From assembly GCA_009694195.1 (NCBI GenBank), contig SHVQ01000009.1, positions 10,294-74,293 of the forward strand: a DNA stretch of 64,000 nt, in the 5' to 3' direction. Of the stretch, positions 1 through 64,000 are shown in pieces. A program made the translations under genes and the position numbers. A model generated the notes under the pieces. That model ran no database searches. It saw only the letters and a program-made list of their open reading frames with translations, and had not been told where the DNA came from. Every line of letters starts with the position of its first letter. Position 1 is the stretch's first letter. This DNA is from Rhodospirillales bacterium (GTDB lineage Bacteria; Pseudomonadota; Alphaproteobacteria; Rhodospirillales; SHVQ01).

Positions 1-639
1 ACCGCGGCCAATGCCGTTTTGAAAGTTCTGGAAGAGCCGCCGACGCGCGCGATTCTGCTCCTCGTCTCCCACAATCCGGGGCGTCTTTTGCCGACCATCC
101 GGTCGCGCTGCCGCAGGCTTCCGCTACAGCCCTTGCCGACCGAAACCGTGATGGCTTTGCTGCAAGACTATCGGCCGGACCTTGAAGAGGCCGCGATCGC
201 CGATCTCGCGCGGCTTGCCGACGGCAGCATCGGGCGTGCGCTCACGCTCGCCCAGGAAGGCGGCCTCGACGTCTTCGACAAGCTCGCGCATTTGTTCGAG
301 TCGCTGCCGGAGCTCGATATTCCGGCACTCAGCAAGCTCGCCGAGCGGATTGGTAAGACAGATGCCGATGCCAGCTATCAGGCGGCCGTCGACCTCGTCT
401 TGCGCTGGCTTAATCGCGTGCTGGGCGAGGCAGCCGAGGCGACGCGCGAGAACACCGGTCTCTCCGGGCGCGAAGCTCAGTTCGTCCGGCGAATTGCCGG
501 CTTCGCGCGTCTTGATCGCTGGCTGGAGGTGTGGGACAAAATCGCGACCTTGCTCCGCCGGACGGAGAGCTCCAATCTCGACCGTAAGCAGGTGTTTTTG
601 AACGTATTTTTGACGATTGAGACCGCCGTCCGCCGGTGA
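1..639 (+). CDS. holB: DNA polymerase III subunit delta-prime, C-terminal part (5' end lies outside window)
   Basis: Frame 1 is open from nt 1 and reads TAANAVLKVLEEPP..LLLVSHNPGRLLPTIRSRCRRL, the clamp-loader delta-prime motifs. It is followed by metG, as is usual. Confidence 0.85.
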   Translation, partial: TAANAVLKVLEEPPTRAILLLVSHNPGRLLPTIRSRCRRLPLQPLPTETVMALLQDYRPDLEEAAIADLARLADGSIGRALTLAQEGGLDVFDKLAHLFESLPELDIPALSKLAERIGKTDADASYQAAVDLVLRWLNRVLGEAAEATRENTGLSGREAQFVRRIAGFARLDRWLEVWDKIATLLRRTESSNLDRKQVFLNVFLTIETAVRR

Positions 640-709
640 GACAGACCCGAGGGGCGTTCCCGGGCGCCCCATATCGGAGAATTGATGCCGCCCGGCCTAA
701 GGAGGGGCC

Positions 710-2272
710 ATGGCCCCGAAGCGCTTTTACGTGACGTCGCCGATCTACTACGTGAACGACGCGCCCCACATCGGGCACGCGTACACGACGCTCGCCTGCG
801 ACGTGCTCGCCCGCTTCAAGCGGCTCGACGGCTTCGAGGTCAAGTTCTTGACCGGCACCGACGAGCACGGCCAGAAGGTCGAGAAGTCGGCCGCCACTGC
901 CGGCATGGACCCGAAGGCCTTCACCGACAAGGTTTCGCAGAATTTCCGCGATCTCGCGGGCGCCATGAACTACAGCAACGACGACTTCATCCGGACGACC
1001 GAGCCGCGCCACGCCCGCGCCTGCCAGGCCTTGTGGCAGCGCCTGGAAGCGAGCGGCGACATCACGCTCGGGAAGTATGCCGGCTGGTACGCGGTCCGCG
1101 ACGAGGCCTTCTACGCCGAGAGCGAGCTCGCGACCGACAAGGAGGGCCGAAAAACAGCACCCTCGGGCGCGCCGGTCGAGTGGGTCGAGGAGCCGAGCTA
1201 TTTCTTCCGGCTCTCGGCCTGGCAGGACCGGCTTCTCCGGTTCTACGACGAGCACCCGGATTTCATCCTGCCGCCGACCCGCCGCAACGAAGTCGTGAGC
1301 TTCGTCAAAGGTGGGCTCGACGACCTCTCGGTCTCGCGCACGAGCTTCCGCTGGGGCGTGCCGGTGCCCGGCAACGACGCCCACATCATGTACGTGTGGC
1401 TGGACGCGCTCACCAACTACATGACCGCGGTCGGCTATCCCGACACGGACGCACGCGAATTCAAGACCTTTTGGCCGGCCGATCTCCACATGGTCGGGAA
1501 GGACATCCTCCGCTTTCACGCCGTCTATTGGCCGGCCTTTTTGATGGCTGCCGACCTGCCGCCGCCCCGGCGCGTGTACGCTCACGGCTGGTGGACGAAC
1601 GAGGGGCGAAAGATATCGAAGTCGCTCGGCAACGTAATCGACCCGTTGCAACTGATCGCGAAATACGGGCTCGACCAGGTGCGCTATTTCCTCCTCCGCG
1701 AAGTTCCGTTCGGCAACGACGGCGACTACTCCCACCGCGCCATGGTCAACCGCATGAACGGCGAGCTCGCCAACGACTTCGGCAATCTCGCCCAGCGCGT
1801 CCTCTCCATGATCGCCAGAAATTGCGGGGGCCGGGTGCCGGAGCCGGGCCCGCTCGCGGCCGACGACCGCGCGCTCCTCGATCAAGCCTACGGGCTCTTG
1901 GACGCGGTGCGCCAACGGATGGACGTGCAGGCCTTCCACGAATGCCTGGAGACCTTGTGGGTGGTCGTGCGGGCGGCCAATGCCTATGTGGACCGGCAGG
2001 CACCGTGGAAGCTCCGGAAGGAGGACCCGGCCCGCATGGGGACCGTGCTCTACGCGCTCACGGAGACCATCCGGTCGCTCGCGCTCCTCGCCCAGCCCTT
2101 CATGCCGGATTCATCCGCGCACATGCTTGACCAGGTGGCGGTCGCGCCCGAGAAGCGCGCCTTCGCCGCGTTCGGCCGCGCGCACGCCCTCAAGCCCGGC
2201 ACCCTGCTGCCGGCGCCCGCGCCCGTGTTCCCGCGGTTCGCCGAGGAGGAGGGGGTCGGCAAGTCTGCCTGA
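710..2272 (+). CDS. metG: methionine--tRNA ligase (short form without C-terminal tRNA-binding domain)
   Basis: 520-aa ORF. YVTSPIYYVNDAPHIGHAYTT carries the class I HIGH motif and GRKISKSLGN the KMSKS-type loop. An AGGAGG RBS lies just upstream. Confidence 0.95.
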   Translation: MAPKRFYVTSPIYYVNDAPHIGHAYTTLACDVLARFKRLDGFEVKFLTGTDEHGQKVEKSAATAGMDPKAFTDKVSQNFRDLAGAMNYSNDDFIRTTEPRHARACQALWQRLEASGDITLGKYAGWYAVRDEAFYAESELATDKEGRKTAPSGAPVEWVEEPSYFFRLSAWQDRLLRFYDEHPDFILPPTRRNEVVSFVKGGLDDLSVSRTSFRWGVPVPGNDAHIMYVWLDALTNYMTAVGYPDTDAREFKTFWPADLHMVGKDILRFHAVYWPAFLMAADLPPPRRVYAHGWWTNEGRKISKSLGNVIDPLQLIAKYGLDQVRYFLLREVPFGNDGDYSHRAMVNRMNGELANDFGNLAQRVLSMIARNCGGRVPEPGPLAADDRALLDQAYGLLDAVRQRMDVQAFHECLETLWVVVRAANAYVDRQAPWKLRKEDPARMGTVLYALTETIRSLALLAQPFMPDSSAHMLDQVAVAPEKRAFAAFGRAHALKPGTLLPAPAPVFPRFAEEEGVGKSA

Positions 2273-2311
2273 CGCCGGACCCGGGCCGTCTTCCCCCGCC
2301 ATATGTAAAAC

Positions 2312-2359
2312 CAGGGTATTTTAGCTACCCTGTTTATTGATTCCGGGTAAAAAATACCC
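2312..2359. promoter_or_regulatory. two inverted repeats sharing the half-site GGGTA/TACCC (CAGGGTA-N7-TACCCTG and GGGTA-N5-TACCC) in an AT-rich patch upstream of the DUF4160 gene; putative operator
   Basis: Read directly: 2312-2332 cagggtattttagctaccctg and 2345-2359 gggtaaaaaataccc. They lie 20-65 nt upstream of the 2378 start. The downstream partner protein carries an HTH. Confidence 0.35.
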
Positions 2360-2377
2360 TATGTTGTCGGTGTCGAG

Positions 2378-2617
2378 GTGGGGCCGGCCGTGCCGACACT
2401 GAAGGACTTCGAAGGATTTCGGATCATGATGCACATCGGCGATCACAACCCGCCCCACGTTCACATCATCGCGGGCGCCGCGCGGGCAACGGTGACGATC
2501 CGCGAGGGTGCTGTGATTGCGGGCATTGTGCCGCCGAGGATACTTCGCCGCGCGCGAGCGTGGATCGCGGAACACCGCGCAGCGTTGTTGGTGAGATGGG
2601 ACCAGTTGCAGGCATAG
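2378..2617 (+). CDS. DUF4160 domain protein
   Basis: 79 aa. FRIMMHIGDHNPPHVHI...ARAWIAEHRAALLVRWDQL matches the characteristic DHNPPHxH core of DUF4160. The true start may be the GTG about 12 nt downstream. Confidence 0.75.
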   Translation: MGPAVPTLKDFEGFRIMMHIGDHNPPHVHIIAGAARATVTIREGAVIAGIVPPRILRRARAWIAEHRAALLVRWDQLQA

Positions 2618-2629
2618 AAGGGTGAGGCG

Positions 2630-3115
2630 ATGACCGATTTGCCTTCGATTAAAACCGTTGAAACTCTCCCGGAGCCGTACCGGCTTCGTATAGCGTTCCG
2701 CGACGGCCGCACCGCCGATGTGGACCTGCAGGGGATCGTCCACCGCTACCAGGCGCTGGCGCCCGTGCGGGACCCCGAGCGCTTCCGCGCCGTGCGGATG
2801 ATCCGCTACGGCCACGGCATCACCTGGGGCAACGATCTCGACGTTTCGGCCGACACGCTCTCGGCCCTCGCCGACGCTCAGGCGCCGTTCGCGGCGGACG
2901 ACTTTCGCCGATGGCAGGAGACGGCCCGGCTCTCGAACCAGGAGGCGGCGGACGTCCTTGGGCTCTCGATCGAGACCATCAAGAAGTACCGTGCCGGCTC
3001 TCGGATCCCCGCGGTGGTCGCGCTTGCCTGCCGCGCGACCCAGCACGCCCCGGCGTTGCTTGCGGCCCGTTTTCGGCCGCGCCGGGCGGGTCGCCCGCGT
3101 AAAGCCGCAGCGTAA
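2630..3115 (+). CDS. DUF2442 domain protein fused to a C-terminal XRE-type helix-turn-helix
   Basis: 161 aa. The N-terminal IKTVETLPEPYRLRIAFRDGRTADVDL is DUF2442-like. The C-terminal RRWQETARLSNQEAADVLGLSIETIKKYRAGSRIP is a typical XRE HTH. It starts 12 nt after the DUF4160 stop. Confidence 0.7.
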   Translation: MTDLPSIKTVETLPEPYRLRIAFRDGRTADVDLQGIVHRYQALAPVRDPERFRAVRMIRYGHGITWGNDLDVSADTLSALADAQAPFAADDFRRWQETARLSNQEAADVLGLSIETIKKYRAGSRIPAVVALACRATQHAPALLAARFRPRRAGRPRKAAA

Positions 3116-3143
3116 CGCCCGCCCCCCGTGTTTCCCGTCTGCT

Positions 3144-3833
3144 TCAGCCCTTGCGCCAGACGGTCGCGAGCCACGGCTGCCGGTCGCGCGGGAGCCCGGC
3201 CGGGCGGTAGTAGTGCCCGAGCTCCGCAAATCCGGCAGCATTGACGTATTCGCGCCAGGCGTCGAGATCGAAGAAGCAGCCGTAGCGATCGCCGTTCAGG
3301 CCTTCCTCGTTGTTTCCTCGCGGGTTCGAGCAGAAGAGGACGCCACGGGGCCGCAAGCAGGCGGCGAGCTCCCGCAATACCCGCGGCAGCGCCAGGCTCG
3401 GCACGTGGAACAGCGCGGCATTCGCGAACACGCCGTCGAAACGGCCCTCGGGCAATGCCATCGCGAGAAAATCCTGATGCAAAACCTCGCAGCCGGAATA
3501 GGCGCGCGCCATGGCGACGAACGCCTCGGATCCGTCGAGGCCCACCGCGTCATGGCCGAGGGCGCGAAAATAGCGGAGGTCCCGGCCCGGCCCGCAACCG
3601 AGATCGAGAATGGCGTACGGAGGTTGGCCCTCGATCGCATCGAGCAGCGCCGCATAGTTCTGGCTGACGTCGTGATCCCGGGTGCCGTCCCAATACGCGC
3701 GGGCTTCCCGCTCGTAGTGGGCGATCGTCACTGCCGAAAAACGACGCAGCCGCTCCGCATCGGCTGGCGGCAGCACCTCCTTATCGCGCTCGTCCTTCCG
3801 GCCGCTGCCTCCCACCGCTACGCTCAACCTCAA
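3144..3833 (-). CDS. class I SAM-dependent methyltransferase (small-molecule type)
   Basis: 229 aa. ILDLGCGPGRDLRYF is SAM-binding motif I and VFANAALFHVP is motif post-II. No DPPY/NPPY DNA-methylase motif is present. Confidence 0.8.
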   Translation of the reverse strand: MRLSVAVGGSGRKDERDKEVLPPADAERLRRFSAVTIAHYEREARAYWDGTRDHDVSQNYAALLDAIEGQPPYAILDLGCGPGRDLRYFRALGHDAVGLDGSEAFVAMARAYSGCEVLHQDFLAMALPEGRFDGVFANAALFHVPSLALPRVLRELAACLRPRGVLFCSNPRGNNEEGLNGDRYGCFFDLDAWREYVNAAGFAELGHYYRPAGLPRDRQPWLATVWRKG

Positions 3834-3872
3834 GTGTTCGTATATCGATTTTGGATGCTACTGTGGCGCGCC

Positions 3873-4163
3873 ATGCCGAGTGGCAAGGCCTTCGCGGAGG
3901 CAAAATCCATGTTGCTGATGAAATCCGTCGCCGTGCCGATCGACGAGATATACATCCCGATGAAGCTCCGCAAGGCGTTCAACGCCGACAAGGTGCAGGA
4001 GCTTGCGGAAAGCATCCTCGAGCGCGGCTTGATTACGCCGATCCAGGTGCGTCGCGACGACGCCCGGTATGTCCTGGTCACCGGGCTGCATCGGCTCGAG
4101 GCGGCAAGGGTGCTGGGCGAAAAGACAATCGACGCCCTGATCGTCCAGGCACGCAGCCACTAA
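3873..4163 (+). CDS. stand-alone ParB/Sulfiredoxin-like N-terminal domain protein
   Basis: About 96 aa from the ATG at 3873 (alternative ATG at 3909). VPIDEIYIPMKLRKAFNADKVQELAESILERGLITPIQVRR...VLVTGLHRLEAARVLG resembles the ParB N-domain, with GLHR in place of GERR. Confidence 0.6.
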   Translation: MPSGKAFAEAKSMLLMKSVAVPIDEIYIPMKLRKAFNADKVQELAESILERGLITPIQVRRDDARYVLVTGLHRLEAARVLGEKTIDALIVQARSH

Positions 4164-4253
4164 TGCATGATTCGCGAACCCCGGGCGCGCCCGGGGGGCC
4201 GCGTCCGCGTCGAGGCCGCATCGGCCGTCGCTAACGGAATTACGGGTCCGCGC

Positions 4254-4547
4254 TTACGACAGGCTGCCGACGATCTTGCGGTACTCGGCCTCGGGGAAGG
4301 CCTTCAAGGTGTTGGTCGTGATGTTCCCGCGCGAGGTCAAGGTGAGCACGAACCGGGTTACCGTCTCGTCGTTCGCCGCCTCGAGCACGAAGACCAGGTC
4401 GTACGTGCCGATGGTGAGATACCAAGACGTGAGCTTGACGCCGAATTCCTTCATCAATTTCTTGGCCGAATCGAGACGCTTTGCCGAGTCTTTGACGCTC
4501 TTGATCCCTTGGCTGGTGTAATTGGCAAGGACGATATATGAAGCCAT
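4254..4547 (-). CDS. GYD domain protein
   Basis: 97 aa from the ATG at 4547. MASYIVLANYTSQGIKSVKDSAKRLDSAKKLMKEFGVKLTSWYLTIGTYDLVFVLEA is the GYD-family signature. The longer ORF-track version adds an implausible N-terminal extension. Confidence 0.8.
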   Translation of the reverse strand: MASYIVLANYTSQGIKSVKDSAKRLDSAKKLMKEFGVKLTSWYLTIGTYDLVFVLEAANDETVTRFVLTLTSRGNITTNTLKAFPEAEYRKIVGSLS

Positions 4548-4732
4548 GACATGCCCCCTGGGTTGACGTTGTCCCGCGCTTAGTCGCAGGCCCGGCGCGG
4601 CGTTTTCCGGACGTGCGCCGGAGCCGAGTGCCGTGACAAAATAGCGCCATTCCGGGCGGTGTGCCAGCCGGCCATCATTGGGCGGCGTCCATGGGATCGG
4701 CACGCGATAGACGGATCGGGCAGGGGAACGGA

Positions 4733-5515
4733 ATGCTGGTCGACAGCCACTGCCACTTGGACTTCCCGGACTTCGCCCAAGAGCTCGATGCCGTGGTCGC
4801 GCGCGCGGGCGCGGCCGGGATCGGGACGATGCTCACCATCGGCACCAAGGTTAGCGAGTTCCCGCGGGTCCTTGCGGTCGCCGAACGCTACGAGAACGTC
4901 TTCTGCACGGTCGGCATCCACCCCCACGAAGCCGGCAGGGAGCCCGGGACGACGGCGGACGACCTCGTCCGCATGGCCGAACACCCGAAGGTGGTCGGGT
5001 TCGGCGAAACCGGGCTCGACTTCTATTACGAGCACAGCCCCAGGGACGCCCAGGAGAAGAGCTTCCGGGCCCATGCCGCGGCTGCGCGGGCGGCCGGGCT
5101 CCCGCTGATCGTCCACAGCCGCGACGCCGACGGCGAGACCTCGCGTATCCTTCAGGAGGAGCACGCGAAGGGCCCGTTCATGGGGCTCGTCCACTGCTTC
5201 ACCGGCGGGCGGGGCCTTGCCGAGGCGGCCCTCGCGATCGGCTTCCACATCTCGTTTTCGGGCATCGTCACGTTCAAGAAGGCCGACGACCTCCGCGCCA
5301 TCGCCCGCGACGTGCCCGCCGACCGCATCATGGTGGAAACGGATTCTCCCTATCTGGCGCCCGTGCCCATGCGGGGAAAGCGGAATGAGCCCGCCTTTGC
5401 CGTTCACACGGCGGCGGTCCTCGCGGGCTTGCGCGGCGTGCCGGAGGCCGATTTCAATGCCGCCACGACGGAAACCTTCTTCCGCCTGTTCACCAAGGCC
5501 ACCCGAAAGCCATAG
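4733..5515 (+). CDS. tatD: TatD family metal-dependent hydrolase
   Basis: The internal ATG gives MLVDSHCHLDFPDF... with the HxH metal motif. FGETGLDFYY and HSRDA motifs are also present. The position after metG is conserved. Confidence 0.9.
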   Translation: MLVDSHCHLDFPDFAQELDAVVARAGAAGIGTMLTIGTKVSEFPRVLAVAERYENVFCTVGIHPHEAGREPGTTADDLVRMAEHPKVVGFGETGLDFYYEHSPRDAQEKSFRAHAAAARAAGLPLIVHSRDADGETSRILQEEHAKGPFMGLVHCFTGGRGLAEAALAIGFHISFSGIVTFKKADDLRAIARDVPADRIMVETDSPYLAPVPMRGKRNEPAFAVHTAAVLAGLRGVPEADFNAATTETFFRLFTKATRKP

Positions 5516-5519
5516 CGGC

Positions 5520-6296
5520 ATGCGCGTCACCATCCTCGGTTGCGGGAGCTCGGGCGGCGTGCCTGCGGTCGGGCTCGGATGGGGCCGGTGCCGCCCGGAC
5601 AACCCGCGGAACCGACGCCTCCGGCCGTCCATTCTGGTGCAGGAGAGCTCCACTAATCTACTAGTAGACACATCGCCCGATTTGCGCCAGCAGCTCCTCA
5701 ACGCGGACGTGCGTCGCCTCGACGCGGTTCTCTATACCCACGCCCATGCCGACCACCTGCACGGGATCGACGACCTCCGCGGCATCAACCGCGCGATGCA
5801 AAGCGCCATCCCAGCCTATGCCGACGCGCCGACCTGGCAAGGCATCCGCGCCCGGTTTGCATACGCCTTGGACCCGCTCAAGCCGGATGCGACGATCATC
5901 TACAAGCCGACGCTTGCCCAGCACGAGATCAAGGCGGGCGAAACGCTGACCATCGCCGGCATCCCGGTCCAGGCGTTCGATCAGAATCACGGGTATTCGC
6001 GCACCCTCGGGTTCCGGTTCGGCCCGATCGCGTACTCGACAGACCTGGTCGACCTCCCGGAGGAAGCGTTCGAAGCTCTGGCCGGGGTTCGCACCTGGAT
6101 CATTGGGGTCTTGAGCGAGACCCCACACCCGACCCACGCCCACGTGGAAAAAGCCCTCGGGTGGATCAAAAGGGTGGGTCCGACGCGGGCCGTGCTGACC
6201 CACCTGAGCCCGGACCTCGACTACGACGAGCTCATGAAGCAAGTCCCGAAGGGCGTCGAAGCGGCCTACGACGGGATGGCTCTCGAAGAGGGATGA
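5520..6296 (+). CDS. MBL-fold metallo-hydrolase (PhnP/GPMB-like)
   Basis: MRVTILGCGSSGGVP... with the HAHADHLHG (HxHxDH) motif. It starts 5 nt after the tatD stop. Confidence 0.85.
   Translation: MRVTILGCGSSGGVPAVGLGWGRCRPDNPRNRRLRPSILVQESSTNLLVDTSPDLRQQLLNADVRRLDAVLYTHAHADHLHGIDDLRGINRAMQSAIPAYADAPTWQGIRARFAYALDPLKPDATIIYKPTLAQHEIKAGETLTIAGIPVQAFDQNHGYSRTLGFRFGPIAYSTDLVDLPEEAFEALAGVRTWIIGVLSETPHPTHAHVEKALGWIKRVGPTRAVLTHLSPDLDYDELMKQVPKGVEAAYDGMALEEG
5657..5668. repeat. 12-bp perfect palindrome TCTACTAGTAGA embedded in the MBL CDS
   Basis: Read directly. It encodes NLLVD with the AT-rich codons CTA CTA GTA. It has the same core as the two copies at 10170-10214. Confidence 0.9.
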
Positions 6297-6505
6297 GATT
6301 TCGGCCCGGAAGCGGGGAATTTTCGCCGCTATGGGAGCTTAGCCGTACCGTGTAAGTCTCTGGTGTCTAAATCGGGTTTCATATTTTCCATAATATACAT
6401 TATGCGACAATCGGATTTTATCGGCCACCAAGACCTCCGCCGGGATCGCCGCCAAAAGCCGGCCCGCCGCGGCCGCCCATCCCTCCTTTCGGGAGCGCTT
6501 CGCCC

Positions 6506-7315
6506 ATGAGCAACGCCGCCAACGCACTCGACCGCCTGATCGCCATCATGGCTGCGCTCCGGCACCCGGGGAAAGGCTGCCCGTGGGATTTGGAACAGAC
6601 GTTCGCGACCATCGCCCCCCACACCATCGAGGAAGCCTACGAGGTCGCCGACGCCATCCAGAAGCACGACATGGAGGCGCTCAAGGACGAGCTCGGCGAC
6701 CTCCTGTTTCAGGTCGTCTACCACGCCCGGATGGCACAGGAGGCCGGCACCTTCACCGTCGCCGACGTGGCTGAAGCCATCTCGGACAAGCTCGTCCGCC
6801 GCCACCCCCACGTGTTCGGCTCGGCCGTGGTCGCCGATGCCGAGGCGCAAACCCGCGCCTGGGAGGATCAGAAAGCCGAGGAACGCAGGGCGCTGGGCGG
6901 CCGGGCGGCCGGGAGCGCCCTCGACGGCGTGATCGCCGGCCTCCCCGCCCTCACCCGCGGGGTCAAATTGCAGCGTCGCGCGGCCCGGGTTGGCTTCGAT
7001 TGGGACGACGCCAAGGGCGTGCTCGCCAAGCTCCGGGAAGAGATCGAGGAGCTCACGGAGGCGATAGAGGCGAAAGACGAAGCGCGGGCGGCCGACGAGC
7101 TGGGCGATCTCCTGTTCACGGGCGTCAACCTCGCCCGCAAGCTCGGGGTCGACCCGGAATCGGCGCTCCGGGGCGCCAACGCCAAGTTCGAATCTCGCTT
7201 CCGGCGGATGGAAAAATTGCTCGCCGAAAAAGGCCTCCGCTGCGAGGCCGCGACTCTTGACCAGATGGAGGCGGCCTGGGGCGAAGCGAAACGCGGCGAC
7301 AAAGCGGTTGGCTAG
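6506..7315 (+). CDS. mazG: nucleoside triphosphate pyrophosphohydrolase MazG
   Basis: 269 aa. LDRLIAIMAALRHPGKGCPWDLEQTFATIAPHTIEEAYEVADAI plus a second EEL/ELGDLLF repeat gives the tandem MazG domains. Confidence 0.9.
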   Translation: MSNAANALDRLIAIMAALRHPGKGCPWDLEQTFATIAPHTIEEAYEVADAIQKHDMEALKDELGDLLFQVVYHARMAQEAGTFTVADVAEAISDKLVRRHPHVFGSAVVADAEAQTRAWEDQKAEERRALGGRAAGSALDGVIAGLPALTRGVKLQRRAARVGFDWDDAKGVLAKLREEIEELTEAIEAKDEARAADELGDLLFTGVNLARKLGVDPESALRGANAKFESRFRRMEKLLAEKGLRCEAATLDQMEAAWGEAKRGDKAVG

Positions 7316-7393
7316 CGGGCCTCGACGCGCTTGCCGCGAGGGGCCTGGCCGGACTAGGGTTTCGGGCCGGGCATAGCAGCCGCGGCAAGTCTT

Positions 7394-7765
7394 ATGAATT
7401 TGCAGATGAAAAGGCTTTTCCGCCTGCTCCCGCTCGGGATCGCCCTCGCGATCGCCCTCGGCGGGTGCTATTTCCCGGTCCGTTTCGACGCCGAGATTGA
7501 GATCGACCGCGGTGGCTATTACTCCATGATCTTCAACGGCTACTTGGCGAAGGTCCCGCTTTACGCAGATCTCCGTCAGAACAAGCTCTCCCTCGCCCAG
7601 GAGAATGAGCGCGTCGAGCAGGTCAAGTCGGACCTAGTCCGCGACTCTTCGACCAAGGAGTTCCAGTACCATCGCCAAGGCCTGTTCAAGCTGCACTGGG
7701 AAAAGCAGGGCGACCTCCTGAAGGCGAAGTTTATTAGCTTCATCCGGCGAACGAAAACATGCTGA
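7394..7765 (+). CDS. putative lipoprotein (N-terminal part, or the first of two overlapping genes)
   Basis: Signal peptide plus lipobox, LGIALAIALGGC. The ORF ends at the TGA 7763-7765, overlapping the next ORF by 7 nt. Confidence 0.55.
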   Translation: MNLQMKRLFRLLPLGIALAIALGGCYFPVRFDAEIEIDRGGYYSMIFNGYLAKVPLYADLRQNKLSLAQENERVEQVKSDLVRDSSTKEFQYHRQGLFKLHWEKQGDLLKAKFISFIRRTKTC

Positions 7766-8022
7766 GCGTCATGTACGTGGACGATTCCCGCGCGGTCACC
7801 ATTCAAGGGGCGGCCATCGCGGACAAAATCTCGAAGCAGCTCCGCGACATCGGCCTCGACATGCAGGGCGACATCCGGGTGATCACCGACGCCAAGGTGG
7901 TGAGCCACAACGCGGCCAACGAGCAGCCCTTCCCGAAGAAAGGGCCCAAATTCAAAATGTATACGTGGAAGCTCCGGAGCATCGACGACCCGACGCCCAA
8001 GATGCTGATCGTGCTGCAGTAG
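7759..8022 (+). CDS. hypothetical protein (possible frameshifted continuation of the 7394 lipoprotein)
   Basis: 87-aa ORF in a different frame, with its ATG at 7759 inside ACATGCTGA. No signal peptide of its own. Coding-like composition. Confidence 0.45.
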   Translation: MLSVMYVDDSRAVTIQGAAIADKISKQLRDIGLDMQGDIRVITDAKVVSHNAANEQPFPKKGPKFKMYTWKLRSIDDPTPKMLIVLQ

Positions 8023-8054
8023 CGGGGCCGACGCCACCCCCGCCCTACGCGGCG

Positions 8055-8930
8055 TTATTTCTTCCGGAGCAGGCGGCGGAGCAGGCTCGAGGTGTCCCAG
8101 CGCCGCCCGCCCATGCTTTGGATCTCGGCGTAGAACTGGTCGACGAGGGCGGTCACCGGCAACAGCGCCCCATTGTTGCGCGCTTCGGCGATGCAGATGC
8201 CCAGGTCCTTCCGCATCCAGTCGACGGCGAACCCGAATTCGAACTTGTCCTCGAGCATGGTCGTGGCGCGATTGTCCATCTGCCAGGACTGGGCCGCGCC
8301 CTTGGAGATCACCTCGACGACCTTCTTCGCGTCGAGTCCCGACTTGACTGCGAAGGAGAGGCCCTCCGCGAGCCCCTGCACCAGCCCCGCGATGCAGATC
8401 TGGTTGACCATTTTCGTGAGCTGTCCCGCGCCCGAAGGCCCGAGCAGCGTCACCGCTCGCGCATAGGCCTTGATGACCGGCTCAGCCTTGGCGAACGCGT
8501 CCGCGTCGCCGCCGACCATGATGGTGAGCACGCCGTTCTTGGCCCCCATCTCGCCGCCGGAGACCGGCCCGTCGAGAAACGCGATGCCCTTCTCCTTTGC
8601 CGCCTTGTAAACCTCGCGGGCGACGATGGCGGACGCGGTCGTGTGGTCGACGAAGACGGTGCCCTTCTTCATGCCGGCAAGGATGCCGTCGTTGCCGTAA
8701 ACCACGCTCCGGAGGTCGTCGTCGTTGCCGACGCAGGCGCAGACCACATCGGCGCCGGCCGCGGCCTTGGCCGGAGTGTCGGCCGAGCGGCCGCCGTACT
8801 CCTTGGCCCAGGCGTCCGCTTTGGACTTGGTGCGATTGTAGACGGTGATGTCGTGCCCGCCCTTTTTCACCAAGTGGCCGGCCATGGGGTAGCCCATGAC
8901 GCCGAGCCCGATAAACGCTGCTTTGACCAT
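8055..8930 (-). CDS. NAD(P)-dependent beta-hydroxyacid dehydrogenase (3-hydroxyisobutyrate / 2-hydroxy-3-oxopropionate reductase family)
   Basis: 291 aa. The N-terminal AAFIGLGVMGYPMAGHL Rossmann motif and the GAGQLTKMVNQ and DWMRKDL family motifs are present. Confidence 0.85.
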   Translation of the reverse strand: MVKAAFIGLGVMGYPMAGHLVKKGGHDITVYNRTKSKADAWAKEYGGRSADTPAKAAAGADVVCACVGNDDDLRSVVYGNDGILAGMKKGTVFVDHTTASAIVAREVYKAAKEKGIAFLDGPVSGGEMGAKNGVLTIMVGGDADAFAKAEPVIKAYARAVTLLGPSGAGQLTKMVNQICIAGLVQGLAEGLSFAVKSGLDAKKVVEVISKGAAQSWQMDNRATTMLEDKFEFGFAVDWMRKDLGICIAEARNNGALLPVTALVDQFYAEIQSMGGRRWDTSSLLRRLLRKK

Positions 8931-9072
8931 GCGACCTCCTCCCGCTTAGACATGGCGGCGCCGGTTCGGAAGCTCTAGGGCCCTGGCGAACCGGCGCGAT
9001 GTTCGGAACAAGGTGTCGCCCGTTCCGGGCGGCGGCGTCAAGCGCCATCGGTGCGCGCGACAGCGTTAGCGC

Positions 9073-9885
9073 CTAGTCTTCGGCGCACAGGCGCTCAAGG
9101 GACTGCCAGCTCTCGGCATCGGTTGCAACGAGCAAGTCGGCCGTCACTTGGCCCTGCGCCGGATCGTAAGCACCCCTGCCCTCGGTCAAGGCTACGATAC
9201 CGCCGGCTTCCTTGGATATGAGCGCACCCGCAGCGTGATCCCACGGCTTGAGCGGCGATCCATAGCGCGCAAAATGAAGCAGCCCGCGGGCGAATTCCAT
9301 GTATTCGTGACCGACGCAACGATAGCGCTCCAGGGCACCCGGAATGACGGCGCGGCCGGTGGCACCTTTCGCGAGGATGCGTTGCTTTGTCCTGCGCCCG
9401 ACCGAGCCGCGCATCGTCTCGATTGGACGTAGTGCCGCCACGCGAAGGCGAGCGTTGTTGAGCCAAGCACCTTGTCCTTCGCCTGCCCACACGGTCTCGT
9501 TCTCGACCGGGGCATGGATCCATCCGGCGCGGGTTGTGCCGTCGATGCACAACGCGACGATGACGGCAAAGCAAGTCGTTCCGTTGATGAAATTCTGCGT
9601 CCCATCGATGGGGTCGAGAATCCATACCGGAGCCGCACCCTTGAGGAGGCGAAATTGACCGGGATCGGTTTCAGCCTGCTCTTCGCCAACAACCGTCGAG
9701 CCGGGAAGAAGGGCGCACAAATCCCGGGCGAGAACGCGTTCGACCGCGAGATCGACGGCGGTGACAACGTCGCCTGCACGCTTTTTACTGATATCAGCGT
9801 CGGTAAGCCGGCGGAAACGCGGGAGAATTTCTTCCGCTGCCGTCGCCCGGATAATCTGGGCGACTTTGTCGAAATCGGGAGTCAT
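9073..9885 (-). CDS. inositol monophosphatase family protein
   Basis: 270 aa. VVGEE, WILDPIDGTQNF and the WDHAAG motif of the IMPase/FBPase-like family are present. Confidence 0.85.
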   Translation of the reverse strand: MTPDFDKVAQIIRATAAEEILPRFRRLTDADISKKRAGDVVTAVDLAVERVLARDLCALLPGSTVVGEEQAETDPGQFRLLKGAAPVWILDPIDGTQNFINGTTCFAVIVALCIDGTTRAGWIHAPVENETVWAGEGQGAWLNNARLRVAALRPIETMRGSVGRRTKQRILAKGATGRAVIPGALERYRCVGHEYMEFARGLLHFARYGSPLKPWDHAAGALISKEAGGIVALTEGRGAYDPAQGQVTADLLVATDAESWQSLERLCAED

Positions 9886-9889
9886 TCCA

Positions 9890-10159
9890 TCAGGTTGTAT
9901 AGATTTCCCGGTCGCGGTGATAGGCCGCGGAGAAATCAGAGAGCATCTTCGCTGCTTCCCCGCTGTAATCGGCGCGTTGGACCAACGCCTGCGTTACGAA
10001 GCATGCGAATGTCACCGCCTCTCCCTTCCCTTTCAAGTTGAAGGCGCGGGAAAAATCGCCCAGGTATTCGTGGACTTTCATGCGTGCCATTACGTTGAGC
10101 TGGCGTTTCACCAGCCGGTGCTTGCCGCGCCACTTTCGCTGATTTCGTGCTGTTGCCAT
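9890..10159 (-). CDS. small basic protein, possible ribbon-helix-helix / RepB-like DNA-binding regulator
   Basis: 89 aa. The basic N-terminus ARNQRKWRGKHRLVKRQLNVMA is followed by helices. It ends 4 nt before the IMPase start. GC3 is lower than in its neighbours. Twin palindromes lie immediately upstream. Confidence 0.4.
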   Translation of the reverse strand: MATARNQRKWRGKHRLVKRQLNVMARMKVHEYLGDFSRAFNLKGKGEAVTFACFVTQALVQRADYSGEAAKMLSDFSAAYHRDREIYTT

Positions 10160-10169
10160 TGCGGTTTAA

Positions 10170-10214
10170 ACTACTAGTAGATCAGCCTTGCTTCGTTCTA
10201 TTCTACTAGTAGAT
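10170..10214. repeat. two copies of the palindrome (T)CTACTAGTAG(A), 21 bp apart
   Basis: Read directly: 10171-10180 ctactagtag and 10202-10213 tctactagtaga. They lie between the hflX stop (10239) and the small-ORF start (10159). Confidence 0.9.
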
Positions 10215-10238
10215 TAAATGCAACCCTGTTCCGGGCGA

Positions 10239-11603
10239 TCAGCCGGCCGTCTGCGTTCGCTGCCGATGGGTGAAGCGGGCGGCTTCGGCGGGAGCGAGGC
10301 GGACCTTGAGGTGGATGGCCGTCTCCTTGTCTGTGCGCTCGACCACCTCACCGTGGCTGTAGAGCCAGGCGAGCGCGGCCCCCTCGCTCGGCTTCAGCTC
10401 GATTTCGACGAGCGCTTCGCCTTCGCCGAGGCGGCGGTCGATAACGGCGAGCAGTTCCGGGCATCCCTCCCCCGTTTTCGCCGACAGCGGAACTACCAAA
10501 ACGTTCGCGCGGCGCGCCCGCGCCACGAGAACCCCGCGGTCGGCCGGACCCAACAGGTCGATCTTGTTCAACGCCTCGATGACGCGTCCGGTGTCACCGT
10601 TTTCAATACCAAGATCGTGCAAAACGGCCTGAACATCGTCGCGCTGCACCTCCGAGTCCGAGTGCGACGCATCGCGCACGTGTACGATGAGATCAGCCTC
10701 TAATACTTCCTCCAGTGTCGCGTGAAAGGCGTTTACGAGTTCGTGCGGCAGATCGGAGATGAATCCTACCGTGTCCGAGAGAATGACAGTGCGCCCGGAC
10801 GGCAGCTTGAGACCGCGCATCGTCGGATCGAGCGTGGCAAAAAGCTTATCCACGGCCGCCACTCGGGCCTTGGTGAGCTTATTGAACAAGGTCGACTTCC
10901 CCGCGTTCGTATAGCCGACCAGCGCGACTGCCGAATAAGGCACGCGCCGACGAGCCTTTCGATGGATATCCCGAGTGCGCCGCACGTCTTTGAGCTCTCG
11001 GCGAAGCTTGGTGATCCGCTCGTCCAGCAGCCGACGGTCCGTTTCTATCTGTGTTTCGCCCGGGCCGGCGAGAAAGCCAAATCCGCCCCGCTGCCGCTCG
11101 AGGTGGGTCCAGCTCCGTACGAGGCGGCTACGCTGGTATGTGAGCTGGGCAAGCTCAACTTGCAGGCGCCCGTCGCGGGAGCGTGCGCGCGAAGCGAAAA
11201 TCTCAAGAATTAGACCAGTTCGGTCAATGACCTTGCAATGCCATGCGCGTTCCAGATTGCGCTGTTGTACGGGGGTCAGCGCGGCATCCACAAAGACCAG
11301 AGGAATCGGTTGCGGTTCCCTCCCCTTTGAAGCGTCGTCGGCGCCGACGATCGTCCCGATCCGATCGACGGTTCCTTGCCCAAAAAGGGTCGCTGGCTTT
11401 GGCCTTGCGAGCGCAAGAGCTTCCGCATGGATGACGTCGAGGTCCAGGGCTTCGGTCAACCGCCGCGCTTCTTCGAGCCGGGCCTCTGGATTCCGGCACG
11501 CTGTACTTGCCGACTTGCGGTAGGGGTGGACGACGATGCACGGTGTTCGCCCACCGGCTCTCGTCGGAACCATTCTTCTGGATCGAGGGAATTCGGCGGT
11601 CAA
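10239..11603 (-). CDS. hflX: GTPase HflX
   Basis: 454 aa. [16 protein letters not shown] (G1), DTVGF (G3) and NKID (G4) are present. It lies directly downstream of hfq. The start is assigned to a TTG and is uncertain. Confidence 0.9.
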
Positions 11604-11860
11604 GAGACCTCTTCCGCCGCCTCTTCCTTGTCGGGTTCAAAAAGCTGAATTGGCACGGACGGCATCACGGTGGAGATTGCGTGCTTGTAAACGAGTTGGG
11701 TATGGCCGTCCCGGCGCAGCAACACCGAAAAATTATCGAACCATGTCACGATGCCTTGTAGCTTAACCCCATTCACCAGAAACACTGTAACCGGGGTCTT
11801 GTTCTTACGAATGTGGTTTAGGAACACATCCTGAACATTCTGCGATTTTTCGGGCGCCAT
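11600..11860 (-). CDS. hfq: RNA chaperone Hfq
   Basis: 86 aa from the ATG at 11860. [58 protein letters not shown] matches the Sm1/Sm2 motifs. Confidence 0.95.
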
Positions 11861-12014
11861 GGGCGAATTTTCCCCTCTTTTTTGTTGTACCTTTTGTTCC
11901 TGCCCAGCAGCGGAACATGGTTTTGTCATTGTTTCCCGGGTACGGGCTCTGCTGCGCTGGATGTATACCATAAGCCCTAGATAGGTCGATAATCCGAAAT
12001 TCATCGGTTCGGGA

Positions 12015-12677
12015 TCACAGGCTTTTCAGCAACTCCGCTAAGGCCCTCAAATCGGCCACATGATGTGTGGGTGGGTGCGCCGCAAATTCACCCGGTTCAG
12101 GTGGCGTGGCGCGTACGAGAACCGAAGTTAATTTCGAGTTGAATGCGCATTCGAGGTCGATATCAGCGTCGCCCGCGAACCACACGACTCCGCTGCGATC
12201 GACCCCGCTGCCTGAGAGCGCGAGATCAACAGGCTCACAAGCCGGCTTGTCGCGTGCCGCGTCTGATGCTCCGATCATGCGGCCGAAATAAGGTTCCCAT
12301 CCGAGGTGTGCGGCTTCAGTCCTCAGATGCTCCCCCCTTTTGTTGCTGACCACGGCGAGGTAAAGGCCGTGTTCCTTCAGAAGGTGGAGGAGCTCGCGGG
12401 CGCCCGGAAGCGGCGTGAGTTTTTGGAGATGAACGGCCTTGTAGCGATCGTAGAACACCTGACCCGCCTCCTCCCAGCGCTCGCCGAAGAGAAGCGGGAA
12501 ACTGTCGCGCATAGATTTTCGCACCCGGATCTTGGTCTCGGCGAGAGACCACGGGTCGCGTCCAAATGCCTGCAATGTCGCGTTGAGAGCGTCGTGGATG
12601 ACGCCCCAAGTGTCGACGAGCGTATTGTCCCAGTCGAACAGGATGGCGCTAGGTCGGCCGCCGATCGGCGCAGGCAC
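12015..12677 (-). CDS. HAD-superfamily hydrolase (phosphoglycolate phosphatase-like)
   Basis: [12 protein letters not shown] (the DxD motif I), VVSNK (motif II) and GDADID (motif IV) are present. The start is assigned to the GTG at 12677, just downstream of the dat stop. The track start at 12764 would overlap dat by 83 nt. Confidence 0.75.
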
Positions 12678-12681
12678 TCTC

Positions 12682-13551
12682 TTAAGCCTCGGGCTCCCCG
12701 GCCCGCTCCATGCGCTCGGCGTACATGTCGATGAGGTTTGTCGTAAGTTCGCCGATGTCACCATTTCCGATAGACGTGCCGTCGATGCGGGTCACGGCTT
12801 TCACATGGTTGGTGGAGCTCGTGAGGAAAGCCTCGCGCGCGGCCTTTGCCTCCTCGACCGTGAATGGCCGCTCTACGAACGTCACTCCGTTCTTGCGAGC
12901 GACCTCTAACACCGCAAGGCGTGTGATCCCATTCAGGATGGCGTGGCTCGCGTCGCGCGTGATCAACTCGCGTTTGCTGTTGACGATCCAGGCGTTGGTT
13001 GCCGTTCCTTCCGTTACACAGCCGTCGTCGTCGATCTGCCATGCCTCATAGGCGCCGGCTTCGACCGCCTGCTGCTTGCCAAGAATGTTCGGCAGAAGCG
13101 AAACCGACTTGATGTCGCGGCGTTCCCAACGGATGTCGGGAATCGTGATCACGTCGACCCCAACAGTTTTGGCTGCCTTTGCGTCATACTGCTTCAAGTG
13201 ACGCGCCGTCATGACGACTGCGCATTTGGCGTTCTTCGGGAATGCGTGGTCCCGGCGTGCGACTCCGCGGGTGATCTGCATATAGACGAAGCCATTCCGC
13301 ACGCGATTTCGGCGGATGACCTCACGGGTCACCGACTGGAGCGCGCGCCTAGACATCGGCCAAGGGATGCGGAGCGATTTCAGCGAGTGATCAAGACGGT
13401 CGAGGTGGCCTTTTTCGTCGAGCAAGTGCCCTTGCTGTACGGCGATTACTTCGTAGACGCCATCCGCGAACTGATATCCCCGGTCTTCCACATGCACTCT
13501 GGCTTCTCGATGAGGCACATAGCGCCCGTTCACATAGGCGATCCGCGACAT
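12682..13551 (-). CDS. dat: D-amino-acid (class IV) aminotransferase
   Basis: 289 aa. MSRIAYVNGRYVPHREARVHVEDRGYQFADGVYEV and EGTATNAW are typical fold-type IV aminotransferase motifs. Confidence 0.8.
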   Translation of the reverse strand: MSRIAYVNGRYVPHREARVHVEDRGYQFADGVYEVIAVQQGHLLDEKGHLDRLDHSLKSLRIPWPMSRRALQSVTREVIRRNRVRNGFVYMQITRGVARRDHAFPKNAKCAVVMTARHLKQYDAKAAKTVGVDVITIPDIRWERRDIKSVSLLPNILGKQQAVEAGAYEAWQIDDDGCVTEGTATNAWIVNSKRELITRDASHAILNGITRLAVLEVARKNGVTFVERPFTVEEAKAAREAFLTSSTNHVKAVTRIDGTSIGNGDIGELTTNLIDMYAERMERAGEPEA

Positions 13552-13737
13552 TCCATTCCTCCGTCCGCGAGTTCCTTGCCCGAGTCTCTCTGTGACGTAG
13601 CATAGCTCTAGAAATATGCCAATTGAACCGAGGACATACTCTCGACTGTGCCGTTAGCGGTGACGTTGTTCCTATCGAGAGCGCGTTGAGTGGCGGGGTT
13701 AGAGCCGAGAGCGGCCGGAATCCGCTGACGACATCCT

Positions 13738-15195
13738 TCACGGGCCGGCCTCTTCACCAACAGAGCTTGGGGCAGACACCAGGATCGGCCCGTCCTCTCC
13801 CCCGCTGTCGGGACGCGCTGTAATCCCGAGCGCCTTGAGCTTGCGATGAAGAGCGGCGCGCTCCATCCCGACAAAGGACGCCGTCCTCGAAATATTACGC
13901 CCAAACCGATTGAGCTGGGCAATGAGGTACTCCCTTTCAAAGACCTCGCGGGCGTCCCGCAGCGGCAGTCCCATGATCCGGCTGTTGCTCTCGACATTTT
14001 TGGAGCTCTCCGGCGAGGCGTCAAATTCGGGAGGTAGCATCGACGCGCGAATAGGTTTCGTGGGGTCGCCCGGCGCCATGATAACGAGGCGCTCGATGAT
14101 ATTTCGAAGTTCCCGCACGTTGCCCGGCCAGGGATAGGCTTGCAGTGCCGCGGCCGCGTCGTCGGCGAGCGGCCGACACGGGCGGCCAGTCGCTTCCGCT
14201 GCTCGTCGAAGAAAGACATCCGCAAGCAAAAGGATGTCTTCCCGCCGATCGCTCAGTGGAGGCACATTGATCGGAACCACATTGAGTCGATAGAACAGAT
14301 CCTCGCGAAATTGACCCGAACGGATTGCTTCTCCGATATCCTTGGTCGCTCCCGCGATTACCCGCACGTCAACTTCAACTCGAGTGCTCCCGCCCACCCG
14401 CTCGAAGACCTGCTCCTGCAGAACTCTCACGATCTTCCCTTGAGTCGCGAGCGGCATGTCCGTGACTTCGTCGAGAAAGAGCGTACCCGTGTGGGCCTGC
14501 TCAAAGGTCCCGATGCGGCGCAGTCCATCGCCGCCGGCGGGCGCCTTTTCGGTTCCGAACAGCTCGATCTCCACGCGATCCGGGCTCATGGATGCGCAAT
14601 TAAGTACGACAAAAGGTCCGTCCTTGCGTCGTGAGCGGGCATGAACGAGGCGCGCTACGACTTCTTTTCCAGATCCCGGGGGGCCTAGAATCAGAACGCG
14701 ACTATTCGTCGGTGAAACGCGCTCGAGCGCCGCCTGCACCTCTCGGATGGCAGTTGATCGACCGGTTAGCTCGGCCGCTGACGCGCCCGCGAGCAGCCGC
14801 AACTCGGCGTTCTCACGCGCAAGACGTGCCGCCTCAATTGCCCGCTGCACCAGGAGGAGAAGCCGATCCGCCTTGAATGGCTTTTCGATGAAATCGTAAG
14901 CACCGTCCTTGATCGCGGCGACCGCAGTTTCGATCGTCCCGTGCCCGCTCATCATGAGGACAGGCACGGCTGGATGTTGTTGCTTGATGTATTTCAGAAT
15001 CTGCAAGCCATCGAGCTTGCTGCCCTGCAACCAGATGTCGAGGAGAATAAGGCTTGGCGGCCTAGCTGCGATCGAGTCGATCGCGGCGCTGCTGTCCTTT
15101 GCCTCGCGCGTCTGATAGCCCTCGTCCGCCAATATGCCGGACGTGAGCGCACGGATGTCCGCCTCGTCATCGACAATGAGTACGTCGAATGGCAT
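13738..15195 (-). CDS. ntrX: sigma-54-dependent response regulator NtrX
   Basis: 485 aa. It has a receiver domain (ILLDIWL), an AAA+ domain (GPPGSGKE, GTLFLDE) and a C-terminal HTH, and follows ntrY. Confidence 0.9.
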   Translation of the reverse strand: MPFDVLIVDDEADIRALTSGILADEGYQTREAKDSSAAIDSIAARPPSLILLDIWLQGSKLDGLQILKYIKQQHPAVPVLMMSGHGTIETAVAAIKDGAYDFIEKPFKADRLLLLVQRAIEAARLARENAELRLLAGASAAELTGRSTAIREVQAALERVSPTNSRVLILGPPGSGKEVVARLVHARSRRKDGPFVVLNCASMSPDRVEIELFGTEKAPAGGDGLRRIGTFEQAHTGTLFLDEVTDMPLATQGKIVRVLQEQVFERVGGSTRVEVDVRVIAGATKDIGEAIRSGQFREDLFYRLNVVPINVPPLSDRREDILLLADVFLRRAAEATGRPCRPLADDAAAALQAYPWPGNVRELRNIIERLVIMAPGDPTKPIRASMLPPEFDASPESSKNVESNSRIMGLPLRDAREVFEREYLIAQLNRFGRNISRTASFVGMERAALHRKLKALGITARPDSGGEDGPILVSAPSSVGEEAGP

Positions 15196-15207
15196 AGCCC
15201 GGTAATC

Positions 15208-17484
15208 CTACGACCCTTGCGAAACCGTGGCGTCCAATACGGCCCTCGTCTGCGAATTCCCTTCGCGAGGCTCGGAAATCGGTTCCTCTGATTCACGGAA
15301 GATGAGCGACACCCGCGCTCCACCCTCTAGCCGATCCTCAAGAACCAGATCGCCGCCATGATCTTCCATGATTTTTTTTACGATGGCGAGCCCAAGTCCG
15401 GTGCCCTTCGTCCGCGTCGTTACATAAGGCTCTGTTAGCCGATCGCGTTCCTCGCTCGGCAGTCCCTGCCCGTTGTCCTCCACGACGATGCGCGTCACCC
15501 CGGCGGCTTCCCCGTTCTGCTCGACGGAGAGGCGGACCCAGCCAGGATCTCCGTCAGAGGGCCCCGCCCGTCGAAGGACGATCGATTCCGCGGCATTCTT
15601 CAAGAGATTGGCAATTGCTCGCGCGACTTGGCGGCCGTCGCATCTAAGGCCGATATCTTCTTGCGGGAGTCTGACGTCGAATGAAATTTCCGGAAACCGG
15701 TTGCATTCAAGGAAGACTGTCTCCCGGCAAATACGCGAAAGATTCTCTGGCTTAAGGGAAGGTTGCGGCATCCGCGCGAACGACGAGAACTCATCTACCA
15801 TCCGGCCGATGTCCTCGACTTGGCGAACGATGGTCTCGGTGCACTGGGCGAATGTCTCGGGTTCGCTCGTGATTTCCTTTAGATACTTCCGCTTGAGCCG
15901 CTCCGCGGAAAGCTGAATCGGCGTCAACGGGTTTTTTATTTCATGGGCGATGCGCCGCGCGACGTCCGCCCAGGCAGCCTTCCGCTGAGCGGACAGGAGT
16001 TCGGTGACATCGTCGAATGTAACGACGAAGCCGGCAGCCTCTGTTCCGGACCGCTCGCCCGCGATACGTACGAGGAATGTGTGGAAGGTGCCCTTCGTGA
16101 CGATCTTGATTTCTGCCTGACGGACTCGTTCGGGCCTGCGCATGGCCTCGGCGAGCAGTCCTGCCATTTCCGGGATCACGTCTGCAAGCAGCTTGCCGAT
16201 TGCGCTATCGATGTCGATCCCCAGGAGGTCGGAGGCCGAGCGGTTGGGAAGATTGATGCATCCGTTGGAATCAAGACCGATGACGCCGGCCGAGACGCCT
16301 GCCAACACGGTCTCCGTGAACCGGCGGCGTTCATCCAGTTCGCGATTGGCTTCGATCAACCCGCGCTGTTTATTCTCGATCTCAGAGGCCATATGATTGA
16401 AAGCCCGGCTTAGCGTCTGGAGGTCACGCGGCTCGACTCTGTTTTCAACGCGTACGCTGAGGTCGCCTTTACCGATCCGCTCGGCCGCTGCGACAAGACT
16501 GGCAATTGGAGCCGTAAGCTGAGTCGCCAGCATTAGACCAACCCAAACGGCGGCGAGCAAAACGAGCAGGGCGACCACCGCAAACATCATGATGAAGCTG
16601 AATTGAATGCCGACGCGCTCGCGTTCGATTGTGCGATACTGGGCCACCCCCCGCTCGACCCGCTGCATGTGGTCGAGCACGCGGCTATCGATTAGCCTTC
16701 CGACGATCAGGTAGGCATCTGGGAACCGATGGAGCCGCACAGCCGCCCTAACGCGGTCATCCTGTTCGCTCGTTAGAACTGCGATCTGGCCTGCGCGCGC
16801 AACTTCCATCGCCGCAGGGGGAATCAAATCGAATTCCAGAGCCTGGCTGAATTCCGATCGTGCAAGTGTTCTACCCGTGCTGTCGACGAGGATCGCCTCG
16901 CTTAGAGAGCGGAGCGATGCCTGTGCGGAGAGAACCTGAGAAAGAACGCGCGGATTAAGCATCAGATTGAACGCTTCGCGGTTGAGATCGTTGGCCATCG
17001 CGAGCGCATCGGCCCGGATATTCTCCCGGTGTTCCTGAAAGTAAGCTTTCGCGACAGTGTGCGAGTCTTCGATCGCGCGCTTTACCCGCTCGCTAAACCA
17101 AGCTTGCAACCCGATCTCGAGAAACGTCGCCGAAAAAATAGCGACAAGAACCGTCGGGACCGTCGCTACGAGGCCGAACAACACAACCAAGCGGACGTGA
17201 AGGCGTGATCCGGCGAGGCCGCGACGCCGCTCAAGCCAGAGCGCGAGCAGACGCCACCCGACGACGATTCCGAGGAGTACGAGTAACGCAATGTCGGCCT
17301 TCAAATAGTCGCCGATCGTTTGCAGATCTGACGTCCGGTTGGACATGGTCAAAACGGTGACCACGCCCCATACCATCGCGGCAATGCCCAGGGCATAGGC
17401 GAGCCAGCGGGCCAGGCTGACGCCAACAACCCGTACGCCGGTCCACCTCAAGAACAGAGGCGCACTCTGCTCCGTTTCGCTCAT
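15208..17484 (-). CDS. ntrY: sensor histidine kinase NtrY
   Basis: 758 aa. It has N-terminal TM helices, HAMP, PAS, an H-box ([12 protein letters not shown]) and an HATPase domain (GTGLGLAIV). Confidence 0.9.
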
Positions 17485-18920
17485 TTTCCGCCCCGCACGA
17501 CCGGAATATTAAGCTCGCGGATTTTTTTCCGAAGTGTATTTCGGTTAAGGCCGAGGACTTCCGCCGCTTTGATTTGATTGCCGCGGGTGGCCTTGAGCGT
17601 GAGGGTAATCAATGGCCGCTCGACCTCTCGCATCACTCTCTCGAATAGACCAGCAGCGGGCAGTTCCTTCCCGTGGGCCGAAAAGTACGCCGCCAAATGT
17701 TGCTCGATGGTCAAAGAAAGTCCGGGCGACTTGGCTTCCGTTGCGTCGATACTGTCGTGTCCGAGTTCGGCGTCGATGGCCTCGGGACCAATTACTTCTT
17801 GCGCGTACAGCGCGGCGAAACGGCTCACCAAATTCTCGAGCTCACGGACGTTCCCCGGCCACGGATGACGCGTGAGGCGCTCCATGGCAGCCGAATTGAG
17901 TACTTTCGGCGACAACCCTTGTTCCGCGACCTTTGCCATGAAATGGCGCACCAGTTCCTGAATATCTTCCGTACGGTGCCGCAACGCCGGGACCCGAACG
18001 GGGACTACGTTCAAGCGGTAATAAAGATCTTCCCGAAAGAATCCCTGGCGGATGAGGCGCGGTAGGTCACGGTGCGTCGCCGCGATAATACGCGCGTCTG
18101 CCCGGATTGGCGTACGACCGCCAACAGTGGTGTAAACGCCATCCTGCAGGACGCGCAGAAGGCGGGTTTGCGCTTCCATTGGCATGTCGCCGATTTCATC
18201 GAGGAAGAGCGTGCCTCCACGCGCTTGCTCAAATCGTCCCTGCGTTCGCTGCATTGCCCCCGTAAAAGCGCCCTTCTCGTGGCCGAACAACTCGCTCTCG
18301 ATCAATTCGCGTGGGATGGCTGCCATGTTGACAGCAACAAAGGCCCTCTTTTTGCGCTTGTCATAATCATGGAGCGCGCGGGCGATCAACTCCTTGCCGG
18401 TTCCTGATTCGCCCACGATCAGAACGGTAAGGTCGGTTCCCACAAGGCGGGCAACTGTCCGGTAGACCTCCTGCATGGCGGGCGAGCGACCGATCAGCGG
18501 GAGGCGCTCTTCTTGCGGGACCGCTGGCGAGAGCGCGGACGTTGGCGCGTACCGTGCCTCCAGAGCTTTTCGAACCGTGCTGACCAATTCATTGATGTCG
18601 AAAGGTTTGGGGAGATACTCGAAAGCTCCTCTCTCGGTCGCCTGAACGGCGGTGAGCAAGGTGCTCTGGGCACTCATTACGAGGATTCGAAGATTTGGCC
18701 GCGTCTTTCGGATGCGTGGAATAAGATCGAGACCGTTACCGTCAGGCATCACAACGTCGGTGATGACGAGGTCTCCTTCCCCCCGATCGATCCACTGCCA
18801 AAGTGTCGACGCATCGCCTGTGGTGCGCACGGTGTATCCAGCTCGGCCCAGCGCCTGGCTGACCACGGTGCGGATAGCGCTGTCATCGTCGGCAACCAGA
18901 ATTGTCGCGGACGTGTTCAA
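17481..18920 (-). CDS. ntrC: nitrogen regulation response regulator NtrC
   Basis: 479 aa. It has a receiver domain, a sigma-54 activator AAA+ domain ([22 protein letters not shown]) and a Fis-type HTH. Its stop overlaps the ntrY start. Confidence 0.92.
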
Positions 18921-20062
18921 CTGCGCGGCTCCCCTGCTTTATGTTCCGCTACCGAAGCAATTGGCAGCATGACCCGGAATACTGTGCCTCCGGTGCTGCT
19001 CTCGAACTCGACGACTCCTCCGTGGTCGCCGATCACCTTGGCAACAAGTGCAAGACCGAGCCCGCTGCCATTCGGCTTCGACGTCACGAAAGGATCGAAC
19101 AGGTAGGGCTTGATGTCTTCGGGAATGCCGGGGCCGCTGTCCCTTACGGTGACAACGAGGGGTAAATGAACACGCGTTGACCCGCCTGAGATCGCCAATT
19201 TGGGGCCGTGCTGATAGGCGGTCCTCAGAACAACCTCGCCACCCTCCGGAGGCAGCGCCTCGCAGGCATTTTTGACTAGATTAAGGAACGCCTGAATGAG
19301 CTGGTCGCGGTCGCCGAGCACGGGTGGTAGCGATGGATCGTATTGAGTTTCCAGTTGGGCATGGCGACCGAACCCTGCCCCGGCAATCCGGTGCACACGA
19401 TCGAGCACTTCGTGAATATTGACCGGCTTACGCTCAATGGATGTCAGGCCGACGAACATGGTCATGCGATCGACGAGGGCGCATATCCGGTCGGCTTCAT
19501 CGCGAATGAGCGCAGTAAGGGGAAGATCGGCCGGTGCGGCACCTTGTTCAAGGAGCTGGGCGGCCCCACGAATGCCAGACAGCGGGTTTTTCACCTCATG
19601 CGCGAAAAGTGCGCCCATTCCCGAAAGTGATCGTGCCGCGCCGCGATGCGCCAGCTGACGGTCCATCATCTCTGCGATTGAGCGTTCCTGGAGCGCGACG
19701 ACCACGAGACCTGGAGCGTCCGCCATCGGAGCCGCCTGAACATTGACCGTCCTTCGTCCGAAGCGGGCGGAATCCAGTGCAAGCCCGTAGTCGCTCACTG
19801 CAGACCCGCTTGTTCGCACTTGCTCGATCAACGAGAACAGCGGGCTATCGTCGGGCAGCAGATGGCGAAGCGACTTGCCCGCCAACTGGCTCCCACTCGA
19901 TTGAAAGAATCGCTCCGCTGCATCGTTCACGCGAAGAATGTTTGCATCTGCATCCACGACGGTGATCGGAAGTGGCAAGGCGTTGAGGACGGAAAACCCA
20001 TCGATCACCGTGTCCGCCAATGGCAGCGCGCTTGCAGCAGGAGCGGTCGAATCCCCTCTCAT
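18917..20062 (-). CDS. ntrB: nitrogen regulation sensor kinase NtrB
   Basis: 381 aa. It has PAS, an H-box ([12 protein letters not shown]) and an HATPase domain (GSGLGLALV), with 4-nt overlaps to dusB and ntrC. Confidence 0.9.
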
Positions 20063-21048
20063 GCCGCCAACCGTTCGACGAGCGGGACGTAAAATGCCTC
20101 GATCAAGGACTTCACCAGCTCCGGCTCCGAGACCTTATTCACTGCTGCCCGGAACTCGGCCGAGCCGGGCAGCCCCTTCGAATACCAGCCAATATGTTTT
20201 CGTGCGATGCGCGTTCCGGCTTCGCGGCCGTAATGAAGAAGCATGGCTTCGTAGTGCCCGAGCAGAGTGGCGAGCTGCACGCTAAGCGGTGGGTCGGGAA
20301 GCCGCTCACCTGTTTTAAGGTATTGGCGGACCTGACTCGGAAACCAAGGACGGCCGTACGTTCCGCGGCCGATCATCACTCCGTCCGCGCCGGATTCGGC
20401 GAGTATACGCGCGGCATCTTCGACCGAGGTTACGTCACCATTTGCGAAAACCGGGATGCCCACCGCCTCCTTCACGCTGCGAATAAATCTCCAGTCGGAG
20501 CGGCCCTCGTAGAATTGGCAGCGCGTTCGGCCGTGGATGAATACTGCCTTGATCCCGACGCTTTCAGCCACGCGAGCGAGGCTTGGCGCATTGCGGTTCG
20601 CGTCGTCCCAGCCGGTCCGCATCTTTAGGGTGACCGGAACCTTAACCGCGTTTACGACTGCTTCGAGAATCTGCGCCGCGCGCCGTTCGTTGCGCATGAG
20701 GGCTGATCCGGCGTCGCCATTGACGACCTTTTTGACCGGGCAACCCATGTTGATGTCGATGATCGGTGCGCCCCGGTCTTCATTCAAGCGCGCCGCTTCT
20801 GCCATCACCTGCGGCTCACATCCTGCAAGCTGGACGGAAACTGGAAATTCCTCCGGTGTATGGCTCGCCATCCTCAGCGTCTTGCGGGCTTCCATCAGCA
20901 TGGCCTGGCTTGCGATCATCTCGGAAACGACCAAGTCCACGCCCCAGCGTTTCACCACGCGACGAAACGGGACGTCTGTCACGCCCGACATAGGCGCCAA
21001 CACCGTTGGGCCGGCGAGCGAGATGGGGCCGATTTGGATAGCCGCCAT
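20059..21048 (-). CDS. dusB: tRNA-dihydrouridine synthase B
   Basis: LAPMSGVTDVPFR, IDINMGCP and the FMN-binding TIM-barrel motifs are present. The ATG at 21048 is preferred over the track start at 21087. Confidence 0.9.
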   Translation of the reverse strand: MAAIQIGPISLAGPTVLAPMSGVTDVPFRRVVKRWGVDLVVSEMIASQAMLMEARKTLRMASHTPEEFPVSVQLAGCEPQVMAEAARLNEDRGAPIIDINMGCPVKKVVNGDAGSALMRNERRAAQILEAVVNAVKVPVTLKMRTGWDDANRNAPSLARVAESVGIKAVFIHGRTRCQFYEGRSDWRFIRSVKEAVGIPVFANGDVTSVEDAARILAESGADGVMIGRGTYGRPWFPSQVRQYLKTGERLPDPPLSVQLATLLGHYEAMLLHYGREAGTRIARKHIGWYSKGLPGSAEFRAAVNKVSEPELVKSLIEAFYVPLVERLAA

Positions 21049-21144
21049 GAGCTGCAAGCTTTCAAATGCCCATAAAATTGGCAACAAGCCCTAGCCGGTG
21101 CGATTCTGACTAGAGATTAGGCGTTTTATGCCCCAAATCGGGCG

Positions 21145-21939
21145 CTATGCCAAGATCACATCGGTGACAAATTTGACCCCTGGATACCCGAGCGTGAGCA
21201 GCAGATAACCCAGCAACACGAGCCTTGCTGCCTGACGACCGCGTACGCCCCAGCGGTAATGGAGCACGAGAAGCGCACCGTTCACCAGGAACGCAGCGAT
21301 CGTCAGGATCGTTTTATGGTCCAGCACCAGGAGTGTTCGGTGCTCACCCCAGCGCACCGCCATGCCCGAAGCGAGCCCGACCGCGAGAACGACTTGCCCC
21401 ATCACTAACAGGCGGACCACGAGCCGCTCACTATCGGCAACCGACGGAAGCCAACGCGAGAGGTTGCTCCCCCGCTTCGCTTTGAGAGACCGCTCGTGAA
21501 GAAATGCTGCAAGCGCGGCAATTGCCCCGACTGTTAGCAGCGCGTAGGTCGCGATCGAAACGGCTATGTGAAGGTGAATCCATGTTCCCCCGCCTGCGAG
21601 TGGGCGATCAGGGGCGTTTTGCCAAAGCATGGCTATCACTCCGAGGGCTCCGAGATAGCCGGCAATAAGCGGCAGGAGACGCCACCCCTCGCGCGTCACC
21701 ACAGAAACGACGGCGAACACAACCATGCTGGCGCTAACCGTTACCCACAGTGTCGTTGAGAGATCGGCCCGCCAAGCCCCGTCCATGCGCACAATCGACC
21801 ACGTCAACGGGCCCAAGACCGCCAAGGCCAGCGACGCCCAGAATACAGAATCACGCGCAATATTCCGCCGCATTCCAGTCGCACATGCCGGCAAGAGCGC
21901 GAGAATTGCCGACGCGCTAAAAAGAACGTCCTGAGTCAT
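21145..21939 (-). CDS. polytopic membrane protein, cytochrome c assembly (CcsA/YpjD-like) family
   Basis: 264 aa with about 8 hydrophobic segments. It has the WG/W-rich helix pattern typical of the CcsA-like family. Confidence 0.55.
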   Translation of the reverse strand: MTQDVLFSASAILALLPACATGMRRNIARDSVFWASLALAVLGPLTWSIVRMDGAWRADLSTTLWVTVSASMVVFAVVSVVTREGWRLLPLIAGYLGALGVIAMLWQNAPDRPLAGGGTWIHLHIAVSIATYALLTVGAIAALAAFLHERSLKAKRGSNLSRWLPSVADSERLVVRLLVMGQVVLAVGLASGMAVRWGEHRTLLVLDHKTILTIAAFLVNGALLVLHYRWGVRGRQAARLVLLGYLLLTLGYPGVKFVTDVILA

Positions 21940-22115
21940 GGCCGAGAATCCAAGTCTGCGATTTCAGCGTAACCATGGTCGGTTAAATCGCTGTCATAAC
22001 GATTAATTCACACACATGATCGTGTTTTGGCATGGCTCTTGGCAAGCCCTGCCCGGGCGCCTAAGGTCGCGCGCAATTTTGAGAATACGCGATCGGGGGG
22101 CGACGGAAAAAATCC

Positions 22116-23291
22116 ATGGTTACCTGCGTGGCACTCGTGATCGCGGCCGGGCGTGGTACACGCTTCGACGCCAGCCTGCCGAAGCAATACTGGCCGCTCG
22201 GCGGCGCCCCCCTTATCAGGCGATCCCTCCTCCCATTCCTCGCGCATCCAGGGGTCACCGCGGTCCGCCCGGTGATTCACCCAGACGACCGCGTGCTTTT
22301 CGACAAAGCAGCGCGGGGCCTTTCCGTCCTTGAACCCGTCAGCGGTGGCGCAACCCGCCAAGAGTCGGTTCGCCTCGGTCTTGAAAGTCTGGCGAATATG
22401 GATCCAGATTTGGTGTTGATCCATGACGCTGCGCGACCGTTTCTCTCCGCCGATGTGATTACCCGAGTCATCGAAGCGCTTGGTGCCGGGCCCGCCGTAG
22501 TGCCCGCTCTGCCGGTGAGCGACACGTTGAAACGCGCGGACGGCACTCTAGTGGCCGAAACCGTCGACCGCCGAGAATTGTGGCGTGCGCAGACGCCTCA
22601 AGGGTTTAGATTTCGGGCTATCCTAGAAGCGCACCGAAAACTCGCAGGCCAAGAGTTGACAGACGACGCGGCGGTTGCCGAGCGGTTGGGCCTTTCGGTC
22701 ACCCTCGTCGTAGGAAGCGAAGACAACGCGAAAATCACAACCACGGACGATCTCGCGCGGGCCGAGCGTCATGCAAGCATGAGCCGCATTACACGTACGG
22801 GCATCGGGTTCGACGTCCACCGGTTCGGCCCCGGCGATCATGTCATGCTGGGCGGTCTCCGGATCGCGCATGACTCAGGCCTGATCGGCCACTCGGATGC
22901 TGACGTGGCGCTGCACGCATTGACTGATGCGTTACTCGGTGCGCTCGGCGTTGGCGATATCGGCGAGCATTTTCCGCCGACCGATCCCCGCTGGCGGGGC
23001 GAGCCCTCCGAAACGTTCGCCCGCCATGCCGGACGCCTGCTAACGGAGGGCGGTGGTGAAATCTCGAATGTGGATATCGTGATCATCTGCGAGCGACCCA
23101 AGATCGCGCCCCATCGTGCTGCCATCGTGCGCCAGATCTCGGAAATCCTCAGCGTCGATGCAGGGTGCGTTTCCGTCAAGGCGACGACCACCGAAAAGCT
23201 CGGTTTTACGGGCCGCGGCGAGGGAATCGCGGCACAAGCAATTGCTACCGTTCTAATGCCGCCGCCGGCGCTGGGTACGCGTCGGGTCTGA
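22116..23291 (+). CDS. ispDF: bifunctional 2-C-methyl-D-erythritol 4-phosphate cytidylyltransferase / MEcPP synthase
   Basis: 391 aa. The N-terminal AAGRGTRF is IspD. The C-terminal GIGFDVHRF...GHSDADVALHAL is IspF. Confidence 0.93.
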   Translation: MVTCVALVIAAGRGTRFDASLPKQYWPLGGAPLIRRSLLPFLAHPGVTAVRPVIHPDDRVLFDKAARGLSVLEPVSGGATRQESVRLGLESLANMDPDLVLIHDAARPFLSADVITRVIEALGAGPAVVPALPVSDTLKRADGTLVAETVDRRELWRAQTPQGFRFRAILEAHRKLAGQELTDDAAVAERLGLSVTLVVGSEDNAKITTTDDLARAERHASMSRITRTGIGFDVHRFGPGDHVMLGGLRIAHDSGLIGHSDADVALHALTDALLGALGVGDIGEHFPPTDPRWRGEPSETFARHAGRLLTEGGGEISNVDIVIICERPKIAPHRAAIVRQISEILSVDAGCVSVKATTTEKLGFTGRGEGIAAQAIATVLMPPPALGTRRV

Positions 23292-23327
23292 GCACGGGGG
23301 CCTTGGAAAAACGCGAAGAACTTTAAC

Positions 23328-23645
23328 CTATTGCTTGGTTTCTTTCGCAATCCACTCGAAATAGTCGGGATTGCCATCGCTGATCGGCAGAGCCAGCACG
23401 CATGGGCAGGCATAGCTGTGGACGGTCTTCACGGCGGCGACAACGCGTTCTACGAGATCCGGACGGGTTTTCAAGAAAAGCAGAGCTTCGCTTCGCTCTT
23501 CGAGCTTTCCCTGCCACCAGTAAAAGGATGTGGCGGTCGGCAGGACGTTGGCCGACGCGGCTAATCGCGCCTCCACAAGACTGCGGGCGATCGCGATTGC
23601 TTCCTCGCGCGTTGGCACCGTCACGTATACAAGCACCGTGCTCAT
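23328..23645 (-). CDS. cutA: divalent-cation tolerance protein CutA
   Basis: 105 aa. LVYVTVPTREEAIAIARSLVEARLAASANV...SFYWWQGKLE...HSYACPCVLALPI is the CutA1 signature. Confidence 0.88.
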   Translation of the reverse strand: MSTVLVYVTVPTREEAIAIARSLVEARLAASANVLPTATSFYWWQGKLEERSEALLFLKTRPDLVERVVAAVKTVHSYACPCVLALPISDGNPDYFEWIAKETKQ

Positions 23646-23693
23646 TCAATCGCTCCCATTCGGAATCTCCGGAATGCTGTTCCCCTATCTGGA

Positions 23694-24035
23694 ATGTTGT
23701 ATTACTCTTCAATGGATCAACCATCTGATCGTCCTGGGGAGATGCAAGAAATGCAAACGCAGGCGAAAATCATCCAGCTACGGCCAAAACGCCGTCCACG
23801 CGCAGTTCGTGGCGCACCGACCGAAAGCCAGCTCCGGTGGCTGGCGCGGGGGCTCGATCAACCGGGCGGCAAGCTTCCGCTGTTCGATGAGCAGGGACAG
23901 CATGTGAGCGAACGCACGGTCCGGAGTTGCATTCAGAAGGGGTGGGCGGCGCCGTGGTTTCAAAACCCGCTCAAACCCACGTGGCTTGTCTGCAAGCTAA
24001 CGGATCTGGGTCGGCGACTGTTCTCGGGGCGGTAG
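23694..24035 (+). CDS. hypothetical protein
   Basis: 113-aa ORF with coding-like composition. No motif recognised and the start is uncertain. Confidence 0.4.
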   Translation: MLYYSSMDQPSDRPGEMQEMQTQAKIIQLRPKRRPRAVRGAPTESQLRWLARGLDQPGGKLPLFDEQGQHVSERTVRSCIQKGWAAPWFQNPLKPTWLVCKLTDLGRRLFSGR

Positions 24036-24065
24036 GCTACGCTCGCGAAGGGGTCTGCCGGCTCC

Positions 24066-24290
24066 TCACTCCCAGAACCACTTGGCGCACTCGCGGTCCT
24101 GCTGATTCCGGGTAAGCCCGACATCATCGAGTTGGCCGTCGTCGAGCCCGCAAAGGTGGCGGCGCGTTGCGCTTCGCCGGAGCCAATTCGCGAAGTTCGC
24201 GCGGATGTCGCGGAAGAGACACCCGCCGAAGTTCCAGCCCGTGACAGGATCGGGATAGGGATTGCTGTTTTGCATGCGGCCAAACTGCAC
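24066..24290 (-). CDS. DUF1127 domain protein
   Basis: The C-terminal LCGLDDGQLDDVGLTRNQ matches the DUF1127 motif (L.D..L.DIGL.R). Confidence 0.65.
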   Translation of the reverse strand: MQFGRMQNSNPYPDPVTGWNFGGCLFRDIRANFANWLRRSATRRHLCGLDDGQLDDVGLTRNQQDRECAKWFWE

Positions 24291-24382
24291 GCCTTTGAGC
24301 GGGGCATGCTACGATGGAGACCGAAGCATCCCGCAATGGCGAGGCCATAGAGTGGGGCTGCGATCTCCCAAGGAGTTGAGCC

Positions 24383-25081
24383 GTGGTCAGCAATGCACAA
24401 TTCGCAGAAGTGGCCGCGCTTGCCGGCGATCCGGCGCGGGCGAGCATGCTCAACGCATTGATGGACGGGCGTGCCTTGACAGCGTCCGAGTTGGCGAACA
24501 TCGCGGGCATCGCGCCCCAAACGGCGAGCACCCATCTCGGACGTCTGACCCGAGCGGAACTTCTTGCCGTCGAAAAGCAGGGGCGCCACCGTTACCATCG
24601 GCTCGCCTCCCCGGCCGTTGCCCTGATGATCGAAAGCATCATGCAGGTGGCATTGGGGACGAATGTTCCGGTGCGGAAGCTCGTCACGGGGCCGAAGGAT
24701 CCGGCGTTGCGCCAGGCGCGCATCTGTTATGACCACATTGCCGGCCGCCTCGGCGTCGCCCTTGCCGATGCCTTGATTGCCGCCGGCCACGTGGAGTTGG
24801 CGAGCGACGGCGGCCTTGTCACCGATACCGGAATTGCGTTCTTTCAGCGGCTCGGCGTCGACCTCGGGAAGCGGGGCGCGAAGGGCAAGAGGATTCTCTG
24901 CCGCCCCTGTCTCGACTGGAGCGAGCGCCGGCCGCACCTGGCGGGTGCCGTGGGCGCTGCACTCTGCGCCCATTCCTTTTCCGCCGGTTGGATCCGTCGC
25001 ATCAAGAGCACGCGGGCCGTGACCATCTCGCCCAAGGGACAGCGCGCGTTCCGGGAAAGTTTTGGCGTCAGGCTGGCCTGA
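24383..25081 (+). CDS. ArsR/SmtB-type winged-helix transcriptional regulator with C-terminal extension
   Basis: FAEVAALAGDPARASMLNALMDGRALTASELANIAGIAPQTASTHLGRLTRAELLAVEKQGRHRYHRL is a classical ArsR HTH. Confidence 0.8.
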   Translation: MVSNAQFAEVAALAGDPARASMLNALMDGRALTASELANIAGIAPQTASTHLGRLTRAELLAVEKQGRHRYHRLASPAVALMIESIMQVALGTNVPVRKLVTGPKDPALRQARICYDHIAGRLGVALADALIAAGHVELASDGGLVTDTGIAFFQRLGVDLGKRGAKGKRILCRPCLDWSERRPHLAGAVGAALCAHSFSAGWIRRIKSTRAVTISPKGQRAFRESFGVRLA

Positions 25082-25108
25082 CCCGGATCGCGCCTGGGAT
25101 CAGCCGGG

Positions 25109-25465
25109 TCAGCGCTTTTCGCCGACGCCTTCCACATCGACGTAGCCCATTTCGATCGCGTGCTGGAGTGCCGCAAACGCCGTCCGCGCCTCTTCGAACA
25201 TCTCGCGTCGCGCCCGCAGTTCGTCGATCTCCGCGCGGTTTGGGGTGTCGCCATGCTCGTTGACGCCGAGCTTGAAGGCGGCTTCCAGGTAGCGGGCCCG
25301 GAGCCGACCCACCGTGACCGCGAAGGACAGGATCGTTTCTCGATTCAGTTTCGGGATGCGCTTGTGGATGATCTCGCAGTTGGCGACCCGAATGGCTTGC
25401 TCGACCTCCTTAAGGTAGTGCTTCTGCGCGATCAGCCGTTGGTAATCGCTCTGAGATTCGTTCAT
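25109..25465 (-). CDS. hypothetical protein (helical)
   Basis: 118-aa ORF with good coding composition. No motif recognised. Confidence 0.45.
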   Translation of the reverse strand: MNESQSDYQRLIAQKHYLKEVEQAIRVANCEIIHKRIPKLNRETILSFAVTVGRLRARYLEAAFKLGVNEHGDTPNRAEIDELRARREMFEEARTAFAALQHAIEMGYVDVEGVGEKR

Positions 25466-25570
25466 GGGGACCCCCTTTTGAGCGCGACCGAATCATCCTC
25501 CGTTGGCGGGTGCTTTTCAATACGTCGATTTACCTGCGCAATTGACGTTTCTCCGACTTGCTCGTAAGGG

Positions 25571-25942
25571 ATGAATCTCAGATCCTGGGGGACCGGGCTT
25601 AAGCGGGGACCGTCTGTGACCGACCGGCCCGAAAAGCTGCTCATTTGCATCAACCGCCGCTTCGGGGGCGATAAGCCGTCTTGCGCCGCGCGCGGCAGCA
25701 TTTCCATTGCAGATGCGATCGAGGCAGGGACCAAGACACGTCGAATCGCTTTAGACGTGGAACGGATCGTTTGCCTCGGTCAGTGTTTGCATGAGCCCAG
25801 CATGCGCCTCGCGCCCGGCGGGCGGTTTTTTCTCGGCATCCAACCGAGCGACGTAGAAGCACTTCTCGCCAAATTCGAAGCCAGTTTCGGGCCCCGGGTC
25901 GAGGAAGACGATACGCCGCCGATCCATCTTCTAGGGTCCTGA
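25571..25942 (+). CDS. thioredoxin-like [2Fe-2S] ferredoxin domain protein
   Basis: LLICINRRFGGDKPSCAARG ... IVCLGQCLHEPSM shows the Cys spacing typical of (2Fe-2S) ferredoxin-domain proteins. Confidence 0.6.
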   Translation: MNLRSWGTGLKRGPSVTDRPEKLLICINRRFGGDKPSCAARGSISIADAIEAGTKTRRIALDVERIVCLGQCLHEPSMRLAPGGRFFLGIQPSDVEALLAKFEASFGPRVEEDDTPPIHLLGS

Positions 25943-26237
25943 GCTTCTCAGGGAAACCCCTACAGCCTTTTCATATCCCCTATCGTGAAGGGTCTTTTCG
26001 CACGCTCCTAACCGGGCCCGGGTGAGCGCTGAATTTACCTCAATTGAACGTCACAGTCCTTTAATATTACTCATAATTTAACTATTTTCTTAAGTGTCGC
26101 CAGCGATGCACTGACGGTTCTCACCCGCGGAGGACATAGGGGACACCCCTAAATGTATCCTTGACCAGACAATATTGGGATGGTGCAATTGATATTGACG
26201 TTTTTCGGCGACGGCGACCGGCTCTGGACAAGCGACA

Positions 26238-27017
26238 GTGGCTCAAACATTCTTTCACCCGTTTCCGAAGTACCTTCAAATCCGGGATATCCTTACGCGT
26301 CGTCTCGCCCATGAATTTCAACCCGGCGACAGAATCCCAACCGAGCATGCGCTTTCCGAACAGTTCGGCGTGAGCCGCGAGACCGTGCGCGAAGCGCTCG
26401 CCGGCCTCGAAAAGGAAGGCGTAATCCGCCGTCACCAAGGGCGTGGGACCTTTGTGGAGCGGCTGCCCGACGGCGTGTTCTCGGCGGAGCGAGTGACTGG
26501 CTTAGTCGAAGATTTCACAGAATTTAAGCTGGATACGTGGTCGGAGACGCTTCAAAGCGGACCCGCGACTGCTCCGACCGGCATCGTACGCGCCCTACGG
26601 CTGGCCAATGGTGAAACCCCTTATCGCATTTGTCGGCTTCGGAGCCTCGACGGCAAACCCCTCGCCCATCTGGATGCCTACTTTCCACCCGCCATCGGGA
26701 CCCGCCTTGCCGGCATCGACTTGCGGAAGACCACACTCATGGCCGAACTTCGCAACACGCTCGGCATCGATATCCAGGAGGAGCGGCAAGAGGTGGACGC
26801 GGTTACCGCGGACACCGAAATGGCAACGCTTCTCGGCGTCGCTCTCGGCGCTCCTCTCCTCTGCGTTCGCCGCTATTTCCGTGGTGCGGACGCTTTGCAC
26901 TCCGTCATCATCTTCGTCTCCCATTTCCGCGCCGACCGTTACTTCTACACCGTCAACCTGGGATCTTCCGACCGTCCTCAACGTAGTTCGAAGCCGCGCA
27001 AAGCCCAACAGGGGTAA
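26238..27017 (+). CDS. GntR family (HutC subfamily, UTRA domain) transcriptional regulator
   Basis: YLQIRDILTRRL...IPTEHALSEQFGVSRETVREALAGLEKEGVIRRHQGRGTFV is a GntR winged helix. The C-terminal half is UTRA-like. Confidence 0.85.
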   Translation: MAQTFFHPFPKYLQIRDILTRRLAHEFQPGDRIPTEHALSEQFGVSRETVREALAGLEKEGVIRRHQGRGTFVERLPDGVFSAERVTGLVEDFTEFKLDTWSETLQSGPATAPTGIVRALRLANGETPYRICRLRSLDGKPLAHLDAYFPPAIGTRLAGIDLRKTTLMAELRNTLGIDIQEERQEVDAVTADTEMATLLGVALGAPLLCVRRYFRGADALHSVIIFVSHFRADRYFYTVNLGSSDRPQRSSKPRKAQQG

Positions 27018-27249
27018 TGAGGTCAAAATGCGACTTCTCCAGCGTGTCAAAAAAACGGACACCCGCCGGATCGGCCGCCGCCCGCAACGCATTCTGCGGC
27101 AGATCGTCAAACGCCGGGAAAGCTTCTCCGGCCATCTCGTTCCCTTGTTCCGCCGCCCGGCGCATGGGCACGAGGAAGCGCGCCAACCCCTGCACTGACG
27201 GCGGCGTCCGGCCCGCCCAGGAAGACGACAGCGAGAGAGGGAGGAGATC

Positions 27250-28083
27250 ATGCGAAAGACGGCGTTTGCGGTGCTTGCCCTATTGGCCGCCGCGGTAACG
27301 AACGACGGAGCCCTTGCCCAGCAGCAGTCGGTTCTCGAACAGGTGAAGGCCGCGGGCGTGCTCAAGGCGGGGGTGCGCAAGGACGTGGCCGATTTCGGCT
27401 TCACCGACCCCAAGGGCGAGATCGTCGGCTTCGACGTAGATATCGCGCGCGGCATCGCCGAGAAGCTCGGCGTCAAGATCGAGCTCGTGCCCGTCACCTC
27501 GGCGACCCGGGTGCCCCTCCTACACCAGGGCCGTATCGACCTGATTGCCGCCACCATGACCCAATACCGCTCGCGCGAGGACGCGGTCGATTTTTCGGTC
27601 GGCTACTTCTTCAGCCCGCAGACCCTTCTCGTGAAAAAGACAAGTAATATCAAAACCTAGGCCGATATGAAGAACAAGAAGGCAGGGTCCGCCCTCGGCG
27701 CCGGCGCGGTCGAGAACATGAAGAAGGTCGAGCCGACGATCACCGTGAAGGCGTTCCAGAATTACCCGGAGGCCTTCATCGCCCTCGATCAGGGGCTGAT
27801 CGACGCCATCGGCACCGACATCACCATCCTCGCCTCGCTCCGGGCGAGCGCCAAGAACCCGAAGGATTATGTGCTGCTCAAGGAAGCGGTCTACGGCGGC
27901 GGCCACTACTGCATCGCCGTCCGCGAGAACGATTCCAAGTGGCGGGACGCCGTCAACCACGCCCTCCACGACATGTGGCGCGACGGCACGTGGGCCAAGG
28001 CCTACGACAAATGGATCGGCGCGGGCTCGCGCCTGAACCTCGGCAAGGACGAGATCGACTTCAAAATGTACATCTGGGATTGA
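27250..28083 (+). pseudogene. amino-acid ABC transporter substrate-binding protein (family 3) interrupted by an in-frame TAG at 27658-27660
   Basis: ORFs 27250-27660 and 27667-28083 are in the same frame. Joined, they give signal peptide + GFDVDIARGIAEKLGVK ... NIKT*ADMKNKKAGSALG ... TDITILA, a complete SBP_bac_3-like protein with one stop. Confidence 0.8.
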
Positions 28084-28110
28084 AGAGCACCGCAAACGAC
28101 GGAGAAAAGA

Positions 28111-29481
28111 ATGAACGCCAAGAAAGCGCGCGAAATCGTCAAACGCTGGATGTTTCCGACGGAGCGGTCCAGCTACATGGGCGGTCTTGAGGACCGGCCC
28201 ATTCTCGAATCCTCGCGCGGAAGCACGGTCACCGACCTCGACGGCAAGACCTATCTCGACTTCCAGTCGGGGCAAATGGGCGCCGCGCTCGGCCACCAGC
28301 ACCCCCGCATCGTCGCCTGCATCGAGAAGACGCTGAAGAAGCTCATGCACGCGACCAACACGATGCTGAACGTGCCCAGGCTCCAGCTCCACGAGCGGCT
28401 CGGCAAGATTCTTCCGAAGCCGCTGCAGAAATCGATCTTTCTCGTCAGCGGGTCCGACTCGATCGAGGGCGCGATCGACCTTGCGCGCAAGGCAACGGGC
28501 GGCCTCGACGTGATCGGAACCCATGCGAGCCTGCACGGGTCCACGTCCTACCTCACGCGCTCGCTCTCCTTCAACTGGAGCCGGAAGAAGCACACCATCG
28601 TCGCGCCCGCGACGTCGGCCATCTTCGCGCCCTACTGCTACCGCTGCCCGCTCAAGCTCACCTTTCCAAAGTGCGAGATTCAGTGCCTGAAGGCGGGCAT
28701 GGAGCTCGCCGACGCAAACTTCACGAGCAAGCCCGCGGCCTTCATCTCCGAACCGATCCTGAGCGCGGGCGGCGTCATCGTCCCGCCGCCCGGGTTTTTC
28801 ACCGCCGTCCGCAAGGCGTGCGACGAGCGCGGCATGCTGGTGATCCAGGACGAGGCGCAAACCGGACTCGGCAAGACCGGCAAGATGTTCGGCTTCCAGC
28901 ACGAGCCTGGGTTCGTTCCGGACATCATCGCGATTTCCAAGCACTTCGGCGGCGGCCTCCCGATCAGCGCGGTCGTCACCAGCGCCGCGATCGCCGTGCG
29001 GGCCGTGAAGAACGGCTACTTCGCGACGCGCAGCCACGCGACCGATCCGATCCTCTGCGCGACCGGCAAGGAAAGTATCGACATCGTCGTGGACGAGGAC
29101 CTGCCCGGCCGCGCCGCCCGCATCGAGCGCCGGGTGAAGGGCGCCTTCCAGCAGATGGCGAAGGAGTTCGAGCTGATCGGCGACATCCGTGGCCGCGGCG
29201 TGCTCCTCGGCATCGAGCTCGTCACCGACCGCGAAAAGAAGACCCCGGCCAACGAGGAGAACCGCAGGATATTCATGCACGCCATGGAGAAGGGGCTGAT
29301 CTATCAGACCCGGGGCGCGGGTAACCTCACGAACGTCATCCGGCTCGTGCCGCCGATGACGACCAGCGACGCCGAGATCGACCGGGCGCTTTCGATCCTC
29401 TACGACGGCATCCGCGCCGTCAACAAGGGGCGTACACGCGCAAAGTCGACTGCCGTCGGATACGCCAAGGCTGCGGAGTAG
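28111..29481 (+). CDS. class III (omega) aminotransferase
   Basis: 456 aa. SGSDSIEGAI, VIQDEAQTGLGKTGKMF and the PLP-lysine context DIIAISKHFGGGLPISAV are present. Confidence 0.88.
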   Translation: MNAKKAREIVKRWMFPTERSSYMGGLEDRPILESSRGSTVTDLDGKTYLDFQSGQMGAALGHQHPRIVACIEKTLKKLMHATNTMLNVPRLQLHERLGKILPKPLQKSIFLVSGSDSIEGAIDLARKATGGLDVIGTHASLHGSTSYLTRSLSFNWSRKKHTIVAPATSAIFAPYCYRCPLKLTFPKCEIQCLKAGMELADANFTSKPAAFISEPILSAGGVIVPPPGFFTAVRKACDERGMLVIQDEAQTGLGKTGKMFGFQHEPGFVPDIIAISKHFGGGLPISAVVTSAAIAVRAVKNGYFATRSHATDPILCATGKESIDIVVDEDLPGRAARIERRVKGAFQQMAKEFELIGDIRGRGVLLGIELVTDREKKTPANEENRRIFMHAMEKGLIYQTRGAGNLTNVIRLVPPMTTSDAEIDRALSILYDGIRAVNKGRTRAKSTAVGYAKAAE

Positions 29482-29519
29482 CACCGCGGCTACCGAATTC
29501 GTGACCCTTGGGGGCTATC

Positions 29520-29553
29520 GGGAGCGGGCATCAAGCCCGCCCCTTTCTTTTTT
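29520..29553 (+). terminator. intrinsic terminator after the aminotransferase gene
   Basis: GGG(A)GCGGGC-atcaa-GCCCGCCCC stem-loop followed by TTTCTTTTTT. Confidence 0.65.
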
Positions 29554-29626
29554 CGGCCCAGCCCCGTCCTTGCTCGTCACGGCCATGGCGGGTTATTAGT
29601 CCTCCATTCGCTCGCCAGGATTCCCC

Positions 29627-31858
29627 ATGCGGATTGCTGCTGCTATTTCTGATTTCGTCGGGACCGACCGCAAGTCAGTGATTCCGGCCCTCACGACCGC
29701 GGTGGTGACGGGCTTTCTCGCGATCGTCACCTGCGTCTCCTACCCGGCCGTCATCTTCTCGGGGCCTCTCGAAGTCTATTTGACCACCGGGATCGGCATC
29801 GGGCTCGTGAGCGCGGTCGTGATCGGCACCGCGGTCGCGCTCACCAGCACGTTTCCCGGATGCATCGGGTACTCGCAGTCGGAGCCGGCCGTCGTCATCG
29901 GGATCATCGCGGCCTCCATGACCTCGATGCTGCAGGCGTCCCAGCACGCGGAGCAGATTCTCCCGACGCTCTTCGCCATCACCATCGTGTCGTCGGCTCT
30001 TTGCGGCGCGGCATTTCTGCTGCTCGGCCAATTCCGGCTCGGAAATCTCGTTCGCTACATTCCGTTTCCCGTCGTCGGCGGATTCCTTGCGGGCTGCGGC
30101 TGGCTTCTCCTGAAGGCGGGCCTATCCTCCATGAGCGGCTTTCGGGTCGGTGCGGGCAACTGGCTCACGCTGTTTGAGCTCGCGACCCTCGGCAAGTGGG
30201 TGCCGGGCGCCGCGGCCGGGTTCGTGCTGTGGGCGTTGCAGACGAAGCGGAGCCACTTCCTCAACATGCCGGCCGTGCTCGTGGGCTCTGTCGCGCTCTT
30301 TTGGCTCGCGGCGGGCCTCGGCGGGGCTTCGGCTGACGAGCTTCGCCGCGCGGGCTGGCTCCTCGGCCCCTTCCCCGAGGGCGGCGGCATCTGGTCGCCC
30401 CTCCAGCACGCGGTTGCAATCACGGACGCCGCGTGGGGACTGTTCCCGCGCCATGCGATCGAGTTCGCGACGCTCGTGCTGCTCGCCTCGATCGGCGCGC
30501 TTCTCAACGCGAGCAGCATCGAGATCGCCGTCCGCCGCGACTTCGATCTCAACCGCGACCTCAAGGGGATCGGGGTCGCCAATCTTTTGTGCGCGGCCGC
30601 CGGTGGCCTTCCCGGCTTTCAGTCCTTGAGCGGCTCGGTGTTGACCCATCGCCTGGGAACACCCGTGCGCCTCGTCGGGCTCACGACGGCGGCCGTGTGC
30701 CTTGCCGCCCTCCTGTTCGGCTCTACCGTGCTGATGTACGTCCCGAAGCTCGTGATCGGGAACATCCTCATCTACATGGCGATCGGATTCCTCGTCGACT
30801 GGCTCTACTTGGGCTACCGCCGCATGGAGCTTCCGGACTACGCGGTGCTGGTCATCGTGTTCGTTGCCGTCGTCACCATCGGCTTCGTCGAGGCGATCGG
30901 CATCGGCACGGTCGCCGGGATCATCATGTTCGTGATCCGCTACAGCAAGATCAGCATCGCCAAAAACATCCTTTCGGGCTCCACCTATCACAGCAACGTC
31001 GAGCGCGCGGAGCCGCTCCGCCGGTTCCTGCAGGAGCACGGCGACCGCATCTTCATCCTGAGCCTGCAGGGGTTCATGTTTTTCGGAACGTCCAATTCCC
31101 TGACGACCGTCGTCCAGGACCGGCTCAACGACCCGGGCCTGCCGCCCCTCCGTTACCTGGTTATCGATTTCAGGCTGGTCAACGGGATGGATGCCTCCGC
31201 CGCCGCAAGCTTCACCAAGCTCTCCCAGTACGCCGACGAGAAGCGGTTCCACATCGTCTTCACCAGCCTGTCGCGCCCGATTGCCGATCTCCTCAAGCGG
31301 GAACAGGTCTACGAAGGTCTTCACCCGTACGTCCGCGTCCTCCCCGATCTCGACCGCGGCCTCGAATGGAGCGAGAACGACCTCATCCAGTCCCACGAGC
31401 ACAGCCGCCTGCCGGTTGCCGAAGCCTTCCAGGCGCGCATTCGCGCCATGTTTCCGAAGGCCGCCGACGCCGAGACGTTTCTTCGCTATTTCGAGCGCGC
31501 GGACTACGGGGAGGGCGAGACCCTGGTTGCCCAGGGAGCGACCTCGGACGAGTTCTATTTCGTCGAGAGCGGGACGGTCTCCATCACGCTCGAGACCGCG
31601 GGTGGACAGAATATCCGCCTCCGTACCATGGGCGCCGGGACGATCGTCGGCGAGATCGCCTTTTATCTCGGCGAGCCGCGCTCGGCCTCGGTCGTCGCCG
31701 GTGAGACGACCCGTGCATACCGCCTGACCAAGGCCCGGCTCGAGGACATGAAGCGCGACCATCCCGAGCTCGCAAGCGCGCTGCACGAGTATATGGCGAG
31801 AACGCTATGCACGAAGCTGATCGACACCAACCGCGTGGTCGGCGTGCTGAGCCAGTGA
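29627..31858 (+). CDS. SulP/SLC26 family anion transporter fused to STAS and a C-terminal cyclic-nucleotide-binding domain
   Basis: 743 aa with a polytopic N-terminal half. STAS region: IFILSLQGFMFFGTS...LVIDFRLVNGMDASA. cNMP domain: GETLVAQGATSDEFYFVESGTVSI...GAGTIVGEIAFYLGEPRSASVVA. Confidence 0.85.
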   Translation: MRIAAAISDFVGTDRKSVIPALTTAVVTGFLAIVTCVSYPAVIFSGPLEVYLTTGIGIGLVSAVVIGTAVALTSTFPGCIGYSQSEPAVVIGIIAASMTSMLQASQHAEQILPTLFAITIVSSALCGAAFLLLGQFRLGNLVRYIPFPVVGGFLAGCGWLLLKAGLSSMSGFRVGAGNWLTLFELATLGKWVPGAAAGFVLWALQTKRSHFLNMPAVLVGSVALFWLAAGLGGASADELRRAGWLLGPFPEGGGIWSPLQHAVAITDAAWGLFPRHAIEFATLVLLASIGALLNASSIEIAVRRDFDLNRDLKGIGVANLLCAAAGGLPGFQSLSGSVLTHRLGTPVRLVGLTTAAVCLAALLFGSTVLMYVPKLVIGNILIYMAIGFLVDWLYLGYRRMELPDYAVLVIVFVAVVTIGFVEAIGIGTVAGIIMFVIRYSKISIAKNILSGSTYHSNVERAEPLRRFLQEHGDRIFILSLQGFMFFGTSNSLTTVVQDRLNDPGLPPLRYLVIDFRLVNGMDASAAASFTKLSQYADEKRFHIVFTSLSRPIADLLKREQVYEGLHPYVRVLPDLDRGLEWSENDLIQSHEHSRLPVAEAFQARIRAMFPKAADAETFLRYFERADYGEGETLVAQGATSDEFYFVESGTVSITLETAGGQNIRLRTMGAGTIVGEIAFYLGEPRSASVVAGETTRAYRLTKARLEDMKRDHPELASALHEYMARTLCTKLIDTNRVVGVLSQ

Positions 31859-31889
31859 TTGGGAACGTCCGTTCCAGCTCTACGAACCG

Positions 31890-31937
31890 TTGACATCTTC
31901 GGCGATTGGCAATAAATGTAGTGCTGTAACTACATTT
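31890..31937 (+). promoter_or_regulatory. putative promoter (TTGACA-17-TAAATG) with overlapping 9-bp inverted repeat AAATGTAGT-N6-ACTACATTT; likely Phd/VapC operator
   Basis: Read directly: TTGACA at 31890-31895 and the inverted repeat at 31914-31937. They end 10 nt before the antitoxin ATG. Confidence 0.4.
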
Positions 31938-31946
31938 TTGTCGGCC

Positions 31947-32189
31947 ATGAAAACCGTCTCTGCACGCGCGGCTAATCAGTCGTTCTCGAAGCTTCTCGCC
32001 CGCGCGGCGGCCGGCGAGGAGGTCGTCATCACGCGCCGCGGCAAGCCGGTGGCGAAGATCGGTCCGATCGCCAAACGCACCGCCGACAAGGCTCGCGAAG
32101 CTGCAATCAAACGGATGATTACCCGGATGCGGAAAGGTATGCATCTCGGCGGTGTTCGCTACACCCGTGACCAGATGCACGAACGTTGA
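31947..32189 (+). CDS. type II antitoxin, Phd/YefM family
   Basis: MKTVSARAANQSFSKLLARAAAGEEVVITRRGKPVAKIGPI is a typical Phd N-terminus. Its stop overlaps the toxin start. Confidence 0.8.
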   Translation: MKTVSARAANQSFSKLLARAAAGEEVVITRRGKPVAKIGPIAKRTADKAREAAIKRMITRMRKGMHLGGVRYTRDQMHER

Positions 32190-32647
32190 AATTCACGTTC
32201 GACACAAACGTTCTCGTTTATGCGACGGACGTGGATGCCAGCGAGAAGCATACGATCGCGGCTGATTTGATCACACGCGCCACGAAGGCGGATTGCGTGC
32301 TCATTCTCCAAAGCCTATCGGAGTTCTTTAACGTCGCGATGCGCCAGGCCCGGCTGGAACTCGCGGACGCTGTCGGATTCGTCGAGGATTGGGGCTCCGT
32401 CTTCCCGGTCGTCGCAGCCGACAAACGAACGCTGTTGATCGCGATGGATGCGGTCCGTCATCACATGATTCCGCTTTGGGACGCTATGCTGTGGGCGACA
32501 GCACGACAAGCTGGCTGCCACCTTCTGCTCACCGAGGATTTCCAAGATGGGAGAACGCTCGAAGGCGTGACCTTTGTTAATCCGTTTCTTCCTCACAACG
32601 AAACCCTGATCTCCACAGTCTTGGCGAGTCCGGCAGGAGAGCCTTGA
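32186..32647 (+). CDS. vapC: type II toxin, PIN-domain ribonuclease VapC
   Basis: MKFTFDTNVLVYATD carries the first PIN acidic residue. LLLTEDFQDG is a later acidic motif. 153 aa. Confidence 0.8.
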   Translation: MKFTFDTNVLVYATDVDASEKHTIAADLITRATKADCVLILQSLSEFFNVAMRQARLELADAVGFVEDWGSVFPVVAADKRTLLIAMDAVRHHMIPLWDAMLWATARQAGCHLLLTEDFQDGRTLEGVTFVNPFLPHNETLISTVLASPAGEP

Positions 32648-32713
32648 CACCCCTGCCCCGCGCGGGCAGAGAGGGGCGGCCTTGAAGCCCCGCGCCTGAA
32701 CGAGTCCCTGCCG

Positions 32714-33694
32714 ATGCCCCGAACGTCCCGCCGAGCCGCCAAGACGCCGTCCAAAGACGACATCGCGCGGCTCTATCGCGGGCTTTTCCTCATTCGCCGG
32801 GCGGAAGAGGAGGTCGAGCACGTCTACCCCTCGGACAAGATCAAGAGCCCGGTTCATCTCGCCATCGGCCAGGAAGCGGTGTCGGTCGCCATCTGCGACG
32901 CCTTGCGCCCCGATGACGTGCTCGGATGCACCTACCGCTCCCATGCCGCGTATCTCGCCAAAGGCGGCGATCTCGGAGCGATGATGGCCGAGATGTACGG
33001 AAAGGCGACGGGGTGTGCCCGCGGCAAGGGCGGTTCCATGCACCTGGTCGACATGCAGCACCTGCTGCTCGGAGCGTCGGCGGTGGTCGGCACCGGGATT
33101 CCCATCGCGGCCGGCTACGCCATCGCGCTCAAACGCGAAAAGAAGCGCCGTGTCGCGGTCACGCTCTTCGGCGACGGGGCGACAGAAGAAGGCTGCTTCT
33201 ACGAGACGCTCAACTTCGCAGGACTTCACAAGCTGCCGCTGCTCTTCGTCTGCGAAAACAATTTTTATTCCATTCACACCCACATCTCGAAGCGGTGGTC
33301 GAATCTGGACGTGTGCGGGCGGGCGCGCGCGTTCGGCGTGCCGGCGAAGCAGATCGTCGACGGTGATATCTTCAAAATTCGTGCGGCGGCCGCGGCCGCC
33401 GTCGATCGCATCCGCCGGGGCGGCGGGCCCGAGTTCCTCGAGATTCATACCTACCGCTGGCGCCAGCACGTGGGTCCCGGCGGCGACTACGACGCGGGCT
33501 ACCGGAGCGAGCGCGAGGCCAGGAAGTGGATGAAATCCGATCAGGTCGCTCGCCTCGCCGCCATGTTGGCATCCGCCACACGGGTGCGGATCGAAGACGA
33601 GGTAAACGCCAAAATCTCGGAGGCCATCGCCTTCGCCGAATCGAGCCCGTTCCCAGGGCCTGAGGATCTTCTCGCCGATGTCTTCGCCGACTGA
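32714..33694 (+). CDS. ThDP-dependent dehydrogenase E1 component, alpha subunit (pyruvate/acetoin dehydrogenase E1-like)
   Basis: 326 aa. YRSHAAYLAKGG, GKGGSMHL and the ThDP motif FGDGATEEGCFYETLNFA...LFVCENNFYS are present. Confidence 0.85.
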   Translation: MPRTSRRAAKTPSKDDIARLYRGLFLIRRAEEEVEHVYPSDKIKSPVHLAIGQEAVSVAICDALRPDDVLGCTYRSHAAYLAKGGDLGAMMAEMYGKATGCARGKGGSMHLVDMQHLLLGASAVVGTGIPIAAGYAIALKREKKRRVAVTLFGDGATEEGCFYETLNFAGLHKLPLLFVCENNFYSIHTHISKRWSNLDVCGRARAFGVPAKQIVDGDIFKIRAAAAAAVDRIRRGGGPEFLEIHTYRWRQHVGPGGDYDAGYRSEREARKWMKSDQVARLAAMLASATRVRIEDEVNAKISEAIAFAESSPFPGPEDLLADVFAD

Positions 33695-34751
33695 CCGCAA
33701 GGGCCGGCTGCTCACGTACGTGGGGGCACTGCAAGAGGCCGTCTCTCAGGAGATGGACCGCGACCCATCCGTGTTCGTGATGGGTCTCGATGTCGTCGAT
33801 CACAAAGGCATCCAAGGCTCGACGCAAGGGCTTCCCGAACGCTTCGGTCCAGACCGCGTGTTTCACACGCCGCTCTCCGAGGACGCGATGGCAGGCGTTG
33901 CCATCGGCGCCGCGATGGCGGGGATGCGCCCGATCTACGTTCACATCCGCATGGACTTCCTCATGCTCTGCATGAACCAGCTCATCAATATCGCGGCCAA
34001 GGCCCGCTACATGTACGGCGGCCAGGTCAGCGTTCCGATGGTCGTGCGCAGCATGATCGGCAAGTCGTGGGGCCAGGGCGCGCAGCATAGCCAGGGCCTG
34101 CATGCCATGTTCATGCATGTCCCCGGTCTGAAGGTCGTGGCGCCGGCGACCGCCTATGACGCCAAAGGGTGCCTCATCGCGGCAATTCGCGACAACAATC
34201 CGGTGATTTTCGTCGAACACCGGCTACTTTACTTCACCGACGCCTACGTACCTGAGGAATCCTATACCGTGCCGTTCGGACACGCCCGCGTGTGCACGCC
34301 CGGAGACGACATCACGATCGTCGGGATATCGAACATGCTGGTCGAGGCCTTGCGCGCGCGCGAGCTTTTGACAGAGGTCGGAATCCACGCCGAGGTCATC
34401 GATCCCATCTCGCTCGTGCCGCTCGACTCTGAAACAATTGTCCGCTCGGTCGCACGCACGAAGCGCCTTCTCGTCGTCGACAATGCGTGGACGACATGCG
34501 GGGCGAGCGCCGAGATCATGGCGCGTGTGATCGAGACGCTGGAACCGAGAGAGCTCCGCGCGATCCGGCGCCTCGGCTTCGCGCCCTCGACATGCCCGAC
34601 CACGCCCTCTCTCGAACGGCTCTTCTATCCGAATCCCGCCTCTATTGCCTCGGCCGCGCACGCCATGGTACGCCCCGAGGCCGATCGCTGGGAACCGAGC
34701 GCGGAAACGGCCGCGCTCGCCTACCAGATGAACTTTCGGGGGCCATTCTGA
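33678..34751 (+). CDS. ThDP-dependent dehydrogenase E1 component, beta subunit (transketolase-like pyrimidine-binding and C-terminal domains)
   Basis: 357 aa. LTYVGALQEAVSQEMDRDPSVFVMGLDV...RVFHTPLSEDAMAGVAIGAAMAGMRPI. It overlaps the alpha stop by 17 nt. Confidence 0.85.
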   Translation: MSSPTDRKGRLLTYVGALQEAVSQEMDRDPSVFVMGLDVVDHKGIQGSTQGLPERFGPDRVFHTPLSEDAMAGVAIGAAMAGMRPIYVHIRMDFLMLCMNQLINIAAKARYMYGGQVSVPMVVRSMIGKSWGQGAQHSQGLHAMFMHVPGLKVVAPATAYDAKGCLIAAIRDNNPVIFVEHRLLYFTDAYVPEESYTVPFGHARVCTPGDDITIVGISNMLVEALRARELLTEVGIHAEVIDPISLVPLDSETIVRSVARTKRLLVVDNAWTTCGASAEIMARVIETLEPRELRAIRRLGFAPSTCPTTPSLERLFYPNPASIASAAHAMVRPEADRWEPSAETAALAYQMNFRGPF

Positions 34752-35938
34752 GCAAGCCGCAGTCGCCCGCGCACTATTCGCTTGCCGCATCCTCCTGGGG
34801 CCCGGAGGAGACCGAAGCCGCTCGTCGCGTTCTCGATAGCGGCTTCGTCACCATGGGCGACAACGTGGCCCGCTTTCAAAAAGAATTCGCCGCCTACTTC
34901 GGGATGAAACACGCGGTGATGACGAATTCCGGCTCATCGGCCAATCTGATCGCGGTCGCCAGTCTCTTCTTCAAGAAGGATCGCCCGCTTCAGCGCGGCG
35001 ACGAGGTGATCGTCCCGGCCATCTCCTGGAGCACGACCTACCATCCGCTCCAGCAGTACGGCCTGAAGCTCCGCTTCGTCGACGTGAACCTGGAGACCCT
35101 CAACATCGACGAGACGAAGCTCGAAGAAGCATTGACGCCGCGGACGCGAATGATCATTGCGGTCAGCATCCTCGGCAATCCCGCGCCGCTCGACGTCATC
35201 CGAGACTTTGCCGACCGCCACGACCTCTATTTCATGGAGGACAACTGCGAATCCATGGACGCCGAGATCGAGGGACGGAAGACCGGCACATTTGGTGACC
35301 TCAACACGTTCAGCTTCTTCTTCTCCCATCACATCTCGACGATGGAAGGCGGCATGGTGCTGACGGACGACACGGAGCTCGCGCACCTCTGCCTCGCCTT
35401 GCGCGCGCACGGCTGGACGCGGGACCTGCCGGTCGGAAGCCCGCTTTTCGAGCGCCGCTCCAACGATCACTTCGAGGCCTACCGGTTCATTCTGCCCGGC
35501 TATAACGTCCGGCCGCTGGAAATTTCGGGAGCGATCGGGCGCGAGCAGTTGAAAAAACTGCCGGCGATGACCGAGGCCCGCCGCAGGAACTGGGCCGTGT
35601 TTCACGGGCTCTTCGCGGGCGACGAGCGTTTCATTATCCAACGCGAAAACGGAAAGACATCCTGTTTTTGCTTCACGATCGTGCTCAATCCGAAGCGCAA
35701 CCCAAACCGCGAGCGCATCTTCGAGGCGCTCCGCGACGCCGACATCGGCTTCCGCATCATTACCGGCGGTTGCTTTCTTGCCCACGACGCGATCAAGTAT
35801 TTCGACTACACGACGGTCGGCACGATGGAGAACGCGTTTACGGCGCATGAGCTCGGTTTCTTTGTCGGCAACCACCCCTACGACCTGACGCCGCAGATCG
35901 GGCGCCTGCGCGATGTCCTCGACCGCGCCTGCCGGTAG
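34747..35938 (+). CDS. colD: PLP/PMP-dependent NDP-4-keto-6-deoxyhexose 3-dehydratase, ColD-like (DegT/DnrJ/EryC1 family with His replacing the catalytic Lys)
   Basis: YSLAASSWGPEE..., NSGSSANL, EDNCESM, FSFFFSHHISTMEGG (HH at 35327-35332) and LRAHGWTR are present. No canonical start lies before the conserved N-terminus; the only candidates are ATT at 34747 or CTG at 34750, overlapping the E1-beta TGA. Confidence 0.75.
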
Positions 35939-35945
35939 ACCGTCG

Positions 35946-36890
35946 ATGGCCAAGCCGCTCAACATTCTCGTCACCGGCGGCGGCGGCTATCTGGGATCGG
36001 TCCTGGTCCCGGAGTTGCTCGCGGCCGGGCACCGGGTCACGGTGCTCGACACCTTCATGTACCGGCAGAACTCGCTCGCGAGCGTATGCTCCGATCCCAA
36101 CTTCGACGTCGTACGCGGCGACGCCCGCAATCCCGACACTTTGACGCCCTTGATAAAGCGGGCCGACCTTGCGATTCCTCTGGCGGCCATCGTCGGCGCA
36201 CCCGCCTGCGACCGCGATCGGGTTGCGGCCGAAAGCGTCAACCGAGATGCCGTCGTCACGCTGCTGGGCCTTCTCGGCCGCAACCAGCGGGTCATGATGC
36301 CGATCACCAACAGCGGCTATGGTGTCGGCGAGAAGGGCAAGTTCTGTACAGAGGACACGCCGCTCCGGCCGGTCTCGCTGTACGGCCGGACGAAGGTCGA
36401 GGCCGAAAGAGCGGCGCTCGAGCGCGGCAATTGCATCAGCTTCCGTCTCGCGACCGTGTTCGGCATGGCACCGCGCATGCGGATCGATCTCTTGGTCAAT
36501 GATTTCGTCCACCGCGCCGTCTACGACCGCGCGGTCGTCGTGTTCGAGGGCCACTTCAAGCGCAACTACATCCACATCCGCGACGTGGCGCGCGCGTTCC
36601 TGCATGGCATCGAGCGCTTCGATGCGATGAAGGACCGGCCTTACAACGTCGGCCTCTCGGACGCCAATCTCTCGAAGATCGAGCTTTGCGAGCGGATCAA
36701 AAAACATCTGCCGAAATTCGTTTACCTGGAGGCGCCGGTCGGGGAGGACCCGGACAGGCGCGACTACATCGTCTCCAACGCCAGAATCGAGGCAACGGGC
36801 TTCCGTCCGCGCCATACCCTCGACGAAGGCATCGGCGAGCTCATCAAAGGATACAAGATGATCCGCGATGCGAGGTTCGGGAACGTGTAG
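35946..36890 (+). CDS. NAD-dependent epimerase/dehydratase (extended SDR)
   Basis: LNILVTGGGGYLGSVLVPELLAAGHRVTVLD is the Rossmann motif and SLYGRTKVEAE is the YxxxK motif. The ATG at 35946 lies 8 nt after the ColD-like stop. Confidence 0.85.
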   Translation: MAKPLNILVTGGGGYLGSVLVPELLAAGHRVTVLDTFMYRQNSLASVCSDPNFDVVRGDARNPDTLTPLIKRADLAIPLAAIVGAPACDRDRVAAESVNRDAVVTLLGLLGRNQRVMMPITNSGYGVGEKGKFCTEDTPLRPVSLYGRTKVEAERAALERGNCISFRLATVFGMAPRMRIDLLVNDFVHRAVYDRAVVVFEGHFKRNYIHIRDVARAFLHGIERFDAMKDRPYNVGLSDANLSKIELCERIKKHLPKFVYLEAPVGEDPDRRDYIVSNARIEATGFRPRHTLDEGIGELIKGYKMIRDARFGNV

Positions 36891-36940
36891 GGGCGGACAT
36901 TCCTCTCCCGCCCCTACTCTCGCAAAACGGCCTGCTCCGA

Positions 36941-37150
36941 TCAGTGTGACCGGGTGTGCCTGCGATCCCGGTCGAGGATCTGGTCCGCGACCTTTTTCTG
37001 CTCGTCGCTGAACGCCGCGTAGAGCGGCTTTGCGGCGGCCACGACTTCGGTCGCGCGCGTCGAGGCCTCGGCGAGGAATTGCTGGCGTCGCTCCAGGCGC
37101 TCGATCGCCGTTCCCTTCTGGTCGCGCCTCTCCGATTTTCCCTTCTGCAT
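36941..37150 (-). pseudogene. Spy/CpxP (LTXXQ-type) family C-terminal fragment, probable gene remnant
   Basis: ...ERLERRQQFLAEASTRATEVVAAAKPLYAAFSDEQKKVADQILD resembles the C-terminal helix of periplasmic CpxP/Spy-like proteins. No signal peptide or N-terminal half; the rest of the track ORF is antisense to the pentapeptide gene. Confidence 0.3.
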
Positions 37151-37186
37151 GGATTCGTCGAACGCGCGGGCCTGACGAAGAAGGAC

Positions 37187-37633
37187 ATGCGTCGGCTCAA
37201 CCTGCGCGGCGTTAATTTCAGCGGCATGGGGATGCGCGGCGTGAACCTCAAAGAGGCCACTTTGAGCGATGGCTTGTTCATCTTCACCACCCTTTCGTAC
37301 GCGGATCTCAGCGGCGCCAAAGCCGAGGGCGCCGATTTCGACGCCGCGGCCCTCACCCACTCGAATTTCACCGGCGCCTTCCTCAAAAAGGCGAACTTTC
37401 GTCCCGTGGAAGTCTTCGGCGCCGACGGCAAGTCGACCGGACAGTCGTGGTACGCGAACCTGTCGAACACGAACTTCACCGGCGCCGACCTCACGGAGGC
37501 GCATTTCCGCGAAGCCAATCTCGAGGGCGCCAATTTCGACAAAGCCACCGTCAAGGGCACGCATTTCGAGAAATGCAAGATCGATTCGAAGACGGAGCCG
37601 GAGCTTCGTAAGCTGGGCGCGCTCGTGAGTTGA
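37187..37633 (+). CDS. pentapeptide-repeat protein
   Basis: MRRLNLRGVNFSGMGMRGVNLKEATLSDG...ADLSGAKAEGADFDAAALTHSNFTGAFLKKANF...NFTGADLTEAHFREANLEGANFDKATVKGTHFEKCKI shows the A(D/N)LxX periodicity. The start is uncertain. Confidence 0.7.
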   Translation: MRRLNLRGVNFSGMGMRGVNLKEATLSDGLFIFTTLSYADLSGAKAEGADFDAAALTHSNFTGAFLKKANFRPVEVFGADGKSTGQSWYANLSNTNFTGADLTEAHFREANLEGANFDKATVKGTHFEKCKIDSKTEPELRKLGALVS

Positions 37634-37766
37634 GGCGCGGTCCGGGCAAACGCCCGCCTAGGCCGGAGCCTGGAACTTCTGTAGTATCCGCCCCGTCGCG
37701 GAGTCGCCGGGCTTTCCCTGCTACGCGTTGGAGCGTACAGGCGTGGCGCCGGACAAGGTCTTTTGA

Positions 37767-39248
37767 ATGGATCTCGTGCTCGTCAATCCCGGTGGCCGGG
37801 AGGCCATCTACCAGGAGCTCGGCACCGACCTCACGGCGGTCGAGCCGCCGCTTTGGTGCCGGCTTCTCGCCGGCTATGCGCGGGACCGCGGCCACTCCGT
37901 CGCCATCCTCGATTCGGAGGCCGAATCGTGGGGTCCGGAGACGGTGGCGAAGCGGGTCGCGGAGCTCGACCCCAGGCTCGTCTGCATGGTGGTGTTCGGC
38001 CATCAGCCGTCCGCCTCCACGCAGCAGATGGTCGGCGCGAGCGCGGCCTGCGCCGCGATCAAGCGGGCGGCGCCGGCCGTTCCCCTCCTCATCGTCGGCG
38101 GCCACGTCTCGGCTTTGCCCGCGCGCACCTTGCGGGAGGAAAGCGTCGATTACGCCTGCAAGGGCGAGGGACCGGTCACCGTCGACCGCCTGCTCGCGGC
38201 CTTGAAGGCCGACCGCGCATCCGACCTGAGTACCATTCCCGGCCTTGTGTGGCGCGATGGAGACGCCGTTCGCGTCAACCCGTCGGCACCGTTGATCCAG
38301 GACCTCGACGCGGACCTCCACGGCAACGCATGGGACCTGCTGCCGATGGAGAAGTACCGGGCGCACAACTGGCAGTGCTTCGGGGATCTGAATAGCCGGA
38401 AGCCCTACGCGTCGATCTATACGTCCCTCGGCTGTCCCTATAAGTGCCACTTCTGCTGCATCAACGCGCCGTTCGAGGTGAACCGCTACCGGATGCGCAA
38501 CCCGGACAAGGTGGCCGCCGAAATCGACCGCCTCCACGCCGCTTACGGGGTGAAGACGATCAAGATCATCGATGAGATGTTCGTGCTGAACGAGCGGCAC
38601 GTGCTCGCGATCTGCGATCGCCTGATCGAGCGCGACTACGACCTGAACATCTGGGCCTATGCGCGGGTCGACACGGTGAAGCAGCACATGCTGGACCGGC
38701 TCCGGCGCGCGGGCGTGCGCTGGCTCGCGCTCGGCATCGAGTCGGGCTCGAAGCACGTCCGTGACGGGGCGCTGAAATCGCTGAAGCAGGACGACATCGT
38801 CGGCATCGTCAGGGCGATCCAAGCCGCCGATATCAACGTCATCGGGAATTTCATCTTCGGCCTGCCCGACGACAACATCGACACCATGCGTGAAACGCTC
38901 GGCCTCGCACAGGGGCTCAACTGCGAGTTCGCCAACTTCTATTCGGCCATGGCCTATCCGGGCTCTCCCCTCTACGCGACGGCACTCGCGAAGGGATGGC
39001 CGCTTCCCGAGCGCTGGTCCGGCTATTCACAGCACAGCTACGATTGCCTCCCGCTGCCGACCGAGTCGCTCTCGGCCGCCGCCGTCCTCAAGTTCCGCGA
39101 CGAGGCTTTCCACGAATACTTCGCGAGCCCGCGCTATCTTGAAATGGTGCAGCGCCGGTTCGGCCGCGAGACCCGTGCCCACATCGAGGACATGGCCGGC
39201 CACCGCCTCAGGCGAAAAATCCTCGAGGGGCGGGAAGCCGCCGAATGA
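37767..39248 (+). CDS. B12-binding-domain radical SAM enzyme (class B, probable C-methyltransferase)
   Basis: 493 aa. The N-terminal Rossmann-like LVLVNP...VAILDSEAE...LVCMVVFG...LLIVGGHVSALP is cobalamin-domain-like. The CPYKCHFC (Cx3Cx2C) motif lies at 38433-38456. Confidence 0.8.
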   Translation: MDLVLVNPGGREAIYQELGTDLTAVEPPLWCRLLAGYARDRGHSVAILDSEAESWGPETVAKRVAELDPRLVCMVVFGHQPSASTQQMVGASAACAAIKRAAPAVPLLIVGGHVSALPARTLREESVDYACKGEGPVTVDRLLAALKADRASDLSTIPGLVWRDGDAVRVNPSAPLIQDLDADLHGNAWDLLPMEKYRAHNWQCFGDLNSRKPYASIYTSLGCPYKCHFCCINAPFEVNRYRMRNPDKVAAEIDRLHAAYGVKTIKIIDEMFVLNERHVLAICDRLIERDYDLNIWAYARVDTVKQHMLDRLRRAGVRWLALGIESGSKHVRDGALKSLKQDDIVGIVRAIQAADINVIGNFIFGLPDDNIDTMRETLGLAQGLNCEFANFYSAMAYPGSPLYATALAKGWPLPERWSGYSQHSYDCLPLPTESLSAAAVLKFRDEAFHEYFASPRYLEMVQRRFGRETRAHIEDMAGHRLRRKILEGREAAE

Positions 39249-40006
39249 CCGAAGCTCGGGATTTGTCGGGCGTCGCGGTCGCCGTTCTCGCGGGCGGGCT
39301 CGGCACCCGAATTCGGGCCACGCTCGGCGACACGCCGAAGGTGCTGGCGCCGGTCAACGGCCGCGCCTATCTCGATCATCTCCTCGACCGCCTAGCCGTC
39401 CACCGGCCTGCCCGGATCGTCCTCTGCCTCGGCGACCGCTCCGAGCGCGTGCTTGCCCATCTGGAACGCCACCCTCGGCGCGGTCCGGCGATCGAATCCC
39501 TCGTCGAGAGCGCTCCGCTGGGAACGGCCGGGGCCCTTCGCCACGCATTGCCGCGGTTGACCACGGAGCCGGTGCTCGTCATGAACGGCGACAGCTGGAT
39601 CGACGCCGACCTCGGCGCCTTTGTCGCCGCCCATCGAAAGCATGGTGCGCCTGCTTCGATCTTCTGCGCCCGCGTGGACGATGCCTCCCGCTTCGGGCGC
39701 GTCGAGGTGGACCTGCAAGGCTACGTCGTCCGCTTCGTTGAAAAAGATCGGGCGGGCCGGGGCGCGGCGCTGATCAACGCCGGGGTCTACGCCTTCTCGC
39801 AAGCGGTCCTCGGCCGCGTCAAGACCGGCACCGGGGCATCCCTCGAATACGACGTGCTGGCCAAGCTCGCGCCGGGGACGCTCTATGCGCACACCGTTAG
39901 GGGCGCCGCCTTCGTCGACATCGGCACGCCCGAGGGTCTTGCGCGCGCGGCCGAGGTGCTGCCGAAAGCCCTTCCCGAAAACATTCGTCGAACGGGGGCG
40001 GCGTGA
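39245..40006 (+). CDS. sugar-1-phosphate nucleotidyltransferase (HddC/ManC-like)
   Basis: VAVLAGGLGTRIRATLGDTPKVLAPVNG is the G-x-G-T-R motif, and ESAPLGTAGAL is present. An ATGA overlap links it to the upstream radical SAM gene. Confidence 0.85.
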   Translation: MTEARDLSGVAVAVLAGGLGTRIRATLGDTPKVLAPVNGRAYLDHLLDRLAVHRPARIVLCLGDRSERVLAHLERHPRRGPAIESLVESAPLGTAGALRHALPRLTTEPVLVMNGDSWIDADLGAFVAAHRKHGAPASIFCARVDDASRFGRVEVDLQGYVVRFVEKDRAGRGAALINAGVYAFSQAVLGRVKTGTGASLEYDVLAKLAPGTLYAHTVRGAAFVDIGTPEGLARAAEVLPKALPENIRRTGAA

Positions 40007-41007
40007 TCATCAGCCGCACGCCTTTCCGCGTGTCCCTTTTCGGCGGCGGCTCCGATTATCCGCTCTGGTACCGCGCGCACGGCGGCGCCGTGATCGGCTT
40101 CGCCATCAACAAGTACTGCTACATCAGCATGCGGCCGCTGCCCCCGTTCTTCGACCACAAGTACCGCATCGTTTATTCCCGCATCGAGAACGTGAATGCG
40201 ATCGAAGAAATCCAGCACCCGGCCGTGCGCCACGTGCTCGGCAATACCGGGATGGATTTCGGTGTCGAGATCCACCACGACGGCGATCTGCCGGCCCGCT
40301 CGGGGCTCGGGTCGAGCTCGTCGTTCACGGTTGGGCTCCTGAACGCCGTCCACGCCCAGTATGGACGGATGTCGACCAAGGCGCAGCTTGCCGAGGAGGC
40401 GATCCGCATCGAGCAAGACGTGATCCGCGAGAACGTCGGCTCCCAGGATCAGGTATGGGCGGCCTACGGCGGGCTCAACCGGGTGGATTTCCGGCGCGAC
40501 GGCAGTTTCGGGGTCGACCCGATCATCATGAACGGAGAGCGGCAGGACCGCCTGATCAAGTCCTTCATGCTGGTGTTCACCGGTCTTTCCCGCCAGGCGA
40601 GCGAGATCGCCGGGAAAAAGATCGCCAACCTAAAAAACCGCGAAGGCCACATCCGCTCGATGATGGGGATGGTGGACGAGGCGGCGGCGATTCTCGGCTC
40701 GTCAAGTCGGCCGCTGGAAGAACTGGGCGTCCTGCTGCACGAATCCTGGCGCTTGAAACGGGAGCTCACGGACGGCATCACCAATGCGACGATCGATTCC
40801 ATTTACGAGGCAGCGCGCGCGGCGGGCGCCGTCGGCGGCAAGCTCATGGGCGCCGGCGGCGGGGGATTCATGCTGTTCTTCGCCGCGCCGGAGCGCCAGC
40901 AGGCGATCCGCGACGCCCTCGCCAAGCTCGTGCACGTCGCTGTTGACGTCGACCGCGCGGGCAGCCGCATCGTGGTCTATGAACCGGACGGCCTTCACAA
41001 GCGCTGA
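40003..41007 (+). CDS. GHMP-family sugar kinase (HddA-like)
   Basis: IISRTPFRVSLFGGGSDYP is an HddA-type N-terminus. PARSGLGSSSSFTVG is GHMP motif II. GKLMGAGGGGF is motif III. Confidence 0.85.
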   Translation: MIISRTPFRVSLFGGGSDYPLWYRAHGGAVIGFAINKYCYISMRPLPPFFDHKYRIVYSRIENVNAIEEIQHPAVRHVLGNTGMDFGVEIHHDGDLPARSGLGSSSSFTVGLLNAVHAQYGRMSTKAQLAEEAIRIEQDVIRENVGSQDQVWAAYGGLNRVDFRRDGSFGVDPIIMNGERQDRLIKSFMLVFTGLSRQASEIAGKKIANLKNREGHIRSMMGMVDEAAAILGSSSRPLEELGVLLHESWRLKRELTDGITNATIDSIYEAARAAGAVGGKLMGAGGGGFMLFFAAPERQQAIRDALAKLVHVAVDVDRAGSRIVVYEPDGLHKR

Positions 41008-41019
41008 GGATCGGCTGGA

Positions 41020-41619
41020 ATGGTGAAGCCCGCGGGAGAGAAAGGGGCGCCGCCTGTCTCCGTGCGCGGGCGCCGCCTGCTCGGCGAGAACCGCGTGTGG
41101 AACGTGTACCTCGACCATATCGTCGGCGAGTCCGGTGCCGCCATCGAGGACTATCTGGTCGTCGAGCCGAAGGGCCTTGGCGCCACCGGCATCGGCGGCG
41201 TCGCCATCCTTCCGATCTGGGAGGGCGACATCGTGCTGCTGAAGGCCTACCGCCACCCCGTCCGCCTCTACACGTGGGAGCTCGCGCGCGGATTCCTCGA
41301 CCCCGGGGAAGAGCCCGCGGCCGCCGCGCTTCGCGAGATGGAGGAAGAAACCGGCCTCACGTGCGCTCCGGCCGACATCCGGCCGCTCGGCTACGTGCTT
41401 CCCGAATCGAGCACGATCGCCGGCAAGGAGGCCGTCTTCGTCGCCTTGAAGTGCAGGCCGGGCGGCGCCGTCGACACCAGCGAGCCCGGGCTCGGGAATC
41501 GCCACCGGTTTTCACCGCAAGACGTGAAGCGCATGCTGGCGCGCTACGAGATCGAGGACGCAACCGCGGTCGTGACTCTCTATCGATATTTCGCGCTCGG
41601 CGACGAGCCCGCGCGCTAG
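41020..41619 (+). CDS. NUDIX hydrolase (nucleotide-sugar/ADP-ribose pyrophosphatase-like)
   Basis: The Nudix box GFLDPGEEPAAAALREMEEETGL is present. Confidence 0.85.
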   Translation: MVKPAGEKGAPPVSVRGRRLLGENRVWNVYLDHIVGESGAAIEDYLVVEPKGLGATGIGGVAILPIWEGDIVLLKAYRHPVRLYTWELARGFLDPGEEPAAAALREMEEETGLTCAPADIRPLGYVLPESSTIAGKEAVFVALKCRPGGAVDTSEPGLGNRHRFSPQDVKRMLARYEIEDATAVVTLYRYFALGDEPAR

Positions 41620-41620
41620 C

Positions 41621-42496
41621 TCACGCGGCCGGCTTCCGGCCGGCGACGATGCGGAGGCCGCCGAACGGAAACCGGACACCCGCGCGGATCAACGCGATCT
41701 CGGCGGATAGAACGGCTTCCAGCGTGCGATTGAGCGGCGCCGGCAACAGGTGCTCGGCCTCGAACGCGCGGGTCGACTTTTTCGCGAGCAGGCGGCGTGA
41801 CAGGTACTGGGGCACGAAGAGCGACGCCATGAAGGACGTATCCAGCAGAACCTCGAAACCGGCCTCTCGCGCCTTGTCGGCGAGTTCATGGCCTTGATAG
41901 CGCCGGACGTGGCCGGTCTCGGCGTCGAGCCGGCTCCAGAACGCCATGTGCTGGGGCACCGTGAGAAGCACGCCGCCCCCGGGTCGGATCGCCCGGTGAA
42001 TGGCGCGGAGCGCGCCCACGTCGTCCTCGATGTGCTCGACCACATCGAAGGCGCCGACCACATCGAAGTGCTCGGCGAACGGGATGCGCGAGGCCTCCGT
42101 ATGGAAGAGCGTTGCGGCGTCGCCGATCCGCTCCGTGGTGACGGCGAGCGAATCGAGGGCGAGGTCGCTGCCGTAGAGCTCAAGCTCGGGGTTCGCGGAC
42201 CGGATGCCATCGAGGACATAGCCGGTTCCGACGCCCAGGTCGTAGAGCCTGCGTGCGGCGGGAAAAAGCGAGGCAAGCGCCCAAAGAATCAGGCGGCGGC
42301 GCGTCCGGTGATAGAAGCTCTGCTCCTCGCACGCCACCATGCGGGTGTAGACGCCGCGGTTGAACTCCTTCGGCCCCGCGACCTCGCCTGCGACGAAGCT
42401 CGGCCAGCCGTTCACCATGCGGGGCGCGTAGCCGCACGCCTCGCAGCGCCAATCCGCGGCCGTGACCGGCTTGCCGCAGCCAACGCACTGTTTCAT
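41621..42496 (-). CDS. class I SAM-dependent methyltransferase with N-terminal Cys4 zinc ribbon
   Basis: From the ATG at 42496: MKQCVGCGKPV..WRCEACGY, then LYDLGVGTGYV (motif I) and VGAFDVVEHIEDD. The track start at 42736 runs through REP-like repeats. Confidence 0.8.
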   Translation of the reverse strand: MKQCVGCGKPVTAADWRCEACGYAPRMVNGWPSFVAGEVAGPKEFNRGVYTRMVACEEQSFYHRTRRRLILWALASLFPAARRLYDLGVGTGYVLDGIRSANPELELYGSDLALDSLAVTTERIGDAATLFHTEASRIPFAEHFDVVGAFDVVEHIEDDVGALRAIHRAIRPGGGVLLTVPQHMAFWSRLDAETGHVRRYQGHELADKAREAGFEVLLDTSFMASLFVPQYLSRRLLAKKSTRAFEAEHLLPAPLNRTLEAVLSAEIALIRAGVRFPFGGLRIVAGRKPAA

Positions 42497-42544
42497 CGGG
42501 GGGACCCTAGTTGGCTTAACCACCGGCATCAAGGTAAGAGCGTG

Positions 42545-42705
42545 AGAATATTTCGTCACTCCCGCGAACACGGGAGTCCAGGGAAACTGGAAACAGATCG
42601 AAAAATCTGGGTTCCCGCTCCTCATCCTGAGCCGCGCGCCTCTCCTTCGAGACGCAGCCAGTGGCTGCTCCTCAGGATGAGGCGCGCGAGTCGAAGGACG
42701 CGGGA
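42545..42705. repeat. REP-like palindromic elements in the divergent intergenic region
   Basis: ACTCCCG-cgaaca-CGGGAGT hairpin, then the long inverted repeat CCTCATCCTGAG ... CTCAGGATGAGG. Translation gives the HPEE/LRMR-type junk peptides typical of such repeats. Confidence 0.6.
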
Positions 42706-42783
42706 ACGACGCGGTGGCGGTCCCTCCGCTTGACACCCCCTGCCCCCGGCCATATACGCCGGACCACGAAAGAGGGGGCCTGA

Positions 42784-43776
42784 ATGGGCCAGTTTCTCGC
42801 CGACATCCGCGAGCATCGCAGCTTCGTGCTCGGTTTCGCGCCTATCGCCGCGCTTGCGCTGGCCATGGGCGTGGGAGCGCCGCTCGCCATTCAGTCCCTC
42901 GGAGATCGGATTCCGGTCGTGGGGGCGCTGCTGCACGCGATCGGGATCGCGTTCGATCCGAAAATCCTCTACCTGCCGCTCGGCATGGTGTTCGTCACCC
43001 TCGTGAGCCTCGGGATCGAAGCCGCCGGCCTCGGCTATCGCGATTCCACCGTGCGCCGCATCCTGACGAACCGGTCGCCGTCCGTGCGCACGGACCTGTT
43101 CTATTTTCTGCTGCGCGTTTCCGGCCTCACGGCCCTCATCGCCTTTCTGGTCTCGTTCGGGACGTTCGGGCTGCTCGTCGGCTGGATCGAGCAGCGGGTG
43201 GATCTCCGGGTGCTGCAACACGTCGAGAACCCGGCTGTCCAGTTCGCGGCCGTGGCGCTCGCGCAGTCGCTCGCCTTCTACCTCTTCCATCGCCTCATGC
43301 ACACGAAGCTCTTGTGGGAGGTTCACAAGGTCCATCACTCGGCCGAGGACTACAATCCGCTGCTTCCCTACCGGAACCACCCCATCGATTTCCTCGGCGC
43401 CACCCTGCTCGGCGCGCTTTTCGCGGCCGTGCTGGGTGCCGGCGCCGAAGTCGTGACCGCCTGGAGCGTGGCTAACGGCTTCTACCAGTCGCTCGTCCAT
43501 TCCCGGCTTCAATGGAAATGGAAATGGCTGGAGTCCGTCGTCATCACGCCCGCCGCCCATCGCGTCCACCATTCGACGGCGCCCGAGCACTTCAACCGCA
43601 ACTACGGCATCCTCACATTTTGGGATTGGCTGTTCGGAACCTACTACGCGCCGCGCGGGGAGCCGGCCGAGATCGGCGTCGCCGACCGCGCCAATTTCAA
43701 CACCGACCGGTATTTCGCCGAGATGGGCCTCGTCGTCCTCCGGTGGCTCGGGCGCGCGCGGGCGGGGCGCGGATGA
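42784..43776 (+). CDS. fatty acid hydroxylase / sterol desaturase superfamily membrane di-iron enzyme
   Basis: 330 aa and polytopic. It carries the His boxes HRLMH, HKVHHS and HRVHHS. Confidence 0.8.
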   Translation: MGQFLADIREHRSFVLGFAPIAALALAMGVGAPLAIQSLGDRIPVVGALLHAIGIAFDPKILYLPLGMVFVTLVSLGIEAAGLGYRDSTVRRILTNRSPSVRTDLFYFLLRVSGLTALIAFLVSFGTFGLLVGWIEQRVDLRVLQHVENPAVQFAAVALAQSLAFYLFHRLMHTKLLWEVHKVHHSAEDYNPLLPYRNHPIDFLGATLLGALFAAVLGAGAEVVTAWSVANGFYQSLVHSRLQWKWKWLESVVITPAAHRVHHSTAPEHFNRNYGILTFWDWLFGTYYAPRGEPAEIGVADRANFNTDRYFAEMGLVVLRWLGRARAGRG

Positions 43777-45248
43777 CCGCGCCGGCACGCTCTCGCGCCC
43801 GGCCGTTTCCCTTCTATGTGCTGGCGGCGCTCGTCTATGCGAGCCTGCTCGCCGTCGCCGTGCTTTATCTCGCTTACCCCGCGTTCATCGATCACGGCGA
43901 GCCCAGCACGCTCTTGATCGCCTGGCGTCTTCTCCAAGGCTTGCCTGCCTACCCGCCGTTTTCGGCGCCCGAGCGGATCACCAACATTTACGGGCCCCTC
44001 GCCTACGGCGTGAATACGGTCGTGCTCGCCGCGTTCGGCCCTTCGATCCCGGCCGGCAAGGCGGCCGCGGTCGCGGCCGCCATCGCCATGCCGGCGATGA
44101 TCTTCTGGAGCCGCATCCGCGACGGCTGGACGGTCGCCGCGGCCGGAGTTCTGCTGGCGGCAGGCTACGCGCTCCTTCACTTGCCCGCCACGGTGTGGAA
44201 CCGCCCGGATTCCTTCGTGGCGCTCTGCGTCGCCGTTGCGCTCGCGGTCTTGCGGATGCAAAGCCTGGATGGCCGCGAGACCCTGCGCGCCCTCCTGATC
44301 GCGCTCTGCGCGGCGCTTGCGGCGGGCGCCAAGCTGCACGCGGCGCTCTACTTCGCGCCCATCGTCCTCTTTTACGTCTGGGAGCGCGGGCTCGGAACGC
44401 TCATCCTCATGGGCGCCGCCGGAGCGCTTCTGGTGCTGGCGCCGTTCGCGCTGCCGCCCTTCTCGCTCGTCGACTATCTCTCCTGGTTCGAGCCGGTGGC
44501 GGCCGGCAAGCAGAACTCGTGGGGCGTCTTTCTCAAGGTTTTCCGCTACTCGCTGTTCTATTTCGCGCCGCTCGTGTTTCCGCTGCTCGATCGGAAGACG
44601 CTGCGCGCCCGCGACTGGGCGTACGTCGGCGCCTACGCGGGATGCCTCGTCTTGTCGTTCTTCCCCGCCTCGAAGCCGGGCGCCGGGATGCATTACCTCT
44701 TGCCGTTCGCCCCCATTGCCGTCGATATCGCGCTCCGCTACGGCGCCGCGGGGTTCACCAAGCGGATGGCGACAGCCGCGGCCGCCATCCTCGCCCTCGC
44801 CCTTCTCGCGGTCAGCATGCCCATCCAGGAACGCTTCGTTCGCGCGCTGCACTGGGACGAGGCCCGCGCCGTCGGCGGCGAGATTCGGCAGATCATGGCC
44901 GACTTCAGCGGCCGGACCATCGAAATGGGCGTCGGCGACACCGTCGTCTCCTACCCCCGCACGTTCCAGAAGACGATCCTGGTCACGGCGGGGCACCCCT
45001 ACTCACTCGACGCGGCGATCGTGACGGAGACGGCCTATCTCAAGATCCCGCTGCCGCCGGAGACGGTTGCCCGCATTCGCGCCTGCCGCACGGACGTTTG
45101 GCTCATCCCCGCGGGCGAGCGCCCGTTCGCCATGGTCGGCTATTACGCGATGCCGGCGTTCGGCCAGGAGTTCCAGGACGCGTTCCTCGCCGCCTACGAG
45201 AAGCGCCGGAGCTATCGGTACTTCGACGCTTGGGCCTGCCGGCGTTAG
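43773..45248 (+). CDS. polytopic membrane protein, probable GT-C-fold glycosyltransferase (ArnT/PMT_2-like architecture)
   Basis: 491 aa with about 10 TM segments, then a ~150-aa soluble C-terminal domain. An ATGA overlap links it to the hydroxylase gene. Called on architecture and context only. Confidence 0.5.
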   Translation: MTAPARSRARPFPFYVLAALVYASLLAVAVLYLAYPAFIDHGEPSTLLIAWRLLQGLPAYPPFSAPERITNIYGPLAYGVNTVVLAAFGPSIPAGKAAAVAAAIAMPAMIFWSRIRDGWTVAAAGVLLAAGYALLHLPATVWNRPDSFVALCVAVALAVLRMQSLDGRETLRALLIALCAALAAGAKLHAALYFAPIVLFYVWERGLGTLILMGAAGALLVLAPFALPPFSLVDYLSWFEPVAAGKQNSWGVFLKVFRYSLFYFAPLVFPLLDRKTLRARDWAYVGAYAGCLVLSFFPASKPGAGMHYLLPFAPIAVDIALRYGAAGFTKRMATAAAAILALALLAVSMPIQERFVRALHWDEARAVGGEIRQIMADFSGRTIEMGVGDTVVSYPRTFQKTILVTAGHPYSLDAAIVTETAYLKIPLPPETVARIRACRTDVWLIPAGERPFAMVGYYAMPAFGQEFQDAFLAAYEKRRSYRYFDAWACRR

Positions 45249-46201
45249 CCGGACATCGGACCGCCCGGCTCGAAGCCGATCTTGTCCTGGATGATGAAGC
45301 GGGGGCGCCCGCGCACTTCCTTGTAAATCCGCAGCACGTAGAGCCCGAGCGTGCCGATCGCGGCGACGATCGTCGCCCAAAAAAATGTGAGGAGCCCGAT
45401 AAACGCGAGCGTGCGGCCGCCCGCGTGGCCGGCGAGGCTCATCAGAAGGCCCGCGAGGACGGCCACGACCGCGGCGATGATCCCGATCAGCCCCGTGCCG
45501 GCAATCACATAGATCGGGACGAACGAAAAGGACGTGATCGCGGTGATGAAGGCCTTCGCCGGATTACGGCTGAACAGCGGGAATTTGCTGGTTCCACGCG
45601 CGCGCCCGACCCGCTCGTAGGGCACGGTCTCCTGACGGAACCCGATCCAGGCCGCAAGCCCGCGAATGTAGGGATCGTATTCCTTCAGGCACAGAAACTG
45701 ATCGAGCGCGCGGCGGGAGAGTAGCTTGAAATCTCCCGCCTCGACCGGAAGCTTGAGGGTCGAAAAAAAACGGATGATCTGATACGCCCGCTTGGTCACC
45801 CATTTCTTGAGCCAGGTCTCTCCCTTGCGATCGAGCCGCACGGTGTGGATGACGTCCGCGCCCGCCCGCCAGCGCTGTAACAGCTCCGGCAGAAGCTCGG
45901 GCGGGTCCTGCAGATCGCTGTCCATGTAGATGAGCGCGTCGCCCGAAGCCACGCTCATGCCGGCCAGCACGCCCTCCGACGGCCCGAAGCGGCGCGACAG
46001 CGTGATGACCTTGATCCGGGGGTTCCTTTCCCGCTCGCCGAGGAGAACCTCGAGCGAACGGTCGGTCGAGGCGTCGTTGACGAAGATGAGCTCGTAGTCC
46101 TCGGGTCCCGGCTCGAGCGCCTTCGCCACTCGCGCGATCAATTCCGGCAGGTTCTGTTCCTCGTTCCGAAACGAGAACACGACGGAAACAAGCTGCGTCA
46201 T
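45245..46201 (-). CDS. family 2 glycosyltransferase, polyprenyl-phosphate sugar transferase type (ArnC/GtrB/DPM1-like)
   Basis: From the ATG at 46201: VSVVFSFRNEEQNL..YELIFVNDASTDRS, YMDSDLQDPPE (the DxD region) and two C-terminal TM helices. Confidence 0.85.
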   Translation of the reverse strand: MTQLVSVVFSFRNEEQNLPELIARVAKALEPGPEDYELIFVNDASTDRSLEVLLGERERNPRIKVITLSRRFGPSEGVLAGMSVASGDALIYMDSDLQDPPELLPELLQRWRAGADVIHTVRLDRKGETWLKKWVTKRAYQIIRFFSTLKLPVEAGDFKLLSRRALDQFLCLKEYDPYIRGLAAWIGFRQETVPYERVGRARGTSKFPLFSRNPAKAFITAITSFSFVPIYVIAGTGLIGIIAAVVAVLAGLLMSLAGHAGGRTLAFIGLLTFFWATIVAAIGTLGLYVLRIYKEVRGRPRFIIQDKIGFEPGGPMSG

Positions 46202-46338
46202 TCTGCGCCCTCCCGCTGCCGTGTACGCTATCTCGGGAACCGAAAGCAAGCCGCCGCAGGGCACGGGCGCCCTGAATTGCATCCCGCTCGATCTCCCTTT
46301 ACGATGCAGCCGATTCCAGAGGATGTGAGCGGGATTCA

Positions 46339-48396
46339 GTGCCGAAGCGCAAAAAAGTCGTTTATTTCAACGAGTACAACGTCCGCATGGGGCGGGCGAC
46401 GTACTTTCCCCTGGTTTCCGGGATCCTGCGCGCTTACGCGGAGACCAACCCCCCCGTCAAAGCCGGCTACAAGTTCAAGCCGTTCATCTTCTATCTCGAC
46501 GCAGCCGACCGCATTCTCGCCCAGTACGACGAGGCGCCCGACGTCGCCGCCTTCTCGATCGCCATGTGGAACGAGCAGCTGAGCCTGCACGTCGCCCGCG
46601 TGATCAAGGAGCGCTGGCCCGCGTGTCTGATCGTCTTCGGCGGCTGCCAGACCCCGCACCATCCGGAGGACTATTTCGCCGAGCATCCGTTTATCGACGT
46701 GGCGGTGCGGGCGGAAGGGGAAGAAGCGTTCTACGGCGTGATGGAGCGCTTTCTCGAGTCCCGCGATTTCAAGGGGATCGTGAACGTCTCCTACCGGCAC
46801 CCGCAGACCGGCGCCATCGTTTACAACCCGGAAGAGTCGGAATTCGGCCGCGATCTCGATTCCTATCCGTCGCCCTACCTGGAAGGGCTCTTCAACTACA
46901 TGTTCGAGGCCCATCCGGAGATCGACTTCCAGGCGATCGTCGAGACCAACCGGGGCTGCCCGTTTCTCTGCACGTTCTGCTACTGGGGCCGCGGCGGCAC
47001 CACGCGCAAATACCGCTACCACGACCTCGGCCGGGTCGAGGCCGAGATCAATTGGGCGGGGCACCGCCGCATCAAGTACATGTTCAACGCCGATTCCAAT
47101 TTCGGCATGCACAAGCGCGATCCCGAGATCGCCAAGTTTCTCGTCTCGACGAAGAAAAAGTACGGATTTCCGGAGAAGTTCCGCACCTGTTGGGGAAAGA
47201 ACACCGACGAGAACATTTTCGCGATTGCCTCGCTCCTGCATGAGCACGAGCTCGAAAAAGGCATCACCCTCGCCCGCCAGAGCAACAGCAAGAAGGTGCT
47301 CGCCAACATCAAGCGCGGCAACATCAAGCTCGCGACCTACGAAAACCTGCAGCGGCTGTTCAACGACCGCGAGATTCCCGTCTATTCGGAGATGATCCTG
47401 GGGCTGCCCGGCGAGACGTACGAAAGCTGGCGGGACGGGATCGAAGAGCTGCTGCGGGCCGGTCTCAAGAACCAGCTCTTCGTCTACCAATGCGAGGTCT
47501 ACCCGAACACCGAGCTCGGCGAGCCCGCGTACCAGAAGAAATTCGGCATCGTGACCAAGCGCATCGAGTTGCGCGAAATCCACGGCAGCGTGCGCGACGC
47601 CAACTGGGTCCCGGAGTATCAGGACATCATCGTCGCGAGCGACTCGATGACGGTCGAGGACTGGCGGCGGATGACGCGCTTCTCGACTCTGACCATGCTC
47701 ATGCACAGCATGAAGGTGGGCTTCTTCCTGATCTCTTATCTCACCGACCGGTTCGGCATCGCGTACACGAGCTTCATCGAGCACATTTCGGACCGCCGGA
47801 TGGCCGCCGGCACGGGCGCGATGCTGCTGACCGAGCTCGCCCTCTACGACGATTACACGCAGCGGCTGCTCGACGGGAAAGGACGCGGACTCGAAATGCC
47901 GGGGTTCGGCGACTTCTACTGGGACGTGGAGGAAGCGAGCTTCCTCCGGCTCGCCGGGGACTTCGACCGGTTCTACCGCGAGCTCTTCGACGTGGTCTGC
48001 GGGTTCCTCGACGGCCGCGGCATCGTTTACGACCGGGACGAGGTGTCGGACGCGCTCCAATACCAGCGCCTCCGCATGCCGACCGCCGCGCCCGCATCAG
48101 GAACGGAAGCCGCGTTCCGCACCAACATGCCGGAGTACTTCGCCCGCCGCTTCGGGACCGAGCCGATCCCGGTCGCAGCGGAACGTCAGGCCTTGCATCC
48201 GAAGCCCAAGGATTTCGGCGGGGACCGCGTGCGCTTCGCGCGCGAGTCGATCCTCTGGGGGCGGAAGAGCGGCACGATGCTGGTCGACTGCGACTGGGCG
48301 TCGGTCGACCGGCCATGGGTCACGTCCGAGACCCTCGCGCAGCCGCACGCCAAGCCGGCCGTCGAGCTTCCCCGCGCCGCGAACTTGGGCGAGTAG
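46339..48396 (+). CDS. B12-binding-domain radical SAM enzyme with long C-terminal extension
   Basis: 685 aa. The N-terminal cobalamin-domain-like VAAFSIAMWNEQ...LIVFGGCQ is present. The CPFLCTFC (Cx3Cx2C) motif lies at 46957-46980. About 250 aa follow with no recognised motif. Confidence 0.8.
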   Translation: MPKRKKVVYFNEYNVRMGRATYFPLVSGILRAYAETNPPVKAGYKFKPFIFYLDAADRILAQYDEAPDVAAFSIAMWNEQLSLHVARVIKERWPACLIVFGGCQTPHHPEDYFAEHPFIDVAVRAEGEEAFYGVMERFLESRDFKGIVNVSYRHPQTGAIVYNPEESEFGRDLDSYPSPYLEGLFNYMFEAHPEIDFQAIVETNRGCPFLCTFCYWGRGGTTRKYRYHDLGRVEAEINWAGHRRIKYMFNADSNFGMHKRDPEIAKFLVSTKKKYGFPEKFRTCWGKNTDENIFAIASLLHEHELEKGITLARQSNSKKVLANIKRGNIKLATYENLQRLFNDREIPVYSEMILGLPGETYESWRDGIEELLRAGLKNQLFVYQCEVYPNTELGEPAYQKKFGIVTKRIELREIHGSVRDANWVPEYQDIIVASDSMTVEDWRRMTRFSTLTMLMHSMKVGFFLISYLTDRFGIAYTSFIEHISDRRMAAGTGAMLLTELALYDDYTQRLLDGKGRGLEMPGFGDFYWDVEEASFLRLAGDFDRFYRELFDVVCGFLDGRGIVYDRDEVSDALQYQRLRMPTAAPASGTEAAFRTNMPEYFARRFGTEPIPVAAERQALHPKPKDFGGDRVRFARESILWGRKSGTMLVDCDWASVDRPWVTSETLAQPHAKPAVELPRAANLGE

Positions 48397-48420
48397 CCCC
48401 CTTCGAGACGCCCAAACGAA

Positions 48421-48452
48421 AGCCCCGCCCCGGGTTTCTCCGGAGCGGGGCT
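48421..48452. terminator. 13-bp stem hairpin (1 mismatch) between convergent genes; T-rich tail on the minus strand
   Basis: AGCCCCGCCCCGG-gtttct-CCGGAGCGGGGCT. On the minus strand it is followed by TTTCGTTTGGG. A second 7-bp hairpin lies at 48457-48476. Confidence 0.5.
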
Positions 48453-48474
48453 CGCGAACCGAGTACGAGCTCGG

Positions 48475-48723
48475 TTACTGAACCTTCAGAATTTTCTTCG
48501 CGTCGCCGAGCGTCTTCACGGAGTCGGCGTGCTTTCCGTCCTTGTGCTGCTTCTCGCCGTTGGCGCGGAGTTCTTTCACTTTTTTCGCGTCCGCATCCGA
48601 GAGCTTCGGATTCTTGGCGAGAGCTTCGTCGATCTTCTTCATATCCGCCGGGCACTGGCTTGCGAAGGCCGGGCCGGCGGCAAACAGAGCGATCACGGCG
48701 AGAGCAAGAATGCGCTTGATCAT
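48475..48723 (-). CDS. small secreted Lys-rich protein, unknown function
   Basis: 82 aa. It has a signal peptide MIKRILALAVIALFAAGPAFA|SQ followed by a charged helical region. Confidence 0.55.
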   Translation of the reverse strand: MIKRILALAVIALFAAGPAFASQCPADMKKIDEALAKNPKLSDADAKKVKELRANGEKQHKDGKHADSVKTLGDAKKILKVQ

Positions 48724-48882
48724 AAGTCCTCCAAAAAGATGCCGTCCAAAAGCAGCTGGCGACTATGTAGGATACACAAATGTGCCAGCCGTGGGGTCAC
48801 TTTTCGCGCGCGATCGTGTTGTTTTGATGGCGGCCGCACGGCATTCTGTGGGCCAGGAAACTTGTTATAGGACAAGGCGTTA

Positions 48883-49518
48883 ATGGATATTGCGATCATT
48901 TCCGACACGGTTTGCCCATGGTGCTACATCGGCAAGCGGCGGCTTGAGAAGGCGCTCGCGTCCCGCCCGAACCTGAAGGTGCGCCAGCGCTGGCGGCCCT
49001 TCCTCCTCAATCCGGAGATGCCGCCGGAAGGCATCGACCGCAACGCGTATTTGCTGCGTAAGTTCGGCAGCGAAGCGCGCATCCGGCGAATCTACGGCGC
49101 GATCGAGGAAGCCGGGCAATCCGTCGAGATCGATTTCGCCTTCGATCGCATCGGGCGCACGCCCAATTCCGTGAACTCGCACCGGCTGGTGCGCTTCGCC
49201 GAGCGCTCAGGACTCGCGAACGAGGCCGTCGAAGCCGCCTTCATCGCCTACTTCGAAAGCGGGCAAAACATCGGCGACACGGACGTGCTCACGGGCATCG
49301 GGAAGGAGATCGGCCTCGATCCGGCGGGCTTGCGCGCATACCTGGAGAGCGACGAGGACGTCCAGTTCGTTTACCAGGAAAACGCCGATGCGCATCGGCT
49401 GGGCGTCAGCGGCGTTCCCTCGTTCCTGTTCAACGATCACATGATCCTCTCGGGCGCGCACGAGCCCTCCGTGCTCGTCCGCATGCTCGATGCGGCGGCG
49501 GCCGAGACGGCGGCTTAG
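48883..49518 (+). CDS. DsbA-family thiol oxidoreductase (FrnE-like)
   Basis: MDIAIISDTVCPWCYIGKRRL carries the CPWC active site. GVSGVPSFLF is also present. Confidence 0.85.
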   Translation: MDIAIISDTVCPWCYIGKRRLEKALASRPNLKVRQRWRPFLLNPEMPPEGIDRNAYLLRKFGSEARIRRIYGAIEEAGQSVEIDFAFDRIGRTPNSVNSHRLVRFAERSGLANEAVEAAFIAYFESGQNIGDTDVLTGIGKEIGLDPAGLRAYLESDEDVQFVYQENADAHRLGVSGVPSFLFNDHMILSGAHEPSVLVRMLDAAAAETAA

Positions 49519-49531
49519 GACGCGCATCGTC

Positions 49532-49596
49532 ATCGCCGGGCTTGACCCGGCGATCCACGACTTAAAGACGTAGATGCCCGGCACAAGGCCGGGCAT
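49532..49596. repeat. REP-like element: two hairpins ATCGCCGGG-cttga-CCCGGCGAT and ATGCCCGGC-acaag-GCCGGGCAT
   Basis: Read directly, between the convergent dsbA-like and mfd genes. Translation gives the MPGLVPGI-type junk peptide typical of this repeat family. Confidence 0.7.
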
Positions 49597-49625
49597 GACA
49601 GCGATGGAAAAGCCCTTTGCTCTCG

Positions 49626-52600
49626 TCACGCCGCCGCGCGGGTGGCGATCTCGGCGAGGCGGTTCAGGAGGTATTGGACGCCCTTCAGGCGCTCGGACGG
49701 ATCGTCCCAGGCGCGCATGTAGACGAGCCGGTGGTCGGGCCGAAGCTTGGCGCTTCCCCGCTGGCGGGTGATGAACTCGACCAGGCCCGCCGGGTTGGCG
49801 TACCGGGTGTTGCGGAAGGCGACGAGCGCCCCTTTCGGGCCGGCTTCCACCCGCTCGACGCCGGCGTCGCGGCAGAGGCGCTTGAGCGCGACCGTCGCCA
49901 AAAGGTTCTCGACCTCCGGCGGCACCGGCCCGAAGCGGTCGATGAGCTCGGCAGCGAACGCATCGATTTCTTCCCGCGCGGTCAGCGTCGACATTCTCCG
50001 ATAGAGCCCCATGCGGATGTTGAGATCGGCGATGTAGGGCTCCGGAATGAGGATCGGCAGGCCGATGCTGATCTGCGGGCTCCAGTCCTCGCCCGCGTCT
50101 TCGCGCGTCCCGAGCCCGCGGGTCTCCGCCACCGCCTCTTCCAGCATCTGCTGGTAGAGCTCGATCCCGACTTCGCGGATGTGGCCGGACTGCTCCTCGC
50201 CCAGAAGATTGCCGGCGCCCCGGATGTCGAGATCGTGGCTGGCGAGCGCGAACCCGGCGCCGAGCGTATCCAGCGTTTGCATGACCTCGAGGCGCTTCTG
50301 GGCGTCGGGCGTGAGCGCCTGGTCGGGCGGCAGGGAGAGGTAGGCATAGGCCCGGACTTTCGCCCGCCCCACGCGGCCGCGGAGCTGATAGAGCTGGGCG
50401 AGGCCGAACATGTCCGCCCGGTGGATGACGATCGTGTTGACGTTCGGCATGTCGAGGCCGGACTCGATGATGTTGGTCGCAAGCAACAGATCGTACTTGC
50501 CGGCGCAAAAGGCTCCCACCGCGTCCTCGAGCTGGCGCGCGGGCATGCGGCCGTGGGCCTTCACCATCTTGATTTCCGGGACCAGCACCTTCAGGCGCCG
50601 GGCCAGGTCGTCCATGTCGGCGATGCGCGGGCACACGTAGAAGGTCTGCCCGCCGCGGAACCGCTCGCGCATGATGGCTTCACGGATGATGACCGGATCG
50701 TAGGGCAGCACGTAGGTCCGCACAGCCAGGCGGTCGACGGGCGGCGTCGCGATGATGCTCATCTCGCGAATCCCCGAGAGCGCGAGCTGGAGGGTGCGCG
50801 GGATCGGCGTCGCGGTCAGTGTGAGGACGCGCACGTCCGCCGCGAGCTTTTTCAGGCGCTCCTTGTGGGCGACGCCGAAATGCTGCTCCTCGTCGACGAC
50901 GAGGAGGCCGAGATCGCGGAAACGGATGTCCTTGGCGAGCAGCGCGTGGGTGCCGATCACGATGTCGATCTTCCCGTCCGCAAGCCCCTCCTTCGCGGCC
51001 TTGGCGGCCTTCGGCGGCACCAGGCGGGAAATCTCGGCGACGTTCACGGGAAATCCGGCGAAGCGGTTGCGGAAGACCTCGAAATGCTGGCGGGAGAGCA
51101 GCGTCGTCGGCACCACCACGCCGACCTGGCGGCCGGAGAGCGCCACGATGAACGCCGCGCGCAAGGCGACCTCGGTCTTGCCGAAGCCGACGTCGCCGCA
51201 GACCAGGCGGTCGGTGTTGCGCTCGCTGCCGAGGTCCGCCAGCACGTCCTGGATCGCGCGCTCCTGATCTTCCGTTTCCACGTAAGGAAAGCGCGAGCAG
51301 AACTCCTCGTAGGCGCCGGCCGGGGGACTCAACGCGAGCGCCGGCTCCAACGCGCGGACGGCGGCGATCTTGATGAGCTCGGCCGCCATCTCGCGCACGA
51401 GGTTTTTCAGCCGCGCCTTGCGCGCCTGCCACGCCTGGCTGCCCAGGCGGTCGAGATGGACGTCCGTCTCTTCCGAGCCGTAGCGGGAAACGAGCTCCAG
51501 GTTCTCGACGGGGAGGAAGAGCTTGTCGCCGCCGGCGTAGATTAACCGGAGGCAGTCGTGAGGCGCGCCCGAGACTTGGATCGCTTGCAGCCCCTCGAAG
51601 CGGCCGATGCCGTGGTCCACGTGAACGACGAGATCGCCCTCGCTCAAGGACGAGACTTCGGCGATGAAGTTCTCCGCCCGCACCTGCCGCCGGGCCGGCC
51701 GGTTCAGGCGGTCGCCGAGGATGTCCTGCTCGGTGATGACGGCGAGGCCCGCGGCCGTGAAGCCGCGCTCGAGGCCGACGACGGCGAGATCGATCGCGTC
51801 CGCGGCCCCGGCGCCGCCGCTGAAGGTCTCGACCGGATTTTGGCGGTCGAGGCCGTGCTCGGCGAGCAACCCCGCGAGGCGCGCGCGCGAGCCCTGGGTG
51901 AAGGCGGTGACGACGACGCGCCTTCCCTCGCCTGCATGGCTCCGGACGTGATCGCGGACCGCGTCGAACACGCTCGCGTCGGGCTGAACGCGGGCATCGG
52001 CAAACGGCCGTCCCGGCCGGCCGCCGGCGTCGATGGTGCGGGCGCGCTCAGGACCGGCGGACGCATCGGCAAGGTCGGCGGCGGCAAAGGGAAACAGCCG
52101 GCCGACCGGATAGCCCACGAGCCGCTTCTCCCATTCGGCGGGATCGAGGAAGAGCGTCTCCGGGCGCAGCGGCCGATACGGCGCGCCTCCTTCCGACCGG
52201 TTCCGGCCGAGGAAGTCGAGGCGGGCGGTGAAGTACTCGGCGATCAGATCGAGCCGCGCCTTCATCGCCTCGGCGAATTCGTTGTCGAGCACGAGGGCGG
52301 CGCCGGGCACGTAGTCGAACAGCGTCTCCAGGCGCCCGCCGTGGAACAGCGGGAGCCAGTGCTCCATGCCCGGGTGCCGGCGCCCCGCCGAAACCGCCTC
52401 GAACAGCGGATCGTCCTCGCCCGTGACTCCGAAGGCTTCCCGGTAGGCAACTCGAAACCGCGCGATGGAGTCGGAGTCGAGAAACACCTCGCTCACCGGC
52501 TTGAGGACGACCGCCGCCACCTCCCCCGTCGTCCGCTGGGTCGTCGGATCGAAGGTGCGGAGCCGCTCCAGTTCGTCGCCGAAGAAGTCGAGGCGAAGCG

Positions 52601-53114
52601 GCATGGCAAGCCCGGGGGGGAAAATGTCAACGATGCCGCCGCGGACCGCGTACTCGCCGGGCTCGACCACGGTGTCGGCGCGTCCGTAGCCGTTCCGGGA
52701 GAGATAGCCCAGCAGATCCTCGGGCGCGATGCACGTCCCCGGTGCCAGCGCCAGCGTTCGACCTGCGAACGCCGCGCGGGTCGGGACCCGCTGGAGGATC
52801 GCCGCCACGGTGGTGAGGATCACGCGGCCGCCCGGGGCTTCGGACTTTTCCCTGAGCCGGGTCAGGGTGTCGAGCCGCCGGCTCACGAGGTGCGCGTTCG
52901 GCGACATCCTGTCGTAGGGCAGGCAATCCCACGCCGGGAACTCCAGGACCTCGGTCTCGGGAGCGAAGAATTGCAGCGCCTCGCTCTTCCTGGCCAGGCT
53001 CACGTCGTTGCGGGCGACGCAGACGATGTCCGTCCCGCAGGCGAGCTCGGCCAGCACGAAGGCGTCGAACCCCTCCGGCGCGCCCGCGATGACGACGCGG
53101 CCGGGCCGACCCAT
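49626..53114 (-). CDS. mfd: transcription-repair coupling factor Mfd
   Basis: LVCGDVGFGKTEVALRA (helicase motif I), LVVDEEQHFGV (motif II) and CarD-like and TRG regions are present. The ATG at 53114 is preferred; the track start at 53249 would overlap sdhE by 92 nt. Confidence 0.93.
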   Translation of the reverse strand: MGRPGRVVIAGAPEGFDAFVLAELACGTDIVCVARNDVSLARKSEALQFFAPETEVLEFPAWDCLPYDRMSPNAHLVSRRLDTLTRLREKSEAPGGRVILTTVAAILQRVPTRAAFAGRTLALAPGTCIAPEDLLGYLSRNGYGRADTVVEPGEYAVRGGIVDIFPPGLAMPLRLDFFGDELERLRTFDPTTQRTTGEVAAVVLKPVSEVFLDSDSIARFRVAYREAFGVTGEDDPLFEAVSAGRRHPGMEHWLPLFHGGRLETLFDYVPGAALVLDNEFAEAMKARLDLIAEYFTARLDFLGRNRSEGGAPYRPLRPETLFLDPAEWEKRLVGYPVGRLFPFAAADLADASAGPERARTIDAGGRPGRPFADARVQPDASVFDAVRDHVRSHAGEGRRVVVTAFTQGSRARLAGLLAEHGLDRQNPVETFSGGAGAADAIDLAVVGLERGFTAAGLAVITEQDILGDRLNRPARRQVRAENFIAEVSSLSEGDLVVHVDHGIGRFEGLQAIQVSGAPHDCLRLIYAGGDKLFLPVENLELVSRYGSEETDVHLDRLGSQAWQARKARLKNLVREMAAELIKIAAVRALEPALALSPPAGAYEEFCSRFPYVETEDQERAIQDVLADLGSERNTDRLVCGDVGFGKTEVALRAAFIVALSGRQVGVVVPTTLLSRQHFEVFRNRFAGFPVNVAEISRLVPPKAAKAAKEGLADGKIDIVIGTHALLAKDIRFRDLGLLVVDEEQHFGVAHKERLKKLAADVRVLTLTATPIPRTLQLALSGIREMSIIATPPVDRLAVRTYVLPYDPVIIREAIMRERFRGGQTFYVCPRIADMDDLARRLKVLVPEIKMVKAHGRMPARQLEDAVGAFCAGKYDLLLATNIIESGLDMPNVNTIVIHRADMFGLAQLYQLRGRVGRAKVRAYAYLSLPPDQALTPDAQKRLEVMQTLDTLGAGFALASHDLDIRGAGNLLGEEQSGHIREVGIELYQQMLEEAVAETRGLGTREDAGEDWSPQISIGLPILIPEPYIADLNIRMGLYRRMSTLTAREEIDAFAAELIDRFGPVPPEVENLLATVALKRLCRDAGVERVEAGPKGALVAFRNTRYANPAGLVEFITRQRGSAKLRPDHRLVYMRAWDDPSERLKGVQYLLNRLAEIATRAAA

Positions 53115-53157
53115 GGCCTCGCCGAGCAGGGGCGAATTATGAATCGGATGCAATGGC

Positions 53158-53409
53158 TTATCGCTCACGCTTGCGGGCTCGGATGAGGGCGAGGACATCG
53201 TGGTCGTGGCGCGCGGGCGCCTGGGTTTTCTCCATGATCCAGTCGACAAGATCGGCGTCGGTTTCCTGCAGGAGCGCCTCGAAGCGGTCGAGCTGGGGCT
53301 CCGTCAGGCGGGCCAGATACGCCGCGGCAAAGCCGCCGATCAGGACGTCCGACTCCTTCGTCCCCCGATGGGTGCTCTGATACAGAAGTCGTTTGCGGCG
53401 GATGTCCAT
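53158..53409 (-). CDS. sdhE: succinate dehydrogenase assembly factor 2 (SdhE/DUF339)
   Basis: 83 aa. RRKRLLYQSTHRGTKESDVLIGGFA...LTEPQLDRFEALLQETDADLVDWI is the family signature. Confidence 0.85.
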   Translation of the reverse strand: MDIRRKRLLYQSTHRGTKESDVLIGGFAAAYLARLTEPQLDRFEALLQETDADLVDWIMEKTQAPARHDHDVLALIRARKRER

Positions 53410-53490
53410 GCAACGGTCGCAATCGGCGGTTTGCCCGGGGAAGCGGCGGCCCCAAACCGGGATACGCCGGCAGTCCCATAATCAATGATC

Positions 53491-53516
53491 GTCATTCCCG
53501 CTTACGCGGGAATGAC
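53491..53516. repeat. REP-like hairpin GTCATTCCCGC-ttac-GCGGGAATGAC
   Basis: Read directly in the sdhE/recG divergent region. It is related to the copy at 58060-58079. Confidence 0.7.
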
Positions 53517-53609
53517 GAGGAAAATGTGCGTCGATCTCGGCGCTCCTGTCATAGCGGCGGCTCTAGGATATAGTTCGTCGCCTGCGTTCTGTCAGCACGC
53601 CCTTTTGGA

Positions 53610-55691
53610 ATGCGCCCGGAAGTCCTGTTCCCGCTGTTCAAGCCCGTCGGCGCGCTGAAGGGGATCGGTCCCCGGTTGGCGAAGCTGGTGGAGACGCTCG
53701 CGGGCCCGCGCGTGGTGAACCTGCTGTGGCACCTGCCGTCCGGCATCATCGACCGCCGCTACGCGCCCAAGATCGGCGAGGCCGAGCCCGGGCGCATCGC
53801 CACGATCACCGTCCGCGTCGATCGGCACCGGAAACCGCCGAACCGCAGGATTCCCTACAAGGTCCAGTGCTCCGACGAGACGGGAACGCTCACCCTCGTC
53901 TTCTTTCACGCCCACGCGGACTATCTCGCGGGCGCCCTGCCCACGGGCGAGATGCGCGTCGTCAGCGGCCGTGTGGACGATTACGACGGCGATATCCAGA
54001 TGACTCATCCGGATCATATCGCCGAGGTCGCGGAACTGGCTCGGCTGCAGACGGTGGAGCCGGTCTATCCGTTGACCGAGGGCCTGTCGCTCAAGGTTCT
54101 GAGCCGGGCGGTCCGCGCGGCGGTCGCGCTCGCGCCGCCGCTCGAAGAGTGGATCGATCCGACGTTTGTTGCGCGTCAGGGCTGGAAACCGTGGCGCGAC
54201 GCGCTCACCGAGGCGCACGCGCCGGCGACGACGGAAGCCCTCGATCCGGCGACTCCCGCGCGGTGCCGGCTCGCCTATGACGAACTGCTCGCGAACCAGG
54301 TGGCCTTGTGCCTCGTCCGCGCGAGCTTTCGCCGCCTCTCCGGGCGCCGGCTGCAGGGCGACGGTGCGTTGCGGGCGAAGGTGCTGGCGGCCCTTCCCTT
54401 CCAGCTCACGCCCGCGCAGCAGACGGCCGTGTCCGAGATCGTCGCCGACATGGAGTCCGACTCGCGCATGCTGCGCCTCCTCCAGGGCGATGTCGGGAGC
54501 GGCAAGACGGTGGTCGCGCTGCTCGCCATGCTGAACGCGGTCGAATCCGGGACGCAGGCGGCGCTGATGGCCCCGACGGACGTGCTCGCGCGCCAGCACA
54601 TGGCGACGCTCGAGCCGCTCGCGGCGGCGGCCGGCGTCCCGATCGTCCTTCTGACCGGGCGCGAGAAAGGCAAGGCCCGAGAGATCGCGCTCGCCCGCAT
54701 CGCCGAAGGCGAGGCGCCGCTGGTCGTCGGCACCCACGCGCTGTTCCAGGAGGACGTCGCGTTCCGCGATCTCGGCCTCGCCGTGATCGACGAGCAGCAC
54801 CGCTTCGGCGTCCATCAGCGGCTCATGCTGGCGGCCAAGGGGCGCGCGGCCGACGTGCTCGTGATGACGGCGACGCCGATCCCCCGCACGCTCATGCTGA
54901 CGGCCTACGGCGACATGGACGTCTCCCGCTTGACCGGCAAGCCGCCGGGGCGCCGGCCGGTGGACACGCGCCTGGTGCCGACCGAGCGCACCGACGAAGT
55001 GATCGAAGCCGTCGGGCGCTCGGTGAAACAGGGCGCCGGAGTCTATTGGGTCTGCCCGCTGATCGAGGAATCGGAAGCCCTCGACGTGGCGGCGGCGGAG
55101 GATCGCCACCGCGCGCTCGCCCAGGCCTTCCCCGGCACGGTCGGATTGCTCCACGGCCGCATGAAGGAGGCCGAGCGCGACCGCACCATGGCGGCCTTCG
55201 AGGCGGGCGACATCCGCATCCTGGTCGCGACCACCGTGATCGAGGTGGGCGTGGACGTGGCGCACGCGACGGTGATGGTGGTCGAGCACGCCGAGCGCTT
55301 CGGCCTAGCGCAGCTCCATCAGCTTCGGGGGCGGGTCGGGCGCGGGGAAAAGCCCTCCACGTGTCTTCTCCTCTACGCGAAGCCGCTTACGCCGTCGGCG
55401 GAGTCCCGCCTTCGCATCATGCGGGAGACCGAGGACGGCTTTCGCATCGCCGAGGAAGACCTGCGCCTGCGGGGCGCCGGCGAAGTGCTGGGCACCCGGC
55501 AAAGCGGCGTTCCCGAATTCCGCCTGGCCGACCTTTCCGCGCACGGAGAGCTGCTCGGAGCCGCCCGCGACGACGCCCTCCTGGTGCTGCAGAAGGACCC
55601 GGAGCTCCGCCAGCCCCGCGGGCAGGCGGTGCGGACGCTGCTCTATCTGTTCGAACGCGACGCGGTCGCCCGCAACCTGCGCTCGGGGTGA
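53610..55691 (+). CDS. recG: ATP-dependent DNA helicase RecG
   Basis: 693 aa. A wedge/OB region, LLQGDVGSGKTVVALLA (motif I), AVIDEQHRFGV (motif II) and QLHQLRGRVGRG (motif VI) are present. Confidence 0.93.
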   Translation: MRPEVLFPLFKPVGALKGIGPRLAKLVETLAGPRVVNLLWHLPSGIIDRRYAPKIGEAEPGRIATITVRVDRHRKPPNRRIPYKVQCSDETGTLTLVFFHAHADYLAGALPTGEMRVVSGRVDDYDGDIQMTHPDHIAEVAELARLQTVEPVYPLTEGLSLKVLSRAVRAAVALAPPLEEWIDPTFVARQGWKPWRDALTEAHAPATTEALDPATPARCRLAYDELLANQVALCLVRASFRRLSGRRLQGDGALRAKVLAALPFQLTPAQQTAVSEIVADMESDSRMLRLLQGDVGSGKTVVALLAMLNAVESGTQAALMAPTDVLARQHMATLEPLAAAAGVPIVLLTGREKGKAREIALARIAEGEAPLVVGTHALFQEDVAFRDLGLAVIDEQHRFGVHQRLMLAAKGRAADVLVMTATPIPRTLMLTAYGDMDVSRLTGKPPGRRPVDTRLVPTERTDEVIEAVGRSVKQGAGVYWVCPLIEESEALDVAAAEDRHRALAQAFPGTVGLLHGRMKEAERDRTMAAFEAGDIRILVATTVIEVGVDVAHATVMVVEHAERFGLAQLHQLRGRVGRGEKPSTCLLLYAKPLTPSAESRLRIMRETEDGFRIAEEDLRLRGAGEVLGTRQSGVPEFRLADLSAHGELLGAARDDALLVLQKDPELRQPRGQAVRTLLYLFERDAVARNLRSG

Positions 55692-55716
55692 GGTGATTCG
55701 GTGACGCAAGCAGAGT

Positions 55717-55791
55717 CCCACCTCACCCTCCCGCTAACGCGGGTCCCTCCCTCTCCGCCCTGAAGGGCGGAGAGGGTTGGGGTGAGGTGGG
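55717..55791. repeat. nested REP-like palindrome: outer CCCACCTCACCC/GGGTGAGGTGGG, inner CCCTCTCCGCCC-tgaa-GGGCGGAGAGGG
   Basis: Read directly between recG and the YciI-like gene. The track start at 55787 for the next ORF lies inside it. Confidence 0.7.
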
Positions 55792-55819
55792 TGGCAACAT
55801 CGGCAGAGGAGTTATCTCC

Positions 55820-56146
55820 ATGGATTTCGTGGTCATCGGCTTCGACAAGCCCGGCGATCTTCGGAAGCGGCTCCGCGCGGCGCATCTTGAGTATGTACGC
55901 GACACGCAGGACCGGTTCAAATTCGGCGGCCCGCTCATCGCTGAGGACGGTCGGGTGCTCGGCAGCCTCCTCATCCTGACGTTCCCGACCCGGGTGGCGC
56001 TCGAGGACCACCTCGCCGAAGATCCCTACGTCAAGGGCGGCTTGTTCGAGTCCGTGCGCATCCACGAGACGCGACAGATCGTGCCGGAGGCTTCGCCGGG
56101 CGCGCTTGCCCAGGAGATCGCCAGGCAGAAGGCGGAATCGAAATAG
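55820..56146 (+). CDS. YciI family protein
   Basis: MDFVVIGFDKPGDLRKRLRAAHLEYV...DPYVKGGLFESVRIH. An AGAGGA RBS lies 9 nt upstream of the ATG at 55820. Confidence 0.8.
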   Translation: MDFVVIGFDKPGDLRKRLRAAHLEYVRDTQDRFKFGGPLIAEDGRVLGSLLILTFPTRVALEDHLAEDPYVKGGLFESVRIHETRQIVPEASPGALAQEIARQKAESK

Positions 56147-56147
56147 C

Positions 56148-56906
56148 TCAGCCGGCCGAGGGGATGTCGGTTTTGGCGGGTGCGACGAACCTGGCGACCT
56201 TGGGATCGGACTCCGCCGTCCCGCGGTCGGGCGGGACGACGAGGCCGCAGCTCACGACCAGCTTGATCGCCTCTTCGACCGTCATGTCGAGCGCCACGAC
56301 CTGCTTCTTCGGGACGAAAAGAAGGAAGCCCGAGGTCGGGTTCGGCGTCGTCGGCACGAAGACGTTGACGTAGTCTTCCCCGGTCGCGCGCTGGACCTCG
56401 CCCTTGGCGCGCCCGGTCACGAAGGCAATCGCCCAGACGCCCGGGCGCGGGTACTCGACGAGGACCGCCTTGCGGAAGGCGTTCGACTGGCGGGCCACCA
56501 CGGTTTCGACGATCTGCTTGGCCGCGCCGTAGATGTTCCGGATGACCGGCATCCGTTGGACGATGCGCTCGCCCATCCGCAGCACGAGGCGGCCGACAAA
56601 TCCGGCGGCGGCCCAGCCGACGAGGGTGAGGCCGATGATGACGATCACGAGGCCGAGCCCGGGGATGCCATAGGGCAGATAGGTCTTCGGGTTGTACTTC
56701 TGTGGGATAAGCGAGACGACGGCGACATCGATAAAGTCGATGAACGCCCAGGCGAGATACAACGTGATGCCGATCGGGGCGACGACCAGCACTCCCGTCA
56801 GGAAGTACGTACGGAGGTGGTGCCAAACTCGATTGAAGGTCTTCGGCGGCGTCAGACCGCGGCTGGGCGGAGTCGGCTGGGGGTCGTGGCCAGGGGTGGC
56901 TTGCAT
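56148..56906 (-). CDS. DUF502 domain membrane protein
   Basis: LRTYFLTGVLVVAPIGITLYLAWAFIDFID...IPGLGLVIVIIGLTLVG...PNPTSGFLLFVP are typical DUF502 motifs. The start is uncertain (56906 or 56951). Confidence 0.8.
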   Translation of the reverse strand: MQATPGHDPQPTPPSRGLTPPKTFNRVWHHLRTYFLTGVLVVAPIGITLYLAWAFIDFIDVAVVSLIPQKYNPKTYLPYGIPGLGLVIVIIGLTLVGWAAAGFVGRLVLRMGERIVQRMPVIRNIYGAAKQIVETVVARQSNAFRKAVLVEYPRPGVWAIAFVTGRAKGEVQRATGEDYVNVFVPTTPNPTSGFLLFVPKKQVVALDMTVEEAIKLVVSCGLVVPPDRGTAESDPKVARFVAPAKTDIPSAG

Positions 56907-57063
56907 GCTTTGGGGCCTTGCGTTGAAAGGACGTCGTGGAAGGCGCTGCACCCCTGTGGCGTGGCTTTAGCGTCCGCGCCGACGCCTAACAAGCGTTCGC
57001 GTAGCACATCGCGCTTTTCGCCGCCAGCCGGTTTCGGCCGGACAGGCGGCAAGCGCGGCAGGT

Positions 57064-57419
57064 CTACTTCTGCTGTCCCTGAATTTGGCGGAGGTTCTCG
57101 ACCAGAATCTTCAGGAGCCCCCGGACGAAGGGGTCGGCTTTCCTGAGCTTCTCCTCGAAGGTCGGCTTCGAAACCACGATGACGGTGCCGCCCTTCGCCA
57201 TGCGGGCGCCGCCATGCGCGGCTTCGCGTCCACCAGCGCCATCTCGCCGAAGATGGCGCCCGGCCCGAGCGTCGCAAGGCTGGTGGGCTGCCCGTCGATG
57301 GTCTTGTAGATTTCAACGGCACCCGCCTGAACGACGAAGGCGGCGCTGCCGTCGTCCCCTTCCTTGAAGACGTGGTCGCCCTCCTTCAACGTTTTCCGTT
57401 CAATAACGGCGTCGGCCAT
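57064..57419 (-). pseudogene. single-domain cyclic-nucleotide-binding protein with an apparent 1-nt frameshift near 57203-57212
   Basis: The frame from the ATG at 57419 gives MADAVIERKTLKEGDHVFKEGDDGSAAFVVQAGAVEIY...GAIFGEMALVDAKPR, then degenerates. My hand translation of the adjacent frame gives ..ARMAKGGTVIVVSKPTFEEKLRKADPFVRGLLKILVENLRQIQGQQK*, ending at the TAG 57064-57066. Confidence 0.65.
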
Positions 57420-57526
57420 TTCGTTCTTTAAACCCCCTTGAAGGACGCGGCTCCCCTTGCCTCCCGGATTCGAGCGTTTACTATAACCCGCTCGGACCAA
57501 AGTTTCACCTTTGCCTGCGGGATTGC

Positions 57527-58081
57527 ATGAAAATGGGCCGGAAAGCGGCTGTCACGGGCGAGCCGACAGGCCAGTCGCGCGATTACCCCTCGCGCCCGTT
57601 CGTGGGCGTCGGCGTCGTCGTCCTCCGGGGCGAGGACGTGCTGCTCATCCGCCGCGGCAAGCCGCCGCGGCTCGGCGGCTGGAGCTTGCCGGGCGGGTGC
57701 CAGGAGACCGGCGAGACCGTCCATGAGGCCGCCCGGCGCGAGATCATGGAGGAGACGGGCGTGGCGATCGAGGTCCTCGGCCTGGTCGATGTCGTGGATT
57801 CGATCCAGAAGGACGCCGACGGCCGGGTCCGGCAGCACTACACGCTCATCGACGTCGGCGCCGCCTGGCGCGGGGGGAAGCCGAAGGCCGGCGGCGACGC
57901 GCTTGCGGCCGAATGGGTTCCCGTCGCGGATATTTCCACGCTCGGGCTCTGGACGGAAACCGAGCGGGTCATTCGCAAAGCGGTGGCCCTTTGGGGCGGA
58001 ATTCAAGCGAAGCCGTCACCCCCGCGGAAGCGGGGGTCCAGGACGTCAAGAAAGACTGGATTCCCGCGTACGCGGGAATGA
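57527..58081 (+). CDS. NUDIX hydrolase
   Basis: The Nudix box GGCQETGETVHEAARREIMEETGV is present. The last ~20 codons run through REP-like hairpins. Confidence 0.85.
   Translation: MKMGRKAAVTGEPTGQSRDYPSRPFVGVGVVVLRGEDVLLIRRGKPPRLGGWSLPGGCQETGETVHEAARREIMEETGVAIEVLGLVDVVDSIQKDADGRVRQHYTLIDVGAAWRGGKPKAGGDALAAEWVPVADISTLGLWTETERVIRKAVALWGGIQAKPSPPRKRGSRTSRKTGFPRTRE
58019..58079. repeat. REP-like hairpins CCCCCGC-ggaa-GCGGGGG and ATTCCCGCG-ta-CGCGGGAAT
   Basis: Read directly at 58019-58036 and 58060-58079, between convergent genes and overlapping the 3' end of the Nudix ORF. Confidence 0.7.
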
Positions 58082-58102
58082 CGACAAAGAGACAGGTCTC
58101 GT

Positions 58103-59467
58103 TTACCGCTCCCGGAACGAATGGCTGACCGACGAATAGATCGGCTTCAAGAGATATTCGAGCAGCGTCTTCCGGCCCGTGTGGACGTCGGCCTGCACGG
58201 TCATGCCGGGCACGATGCGGTTGCGCTCGGGGTTGTATCCGACGTACGTGCGGTCGAGGCTGACGATCCCCTTGTAGAAGGGGTTTCCCTTCTCGTCGAG
58301 GAACGTCGAGGCCGAGATGTCCTTGAGCTCGCCCGTGATGCCGCCGTAGCGGGCAAAGTCGAACGTCGTCACCTTGACGGTCACCGGCTGGCCGACCTGC
58401 ACGTGGCCGACGTCGCGTGTGGTGATGCGGGTCTCGACGACGAGCTCCTTGTCCAGCGGCACGATTTCAAGGGCGACCTGGCCCGGCGTGATGACGCCGC
58501 CGATGGTGTGGGTCTTCAGCCCCTTCACGATGCCGCGCACGGGCGCCTTGACGTGCAGCCGCTGCACCTTGTCCTCGGCCTTGTTGAGGTTCTCCCGGAG
58601 TTGCGCCAGCTCGGCGGTCACCGTCCCCATTTCGCGGAGCGCCGTCTCGCGCAAGTCCGTGTCGAGCTGGGCAAGGCGGCTTTCCGCCTCGCCGAGCGCC
58701 TCCCGCGTGCGCGTGCGGTCGTTGCGGAGCTTCGCGATGTCGCCGTGGGCCTGATTCACCTGGCGCTGCACGTCGAGGTAAACGATCTTGGAGGACAGGC
58801 CCTTTTGGAACAGCTGCTCGCGCATGGCGAGCTCTTCTTCGAGGATGGCGATGTTGCGGCTGAGCGTCTCTTCCTGGTGGACGAAGATCGCCAGCTCCGA
58901 CTTCCGCTGCTTGATCTGGTCGAAGACGACCTCGCGCCAGCCGGCAGCCGCCTTCTTCACGCTCTCGTAGATCGCCTTTTGATCGTCGATGAGGTTCTGG
59001 TAGGTGGCGCTCACAACCGCCCAGTCGGGATTGACGCCGAGCCCGATCGCGCGAAGGCGCTCGGACTGCAGATGCAAGGCGGCGACGCGCGCCCGGAGCT
59101 GATCCTGTTCGGAAAGGGTCCCGGCGGCATCGAGGCGCAGCAGGGTCTGGCCCTTGTCCACCATCTCGCCCTCGACCACGAGCAGCTGGGAAATGATCCC
59201 GCCCTCCAGGTGCTGAATCGCCTGCACCTGCCCGGTCGGAATCACCTCGCCCGAAGTCGCCGCGACCTCGTCCACGTCGGTTGCCGCCGCCCACACGAGG
59301 AAGGCGCAAATGACGACGCCGATCGTGATCATGCCGACTCGGATGAGCCCCGTGCTCCCGCCCTCCTCCAGGATCACGGACTGGGCCAGGAAGCGCGTCT
59401 GCCGGTCGCCGCGGCGGATGCGGCGGCCTTCGTTCGCGGTCGGGGCAGCGAGGGCGGTGTCGCTCAT
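58103..59467 (-). CDS. HlyD-family type I secretion membrane fusion (periplasmic adaptor) protein
   Basis: 454 aa. It has an N-terminal TM anchor, long coiled-coil segments, and C-terminal PGMTVQADVHTGRKTLLEYLLKPI, typical of T1SS MFPs. A 4-nt overlap links it to the ABC gene. Confidence 0.9.
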   Translation of the reverse strand: MSDTALAAPTANEGRRIRRGDRQTRFLAQSVILEEGGSTGLIRVGMITIGVVICAFLVWAAATDVDEVAATSGEVIPTGQVQAIQHLEGGIISQLLVVEGEMVDKGQTLLRLDAAGTLSEQDQLRARVAALHLQSERLRAIGLGVNPDWAVVSATYQNLIDDQKAIYESVKKAAAGWREVVFDQIKQRKSELAIFVHQEETLSRNIAILEEELAMREQLFQKGLSSKIVYLDVQRQVNQAHGDIAKLRNDRTRTREALGEAESRLAQLDTDLRETALREMGTVTAELAQLRENLNKAEDKVQRLHVKAPVRGIVKGLKTHTIGGVITPGQVALEIVPLDKELVVETRITTRDVGHVQVGQPVTVKVTTFDFARYGGITGELKDISASTFLDEKGNPFYKGIVSLDRTYVGYNPERNRIVPGMTVQADVHTGRKTLLEYLLKPIYSSVSHSFRER

Positions 59468-62223
59468 AGGAAGTCCTTCGGCATTTGCTTGCGCACGTCC
59501 GCGGCGGGGCCGAACGCGCGGACGTTGCCGGCTTCGAGCCAGATCATCTTATCGGCGAGCTTCAGGTGGCTGGGCCGGTGGGTGACGAGCAGCGCCGTGG
59601 TCGTGCCGCGGAGGCTGTCCAGGCGCTGCATGAACGCCTGGTCCCCGGCGAAGTCGAGGCCGTTGCCCGGCTCGTCGAACAGCATGATCGGCGCCCGCTT
59701 CAGATACCCGCGCGCGAGATTGAGGCGCTGAAGGACGCTCGTCGGCATCTGGCCGGATCCCGAATCCCCGATGCGGATCTCGAAGCCCCGCCGGGCCCAT
59801 TTTCCCGAGCCCTGCTGCATGGCCTCGATCTCCTGGAGGACGCCCGCCTCATCGGCCGCGCGCCGGAGATCGTTCAGGGTCGCCGTCGGGTGGGCGAGCC
59901 TGAGGTTCTGGGCGATCGTCCCGTAGAAGAACTGGAATCCTTGCGGCACATAGGCAACCGCGTGCCGGAGCTCGATGATGTCCATCTGCCGGATGTCCTG
60001 GTCGTCGATCCGGATATTGCCGGCTTGCGGCTGATACATGCCGACGATGAGCTTGAGGATCGTCGATTTGCCGGAGCCGTTGCCGCCCACGACCGCGACC
60101 ACTTCGCCGGGCTCGATATCGAAGCTGACGCCGACCAGCGCGGGGTCGGTATCCGGGCTGTAGCGCAAGGAGACGCGCGAGAACGAGACCCGTCCGGCGA
60201 GCCGGCGGATCGGCGTGACGAGCTTATGTTGTTCGCGCTCGGCCTTCAGGTTCATGAGCGCGTTGATCTGGTTGATGCTCGAACGCACCTGGGTCAGCCG
60301 CGTGAGCGACACGAAAACGGTCTGCAGCGGGGCCAGCACGCGCCATACGAGCGTCATCGAGGCGACGAGAGCGCCGACCGTCATGTCGCCGTTGATCACC
60401 CGGTAGACGCCGAAAACGACGGTCGCAAGGCCGGACGCCGTCATCAGGATCGTCGAAACCGTCTGCACGAGGGAGGAATATTGCGCGGTGTAGAAGCTGT
60501 TCAGGGCCGCCTTCGCGGAGGCCTTGCGGAACCGCTCGAGCCATGTGTGCTCGGCCGCGCTGTATTTCACCGCCCGCATGGTCCCGAGCGTCTCGATCAA
60601 AAGCTCCTGCCGGCGCGAGGCGCCTCGCGCGGCCTTGGAGACGCTGGTGCGGATCAGCGGCTGCATGACGACGGCAAGCAGACAGAACATCGCCATCATG
60701 ACGATGGGGACGAAGACGAGCGGGCCGCCGAGAAACGCGATGGTGACGAGGAAGATGATCGTGAACGGAAGTTCGAAGAACGTGAGCGCCATCGGGCCGG
60801 TGAAAAAATCCCTGACCGTCTCGAAGTCCTTCATGCGCGCGACCTGGGCGCCGACCGTCGCCCGTTCGGTGAAGGCCGGCGGCAGGAACAAGATGCGGTG
60901 GAACACGGCGTTGCCGACGATGTTGTCGAGGCGGGCGCCGACGTAAGCCATGATCCGCGTCCGGATGATCCTGAGCACGGCGTCGCAGGCGATCGAGATG
61001 CCGACCCCGATGGCAAAATAGGCGAGGGTCGAGAGCGAGCCGGTCGCGATGACCTTGTCGTAGACCGCCATGGTGAACAGCGGCGTCGCGAGCGCCAGCA
61101 CGTTCAAGACGAACGTGACCCCGAGAATTTGATAGACGAGGCCGCGGAAGCGGTCGGACATGGCGTTGAACCAGCCGATCTTCTGCTGGACCGGCAGGAG
61201 ATCGTCTTCCTCCAGCCGCGTGAAGAAGTAGACGGTGCCCCGGGTCCGGGCGATCGGAACCTCGGCGTGCGACGCCGTGGCGCCATTGAAGACGCGAATG
61301 TGGTTGGCGTCCAATCCCAGGAGAACGAGGGCGTCGCCGTCGTCCGGCAGGAAGAGGCACGGCATCAGCCGGGGATCGACCGAATGCAGGCGGAGGCGGA
61401 CCGGCCGGCTTTCATAGTGCAGGTTCGCCATCACGTTGCGGAACGACGTGATGTCCAGGTTATCGACGAAGTGCGGAATCGATTCGGCGATGTGGCGCGG
61501 GTCGCCCCGCCAGTTCATTCCCTGCAGCAAGGGGACGAGGCAATTGGAAAGATCGGTCTTCTCCCGGAGGCCCGCAAGCGCCGAATCGGCAAGCACAGCC
61601 ACGCTCGGAAGCTCGCCCCGTTCCTCGGGCGAGGGCGCGCGGGGCGCGGCGGCCGGAGCCGTCGGCATCCGGAGAGGAGCGGCCGCCGGTTGCTCGGCGG
61701 ATGGCTGAATCTTGGGAGCGGGCTGCGGGGCCTTGAGCTCCGGGAGCGGCACGCGCGGCCGCGGGATCTCGGGCTTCGCTTCGACCGCCGGCGGTTTCGG
61801 CGGCAGCCGGATCGAGGGTTTCGACGCCTCGGGCGGCGCGGGCGGCCGCGACGCAGCCTTCAACCCCGCCGGCTCAAGCTTGGGAGCACTTTCCGGGGCA
61901 CGCAGTGGCGCGACCGCTGGAGCCGGTACCTTCGGCACCGGTGCGGCAGCCGGAGCAACTTTCAGGTCCTCGATGCGCGGCTCGCGGACGGCCGGCTTCG
62001 GCGCCGCCCTCGGAGCGAGCGGGGCCGTCGGTTCGATCCGCGGTTTCGGCGCGACCGGCCGAAGCGCTTCCGCGCGCTTATCGGGCAGCGGCGGCGCATC
62101 GCGAAGCCGCGAGCGCTGGCGGGGCATGACGGCCCGGCCGCGCATCGGCGGCGGCTTCGAGGAGTCCGGATTGGCGTCGGCCAGATCGGTGTCGATGGCC
62201 TCGATTTTGGAGAGCGAGGTCAT
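59464..62223 (-). CDS. type I secretion ABC transporter (PrtD/HlyB-type permease-ATPase) with C39-like N-domain, Pro/Ala-rich N-terminal extension and degenerate signature motif
   Basis: 919 aa. The TMD carries TPLFTMAVYDKVI. Walker A is GGNGSGKST, the Q-loop YVPQ, Walker B IMLFDEP and the H-loop THR. The LSGGQ position reads MPTSV (59734-59748). Residues 1-215 are low-complexity P/A/K-rich. Confidence 0.88.
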   Translation of the reverse strand: MTSLSKIEAIDTDLADANPDSSKPPPMRGRAVMPRQRSRLRDAPPLPDKRAEALRPVAPKPRIEPTAPLAPRAAPKPAVREPRIEDLKVAPAAAPVPKVPAPAVAPLRAPESAPKLEPAGLKAASRPPAPPEASKPSIRLPPKPPAVEAKPEIPRPRVPLPELKAPQPAPKIQPSAEQPAAAPLRMPTAPAAAPRAPSPEERGELPSVAVLADSALAGLREKTDLSNCLVPLLQGMNWRGDPRHIAESIPHFVDNLDITSFRNVMANLHYESRPVRLRLHSVDPRLMPCLFLPDDGDALVLLGLDANHIRVFNGATASHAEVPIARTRGTVYFFTRLEEDDLLPVQQKIGWFNAMSDRFRGLVYQILGVTFVLNVLALATPLFTMAVYDKVIATGSLSTLAYFAIGVGISIACDAVLRIIRTRIMAYVGARLDNIVGNAVFHRILFLPPAFTERATVGAQVARMKDFETVRDFFTGPMALTFFELPFTIIFLVTIAFLGGPLVFVPIVMMAMFCLLAVVMQPLIRTSVSKAARGASRRQELLIETLGTMRAVKYSAAEHTWLERFRKASAKAALNSFYTAQYSSLVQTVSTILMTASGLATVVFGVYRVINGDMTVGALVASMTLVWRVLAPLQTVFVSLTRLTQVRSSINQINALMNLKAEREQHKLVTPIRRLAGRVSFSRVSLRYSPDTDPALVGVSFDIEPGEVVAVVGGNGSGKSTILKLIVGMYQPQAGNIRIDDQDIRQMDIIELRHAVAYVPQGFQFFYGTIAQNLRLAHPTATLNDLRRAADEAGVLQEIEAMQQGSGKWARRGFEIRIGDSGSGQMPTSVLQRLNLARGYLKRAPIMLFDEPGNGLDFAGDQAFMQRLDSLRGTTTALLVTHRPSHLKLADKMIWLEAGNVRAFGPAADVRKQMPKDFL

Positions 62224-62405
62224 AATTGGACCGGCCGGCCAAACGTGTAGTGTTTAAGACGTTGCCCCAACGCTCCAATGCCTCGTTCCCACCCAGAATT
62301 GCCGAGGCTGCTCCGGTGGTCCTGACCCCCCGCTTTCGCGGAGGCGACAGCACGTTGCGCCGCCGACGGCTGCGGCACGACCAGGCCGAGCGAATCAAGC
62401 AGCTC

Positions 62406-62714
62406 ATGTTCACCTTCGACGACCTCGTGCGCTTGGACGCGGGCGGCATCCAGACGCTCTTGCGCCAGGTCGAGAAGGACAAGCTCGCGATGGCCCTCAA
62501 GGGCGCGGCCGACGAAGTCAAGCAGCTCTTCTTCGCCAACATGTCCGAGCGCGCGGGCAAGATGCTGAAGGAAGACATGGAGGCCATGGGCGCCGTGCGG
62601 CTCAAGGACGTGGACGACGCCCAGGCCGCGGTCGTGTCCGTCGCGAAATCGCTCGCCGACGCGGGCGAGATCGTGATCGCCGGCTCCAGCCAAGAGGACG
62701 AGCTGGTCTTCTGA
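62406..62714 (+). CDS. stand-alone FliG C-terminal (torque-helix) domain protein
   Basis: [91 protein letters not shown] matches FliG_C over its full length. There is no room upstream for the FliG N/M domains because the ABC gene starts at 62223. The start could be further upstream in frame. Confidence 0.65.
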
Positions 62715-62890
62715 GCGGCCGGCGTGAGCGCCTCACACGAATCGTTCGATAGCCCGGCGAAAACGATCACGCCGGCTTTCGCCCTCGCGGCAGCGTTGCT
62801 TCGACGTGCGACCTCTGCATCGCGGTCTGGACGTCCGAGTGTTGCGACTCTAACGGATGATACCCGGCAGCCAAGCCTTCGCTCCTCCCG

Positions 62891-64000
62891 TCACCCAGGC
62901 CAAGCGGCCAAGGGGATTCTTGCGGGGATTCCCCGCAAGACCCCAGGGGGCATTTGCGGGGGACACCCCCGCAAGACCCCAAGGCCGCGCGAGTCGAAGG
63001 ACGCTTCGCTCGGCCGGGGTGACGATTGAGGAATACGAGGGGACTCATCCGTTGGCGTCAATCCACTCGGAGTCTGTCTACTGCGCGGCCGAGGGGGGGC
63101 GGTTCGTACCCCCGTCACGTTGGCGCCGTCCGCGTCCAGCCGTTCGGTCAGGAAGCCGATCAGCCGCTCCGTCGGCAAGGCCGGGCTCAAGAAGTAGCCC
63201 TGGATTTCGTCGCAGCGGTATTGGCGGAGAATGTCGAGCTGCTCGGCCGTCTCCACTCCTTCCGCCACGATCCGCCGGTTGAGCGTATGGCCCATGGTGA
63301 TGATGGTGCGAATGATCTCGGCGTCGTCCGCGCTCGTCGCGATGTCGGCGACGAAGCTCCGGTCGATCTTGATCGTGTCGATCGGGAACCGCTTGAGATA
63401 GCTCAGCGACGAATAGCCGGTCCCGAAGTCGTCCATGGCCACATGGATGCCCTTCTCGTGCAGCGCCCTGAGCGCCACCACGGTTCTCTGGGTGTCCGAC
63501 ATCAACATGCTCTCGGTGATCTCGATTTCGAGATGGGCGGGCTCGACGCCCGTTTCCTCGAGCACGCGCTCGACGACCGACACGAAGGCCGCTTCGCGGA
63601 GCTGGCGCGCCGAGAGATTGACGGCGACGCGGATCGGCGGGAGGCCCGCGCGGCGCCAAGCGAGATGCTGCTGGCAGGCGGTGCGGATGGCCCATTCGCC
63701 CACTTCCACCACCATTCCCGTCTCTTCCAGCACGGGGATGAAGCGCCCGGGCGAGACGCTGCCGAGCGTCTTGTTGTCCCACCGGAGCAACGCTTCGGCC
63801 GTTGCGATGCGGCCGGTGGCCAAGTCGAGCTTCGGTTGGAAATGGAGCGTGAATTCGCCGTTCTCGAGCGCCTTGCCAAGCCCGTTCTTCAGGACCAGGC
63901 GTTCTTTCATCTCCTGATTGAGATCGCTGGTGAAGAACTGATAGTTCGCCTTGCCCTGCTCCTTCGCACGGTACATGGCGGAGTCCGCGTTGCGGAGAAG
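62891..64000 (-). CDS. GGDEF-EAL c-di-GMP signalling protein, C-terminal part (5' end outside window)
   Basis: The frame is open to the window edge: LLRNADSAMYRAKEQGKANYQFF is the end of a GGDEF domain. The EAL domain follows with EALLRW, DDFGTGYSSLSYLKRFPIDTIKID and EGVET. A ~90-aa low-complexity tail comes after it. Confidence 0.85.
   Translation of the reverse strand, partial: LLRNADSAMYRAKEQGKANYQFFTSDLNQEMKERLVLKNGLGKALENGEFTLHFQPKLDLATGRIATAEALLRWDNKTLGSVSPGRFIPVLEETGMVVEVGEWAIRTACQQHLAWRRAGLPPIRVAVNLSARQLREAAFVSVVERVLEETGVEPAHLEIEITESMLMSDTQRTVVALRALHEKGIHVAMDDFGTGYSSLSYLKRFPIDTIKIDRSFVADIATSADDAEIIRTIITMGHTLNRRIVAEGVETAEQLDILRQYRCDEIQGYFLSPALPTERLIGFLTERLDADGANVTGVRTAPPRPRSRQTPSGLTPTDESPRIPQSSPRPSEASFDSRGLGVLRGCPPQMPPGVLRGIPARIPLAAWPG
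62918..62985. repeat. tandem pair of ~35-bp hairpin units (TCTTGCGGGGA-t-TCCCCGCAAGA + gaccccagg; TTGCGGGGG-aca-CCCCCGCAA + gaccccaagg)
   Basis: Read directly. They lie inside the last ~30 codons of the EAL ORF and between it and the convergent FliG_C ORF. Confidence 0.8.

What the first reader, a model, noticed from the sequence alone, without database searches (positions are those of the whole stretch)
32714..48396. Unclassified ~15.7 kb glycan-tailoring cluster: orphan E1 alpha/beta + ColD-type dehydratase + two B12-radical SAM enzymes + sugar activation trio + hydroxylase + GT2/GT-C pair
About sixteen consecutive ORFs, many with overlapping stop/start codons (33678/33694, 34747/34751, 39245/39248, 40003/40006, 43773/43776), combine parts from different known pathways. 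These are a ThDP E1 alpha/beta pair without E2/E3, a His-for-Lys DegT-family 3-dehydratase and an SDR. They also include a class-B radical SAM enzyme translationally coupled to a nucleotidyltransferase and GHMP kinase, a Nudix hydrolase and a Zn-ribbon SAM methyltransferase. The last elements are a di-iron hydroxylase, a GT-C-like membrane protein, an ArnC/GtrB-like GT2 and a second, larger B12-radical SAM enzyme. I see no Wzx/Wzy/Wzz, O-antigen ABC exporter or initiating phosphoglycosyltransferase, so it does not look like a classical O-antigen or capsule locus. The GT2 plus GT-C logic instead resembles Arn/Gtr-type periplasmic decoration systems. My inference is a pathway for a GDP- or other NDP-linked 3,6-dideoxy sugar that is C2-branched and C-methylated. 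That sugar would be loaded on a polyprenyl phosphate and transferred to lipid A, LPS core, another glycan or a protein. I do not recognise this gene combination as a described pathway. A Phd/VapC module lies immediately to the left.
Basis: partly seen in the sequence, partly recalled or inferred. Interest (0 to 1): 0.8.

Follow-up and report, generated by a model that had tools for sequence, protein, structure and literature searches.

The report
Conserved pathway for an undescribed branched heptose
This stretch is a real gene cluster, conserved across many bacteria, that most likely builds an unusual branched sugar from an activated seven-carbon sugar and attaches it to the cell envelope through a lipid carrier; the sugar and two of its radical enzymes have not been described.

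Summary
Window 32714-48396 carries 14 genes with the predicted domains; two of them (methyltransferase, GT2) are on the minus strand.

It is not a chance juxtaposition. Relatives of the first radical SAM enzyme (rSAM-1) occur in at least 573 species genomes. In 36 loci with full flanks:
- 29 carry the ColD-like dehydratase;
- all 29 also carry a ThDP enzyme (E1 alpha/beta or split transketolase; YerE-like in other loci);
- 28 of those 29 carry the SDR.

The GT-C protein always comes with the GtrB-like GT2, and its orthologues are found essentially only next to this cassette.

The SDR is about 57% identical to PDB 6vo6, which I recall is C. jejuni Cj1427, a GDP-heptose C4-dehydrogenase. The kinase and nucleotidyltransferase are HddA/HddC-like, and GmhA/GmhB sit beside the cassette in some genomes. 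The precursor is therefore probably GDP-D-glycero-D-manno-heptose. The product would be 3-deoxy and C4-acyl-branched, not 3,6-dideoxy.

- rSAM-2 is TokK/CysS-like, a probable C-methylase.
- rSAM-1 cannot be assigned; it is as close to a diol dehydratase as to methylases.
- The acceptor is unknown.

I found no description of this system in the searched literature. Novelty: new variant of known kinds.

The parts
32714..33694 (+). ThDP-dependent E1 alpha subunit (alpha-keto acid dehydrogenase-2 type, no E2/E3); proposed donor-activating half of the sugar C-branching enzyme
   Evidence: Pfam E1_dh 2e-62. It scores below the NCBIfam PDH cut-offs. The GDG...NN ThDP motif is visible in the sequence. 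It co-occurs with ColD in 25 of 29 full-flank loci.
33678..34751 (+). E1 beta subunit; overlaps the alpha gene by 17 nt
   Evidence: Pfam Transket_pyr plus Transketolase_C. Homologues are 63-77% identical in 38 of 80 loci.
34745..35938 (+). ColD-type PLP/PMP-dependent sugar 3-dehydratase (His in place of the Schiff-base Lys); start codon uncertain
   Evidence: PDB ColD 2gms, E 6e-117, over the full length, with SHHI aligned. The ATG conserved in homologues is GCG here.
35913..36890 (+). SDR; probable GDP-heptose C4-dehydrogenase that supplies the 4-keto substrate for the dehydratase
   Evidence: PDB 6vo6/6vo8, E 4e-109, about 57% identity over residues 17-324. It is paired with ColD in 28 of 29 full-flank loci.
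37187..37633 (+). Pentapeptide-repeat protein; lineage-specific insertion, probably not part of the pathway
   Evidence: Pfam Pentapeptide. It is absent from all but one of the related loci.
37767..39248 (+). rSAM-1: class-B-type (B12-binding domain plus radical SAM) enzyme; the most conserved gene and anchor of the cassette; reaction unknown
   Evidence: Pfam B12-binding plus Radical_SAM. The CX3CX2C motif is present. Relatives are 64-76% identical in at least 573 species genomes. Nearest structures are TsrM, AprD4, MgmA and OxsB, at similar distance. Fusions to the nucleotidyltransferase exist.
39245..40006 (+). Sugar-1-phosphate nucleotidyl(guanylyl)transferase, HddC-like; ATGA overlap with rSAM-1
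   Evidence: Best PDB match is HddC 6jq8/5xhw at 7.5e-30, followed by GDP-mannose pyrophosphorylases.
40003..41007 (+). GHMP sugar kinase, HddA/WcbL-like (anomeric heptose kinase family); GTGA overlap
   Evidence: PDB WcbL 4usk/4usm and heptose kinases 3k85 and 4n3o, E 1e-28 to 1e-31. It lies next to rSAM-1 in 63 of 80 loci.
41020..41619 (+). Nudix NDP-sugar pyrophosphatase (proofreading or flux control)
   Evidence: Pfam NUDIX. Nearest structures are ADP-sugar pyrophosphatases. Present in 21 of 80 loci.
41621..42496 (-). Zn-ribbon plus class I SAM methyltransferase
   Evidence: Pfam Methyltransf_23/11/12/25. The CxxC...CxxC N-terminus is visible. Orthologues lie next to the cassette in L006-L008, L051, L099 and L101.
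42784..43776 (+). Membrane di-iron hydroxylase (fatty acid hydroxylase superfamily, distantly OlsE-like)
   Evidence: Pfam FA_hydroxylase 7e-28. The His boxes HRLMH, HKVHH and HRVHH are present. It lies next to the GT-C gene in L007, L008, L088 and L169, and co-occurs with it in L099 and L101.
43773..45248 (+). GT-C fold glycosyltransferase (ArnT/PMT-like) that would use a polyprenyl-phosphate-linked sugar; ATGA overlap with the hydroxylase gene
   Evidence: AF2 model pLDDT 91. Foldseek top hits are ArnT 5f15, Emb, STT3, ALG9 and PglB. Pfam PMT_2 is hit by 11 of 19 homologues. Glu43 after TM1 is invariant.
45245..46201 (-). GtrB/ArnC-type GT2: polyprenyl-phosphate glycosyltransferase
   Evidence: PDB GtrB 5ekp 1e-58/5eke 2e-59, ArnC 7e-39, DPMS. 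NCBIfam PgfS/ArnC hits fall below cut-off. It accompanies GT-C in 12 of 12 loci.
46339..48396 (+). rSAM-2: TokK/CysS/KedN5-type cobalamin radical SAM enzyme; probable (possibly iterative) C-methyltransferase
   Evidence: PDB TokK 7kdx 1.7e-87 over the full length, and CysS 6.5e-51. NCBIfam KedN5 scores 261 bits, below the 700 cut-off. L169 has the same right-half gene order. In L170 the gene heads an E1ab-ColD-SDR operon.

Best explanation
This is a self-contained pathway that makes an undescribed nucleotide sugar and delivers it to the envelope through a lipid carrier.

Proposed steps:
1. [quoted passage not shown] (Inferred.)
2. rSAM-1 modifies this heptose nucleotide or its immediate precursor. 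(Inferred; the reaction is unknown. C-methylation and radical dehydration or rearrangement are about equally likely.)
3. The Cj1427-like SDR oxidises C4. (Inferred from about 57% identity.)
4. The ColD-like enzyme removes the 3-OH to give a GDP-3-deoxy-4-keto-heptose. This two-enzyme reaction was shown in vitro with the C. jejuni homologues (PMC10680097). ColD makes alpha-ketoglutarate from glutamate, and the dehydrogenase consumes alpha-ketoglutarate.
5. The orphan E1 alpha/beta pair decarboxylates pyruvate and adds the C2 acyl unit to the C4 ketone, creating a tertiary alcohol. This is the yersiniose/AviB1-B2 logic.
6. The TokK-like rSAM-2 and the Zn-ribbon methyltransferase add further methyl groups.
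7. The Nudix enzyme hydrolyses off-pathway or excess NDP-sugar.
8. The GtrB-like GT2 loads the sugar on polyprenyl phosphate. After flipping, the GT-C enzyme transfers it to a periplasmic acceptor, most likely lipid A, LPS core or O-antigen.
9. The membrane di-iron hydroxylase acts on the lipid acceptor or carrier.

Shown here: domain identities, active-site His, folds and cross-genome co-conservation. Inferred: substrates, order of steps, product and acceptor.
For: Domain and structure matches:
- ColD, E 6e-117, with the His motif.
- SDR against 6vo6, E 4e-109.
- HddA/WcbL and HddC are the best PDB hits for the kinase and nucleotidyltransferase.
- GtrB 5eke, E 2e-59.
- GT-C fold with ArnT as top hit.
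- TokK, E 1.7e-87.

Co-conservation:
- Unbiased clustering of ORFs in 83 loci ranks exactly these genes at the top: rSAM-1 78, GHMP 57, SDR 49, ColD 44, E1b 33, E1a 30, NTP 23, GT2 21, GT-C 13.
- 24 of 80 loci have all seven core genes, and 19 of those are collinear.
- All 29 ColD-bearing full-flank loci have a ThDP enzyme.
- The ThDP enzyme is non-orthologously replaced by a YerE-like enzyme (L008, L015, L093-L101) or by a split transketolase (L004, L018, L025, L034-L036).
- GT-C and GT2 bracket the cassette in L023, L027 and L060.
- GT-C orthologues of at least 34% identity on contigs with enough flank mostly carry cassette genes (8 loci: L093-L095, L097-L099, L101, L102); none of the more distant relatives do.

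Heptose origin:
- GmhA and GmhB are adjacent in L030 and L054; a GmhA-like gene is also adjacent in L003/L026, L013, L028 and L053.

Position of rSAM-1 in the pathway:
- Minimal modules contain rSAM-1, the nucleotidyltransferase and the kinase, with GmhA/GmhB in L030 and L054 but not L010, and without ColD or a ThDP enzyme (L010, L030, L054).
- rSAM-1 is fused to the nucleotidyltransferase in P0007 and P0109. Both facts place rSAM-1 at the GDP-heptose stage.

Literature:
- Cj1427 plus a C3-dehydratase make GDP-D-glycero-3-deoxy-4-keto-heptose in vitro (PMC10680097).
- YerE-like, E1 alpha/beta-type and transketolase ThDP enzymes are the three known classes that branch keto-sugars (PMC12247030; PMC9306805; PMC4753412).
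Against: - No protein reaches a curated NCBIfam equivalog cut-off, so every substrate assignment is by family resemblance.
- The identity of 6vo6 as Cj1427 rests on my memory; the structure paper could not be opened.
- GmhA and GmhB are not in this window.
- ManC-type GDP-mannose enzymes flank the cassette in some genomes, so a hexose precursor is not excluded.
- No ketoreductase for the branch and no flippase gene were recognised in the cluster.
- The ColD-like ORF lacks the conserved start codon, so the step may be impaired in this particular genome.
- The acceptor is unknown.
- In many other genomes the same cassette sits in ordinary O-antigen-type loci without GT-C.
Confidence: 0.6

Rival explanations
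1. One reading: a hexose pathway. GDP-mannose is converted to GDP-4-keto-6-deoxymannose, with the SDR acting as a 4,6-dehydratase. ColD then makes the 3,6-dideoxy-4-keto sugar. That sugar is C2-branched and C-methylated, so the product would be a colitose/yersiniose-like 3,6-dideoxyhexose.
For: - ColD's characterised substrate is GDP-4-keto-6-deoxymannose, and the window protein is a full-length ColD homologue.
- ManC genes flank the cassette in M. moscoviense and A. halopraeferens.
- The SDR gives weak hits to 4,6-dehydratase models.
Against: - The SDR is about 57% identical to 6vo6, against E of about 1e-14 to 1e-17 for true 4,6-dehydratases.
- The best matches of the kinase and nucleotidyltransferase are heptose enzymes.
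- A salvage-type GHMP kinase is not needed for GDP-mannose.
- GmhA and GmhB are adjacent in several loci.
- The HS:5 ColD-type dehydratase accepts the 6-hydroxy heptose 4-ketone in vitro.
Confidence: 0.2
2. rSAM-1 is not a methylase. It would be a radical dehydratase or rearranging enzyme (AprD4/OxsB/HpnJ-like) acting on the heptose side-chain diol. The resulting carbonyl, together with the C4 acyl branch, could close a carbocycle. That would give an inositol-fused higher sugar of the bradyrhizose type (C7 + C2 + methyl = C10).
For: - The best TM-score among PDB neighbours is AprD4, a sugar 1,2-diol dehydratase (TM 0.60-0.64; E 4e-18).
- The best NCBIfam hits are the non-methylases BchE and HpnJ.
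- Minimal modules pair rSAM-1 with an Fcl-like reductase but with no enzyme that would make a 4-ketone (L010, L030). This recalls the AprD4/AprD3 pair.
- Four invariant Cys beyond the CX3CX2C triad suggest an auxiliary cluster.
- Bradyrhizose genes were unknown as of 2016 (PMC4743980).
Against: - TsrM, MgmA, CysS and TokK, all methylases, are equally close.
- The B12-binding domain is well preserved.
- The putative bradyrhizose operon was described as containing a dTDP-glucose 4,6-dehydratase, and no radical SAM enzyme was mentioned.
- ColD would make a 3-deoxy sugar, and bradyrhizose is not 3-deoxy.
- No direct evidence exists for cyclisation.
Confidence: 0.2
3. The cassette only supplies a precursor for a conventional O-antigen or capsule made elsewhere in the genome. 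The GT2/GT-C pair, hydroxylase and rSAM-2 would be an unrelated neighbouring lipid A or lipid modification module.
For: - In many genomes the core cassette sits among GT1/GT2/GT4, Wzm-type ABC, Glf and RmlD genes, without GT-C.
- The hydroxylase family acts on lipids.
Against: - GT-C orthologues are found essentially only next to the cassette.
- GT-C and GT2 bracket the cassette in L023, L027 and L060.
- The order hydroxylase, GT-C, GT2, rSAM-2 recurs in L169. In L170 rSAM-2 heads the E1ab-ColD-SDR operon.
- The window holds no O-antigen assembly genes.
Confidence: 0.12
4. It is a secondary-metabolite (glycosylated antibiotic) cluster. E1 alpha/beta-type sugar-branching enzymes and TokK/KedN5/CysS-type methylases are so far known from such pathways.
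For: - Literature so far places E1-type branching enzymes in antibiotic clusters.
- rSAM-2 is closest to TokK and CysS.
Against: - There are no PKS, NRPS, aglycone, resistance or export genes.
- The cluster is flanked by housekeeping genes.
- It contains GtrB-like and GT-C envelope enzymes.
- It is conserved across hundreds of Gram-negative species, often within LPS loci.
Confidence: 0.04

Closest known systems
Yersiniose/erwiniose-type acyl-branched LPS sugars (E1/RfbH 3-dehydrase, YerE ThDP carboligase, YerF reductase on CDP-3,6-dideoxy-4-keto-glucose)
   Same: A PLP/PMP 3-dehydratase makes a 3-deoxy-4-keto nucleotide sugar, and a ThDP enzyme then branches it at C4. Some orthologous cassettes use a YerE-like (acetolactate-synthase-type) enzyme in exactly this position (PMC9306805).
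   Different: - The scaffold is GDP-linked (ColD-type, not the Fe-S E1/E3 pair) and probably a heptose.
- The 4-ketone comes from a Cj1427-like dehydrogenase, not a 4,6-dehydratase.
- The ThDP enzyme here is an E1 alpha/beta pair.
- No YerF-like reductase was recognised.
- Two B12-type radical SAM enzymes are added.
Campylobacter jejuni capsular GDP-heptose modification pathways (GmhA, HddA, GmhB, HddC, Cj1427 C4-dehydrogenase, HS:5 C3-dehydratase)
   Same: The enzyme families for activation, C4 oxidation and C3 deoxygenation are the same. The predicted intermediate, GDP-D-glycero-3-deoxy-4-keto-heptose, was made in vitro by combining Cj1427 with the HS:5 dehydratase (PMC10680097).
   Different: - In C. 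jejuni that combination is artificial, and the products are reduced by C4-reductases.
- C. jejuni has no ThDP branching, no radical SAM enzymes, and uses capsule export rather than GT2/GT-C transfer.
AviB1/AviB2-type E1 alpha/beta (alpha-keto acid dehydrogenase 2) sugar-branching enzymes of avilamycin, paulomycin, aldgamycin and kibdelomycin
   Same: An orphan E1 alpha/beta pair without E2/E3 sits in a deoxysugar cluster, next to the enzymes that make the keto-sugar acceptor.
   Different: The known cases are Gram-positive antibiotic pathways on dTDP-sugars. Here the pair is in envelope-glycan loci of Gram-negative bacteria on a GDP-sugar. Sequence relatedness to AviB1/B2 was not tested.
Lipid-carrier periplasmic glycosylation systems: ArnC/ArnT (L-Ara4N on lipid A), GtrA/B/C (O-antigen glucosylation), RgtE/RgtA-D,F (GalA on Rhizobium LPS), PgfS/PgfM
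   Same: A GtrB/ArnC-type GT2 with C-terminal membrane helices is paired with a GT-C transferase.
   Different: - The donor sugar is different and is made by a dedicated 7-gene cassette.
- There are no ArnA/B/D genes and no recognised GtrA/ArnEF flippase.
- The GT-C family is small, distinct and unannotated (24 database clusters).
- The acceptor is unknown.
TokK/ThnK/CysS/KedN5 cobalamin-dependent radical SAM methylases; Fom3 and GenK as methylases of sugar-like or nucleotide-activated substrates
   Same: rSAM-2 aligns over its full length with TokK and CysS. The coupling of rSAM-1 to a nucleotidyltransferase recalls Fom3, which acts on a cytidylylated substrate (from my own knowledge).
   Different: No member of these families is known to act on a GDP-heptose or an LPS sugar. 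rSAM-1 belongs to none of the characterised subfamilies.

Membership tests
ColD-type GDP-sugar 3-dehydratase | DegT/aspartate-aminotransferase fold with full-length similarity to ColD | tested here: met
   PDB 2gms/3gr9, E 6e-117 to 3e-115, residues 8-390 against 5-389.
ColD-type GDP-sugar 3-dehydratase | Catalytic His in place of the PLP-binding Lys | tested here: met
   SHHIS aligns with ColD SHHIA. The H188N mutant entry 3b8x reads SNHIA at the same place.
ColD-type GDP-sugar 3-dehydratase | Intact gene with the conserved N-terminus and start codon | tested here: inconclusive
   Homologues start MFYELA. The window has GCG at the Met position and no canonical start nearby.
Cj1427-type GDP-heptose C4-dehydrogenase | Close full-length sequence similarity to the solved enzyme | tested here: met
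   6vo6, E 3.6e-109, about 57% identity over 308 residues. That 6vo6 is Cj1427 is from memory.
Cj1427-type GDP-heptose C4-dehydrogenase | [quoted passage not shown] | not testable with these tools
   Needs an enzyme assay.
[quoted passage not shown] | HddA and HddC equivalogs | tested here: inconclusive
   The best PDB and NCBIfam matches are HddA/WcbL and HddC. However, the scores (120 and 94 bits) are far below the curated cut-offs of 600 and 300.
[quoted passage not shown] | GmhA isomerase and GmhB phosphatase present | tested here: not met
   Both are absent from the 64-kb window. GmhA and GmhB are adjacent to the cassette in L030 and L054, and a GmhA-like gene in L013, L028, L053 and L003/L026. 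They may lie elsewhere in this genome.
E1 alpha/beta (alpha-KADH2) sugar-branching ThDP enzymes | E1 alpha plus E1 beta without E2/E3, genomically tied to a keto-sugar-forming enzyme | tested here: met
   Pfam domains. No E2/E3 in the window. ColD co-occurs with a ThDP enzyme in 29 of 29 full-flank loci.
E1 alpha/beta (alpha-KADH2) sugar-branching ThDP enzymes | Carboligation of pyruvate-derived hydroxyethyl-ThDP to a sugar ketone | not testable with these tools
   Supported only indirectly, by replacement with YerE-like and transketolase genes in orthologous cassettes.
Cobalamin-dependent radical SAM methylases (TokK/CysS/KedN5 type) - rSAM-2 | B12-binding domain, CX3CX2C motif and full-length similarity to a solved methylase | tested here: met
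   TokK 1.7e-87 (residues 13-603) and CysS 6.5e-51. CPFLCTFC motif. The KedN5 NCBIfam model scores 261 bits, below the 700 cut-off.
Cobalamin-dependent radical SAM methylases - rSAM-1 | Membership of a subfamily with demonstrated methyl transfer | tested here: inconclusive
   It has class B architecture. The nearest relatives are split between methylases (TsrM, MgmA, CysS, TokK) and non-methylases (AprD4, OxsB; BchE and HpnJ models). All are distant.
GtrB/ArnC polyprenyl-phosphate glycosyltransferases | GT2 catalytic domain with DXD motif plus C-terminal transmembrane hairpin; similarity to GtrB/ArnC structures | tested here: met
   5eke 2e-59 and ArnC 7e-39, over the full length. DSD motif and hydrophobic C-terminus are seen in the sequence.
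GT-C glycosyltransferases (ArnT/PMT-like) | GT-C membrane fold with an acidic motif in the first extracytoplasmic loop | tested here: met
   Foldseek top hit ArnT, with all significant hits GT-C. Glu43 invariant and His41 nearly invariant. PMT_2 is hit by 11 of 19 homologues, but not by the window protein itself.
Arn (L-Ara4N) pathway | ArnA, ArnB, ArnD and ArnE/F alongside ArnC/ArnT | tested here: not met
   None were found in the window. The DegT-family gene is a ColD-type dehydratase, not an ArnB transaminase.
Classical O-antigen/capsule locus | Wzx/Wzy/Wzz or Wzm/Wzt exporter and an initiating phosphoglycosyltransferase | tested here: not met
   No such domains were found among the ORFs scanned across the window. 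The only ABC exporter (59464-62223) is paired with HlyD, which is type I secretion-like.

The most novel reading that the evidence does not exclude
A radical SAM enzyme family present in at least 573 species (rSAM-1) performs previously unknown chemistry directly on a nucleotide-activated heptose. That chemistry could be C-methyl chain extension, or a radical dehydration or rearrangement. Together with C4 oxidation, 3-deoxygenation and ThDP branching, it would generate a new class of higher, C4-branched (possibly carbocycle-fused, bradyrhizose-like) envelope sugars. A dedicated new GT-C family would install them from a polyprenyl-phosphate carrier.
Probability: 0.4. Interest if true: 0.8.

Novelty: new variant of a known kind. 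Interest (0 to 1): 0.62.

Why it matters
- If the model holds, it defines a widespread, uncharacterised route to a new bacterial envelope sugar. It occurs in Rhodospirillales and many other Alphaproteobacteria, and also in Acidobacteriota, Verrucomicrobiota and Chloroflexota MAGs.
- It would be, to my knowledge, the first case of B12-type radical SAM enzymes acting on a GDP-heptose.
- It would bring E1 alpha/beta-type sugar branching out of antibiotic pathways and into Gram-negative envelope biology.
- It offers a natural three-way experiment, because E1 alpha/beta, YerE-like and transketolase enzymes occupy the same pathway slot.
- It gives concrete candidate genes for unexplained higher or branched sugars in alphaproteobacterial LPS.
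- It identifies a new GT-C family with a defined donor pathway.
- Culturable carriers exist (Magnetospirillum, Azospirillum halopraeferens, Tistlia, Desertibaculum), so all of this is directly testable.

Tried and rejected
- Erwiniose idea. I first thought rSAM-1 might extend a heptose to an 8-deoxy-octose. I dropped this as an explanation of erwiniose after reading PMC9306805: erwiniose and caryophyllose arise from longer alpha-keto acid donors on a 3,6-dideoxyhexose.
- Bradyrhizose link. The 2016 paper gives no gene list beyond a dTDP-glucose 4,6-dehydratase. I had no way to query photosynthetic Bradyrhizobium genomes, so this stays a low-probability speculation.
- Literature searches for the gene combination returned nothing relevant. 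A search for '6VO6' found no relevant paper. The Cj1427 structure paper and Krug et al. 2024 (an in silico survey of ThDP sugar-branching clusters) could not be opened.
- The promoter/terminator scan was at chance level.
- The lower-GC stretch at 10-28 kb was suspected to be a glycan island. It proved to hold housekeeping genes: HflX, NtrBC/NtrYX, Dus, IspDF.
- Structure prediction plus fold search of rSAM-1 did not separate a methylase from a non-methylase.
- NCBIfam gave no equivalog-level assignment for any protein.

Full report
1. WHAT IS THERE

Six-frame ORFs and Pfam/NCBIfam scans give this map:

| Coordinates | Strand | Gene |
|---|---|---|
| 32714-33694 | + | E1 alpha |
| 33678-34751 | + | E1 beta |
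| ~34745-35938 | + | DegT-family protein (ColD-like) |
| 35913-36890 | + | SDR |
| 37187-37633 | + | pentapeptide-repeat ORF |
| 37767-39248 | + | B12-binding-domain radical SAM enzyme (rSAM-1) |
| 39245-40006 | + | nucleotidyltransferase |
| 40003-41007 | + | GHMP kinase |
| 41020-41619 | + | Nudix hydrolase |
| 41621-42496 | - | Zn-ribbon class I methyltransferase |
| 42784-43776 | + | FA_hydroxylase-family membrane protein |
| 43773-45248 | + | 491-aa membrane protein (GT-C) |
| 45245-46201 | - | GT2 |
| 46339-48396 | + | second B12-type radical SAM enzyme (rSAM-2) |

- A Phd/PIN pair lies to the left.
- The rest of the window is housekeeping: MetG, TatD, MazG, HflX, NtrBC/NtrYX, Dus, IspDF, SulP, DsbA, Mfd, RecG and a type I secretion pair.
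- No O-antigen or capsule assembly genes were found.
- A public record names the source as a Rhodospirillales MAG.

2. IDENTITY OF THE PARTS

- DegT-family protein. It is a full-length ColD homologue (E 6e-117).
- SDR. It matches one solved protein far better than any other: 6vo6/6vo8, E 4e-109, about 57% identity end to end. [quoted passage not shown] I could not open the structure paper to confirm the PDB code. True 4,6-dehydratases score only about 1e-14 to 1e-17.
- Kinase. It is closest to the heptose-phosphate kinases WcbL/HddA.
- Nucleotidyltransferase. It is closest to HddC, then to GDP-mannose pyrophosphorylases.
- Nudix enzyme. It is closest to NDP-sugar pyrophosphatases.
- GT2. It is a GtrB/ArnC-type polyprenyl-phosphate glycosyltransferase (5eke 2e-59).
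- The 491-aa protein. It has no Pfam hit itself. An AlphaFold model built on 19 homologues (pLDDT 91) matches only GT-C enzymes, with ArnT first. Eleven of 19 homologues hit PMT_2.
- rSAM-2. It aligns over its full length with the iterative methylases TokK (1.7e-87) and CysS.
- rSAM-1. It has class B architecture. By sequence and by predicted fold it is about equally distant from methylases (TsrM, MgmA, CysS, TokK) and non-methylases (the sugar diol dehydratase AprD4, OxsB). Its best NCBIfam models are BchE and HpnJ.
- No protein reaches a curated NCBIfam cut-off.

3. IS IT A UNIT?

Yes. rSAM-1 has thousands of close relatives (64-76% identity). A scan of one genome per species found 573 carriers, and I fetched 80 loci. 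These come mostly from Rhodospirillales and other Alphaproteobacteria: Magnetospirillum, Azospirillum halopraeferens and A. cavernae, Tistlia, Desertibaculum and a Bradyrhizobium MAG. Acidobacteriota, Verrucomicrobiota and Chloroflexota MAGs also appear.

tblastn of every window protein against these loci gave the following:

| Gene | Present in 36 full-flank loci |
|---|---|
| ColD | 29 |
| SDR | 29 |
| E1 alpha | 24 |
| E1 beta | 25 |
| kinase | 30 |
| nucleotidyltransferase | 21 |
| GT2 | 11 |
| GT-C | 8 |

- Twenty-four of the 80 loci hold all seven core genes. In 19 of those they are collinear on one strand within 7.3-11.7 kb.
- An annotation-free clustering of all ORFs in 83 loci ranks exactly these families at the top.
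- Every ColD-bearing full-flank locus (29 of 29) has a ThDP enzyme.
- In otherwise orthologous cassettes the E1 pair is replaced by one of two other enzymes. One is a YerE-like acetolactate-synthase-type enzyme (L008, L015, L093-L101). The other is a split transketolase (L004, L018, L025, L034-L036).
- These are the three ThDP classes that the literature recognises as branching keto-sugars (PMC12247030; PMC9306805; PMC4753412).

4. COUPLING TO GT2/GT-C

- GT-C is always accompanied by the GT2 (12 of 12 loci). In L023, L027 and L060 the two genes bracket the cassette.
- I then searched metagenomes starting from the GT-C family instead. Eight orthologues of at least 34% identity with usable flank carry cassette genes: L093-L095, L097-L099, L101 and L102. 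Two 5-6 kb contigs (L089, L100) show none.
- Relatives at 31% identity or less never carry cassette genes.
- The hydroxylase and the Zn-ribbon methyltransferase travel with GT-C in a subclade: L007, L008, L088, L099, L101 and L169.
- rSAM-2 belongs to a large family of its own. In L169 the order hydroxylase, GT-C, GT2(-), rSAM-2 is the same as in the window. In L170 rSAM-2 heads an E1ab-ColD-SDR-...-nucleotidyltransferase-kinase operon.

5. PRECURSOR AND ORDER OF STEPS

- Minimal modules exist without ColD, the SDR or a ThDP enzyme:
  - L030: Fcl-like and GmhA divergent from rSAM-1, nucleotidyltransferase, kinase, Nudix and GmhB, inside an ABC-type O-antigen locus.
  - L054: rSAM-1, nucleotidyltransferase, kinase, GmhA, GmhB.
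  - L010: rSAM-1, nucleotidyltransferase, kinase, Nudix, Fcl-like.
- rSAM-1 is present in these minimal modules and is fused to the nucleotidyltransferase in P0007 and P0109. It therefore acts at the GDP-heptose stage, independently of deoxygenation and branching.
- The Raushel/Holden work shows that Cj1427 plus a ColD-type dehydratase make GDP-D-glycero-3-deoxy-4-keto-heptose in vitro. It also shows that the dehydratase produces the alpha-ketoglutarate that the dehydrogenase needs (PMC10680097).
- The ThDP enzyme would then acylate C4.

It keeps the GDP-linked, C2-branched, lipid-carrier logic.

6. WHAT REMAINS OPEN

- The reaction of rSAM-1.
- The targets of rSAM-2, the methyltransferase and the hydroxylase.
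- The flippase; none was recognised.
- The acceptor. GT9 heptosyltransferase genes next to GT-C in L006, L015, L037, L088 and L090-L092 hint at LPS core or lipid A.
- A speculative reading is that heptose (C7) plus a C2 branch plus a methyl group equals the C10 skeleton of bradyrhizose, and that a radical enzyme could help close the carbocycle. Bradyrhizose genes were unknown as of 2016. Nothing here tests this idea.

7. ODDITIES

- Homologues of the ColD-like gene start MFYELA. The window has Ala (GCG) at the Met position. There is no canonical start between 34592 and 34853.
- rSAM-1 has four invariant cysteines beyond its CX3CX2C triad.

8. VERDICT

- The parts belong to known kinds: GDP-heptose tailoring, ColD deoxygenation, ThDP branching, class B radical SAM enzymes, and GtrB plus GT-C transfer.
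- The assembled, widely conserved system and its product are undescribed in the literature I could search.
- A 2024 in silico survey that I could not read may list such clusters.

Noticed in passing
window 34592-34853: The ColD-like ORF lacks the start codon conserved in 25 homologues (MFYELA...). The window has GCG (Ala) at 34769-34771. The only in-frame canonical starts are ATG 34592, which gives a 58-aa extension overlapping E1 beta, and ATG 34853, which deletes about 30 conserved residues and is the start used by the public gene call. Possible explanations are a CTG/ATT start at the E1 beta stop codon, an assembly error, or gene decay.
   Followed up: partly
window 36890-37767: A pentapeptide-repeat ORF (37187-37633) sits between the SDR and rSAM-1. 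A 69-aa LTXXQ-like ORF lies on the opposite strand, seen only in the public gene call. The pentapeptide ORF is absent from all but one of the related loci (a 36% match in L042), so this looks like a lineage-specific insertion into the operon.
   Followed up: partly
window 37767-39248 (rSAM-1 family, alignment A2): Seven cysteines are invariant across 25 homologues: C131, C204, C223, C227, C230, C231 and C386. Four of them lie outside the CX3CX2C triad, which may indicate an auxiliary iron-sulfur cluster. The motifs FGHQPSASTQQM and GGH in the B12-like domain are also invariant.
   Followed up: no
P0007 and P0109: Natural fusions of rSAM-1 with the nucleotidyltransferase (727 and 748 aa) exist in metagenomes.
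   Followed up: no
L170:9004-9848 and 16185-17029: In a related genome two copies of an IS (DUF4096 plus DDE_Tnp_1) flank the rSAM-2-E1ab-ColD-SDR block. The second copy sits where rSAM-1 normally lies. That locus has rSAM-2 but no rSAM-1, and a NodZ/FUT8-like glycosyltransferase follows the kinase.
   Followed up: no
window 27250-28083: Two adjacent ORFs (27250-27660 and 27667-28083) each match half of the SBP_bac_3 solute-binding domain. This is probably a frameshifted or split gene.
   Followed up: no
window 10000-28000: G+C drops to 0.59-0.61, against 0.64-0.70 elsewhere. Even so, the genes are housekeeping (HflX, HAD hydrolase, class IV aminotransferase, NtrBC/NtrYX, Dus, cytochrome c assembly, IspDF) and not an obvious island.
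   Followed up: partly
window 8055-8930 and 10239-11603; L037, L039: HflX and a 3-hydroxyisobutyrate-dehydrogenase-like gene recur near the cassette in about seven related loci. This suggests a shared chromosomal neighbourhood in part of the Rhodospirillales.
   Followed up: no
window 58103-62714: A 919-aa ABC exporter with an N-terminal extension sits next to a HlyD-type adaptor (type I secretion-like). A 162-aa ORF follows that consists only of a FliG C-terminal domain, and then an EAL-domain protein.
   Followed up: no
window 46339-48396: The protein search for rSAM-2 returned no 100% hit (the best was 75%). Yet the public contig that carries the other cluster genes lists a 685-aa gene at this position. 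This is probably a limit of the word-based candidate step.
   Followed up: no

What the first reader, a model, noticed from the sequence alone, without database searches (positions are those of the whole stretch)
32714..34751. Orphan pyruvate/acetoin-dehydrogenase-type E1 alpha/beta pair with no E2/E3, embedded next to deoxysugar enzymes
The two subunits carry the ThDP-binding motif (GDGATEEG...NN) and transketolase-like domains. No lipoyl acyltransferase (E2) or dihydrolipoamide dehydrogenase (E3) lies anywhere nearby. The genes are translationally coupled to a ColD-type sugar 3-dehydratase. In actinomycete deoxysugar pathways, split E1 alpha/beta homologues without E2/E3 are implicated in adding two-carbon branches from pyruvate to keto-sugars. 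Examples are the eurekanate branch in avilamycin and the aldgarose branch in aldgamycin. YerE plays the analogous role for yersiniose in Yersinia using a different ThDP fold. A split-E1 branch-forming enzyme in a Gram-negative envelope glycan locus would be unusual.
Basis: partly seen in the sequence, partly recalled or inferred. Interest (0 to 1): 0.6.

Follow-up and report, generated by a model that had tools for sequence, protein, structure and literature searches.

The report
E2-less thiamine enzyme branching a heptose
Two genes that look like the first enzyme of pyruvate dehydrogenase have no partner subunits; they belong to a widespread, unstudied gene set that most likely adds a two-carbon branch from pyruvate to an activated seven-carbon sugar destined for the cell envelope.

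Summary
32714-33694 and 33678-34751 encode intact E1 alpha and beta subunits with conserved catalytic residues. No E2 or E3 gene lies on this contig. The genome's real pyruvate dehydrogenase, with E2 and E3, is on another contig.

The pair is not a stray dehydrogenase. In 83 related loci from many phyla, E1 beta follows E1 alpha in 81. A ColD-type sugar 3-dehydratase lies within 10 kb in 72, always with His-His in place of the Schiff-base lysine. No E2 or E3 was found in 1.3 Mb of these loci.

The neighbours point to GDP-heptose, not a 6-deoxyhexose: a Cj1427-like C4-dehydrogenase, an HddA/WcbL-like kinase and an HddC-like nucleotidyltransferase. The likely acceptor is therefore GDP-3-deoxy-4-keto-heptose, and the likely reaction is addition of an acetyl branch from pyruvate at C4. 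This is the chemistry proposed for AviB1/B2 and shown in vitro for KbDH.

Both subunits form well-supported clades. These group with other E2-less pairs, apart from E2-linked E1s.

One new detail: cassette E1 beta ends in a conserved tail, F-[K/R]-G-P-F, in 80 of 81 loci. It is absent from all 11 E2- or lipoyl-linked E1 betas examined.

Activity, product and target glycan remain untested.

The parts
32714..33694 (+). E1 alpha-type ThDP subunit, 326 aa, with GDG...NN motif and His252
   Evidence: Pfam E1_dh 2.1e-62. Scores 300.7 bits on TIGR03182, below the 393.85 cut-off. Motif residues are conserved in 82-83 of 83 relatives. The cassette clade has SH-aLRT 98.
33678..34751 (+). E1 beta-type subunit, 357 aa, with ThDP-activating Glu68 and His137
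   Evidence: Pfam Transket_pyr plus Transketolase_C. Scores 301.5 bits on NF006667, below the 321 cut-off. Follows E1 alpha in 81/83 loci. The cassette clade has SH-aLRT 99.
34662..34748 (+). C-terminal extension of E1 beta (residues 329-357), ending FRGPF
   Evidence: Solved E2-dependent E1 betas end at query residues ~326-328. 80/81 cassette E1 betas end in F-x-G-P-F. The tail is absent from 11 E2/lipoyl-linked E1 betas and from Thermus AcoB. In an AF2 monomer, pLDDT is ~92 for residues 331-340 and below 50 for the last seven.
34748..35938 (+). ColD-type PLP/PMP sugar 3-dehydratase (His-His for Lys), probable CTG start overlapping the E1 beta stop
   Evidence: 394 bits to ColD structure 2GMS, against 157 bits to the E1 dehydrase 3BCX. 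All 72 neighbouring homologues carry the HH motif. The CTG is kept in the independent assembly L106.
35913..36890 (+). SDR, Cj1427-like: predicted GDP-D-glycero-D-manno-heptose C4-dehydrogenase
   Evidence: 368 bits (E 3.6e-109) over the full length to PDB 6VO6/6VO8; the next hit scores 67 bits. A homologue lies in 62/83 loci. The Cj1427 reaction is described in PMC10680097.
37767..39248 (+). B12-binding-domain radical SAM enzyme, conserved cassette member of unknown reaction
   Evidence: Pfam B12-binding plus Radical_SAM. Found in 39/83 loci at 54-74% identity. The closest solved structure is the AprD4 diol dehydratase 6FD2, at a weak 68.7 bits.
39245..40006 (+). HddC-like sugar-1-phosphate (probably guanylyl) transferase
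   Evidence: Best solved relatives are 6JQ8/5XHW, '6-deoxy-D-mannoheptose pathway protein'. Weak NCBIfam matches to HddC and mannose-1-P guanylyltransferase. Found in 44/83 loci.
40003..41007 (+). GHMP kinase, HddA/WcbL-like heptose-phosphate kinase
   Evidence: Best solved relatives are 4USK/4USM, 3K85 and 4N3O, all heptose phosphate kinases. NF049969 HddA is the best NCBIfam match. Found in 49/83 loci at 48-67% identity.
41020..41619 (+). NUDIX hydrolase, recurrent accessory gene
   Evidence: Pfam NUDIX 2.1e-13. tblastn homologues in 6 of 83 loci; the S. magneticus and A. oryzae variants also carry an annotated NUDIX gene.
41621..42736 (-). Class I SAM-dependent methyltransferase (the + strand ORF 41888-42733 is a shadow)
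   Evidence: Pfam Methyltransf_23 3.7e-16 on the minus-strand ORF; the plus-strand ORF has no family hit.
42784..43776 (+). Membrane di-iron hydroxylase (FA_hydroxylase superfamily), accessory
   Evidence: Pfam FA_hydroxylase 7.1e-28. Four predicted TM segments.
43773..45248 (+). Polytopic membrane protein of unknown family, a candidate periplasmic transferase
   Evidence: At least 7 hydrophobic segments. No Pfam or NCBIfam hit. No detectable similarity to the GT-C of the S. magneticus cassette, so the role is inferred from position only.
45245..46282 (-). GT2 of the GtrB/ArnC/PgfS type: predicted polyprenyl-phosphate sugar synthase
   Evidence: Pfam Glycos_transf_2. NCBIfam PgfS 201 bits and ArnC 136 bits, both below cut-off. 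42% identical to the GT2 of the S. magneticus pDMC1 cassette. C-terminal TM helices predicted.
46339..48396 (+). Second B12-radical SAM enzyme, KedN5-like C-methyltransferase type
   Evidence: Pfam Radical_SAM plus B12-binding. NF033712 KedN5 family 260.8 bits, below cut-off. 65-66% identical copies in L024 and L037.

Best explanation
The two genes encode a heterotetramer-type E1 (alpha2beta2) thiamine-diphosphate enzyme that no longer works in a 2-oxoacid dehydrogenase complex. It serves as the C-C bond-forming step of a nucleotide-heptose tailoring pathway.

Inferred route:
1. Heptose 7-phosphate is supplied by a GmhA elsewhere in the genome.
2. The HddA-like kinase and HddC-like transferase of the cluster activate it to GDP-D-glycero-D-manno-heptose. 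The 7-phosphatase step is not encoded in the cluster.
3. The Cj1427-like SDR oxidises C4.
4. The ColD-type enzyme removes the 3-OH, giving GDP-3-deoxy-4-keto-heptose.
5. E1 alpha/beta decarboxylates pyruvate to hydroxyethyl-ThDP and adds it to the C4 ketone. The product is a 4-C-acetyl tertiary alcohol, a nine-carbon branched sugar.
6. The B12-type radical SAM enzymes and the methyltransferase modify the sugar further.
7. A GtrB/ArnC-like GT2 loads it onto a polyprenyl phosphate for transfer to an envelope glycan.

Shown here: gene identities, conserved synteny, systematic absence of E2/E3, intact catalytic residues, and separate clades for both subunits. Inferred: the donor, the acceptor carbon, the order of steps, the product and its destination.
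For: Separation from PDH:
- Separate paralogue. The genuine PDH E1 alpha (500.5 bits, cut-off 393.85), with E2 and E3, is on contig C12.
- The window pair scores below the PDH cut-offs. It is 35.5% (alpha) and 41.8% (beta) identical to the genome's own PDH.

Synteny and absence of E2/E3:
- Across 83 loci from Alphaproteobacteria, 'Deltaproteobacteria', Planctomycetota, Acidobacteriota, Cyanobacteria, Chloroflexota and others: E1 beta 81, ColD-type 72, Cj1427-like SDR 62, GHMP kinase 49, nucleotidyltransferase 44, B12-rSAM 39.
- All 72 DegT neighbours carry HH, not Lys.
- No E2 or E3 in 1.30 Mb of cassette loci, while four positive controls were found.

Neighbour identities:
- ColD 394 bits.
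- Cj1427-type SDR 368 bits.
- Heptose kinases and HddC.

Literature precedent:
- Cj1427 plus a ColD-like C3-dehydratase makes GDP-D-glycero-3-deoxy-4-keto-D-threo-heptose in vitro (PMC10680097).
- Split E1-type (alphaKADH2) enzymes add C2 branches from pyruvate to keto sugars. KbDH-alpha/beta was assayed in vitro; the aldgamycin enzyme was tested by feeding and gene knockout (PMC12247030; PMC4753412).

Other support:
- The window cluster has no C4-reductase, so the 4-ketone must be consumed some other way.
- Trees: the cassette is a supported clade for both subunits and is sister to other E2-less pairs.
- GmhA plus HldE on contig C5 can supply heptose 7-phosphate.
Against: - No biochemical data exist for any member of this cassette.
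- I could not place the pair against AviB1/B2, Pau11/12, AlmDI/DII or KbDH, so membership of the proven sugar-branching clade rests on context alone.
- The nearest non-cassette relatives I could fetch lie in clusters that are not sugar clusters: two Streptomyces plasmid pairs in PKS/NRPS-like clusters. E2-less E1 pairs therefore have more than one use.
- The histidines linked to lipoyl chemistry are retained.
- Donor identity (pyruvate) and attack at C4 are inferred.
- GmhB is not in the cluster, and the MAG is only 73% complete.
- That PDB 6VO6 is Cj1427 rests on my own knowledge of Huddleston et al. 2020 and on the depositor's name. I could not confirm it in the held library.
Confidence: 0.62

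Rival explanations
1. The E1 pair forms a C-C bond, but not at C4. Hydroxyethyl-ThDP is added to an aldehyde made elsewhere on the sugar, for example at C7 after a radical SAM diol dehydration or an oxidation. This would extend the chain into a linear higher sugar rather than making a branched one. Alternatively, the donor is a 2-oxo acid other than pyruvate.
For: ThDP carboligases prefer aldehydes as acceptors in general (PMC12247030). The conserved radical SAM enzyme is closest, weakly, to the diol dehydratase AprD4, which could create an aldehyde. Earlier unchecked notes describe related heptose operons with a split transketolase that are thought to extend rather than branch.
Against: The tightest partner of the pair is the ColD-type dehydratase (72/83 loci, usually the next gene). 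Its product carries exactly one carbonyl, at C4. The radical SAM gene is missing from about half of the loci, including Azospirillum lipoferum 4B. The window cluster offers no other way to dispose of the 4-ketone. According to the review, known alphaKADH2 enzymes are confined to C2 units from pyruvate.
Confidence: 0.14
2. The pair has a ThDP role other than carboligation. Examples are cleavage of an alpha-hydroxyketone in the sugar (acetoin-dehydrogenase-like), or production of an acetyl equivalent for O- or N-acylation through an unknown acceptor protein.
For: Acetoin-cleaving E1s belong to the same superfamily. The two Streptomyces relatives sit beside carrier-protein, condensation and AMP-binding genes, which suggests acyl delivery there. 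The conserved C-terminal tail of E1 beta may dock an unknown partner.
Against: No carrier protein, lipoyl protein or acyltransferase is conserved in the cassette. Cleavage next to C4 would open the pyranose ring. The ColD plus ThDP-enzyme pairing exactly mirrors the yersiniose logic, in which a 3-deoxy-4-keto sugar is followed by ThDP branching (PMC9306805).
Confidence: 0.08
3. It is an ordinary catabolic pyruvate or acetoin dehydrogenase E1 that uses the genome's E2 and E3 in trans and lies next to sugar genes by chance.
For: Overall fold, the ThDP motif and both active-site histidines are those of dehydrogenase E1s. The MAG is incomplete.
Against: Synteny with sugar enzymes is conserved across phyla at 53-82% identity. 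No E2 or E3 in 1.3 Mb of related loci. The pair scores below the curated PDH cut-offs while the real PDH passes. It falls in separate, supported clades away from all E2-adjacent E1s. The genome's own PdhB carries a lipoyl domain that this beta subunit lacks. The C-terminal tail is absent from all 11 E2/lipoyl-linked betas.
Confidence: 0.03

Closest known systems
alphaKADH2-type sugar C-branching E1 alpha/beta pairs of actinomycete antibiotic pathways (AviB1/AviB2 avilamycin, Pau11/Pau12 paulomycin, AlmDI/DII aldgamycin, KbDH-alpha/beta kibdelomycin)
   Same: Split E1 alpha/beta without E2/E3, embedded among nucleotide-sugar keto-forming enzymes. The predicted chemistry is decarboxylation of pyruvate and addition of the C2 unit to a sugar ketone, giving a tertiary alcohol (PMC4753412, PMC12247030).
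   Different: Those enzymes act on TDP/NDP deoxyhexoses or pentoses in Gram-positive secondary metabolism. This pair sits in a GDP-heptose-type cassette tied to envelope glycosylation genes, in Proteobacteria and many other phyla. Sequence relatedness to the characterised members was not testable here.
YerE / ErwE (yersiniose, erwiniose) of Gram-negative O-antigen clusters
   Same: Same pathway logic: a 3-dehydratase makes a 3-deoxy-4-keto nucleotide sugar, then a ThDP enzyme adds an acyl branch at C4 (PMC9306805).
   Different: YerE-type enzymes are single-chain, decarboxylase-fold (acetolactate-synthase-like) flavoproteins acting on CDP-3,6-dideoxy-4-keto-glucose. Here the enzyme has a two-subunit E1 fold and the substrate is a GDP-heptose derivative.
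Campylobacter jejuni capsular GDP-heptose modification enzymes (HddA/HddC, Cj1427 C4-dehydrogenase, HS:5 C3-dehydratase)
   Same: Close homologues of four of these enzyme types flank the E1 pair. Cj1427 combined with the C3-dehydratase gives GDP-D-glycero-3-deoxy-4-keto-heptose in vitro (PMC10680097).
   Different: C. jejuni finishes with epimerases and C4-reductases. It has no ThDP or radical SAM step. In that paper the 3-deoxy-6-hydroxy intermediate came from an artificial combination of enzymes, not from a natural route.
Pyruvate dehydrogenase complex E1 (heterotetrameric type; e.g. human 1NI4, G. stearothermophilus 1W85/3DUF)
   Same: Same fold and cofactor-binding motifs, with the catalytic Glu and His residues conserved.
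   Different: No E2 or E3. Scores below the equivalog cut-offs. Falls in a separate clade. E1 beta has an extra C-terminal tail ending FRGPF and, unlike the genome's own PdhB, no N-terminal lipoyl domain.

Membership tests
Heterotetrameric 2-oxoacid dehydrogenase-type E1 (ThDP) superfamily | E1_dh domain in alpha; Transket_pyr plus Transketolase_C domains in beta | tested here: met
   Pfam scores of 211, 134.5 and 90.6 bits, all far above the gathering scores.
Heterotetrameric 2-oxoacid dehydrogenase-type E1 (ThDP) superfamily | ThDP-binding GDG(X)~26NN motif, ThDP-activating Glu in beta, active-site His in alpha and beta | tested here: met
   G153-D154-G155...N182-N183, beta E68, alpha H252 and beta H137 are present and conserved in at least 81 relatives.
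Pyruvate dehydrogenase complex E1 (functional equivalog) | Scores above the curated equivalog cut-offs | tested here: not met
   Alpha scores 300.7 against 393.85 (TIGR03182). Beta scores 301.5 against 321 (NF006667) and 297.9 against 454 (NF008854). The genome's own PDH alpha scores 500.5.
Pyruvate dehydrogenase complex E1 (functional equivalog) | Operonic or nearby E2 (lipoyl acyltransferase) and E3 | tested here: not met
   None on contig C43. None in the window or in 87 cassette loci by tblastn, with positive controls found.
alphaKADH2 sugar C-branching enzymes (AviB1/B2 type) | E2-less split E1 located among enzymes that generate a keto nucleotide sugar | tested here: met
   Adjacent ColD-type dehydratase and Cj1427-like C4-dehydrogenase, with conserved synteny in 72 and 62 of 83 loci.
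alphaKADH2 sugar C-branching enzymes (AviB1/B2 type) | Phylogenetic clustering with characterised members (AviB1/B2, Pau11/12, AlmDI/DII, KbDH) | not testable with these tools
   Their sequences could not be fetched. The nearest named relatives obtained are E2-less pairs on Streptomyces plasmids in non-sugar clusters.
alphaKADH2 sugar C-branching enzymes (AviB1/B2 type) | Pyruvate-dependent carboligation onto a sugar ketone | not testable with these tools
   Needs an enzyme assay.
ColD-type nucleotide-sugar 3-dehydratase (neighbour that defines the acceptor) | His in place of the PLP Schiff-base Lys; full-length similarity to ColD rather than to [2Fe-2S] E1 dehydrase | tested here: met
   FSFFFSHHISTMEGG motif. 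394 bits to ColD 2GMS against 157 bits to 3BCX.
Cj1427-type GDP-heptose C4-dehydrogenase (neighbour that defines the sugar) | Full-length close similarity to Cj1427, well separated from 4,6-dehydratases | tested here: met
   368 bits to 6VO6 over residues 17-324. dTDP-glucose 4,6-dehydratases score at most 65 bits. That 6VO6 is Cj1427 is from my own knowledge.

The most novel reading that the evidence does not exclude
The cassette makes a ring-fused, bradyrhizose-like bicyclic nonose. After E1 alpha/beta installs a 4-C-acetyl group on GDP-3-deoxy-heptose, the AprD4-like radical SAM enzyme dehydrates the exocyclic C6-C7 diol to a C7 aldehyde. The acetyl methyl group then closes a six-membered carbocycle (C4-C5-C6-C7-C9-C8) by intramolecular aldol reaction. 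A separate possibility concerns the invariant C-terminal F-x-G-P-F tail of E1 beta. It may be the structural device that replaces E2 docking and converts a dehydrogenase E1 into a stand-alone carboligase. If so, it is a sequence marker for E2-independent E1s in general.
Probability: 0.08. Interest if true: 0.85.

Novelty: new variant of a known kind. Interest (0 to 1): 0.6.

Why it matters
Two-carbon branching of sugars by E1-type thiamine enzymes is known only from a handful of actinomycete antibiotic pathways, and only one such enzyme has been assayed in vitro. In Gram-negative glycans the job has been credited to the unrelated YerE family.

This window belongs to a very common but undescribed gene set: at least 493 species-representative genomes across many phyla, and thousands of metagenomic homologues. 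It joins such an enzyme to GDP-heptose chemistry and to lipid-carrier glycosylation.

If the prediction holds, it defines a new class of nine-carbon or larger branched sugars on bacterial surfaces. It would also enlarge the set of ketone-accepting ThDP carboligases sought for making chiral tertiary alcohols.

The work is immediately testable. The predicted acceptor can already be made enzymatically, and harmless cultured carriers exist: Azospirillum lipoferum 4B, Ferrovibrio terrae and Solidesulfovibrio magneticus RS-1.

Tried and rejected
1. Erwiniose route. I considered that the cassette makes erwiniose, with a B12-rSAM methylating C7 of a heptose. I rejected this because erwiniose is assigned to the YerE-type ErwE with a C4 keto-acid donor (PMC9306805).

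2. Bradyrhizose operon. I considered that this is the bradyrhizose operon: 7+2+1 = 10 carbons with a tertiary OH at C4. I did not adopt this. Earlier, unchecked notes say the Bradyrhizobium gdh operon uses a split transketolase, not E1 alpha/beta. No named Bradyrhizobium appeared among 240 close homologues.

3. Reference sequences. I tried to obtain AviB1/B2-type sequences for the tree. The plasmid search gave two Streptomyces E2-less pairs, but their clusters are PKS/NRPS-like, not sugar clusters. The key paper (Krug et al. 2024) is not held.

4. Lipoyl-related histidines as discriminators. Both are retained, so they are uninformative.

5. The 491-aa membrane protein. I tested whether it is the GT-C seen in the S. 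magneticus cassette and found no detectable similarity.

6. PDB 6VO6 as Cj1427. I tried to confirm this in the held papers and could not.

7. AF2 monomer of E1 beta. It does not place the terminal FRGPF. Its role needs a multimer model.
Full report
**What is in the sequence**

The window comes from contig C43 of a 2.5-Mb alphaproteobacterial MAG that is 73% complete. Its flanking genes fit that assignment: NtrBC/NtrYX, an IspDF fusion, Dus, Mfd and RecG.

At 32714-33694 and 33678-34751 lie two intact ORFs that overlap by 17 nt. They encode a 326-aa E1 alpha-type subunit and a 357-aa E1 beta-type subunit. Pfam assigns E1_dh to the first and Transket_pyr plus Transketolase_C to the second.

The catalytic apparatus is complete. 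The GDG...NN ThDP motif, alpha His252, beta Glu68 (the ThDP activator) and beta His137 are all present. They are conserved in 81-83 relatives.

**No dehydrogenase partners**

The genome holds E2 genes only on contigs C12 and C1. E3 genes lie on C1, C12, C36, C17 and C30. None is on C43.

- C12 carries the genuine pyruvate dehydrogenase. Its E1 alpha scores 500.5 bits on TIGR03182 (cut-off 393.85), and its E1 beta has the N-terminal lipoyl domain.
- The window pair scores 300.7 bits (alpha) and 301.5 bits (beta). Both are below the curated cut-offs.
- It is only 35.5% and 41.8% identical to the genome's own PDH subunits.

**The pair belongs to a conserved cassette**

A protein search returned thousands of homologues at 60-82% identity. 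It still confirmed 493 relatives, and I kept 80 loci. They come from Alphaproteobacteria, 'Deltaproteobacteria', Planctomycetota, Acidobacteriota, Cyanobacteria, Chloroflexota, Spirochaetales, Coxiellaceae and other groups.

I ran tblastn with the window's proteins against 83 loci. Homologues within 10 kb were found as follows:

| Gene | Loci with a homologue (of 83) |
|---|---|
| E1 beta | 81 |
| DegT-family gene | 72 |
| SDR | 62 |
| GHMP kinase | 49 |
| Nucleotidyltransferase | 44 |
| B12-radical SAM | 39 |

All 72 DegT homologues have His-His where aminotransferases have the Schiff-base lysine. Eight E2/E3 queries found nothing in 1.30 Mb of these loci, although they recovered four positive controls.

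The trait is patchy. Seven of 41 genomes of the same order carry it, the window's own included. Together with 53-65% identity across phyla, this points to horizontal spread of an accessory module.

**Which sugar**

- The DegT gene is a ColD-type 3-dehydratase. It scores 394 bits to ColD (2GMS) against 157 bits to the iron-sulfur E1 dehydrase.
- The only SDR in the cluster scores 368 bits over its full length to PDB 6VO6/6VO8; the next solved structure scores 67 bits. To my knowledge 6VO6 is Cj1427, the GDP-D-glycero-D-manno-heptose C4-dehydrogenase of Campylobacter jejuni. I could not confirm the PDB code in the held papers.
- The kinase is closest to heptose-phosphate kinases: WcbL 4USK, 3K85 and 4N3O.
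- The nucleotidyltransferase is closest to HddC, 6JQ8/5XHW.
- A GmhA-like isomerase and an HldE lie on contig C5, so heptose 7-phosphate is available.

Raushel and colleagues showed that Cj1427 plus a ColD-like C3-dehydratase converts GDP-heptose into GDP-D-glycero-3-deoxy-4-keto-D-threo-heptose in vitro (PMC10680097). That compound has a single carbonyl, at C4.

The window cluster contains no C4-reductase. Something else must therefore consume the ketone.

**What the E1 pair most likely does**

E1-type enzymes without E2 (the 'alphaKADH2' class) are proposed or shown to add a two-carbon unit from pyruvate to a sugar ketone. Examples are avilamycin, paulomycin, aldgamycin and kibdelomycin. KbDH-alpha/beta has been assayed in vitro with ketone sugar analogues (PMC4753412; PMC12247030).

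In Gram-negative O-antigens the same step is assigned to the unrelated YerE/ErwE enzymes. These act directly after a 3-dehydratase (PMC9306805). The gene order here (E1 alpha, E1 beta, ColD-type dehydratase, C4-dehydrogenase) reproduces that logic with a different ThDP fold and a heptose substrate.

My best explanation is therefore this. The pair decarboxylates pyruvate and adds hydroxyethyl-ThDP to C4 of GDP-3-deoxy-4-keto-heptose, giving a 4-C-acetyl branched nonose. This is inference; no member of the cassette has been assayed.

**Phylogeny**

I could not reach AviB1/B2-type sequences. Instead I used annotated plasmid records as comparators.

- In maximum-likelihood trees the cassette proteins form one clade, with SH-aLRT 98 for alpha and 99 for beta.
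- Their nearest neighbours are other E2-less pairs:
  - two on Streptomyces plasmids in PKS/NRPS-like clusters;
  - an Azospirillum oryzae variant next to GmhA and an HldE-like kinase;
  - a full cassette on Solidesulfovibrio magneticus pDMC1.
- All E2-adjacent E1s, Thermus AcoA and the genome's own PDH lie outside this group.

**A sequence signature**

Cassette E1 beta is about 29 residues longer at the C-terminus than solved E2-dependent E1 betas. In 80 of 81 complete sequences it ends in F-[K/R]-G-P-F (F-C-G-P-F in one). W338 is nearly invariant; P340, F353, G355, P356 and F357 are invariant in the 41-sequence alignment.

- The same kind of ending occurs in the A. oryzae variant (FRGPF) and in the two Streptomyces pairs (FAGPY, FIGPY).
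- It is absent from 11 E1 betas linked to an E2 or a free lipoyl protein (ten plasmid comparators plus the genome's own PdhB). It is also absent from Thermus AcoB and from the S. magneticus variant.
- An AF2 monomer model places the first part of the tail confidently (pLDDT about 92) but not the last seven residues. That is what one would expect if they bind a partner subunit or a ligand.

The function of the tail is unexplained.

**Rest of the cluster and destination**

Downstream of the kinase lie:

- a NUDIX hydrolase;
- a class I SAM methyltransferase on the minus strand (the plus-strand ORF there is a shadow);
- a membrane di-iron hydroxylase;
- a polytopic membrane protein of unknown family;
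- a GtrB/ArnC/PgfS-type GT2, 42% identical to the GT2 of the S. magneticus cassette;
- a second, KedN5-like B12-radical SAM enzyme.

This suggests that the finished sugar is loaded onto a polyprenyl phosphate and transferred outside the cytoplasm. The transferase was not identified.

The first radical SAM enzyme is closest, weakly, to the diol dehydratase AprD4. Its reaction is open.

**Junction with the dehydratase**

The ColD-like frame has no ATG, GTG or TTG before its conserved N-terminus. A CTG at 34748 overlaps the E1 beta stop as CTGA. An independent assembly from another sample (L106) keeps that CTG but has GTT where the window has ATT at 34745. The substitutions downstream of the CTG are consistent with coding in this frame. 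Translational coupling is thus plausible, through a non-canonical start.

**Relation to earlier notes**

Other agents of this scan reached the same general reading for look-alike cassettes in other genomes. I treat these notes as leads, not evidence, and I reproduced the key tests here.

Their notes on bradyrhizose-type operons stopped me from equating this cassette with the Bradyrhizobium operon, which they say uses a split transketolase.

**Verdict**

- It is a new variant of a known kind of enzyme, in an undescribed and widespread pathway whose product is unknown.

Noticed in passing
window 34745-34775: The ColD-like dehydratase lacks a canonical start codon. A CTG at 34748 overlaps the E1 beta stop (CTGA) and is kept in an independent assembly (L106), whereas the ATT at 34745 is not. 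The gene caller on L106 truncated the protein to a downstream ATG.
   Followed up: partly
window 34662-34748 and E1 beta of L007-L092, L099: E1 beta has a conserved C-terminal extension ending F-x-G-P-[F/Y]. It marks the cassette and other E2-less E1 pairs and is absent from E2/lipoyl-linked ones. Its function is unknown.
   Followed up: partly
window 36956-37633: A pentapeptide-repeat gene sits between the SDR and the radical SAM gene, where many other cassettes carry a second SDR. None of the 83 other loci has a homologue there.
   Followed up: no
window 41621-42736 (-) versus 41888-42733 (+): The plus-strand ORF is a shadow. The real gene is a class I SAM-dependent methyltransferase on the minus strand, so the cluster is not uniformly co-directional.
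   Followed up: yes
window 46339-48396 (+) versus 46336-48060 (-): A second B12-radical SAM enzyme, KedN5-like C-methyltransferase type, lies at the right edge. A long antisense ORF shadows it.
   Followed up: partly
window 37767-39248: The closest solved structure to the conserved B12-domain radical SAM enzyme is the sugar diol dehydratase AprD4 (6FD2, 68.7 bits), not a methylase. A dehydratase or rearrangement role cannot be excluded.
   Followed up: no
window 29627-31858 and 31890-32647: A SulP transporter fused to STAS and a cyclic-nucleotide-binding domain, followed by a Phd/VapC toxin-antitoxin pair, lies directly at the left border of the sugar cluster.
   Followed up: no
L092 (Azospirillum oryzae KACC 14407 plasmid, NZ_CP054615.1 204657-223631): A divergent variant of the cassette is built on ADP-heptose-type entry enzymes (SIS/GmhA plus an HldE-like PfkB kinase). 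It also has E1 alpha/beta, two DegT genes, a non-B12 radical SAM and a NUDIX.
   Followed up: partly
L090 (S. griseofuscus pSGRIFU1) and L099 (S. albogriseolus pSALBX2): The nearest named non-cassette relatives are E2-less E1 pairs in Streptomyces plasmid clusters. Their neighbours include condensation-domain, carrier-protein, ketosynthase and AMP-binding genes. This suggests a different, acyl-supplying use of the same enzyme type.
   Followed up: partly
L094 (Solidesulfovibrio magneticus RS-1 plasmid pDMC1, 18439-37380): A complete cassette lies on a 58.7-kb plasmid of a cultured magnetotactic bacterium, next to an IS66 element. It contains two GT2 genes, a radical SAM, NUDIX, kinase, E1 alpha/beta, an Fcl-like SDR, DegT, SDR, nucleotidyltransferase and an annotated lipid-carrier-dependent GT-C.
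   Followed up: partly
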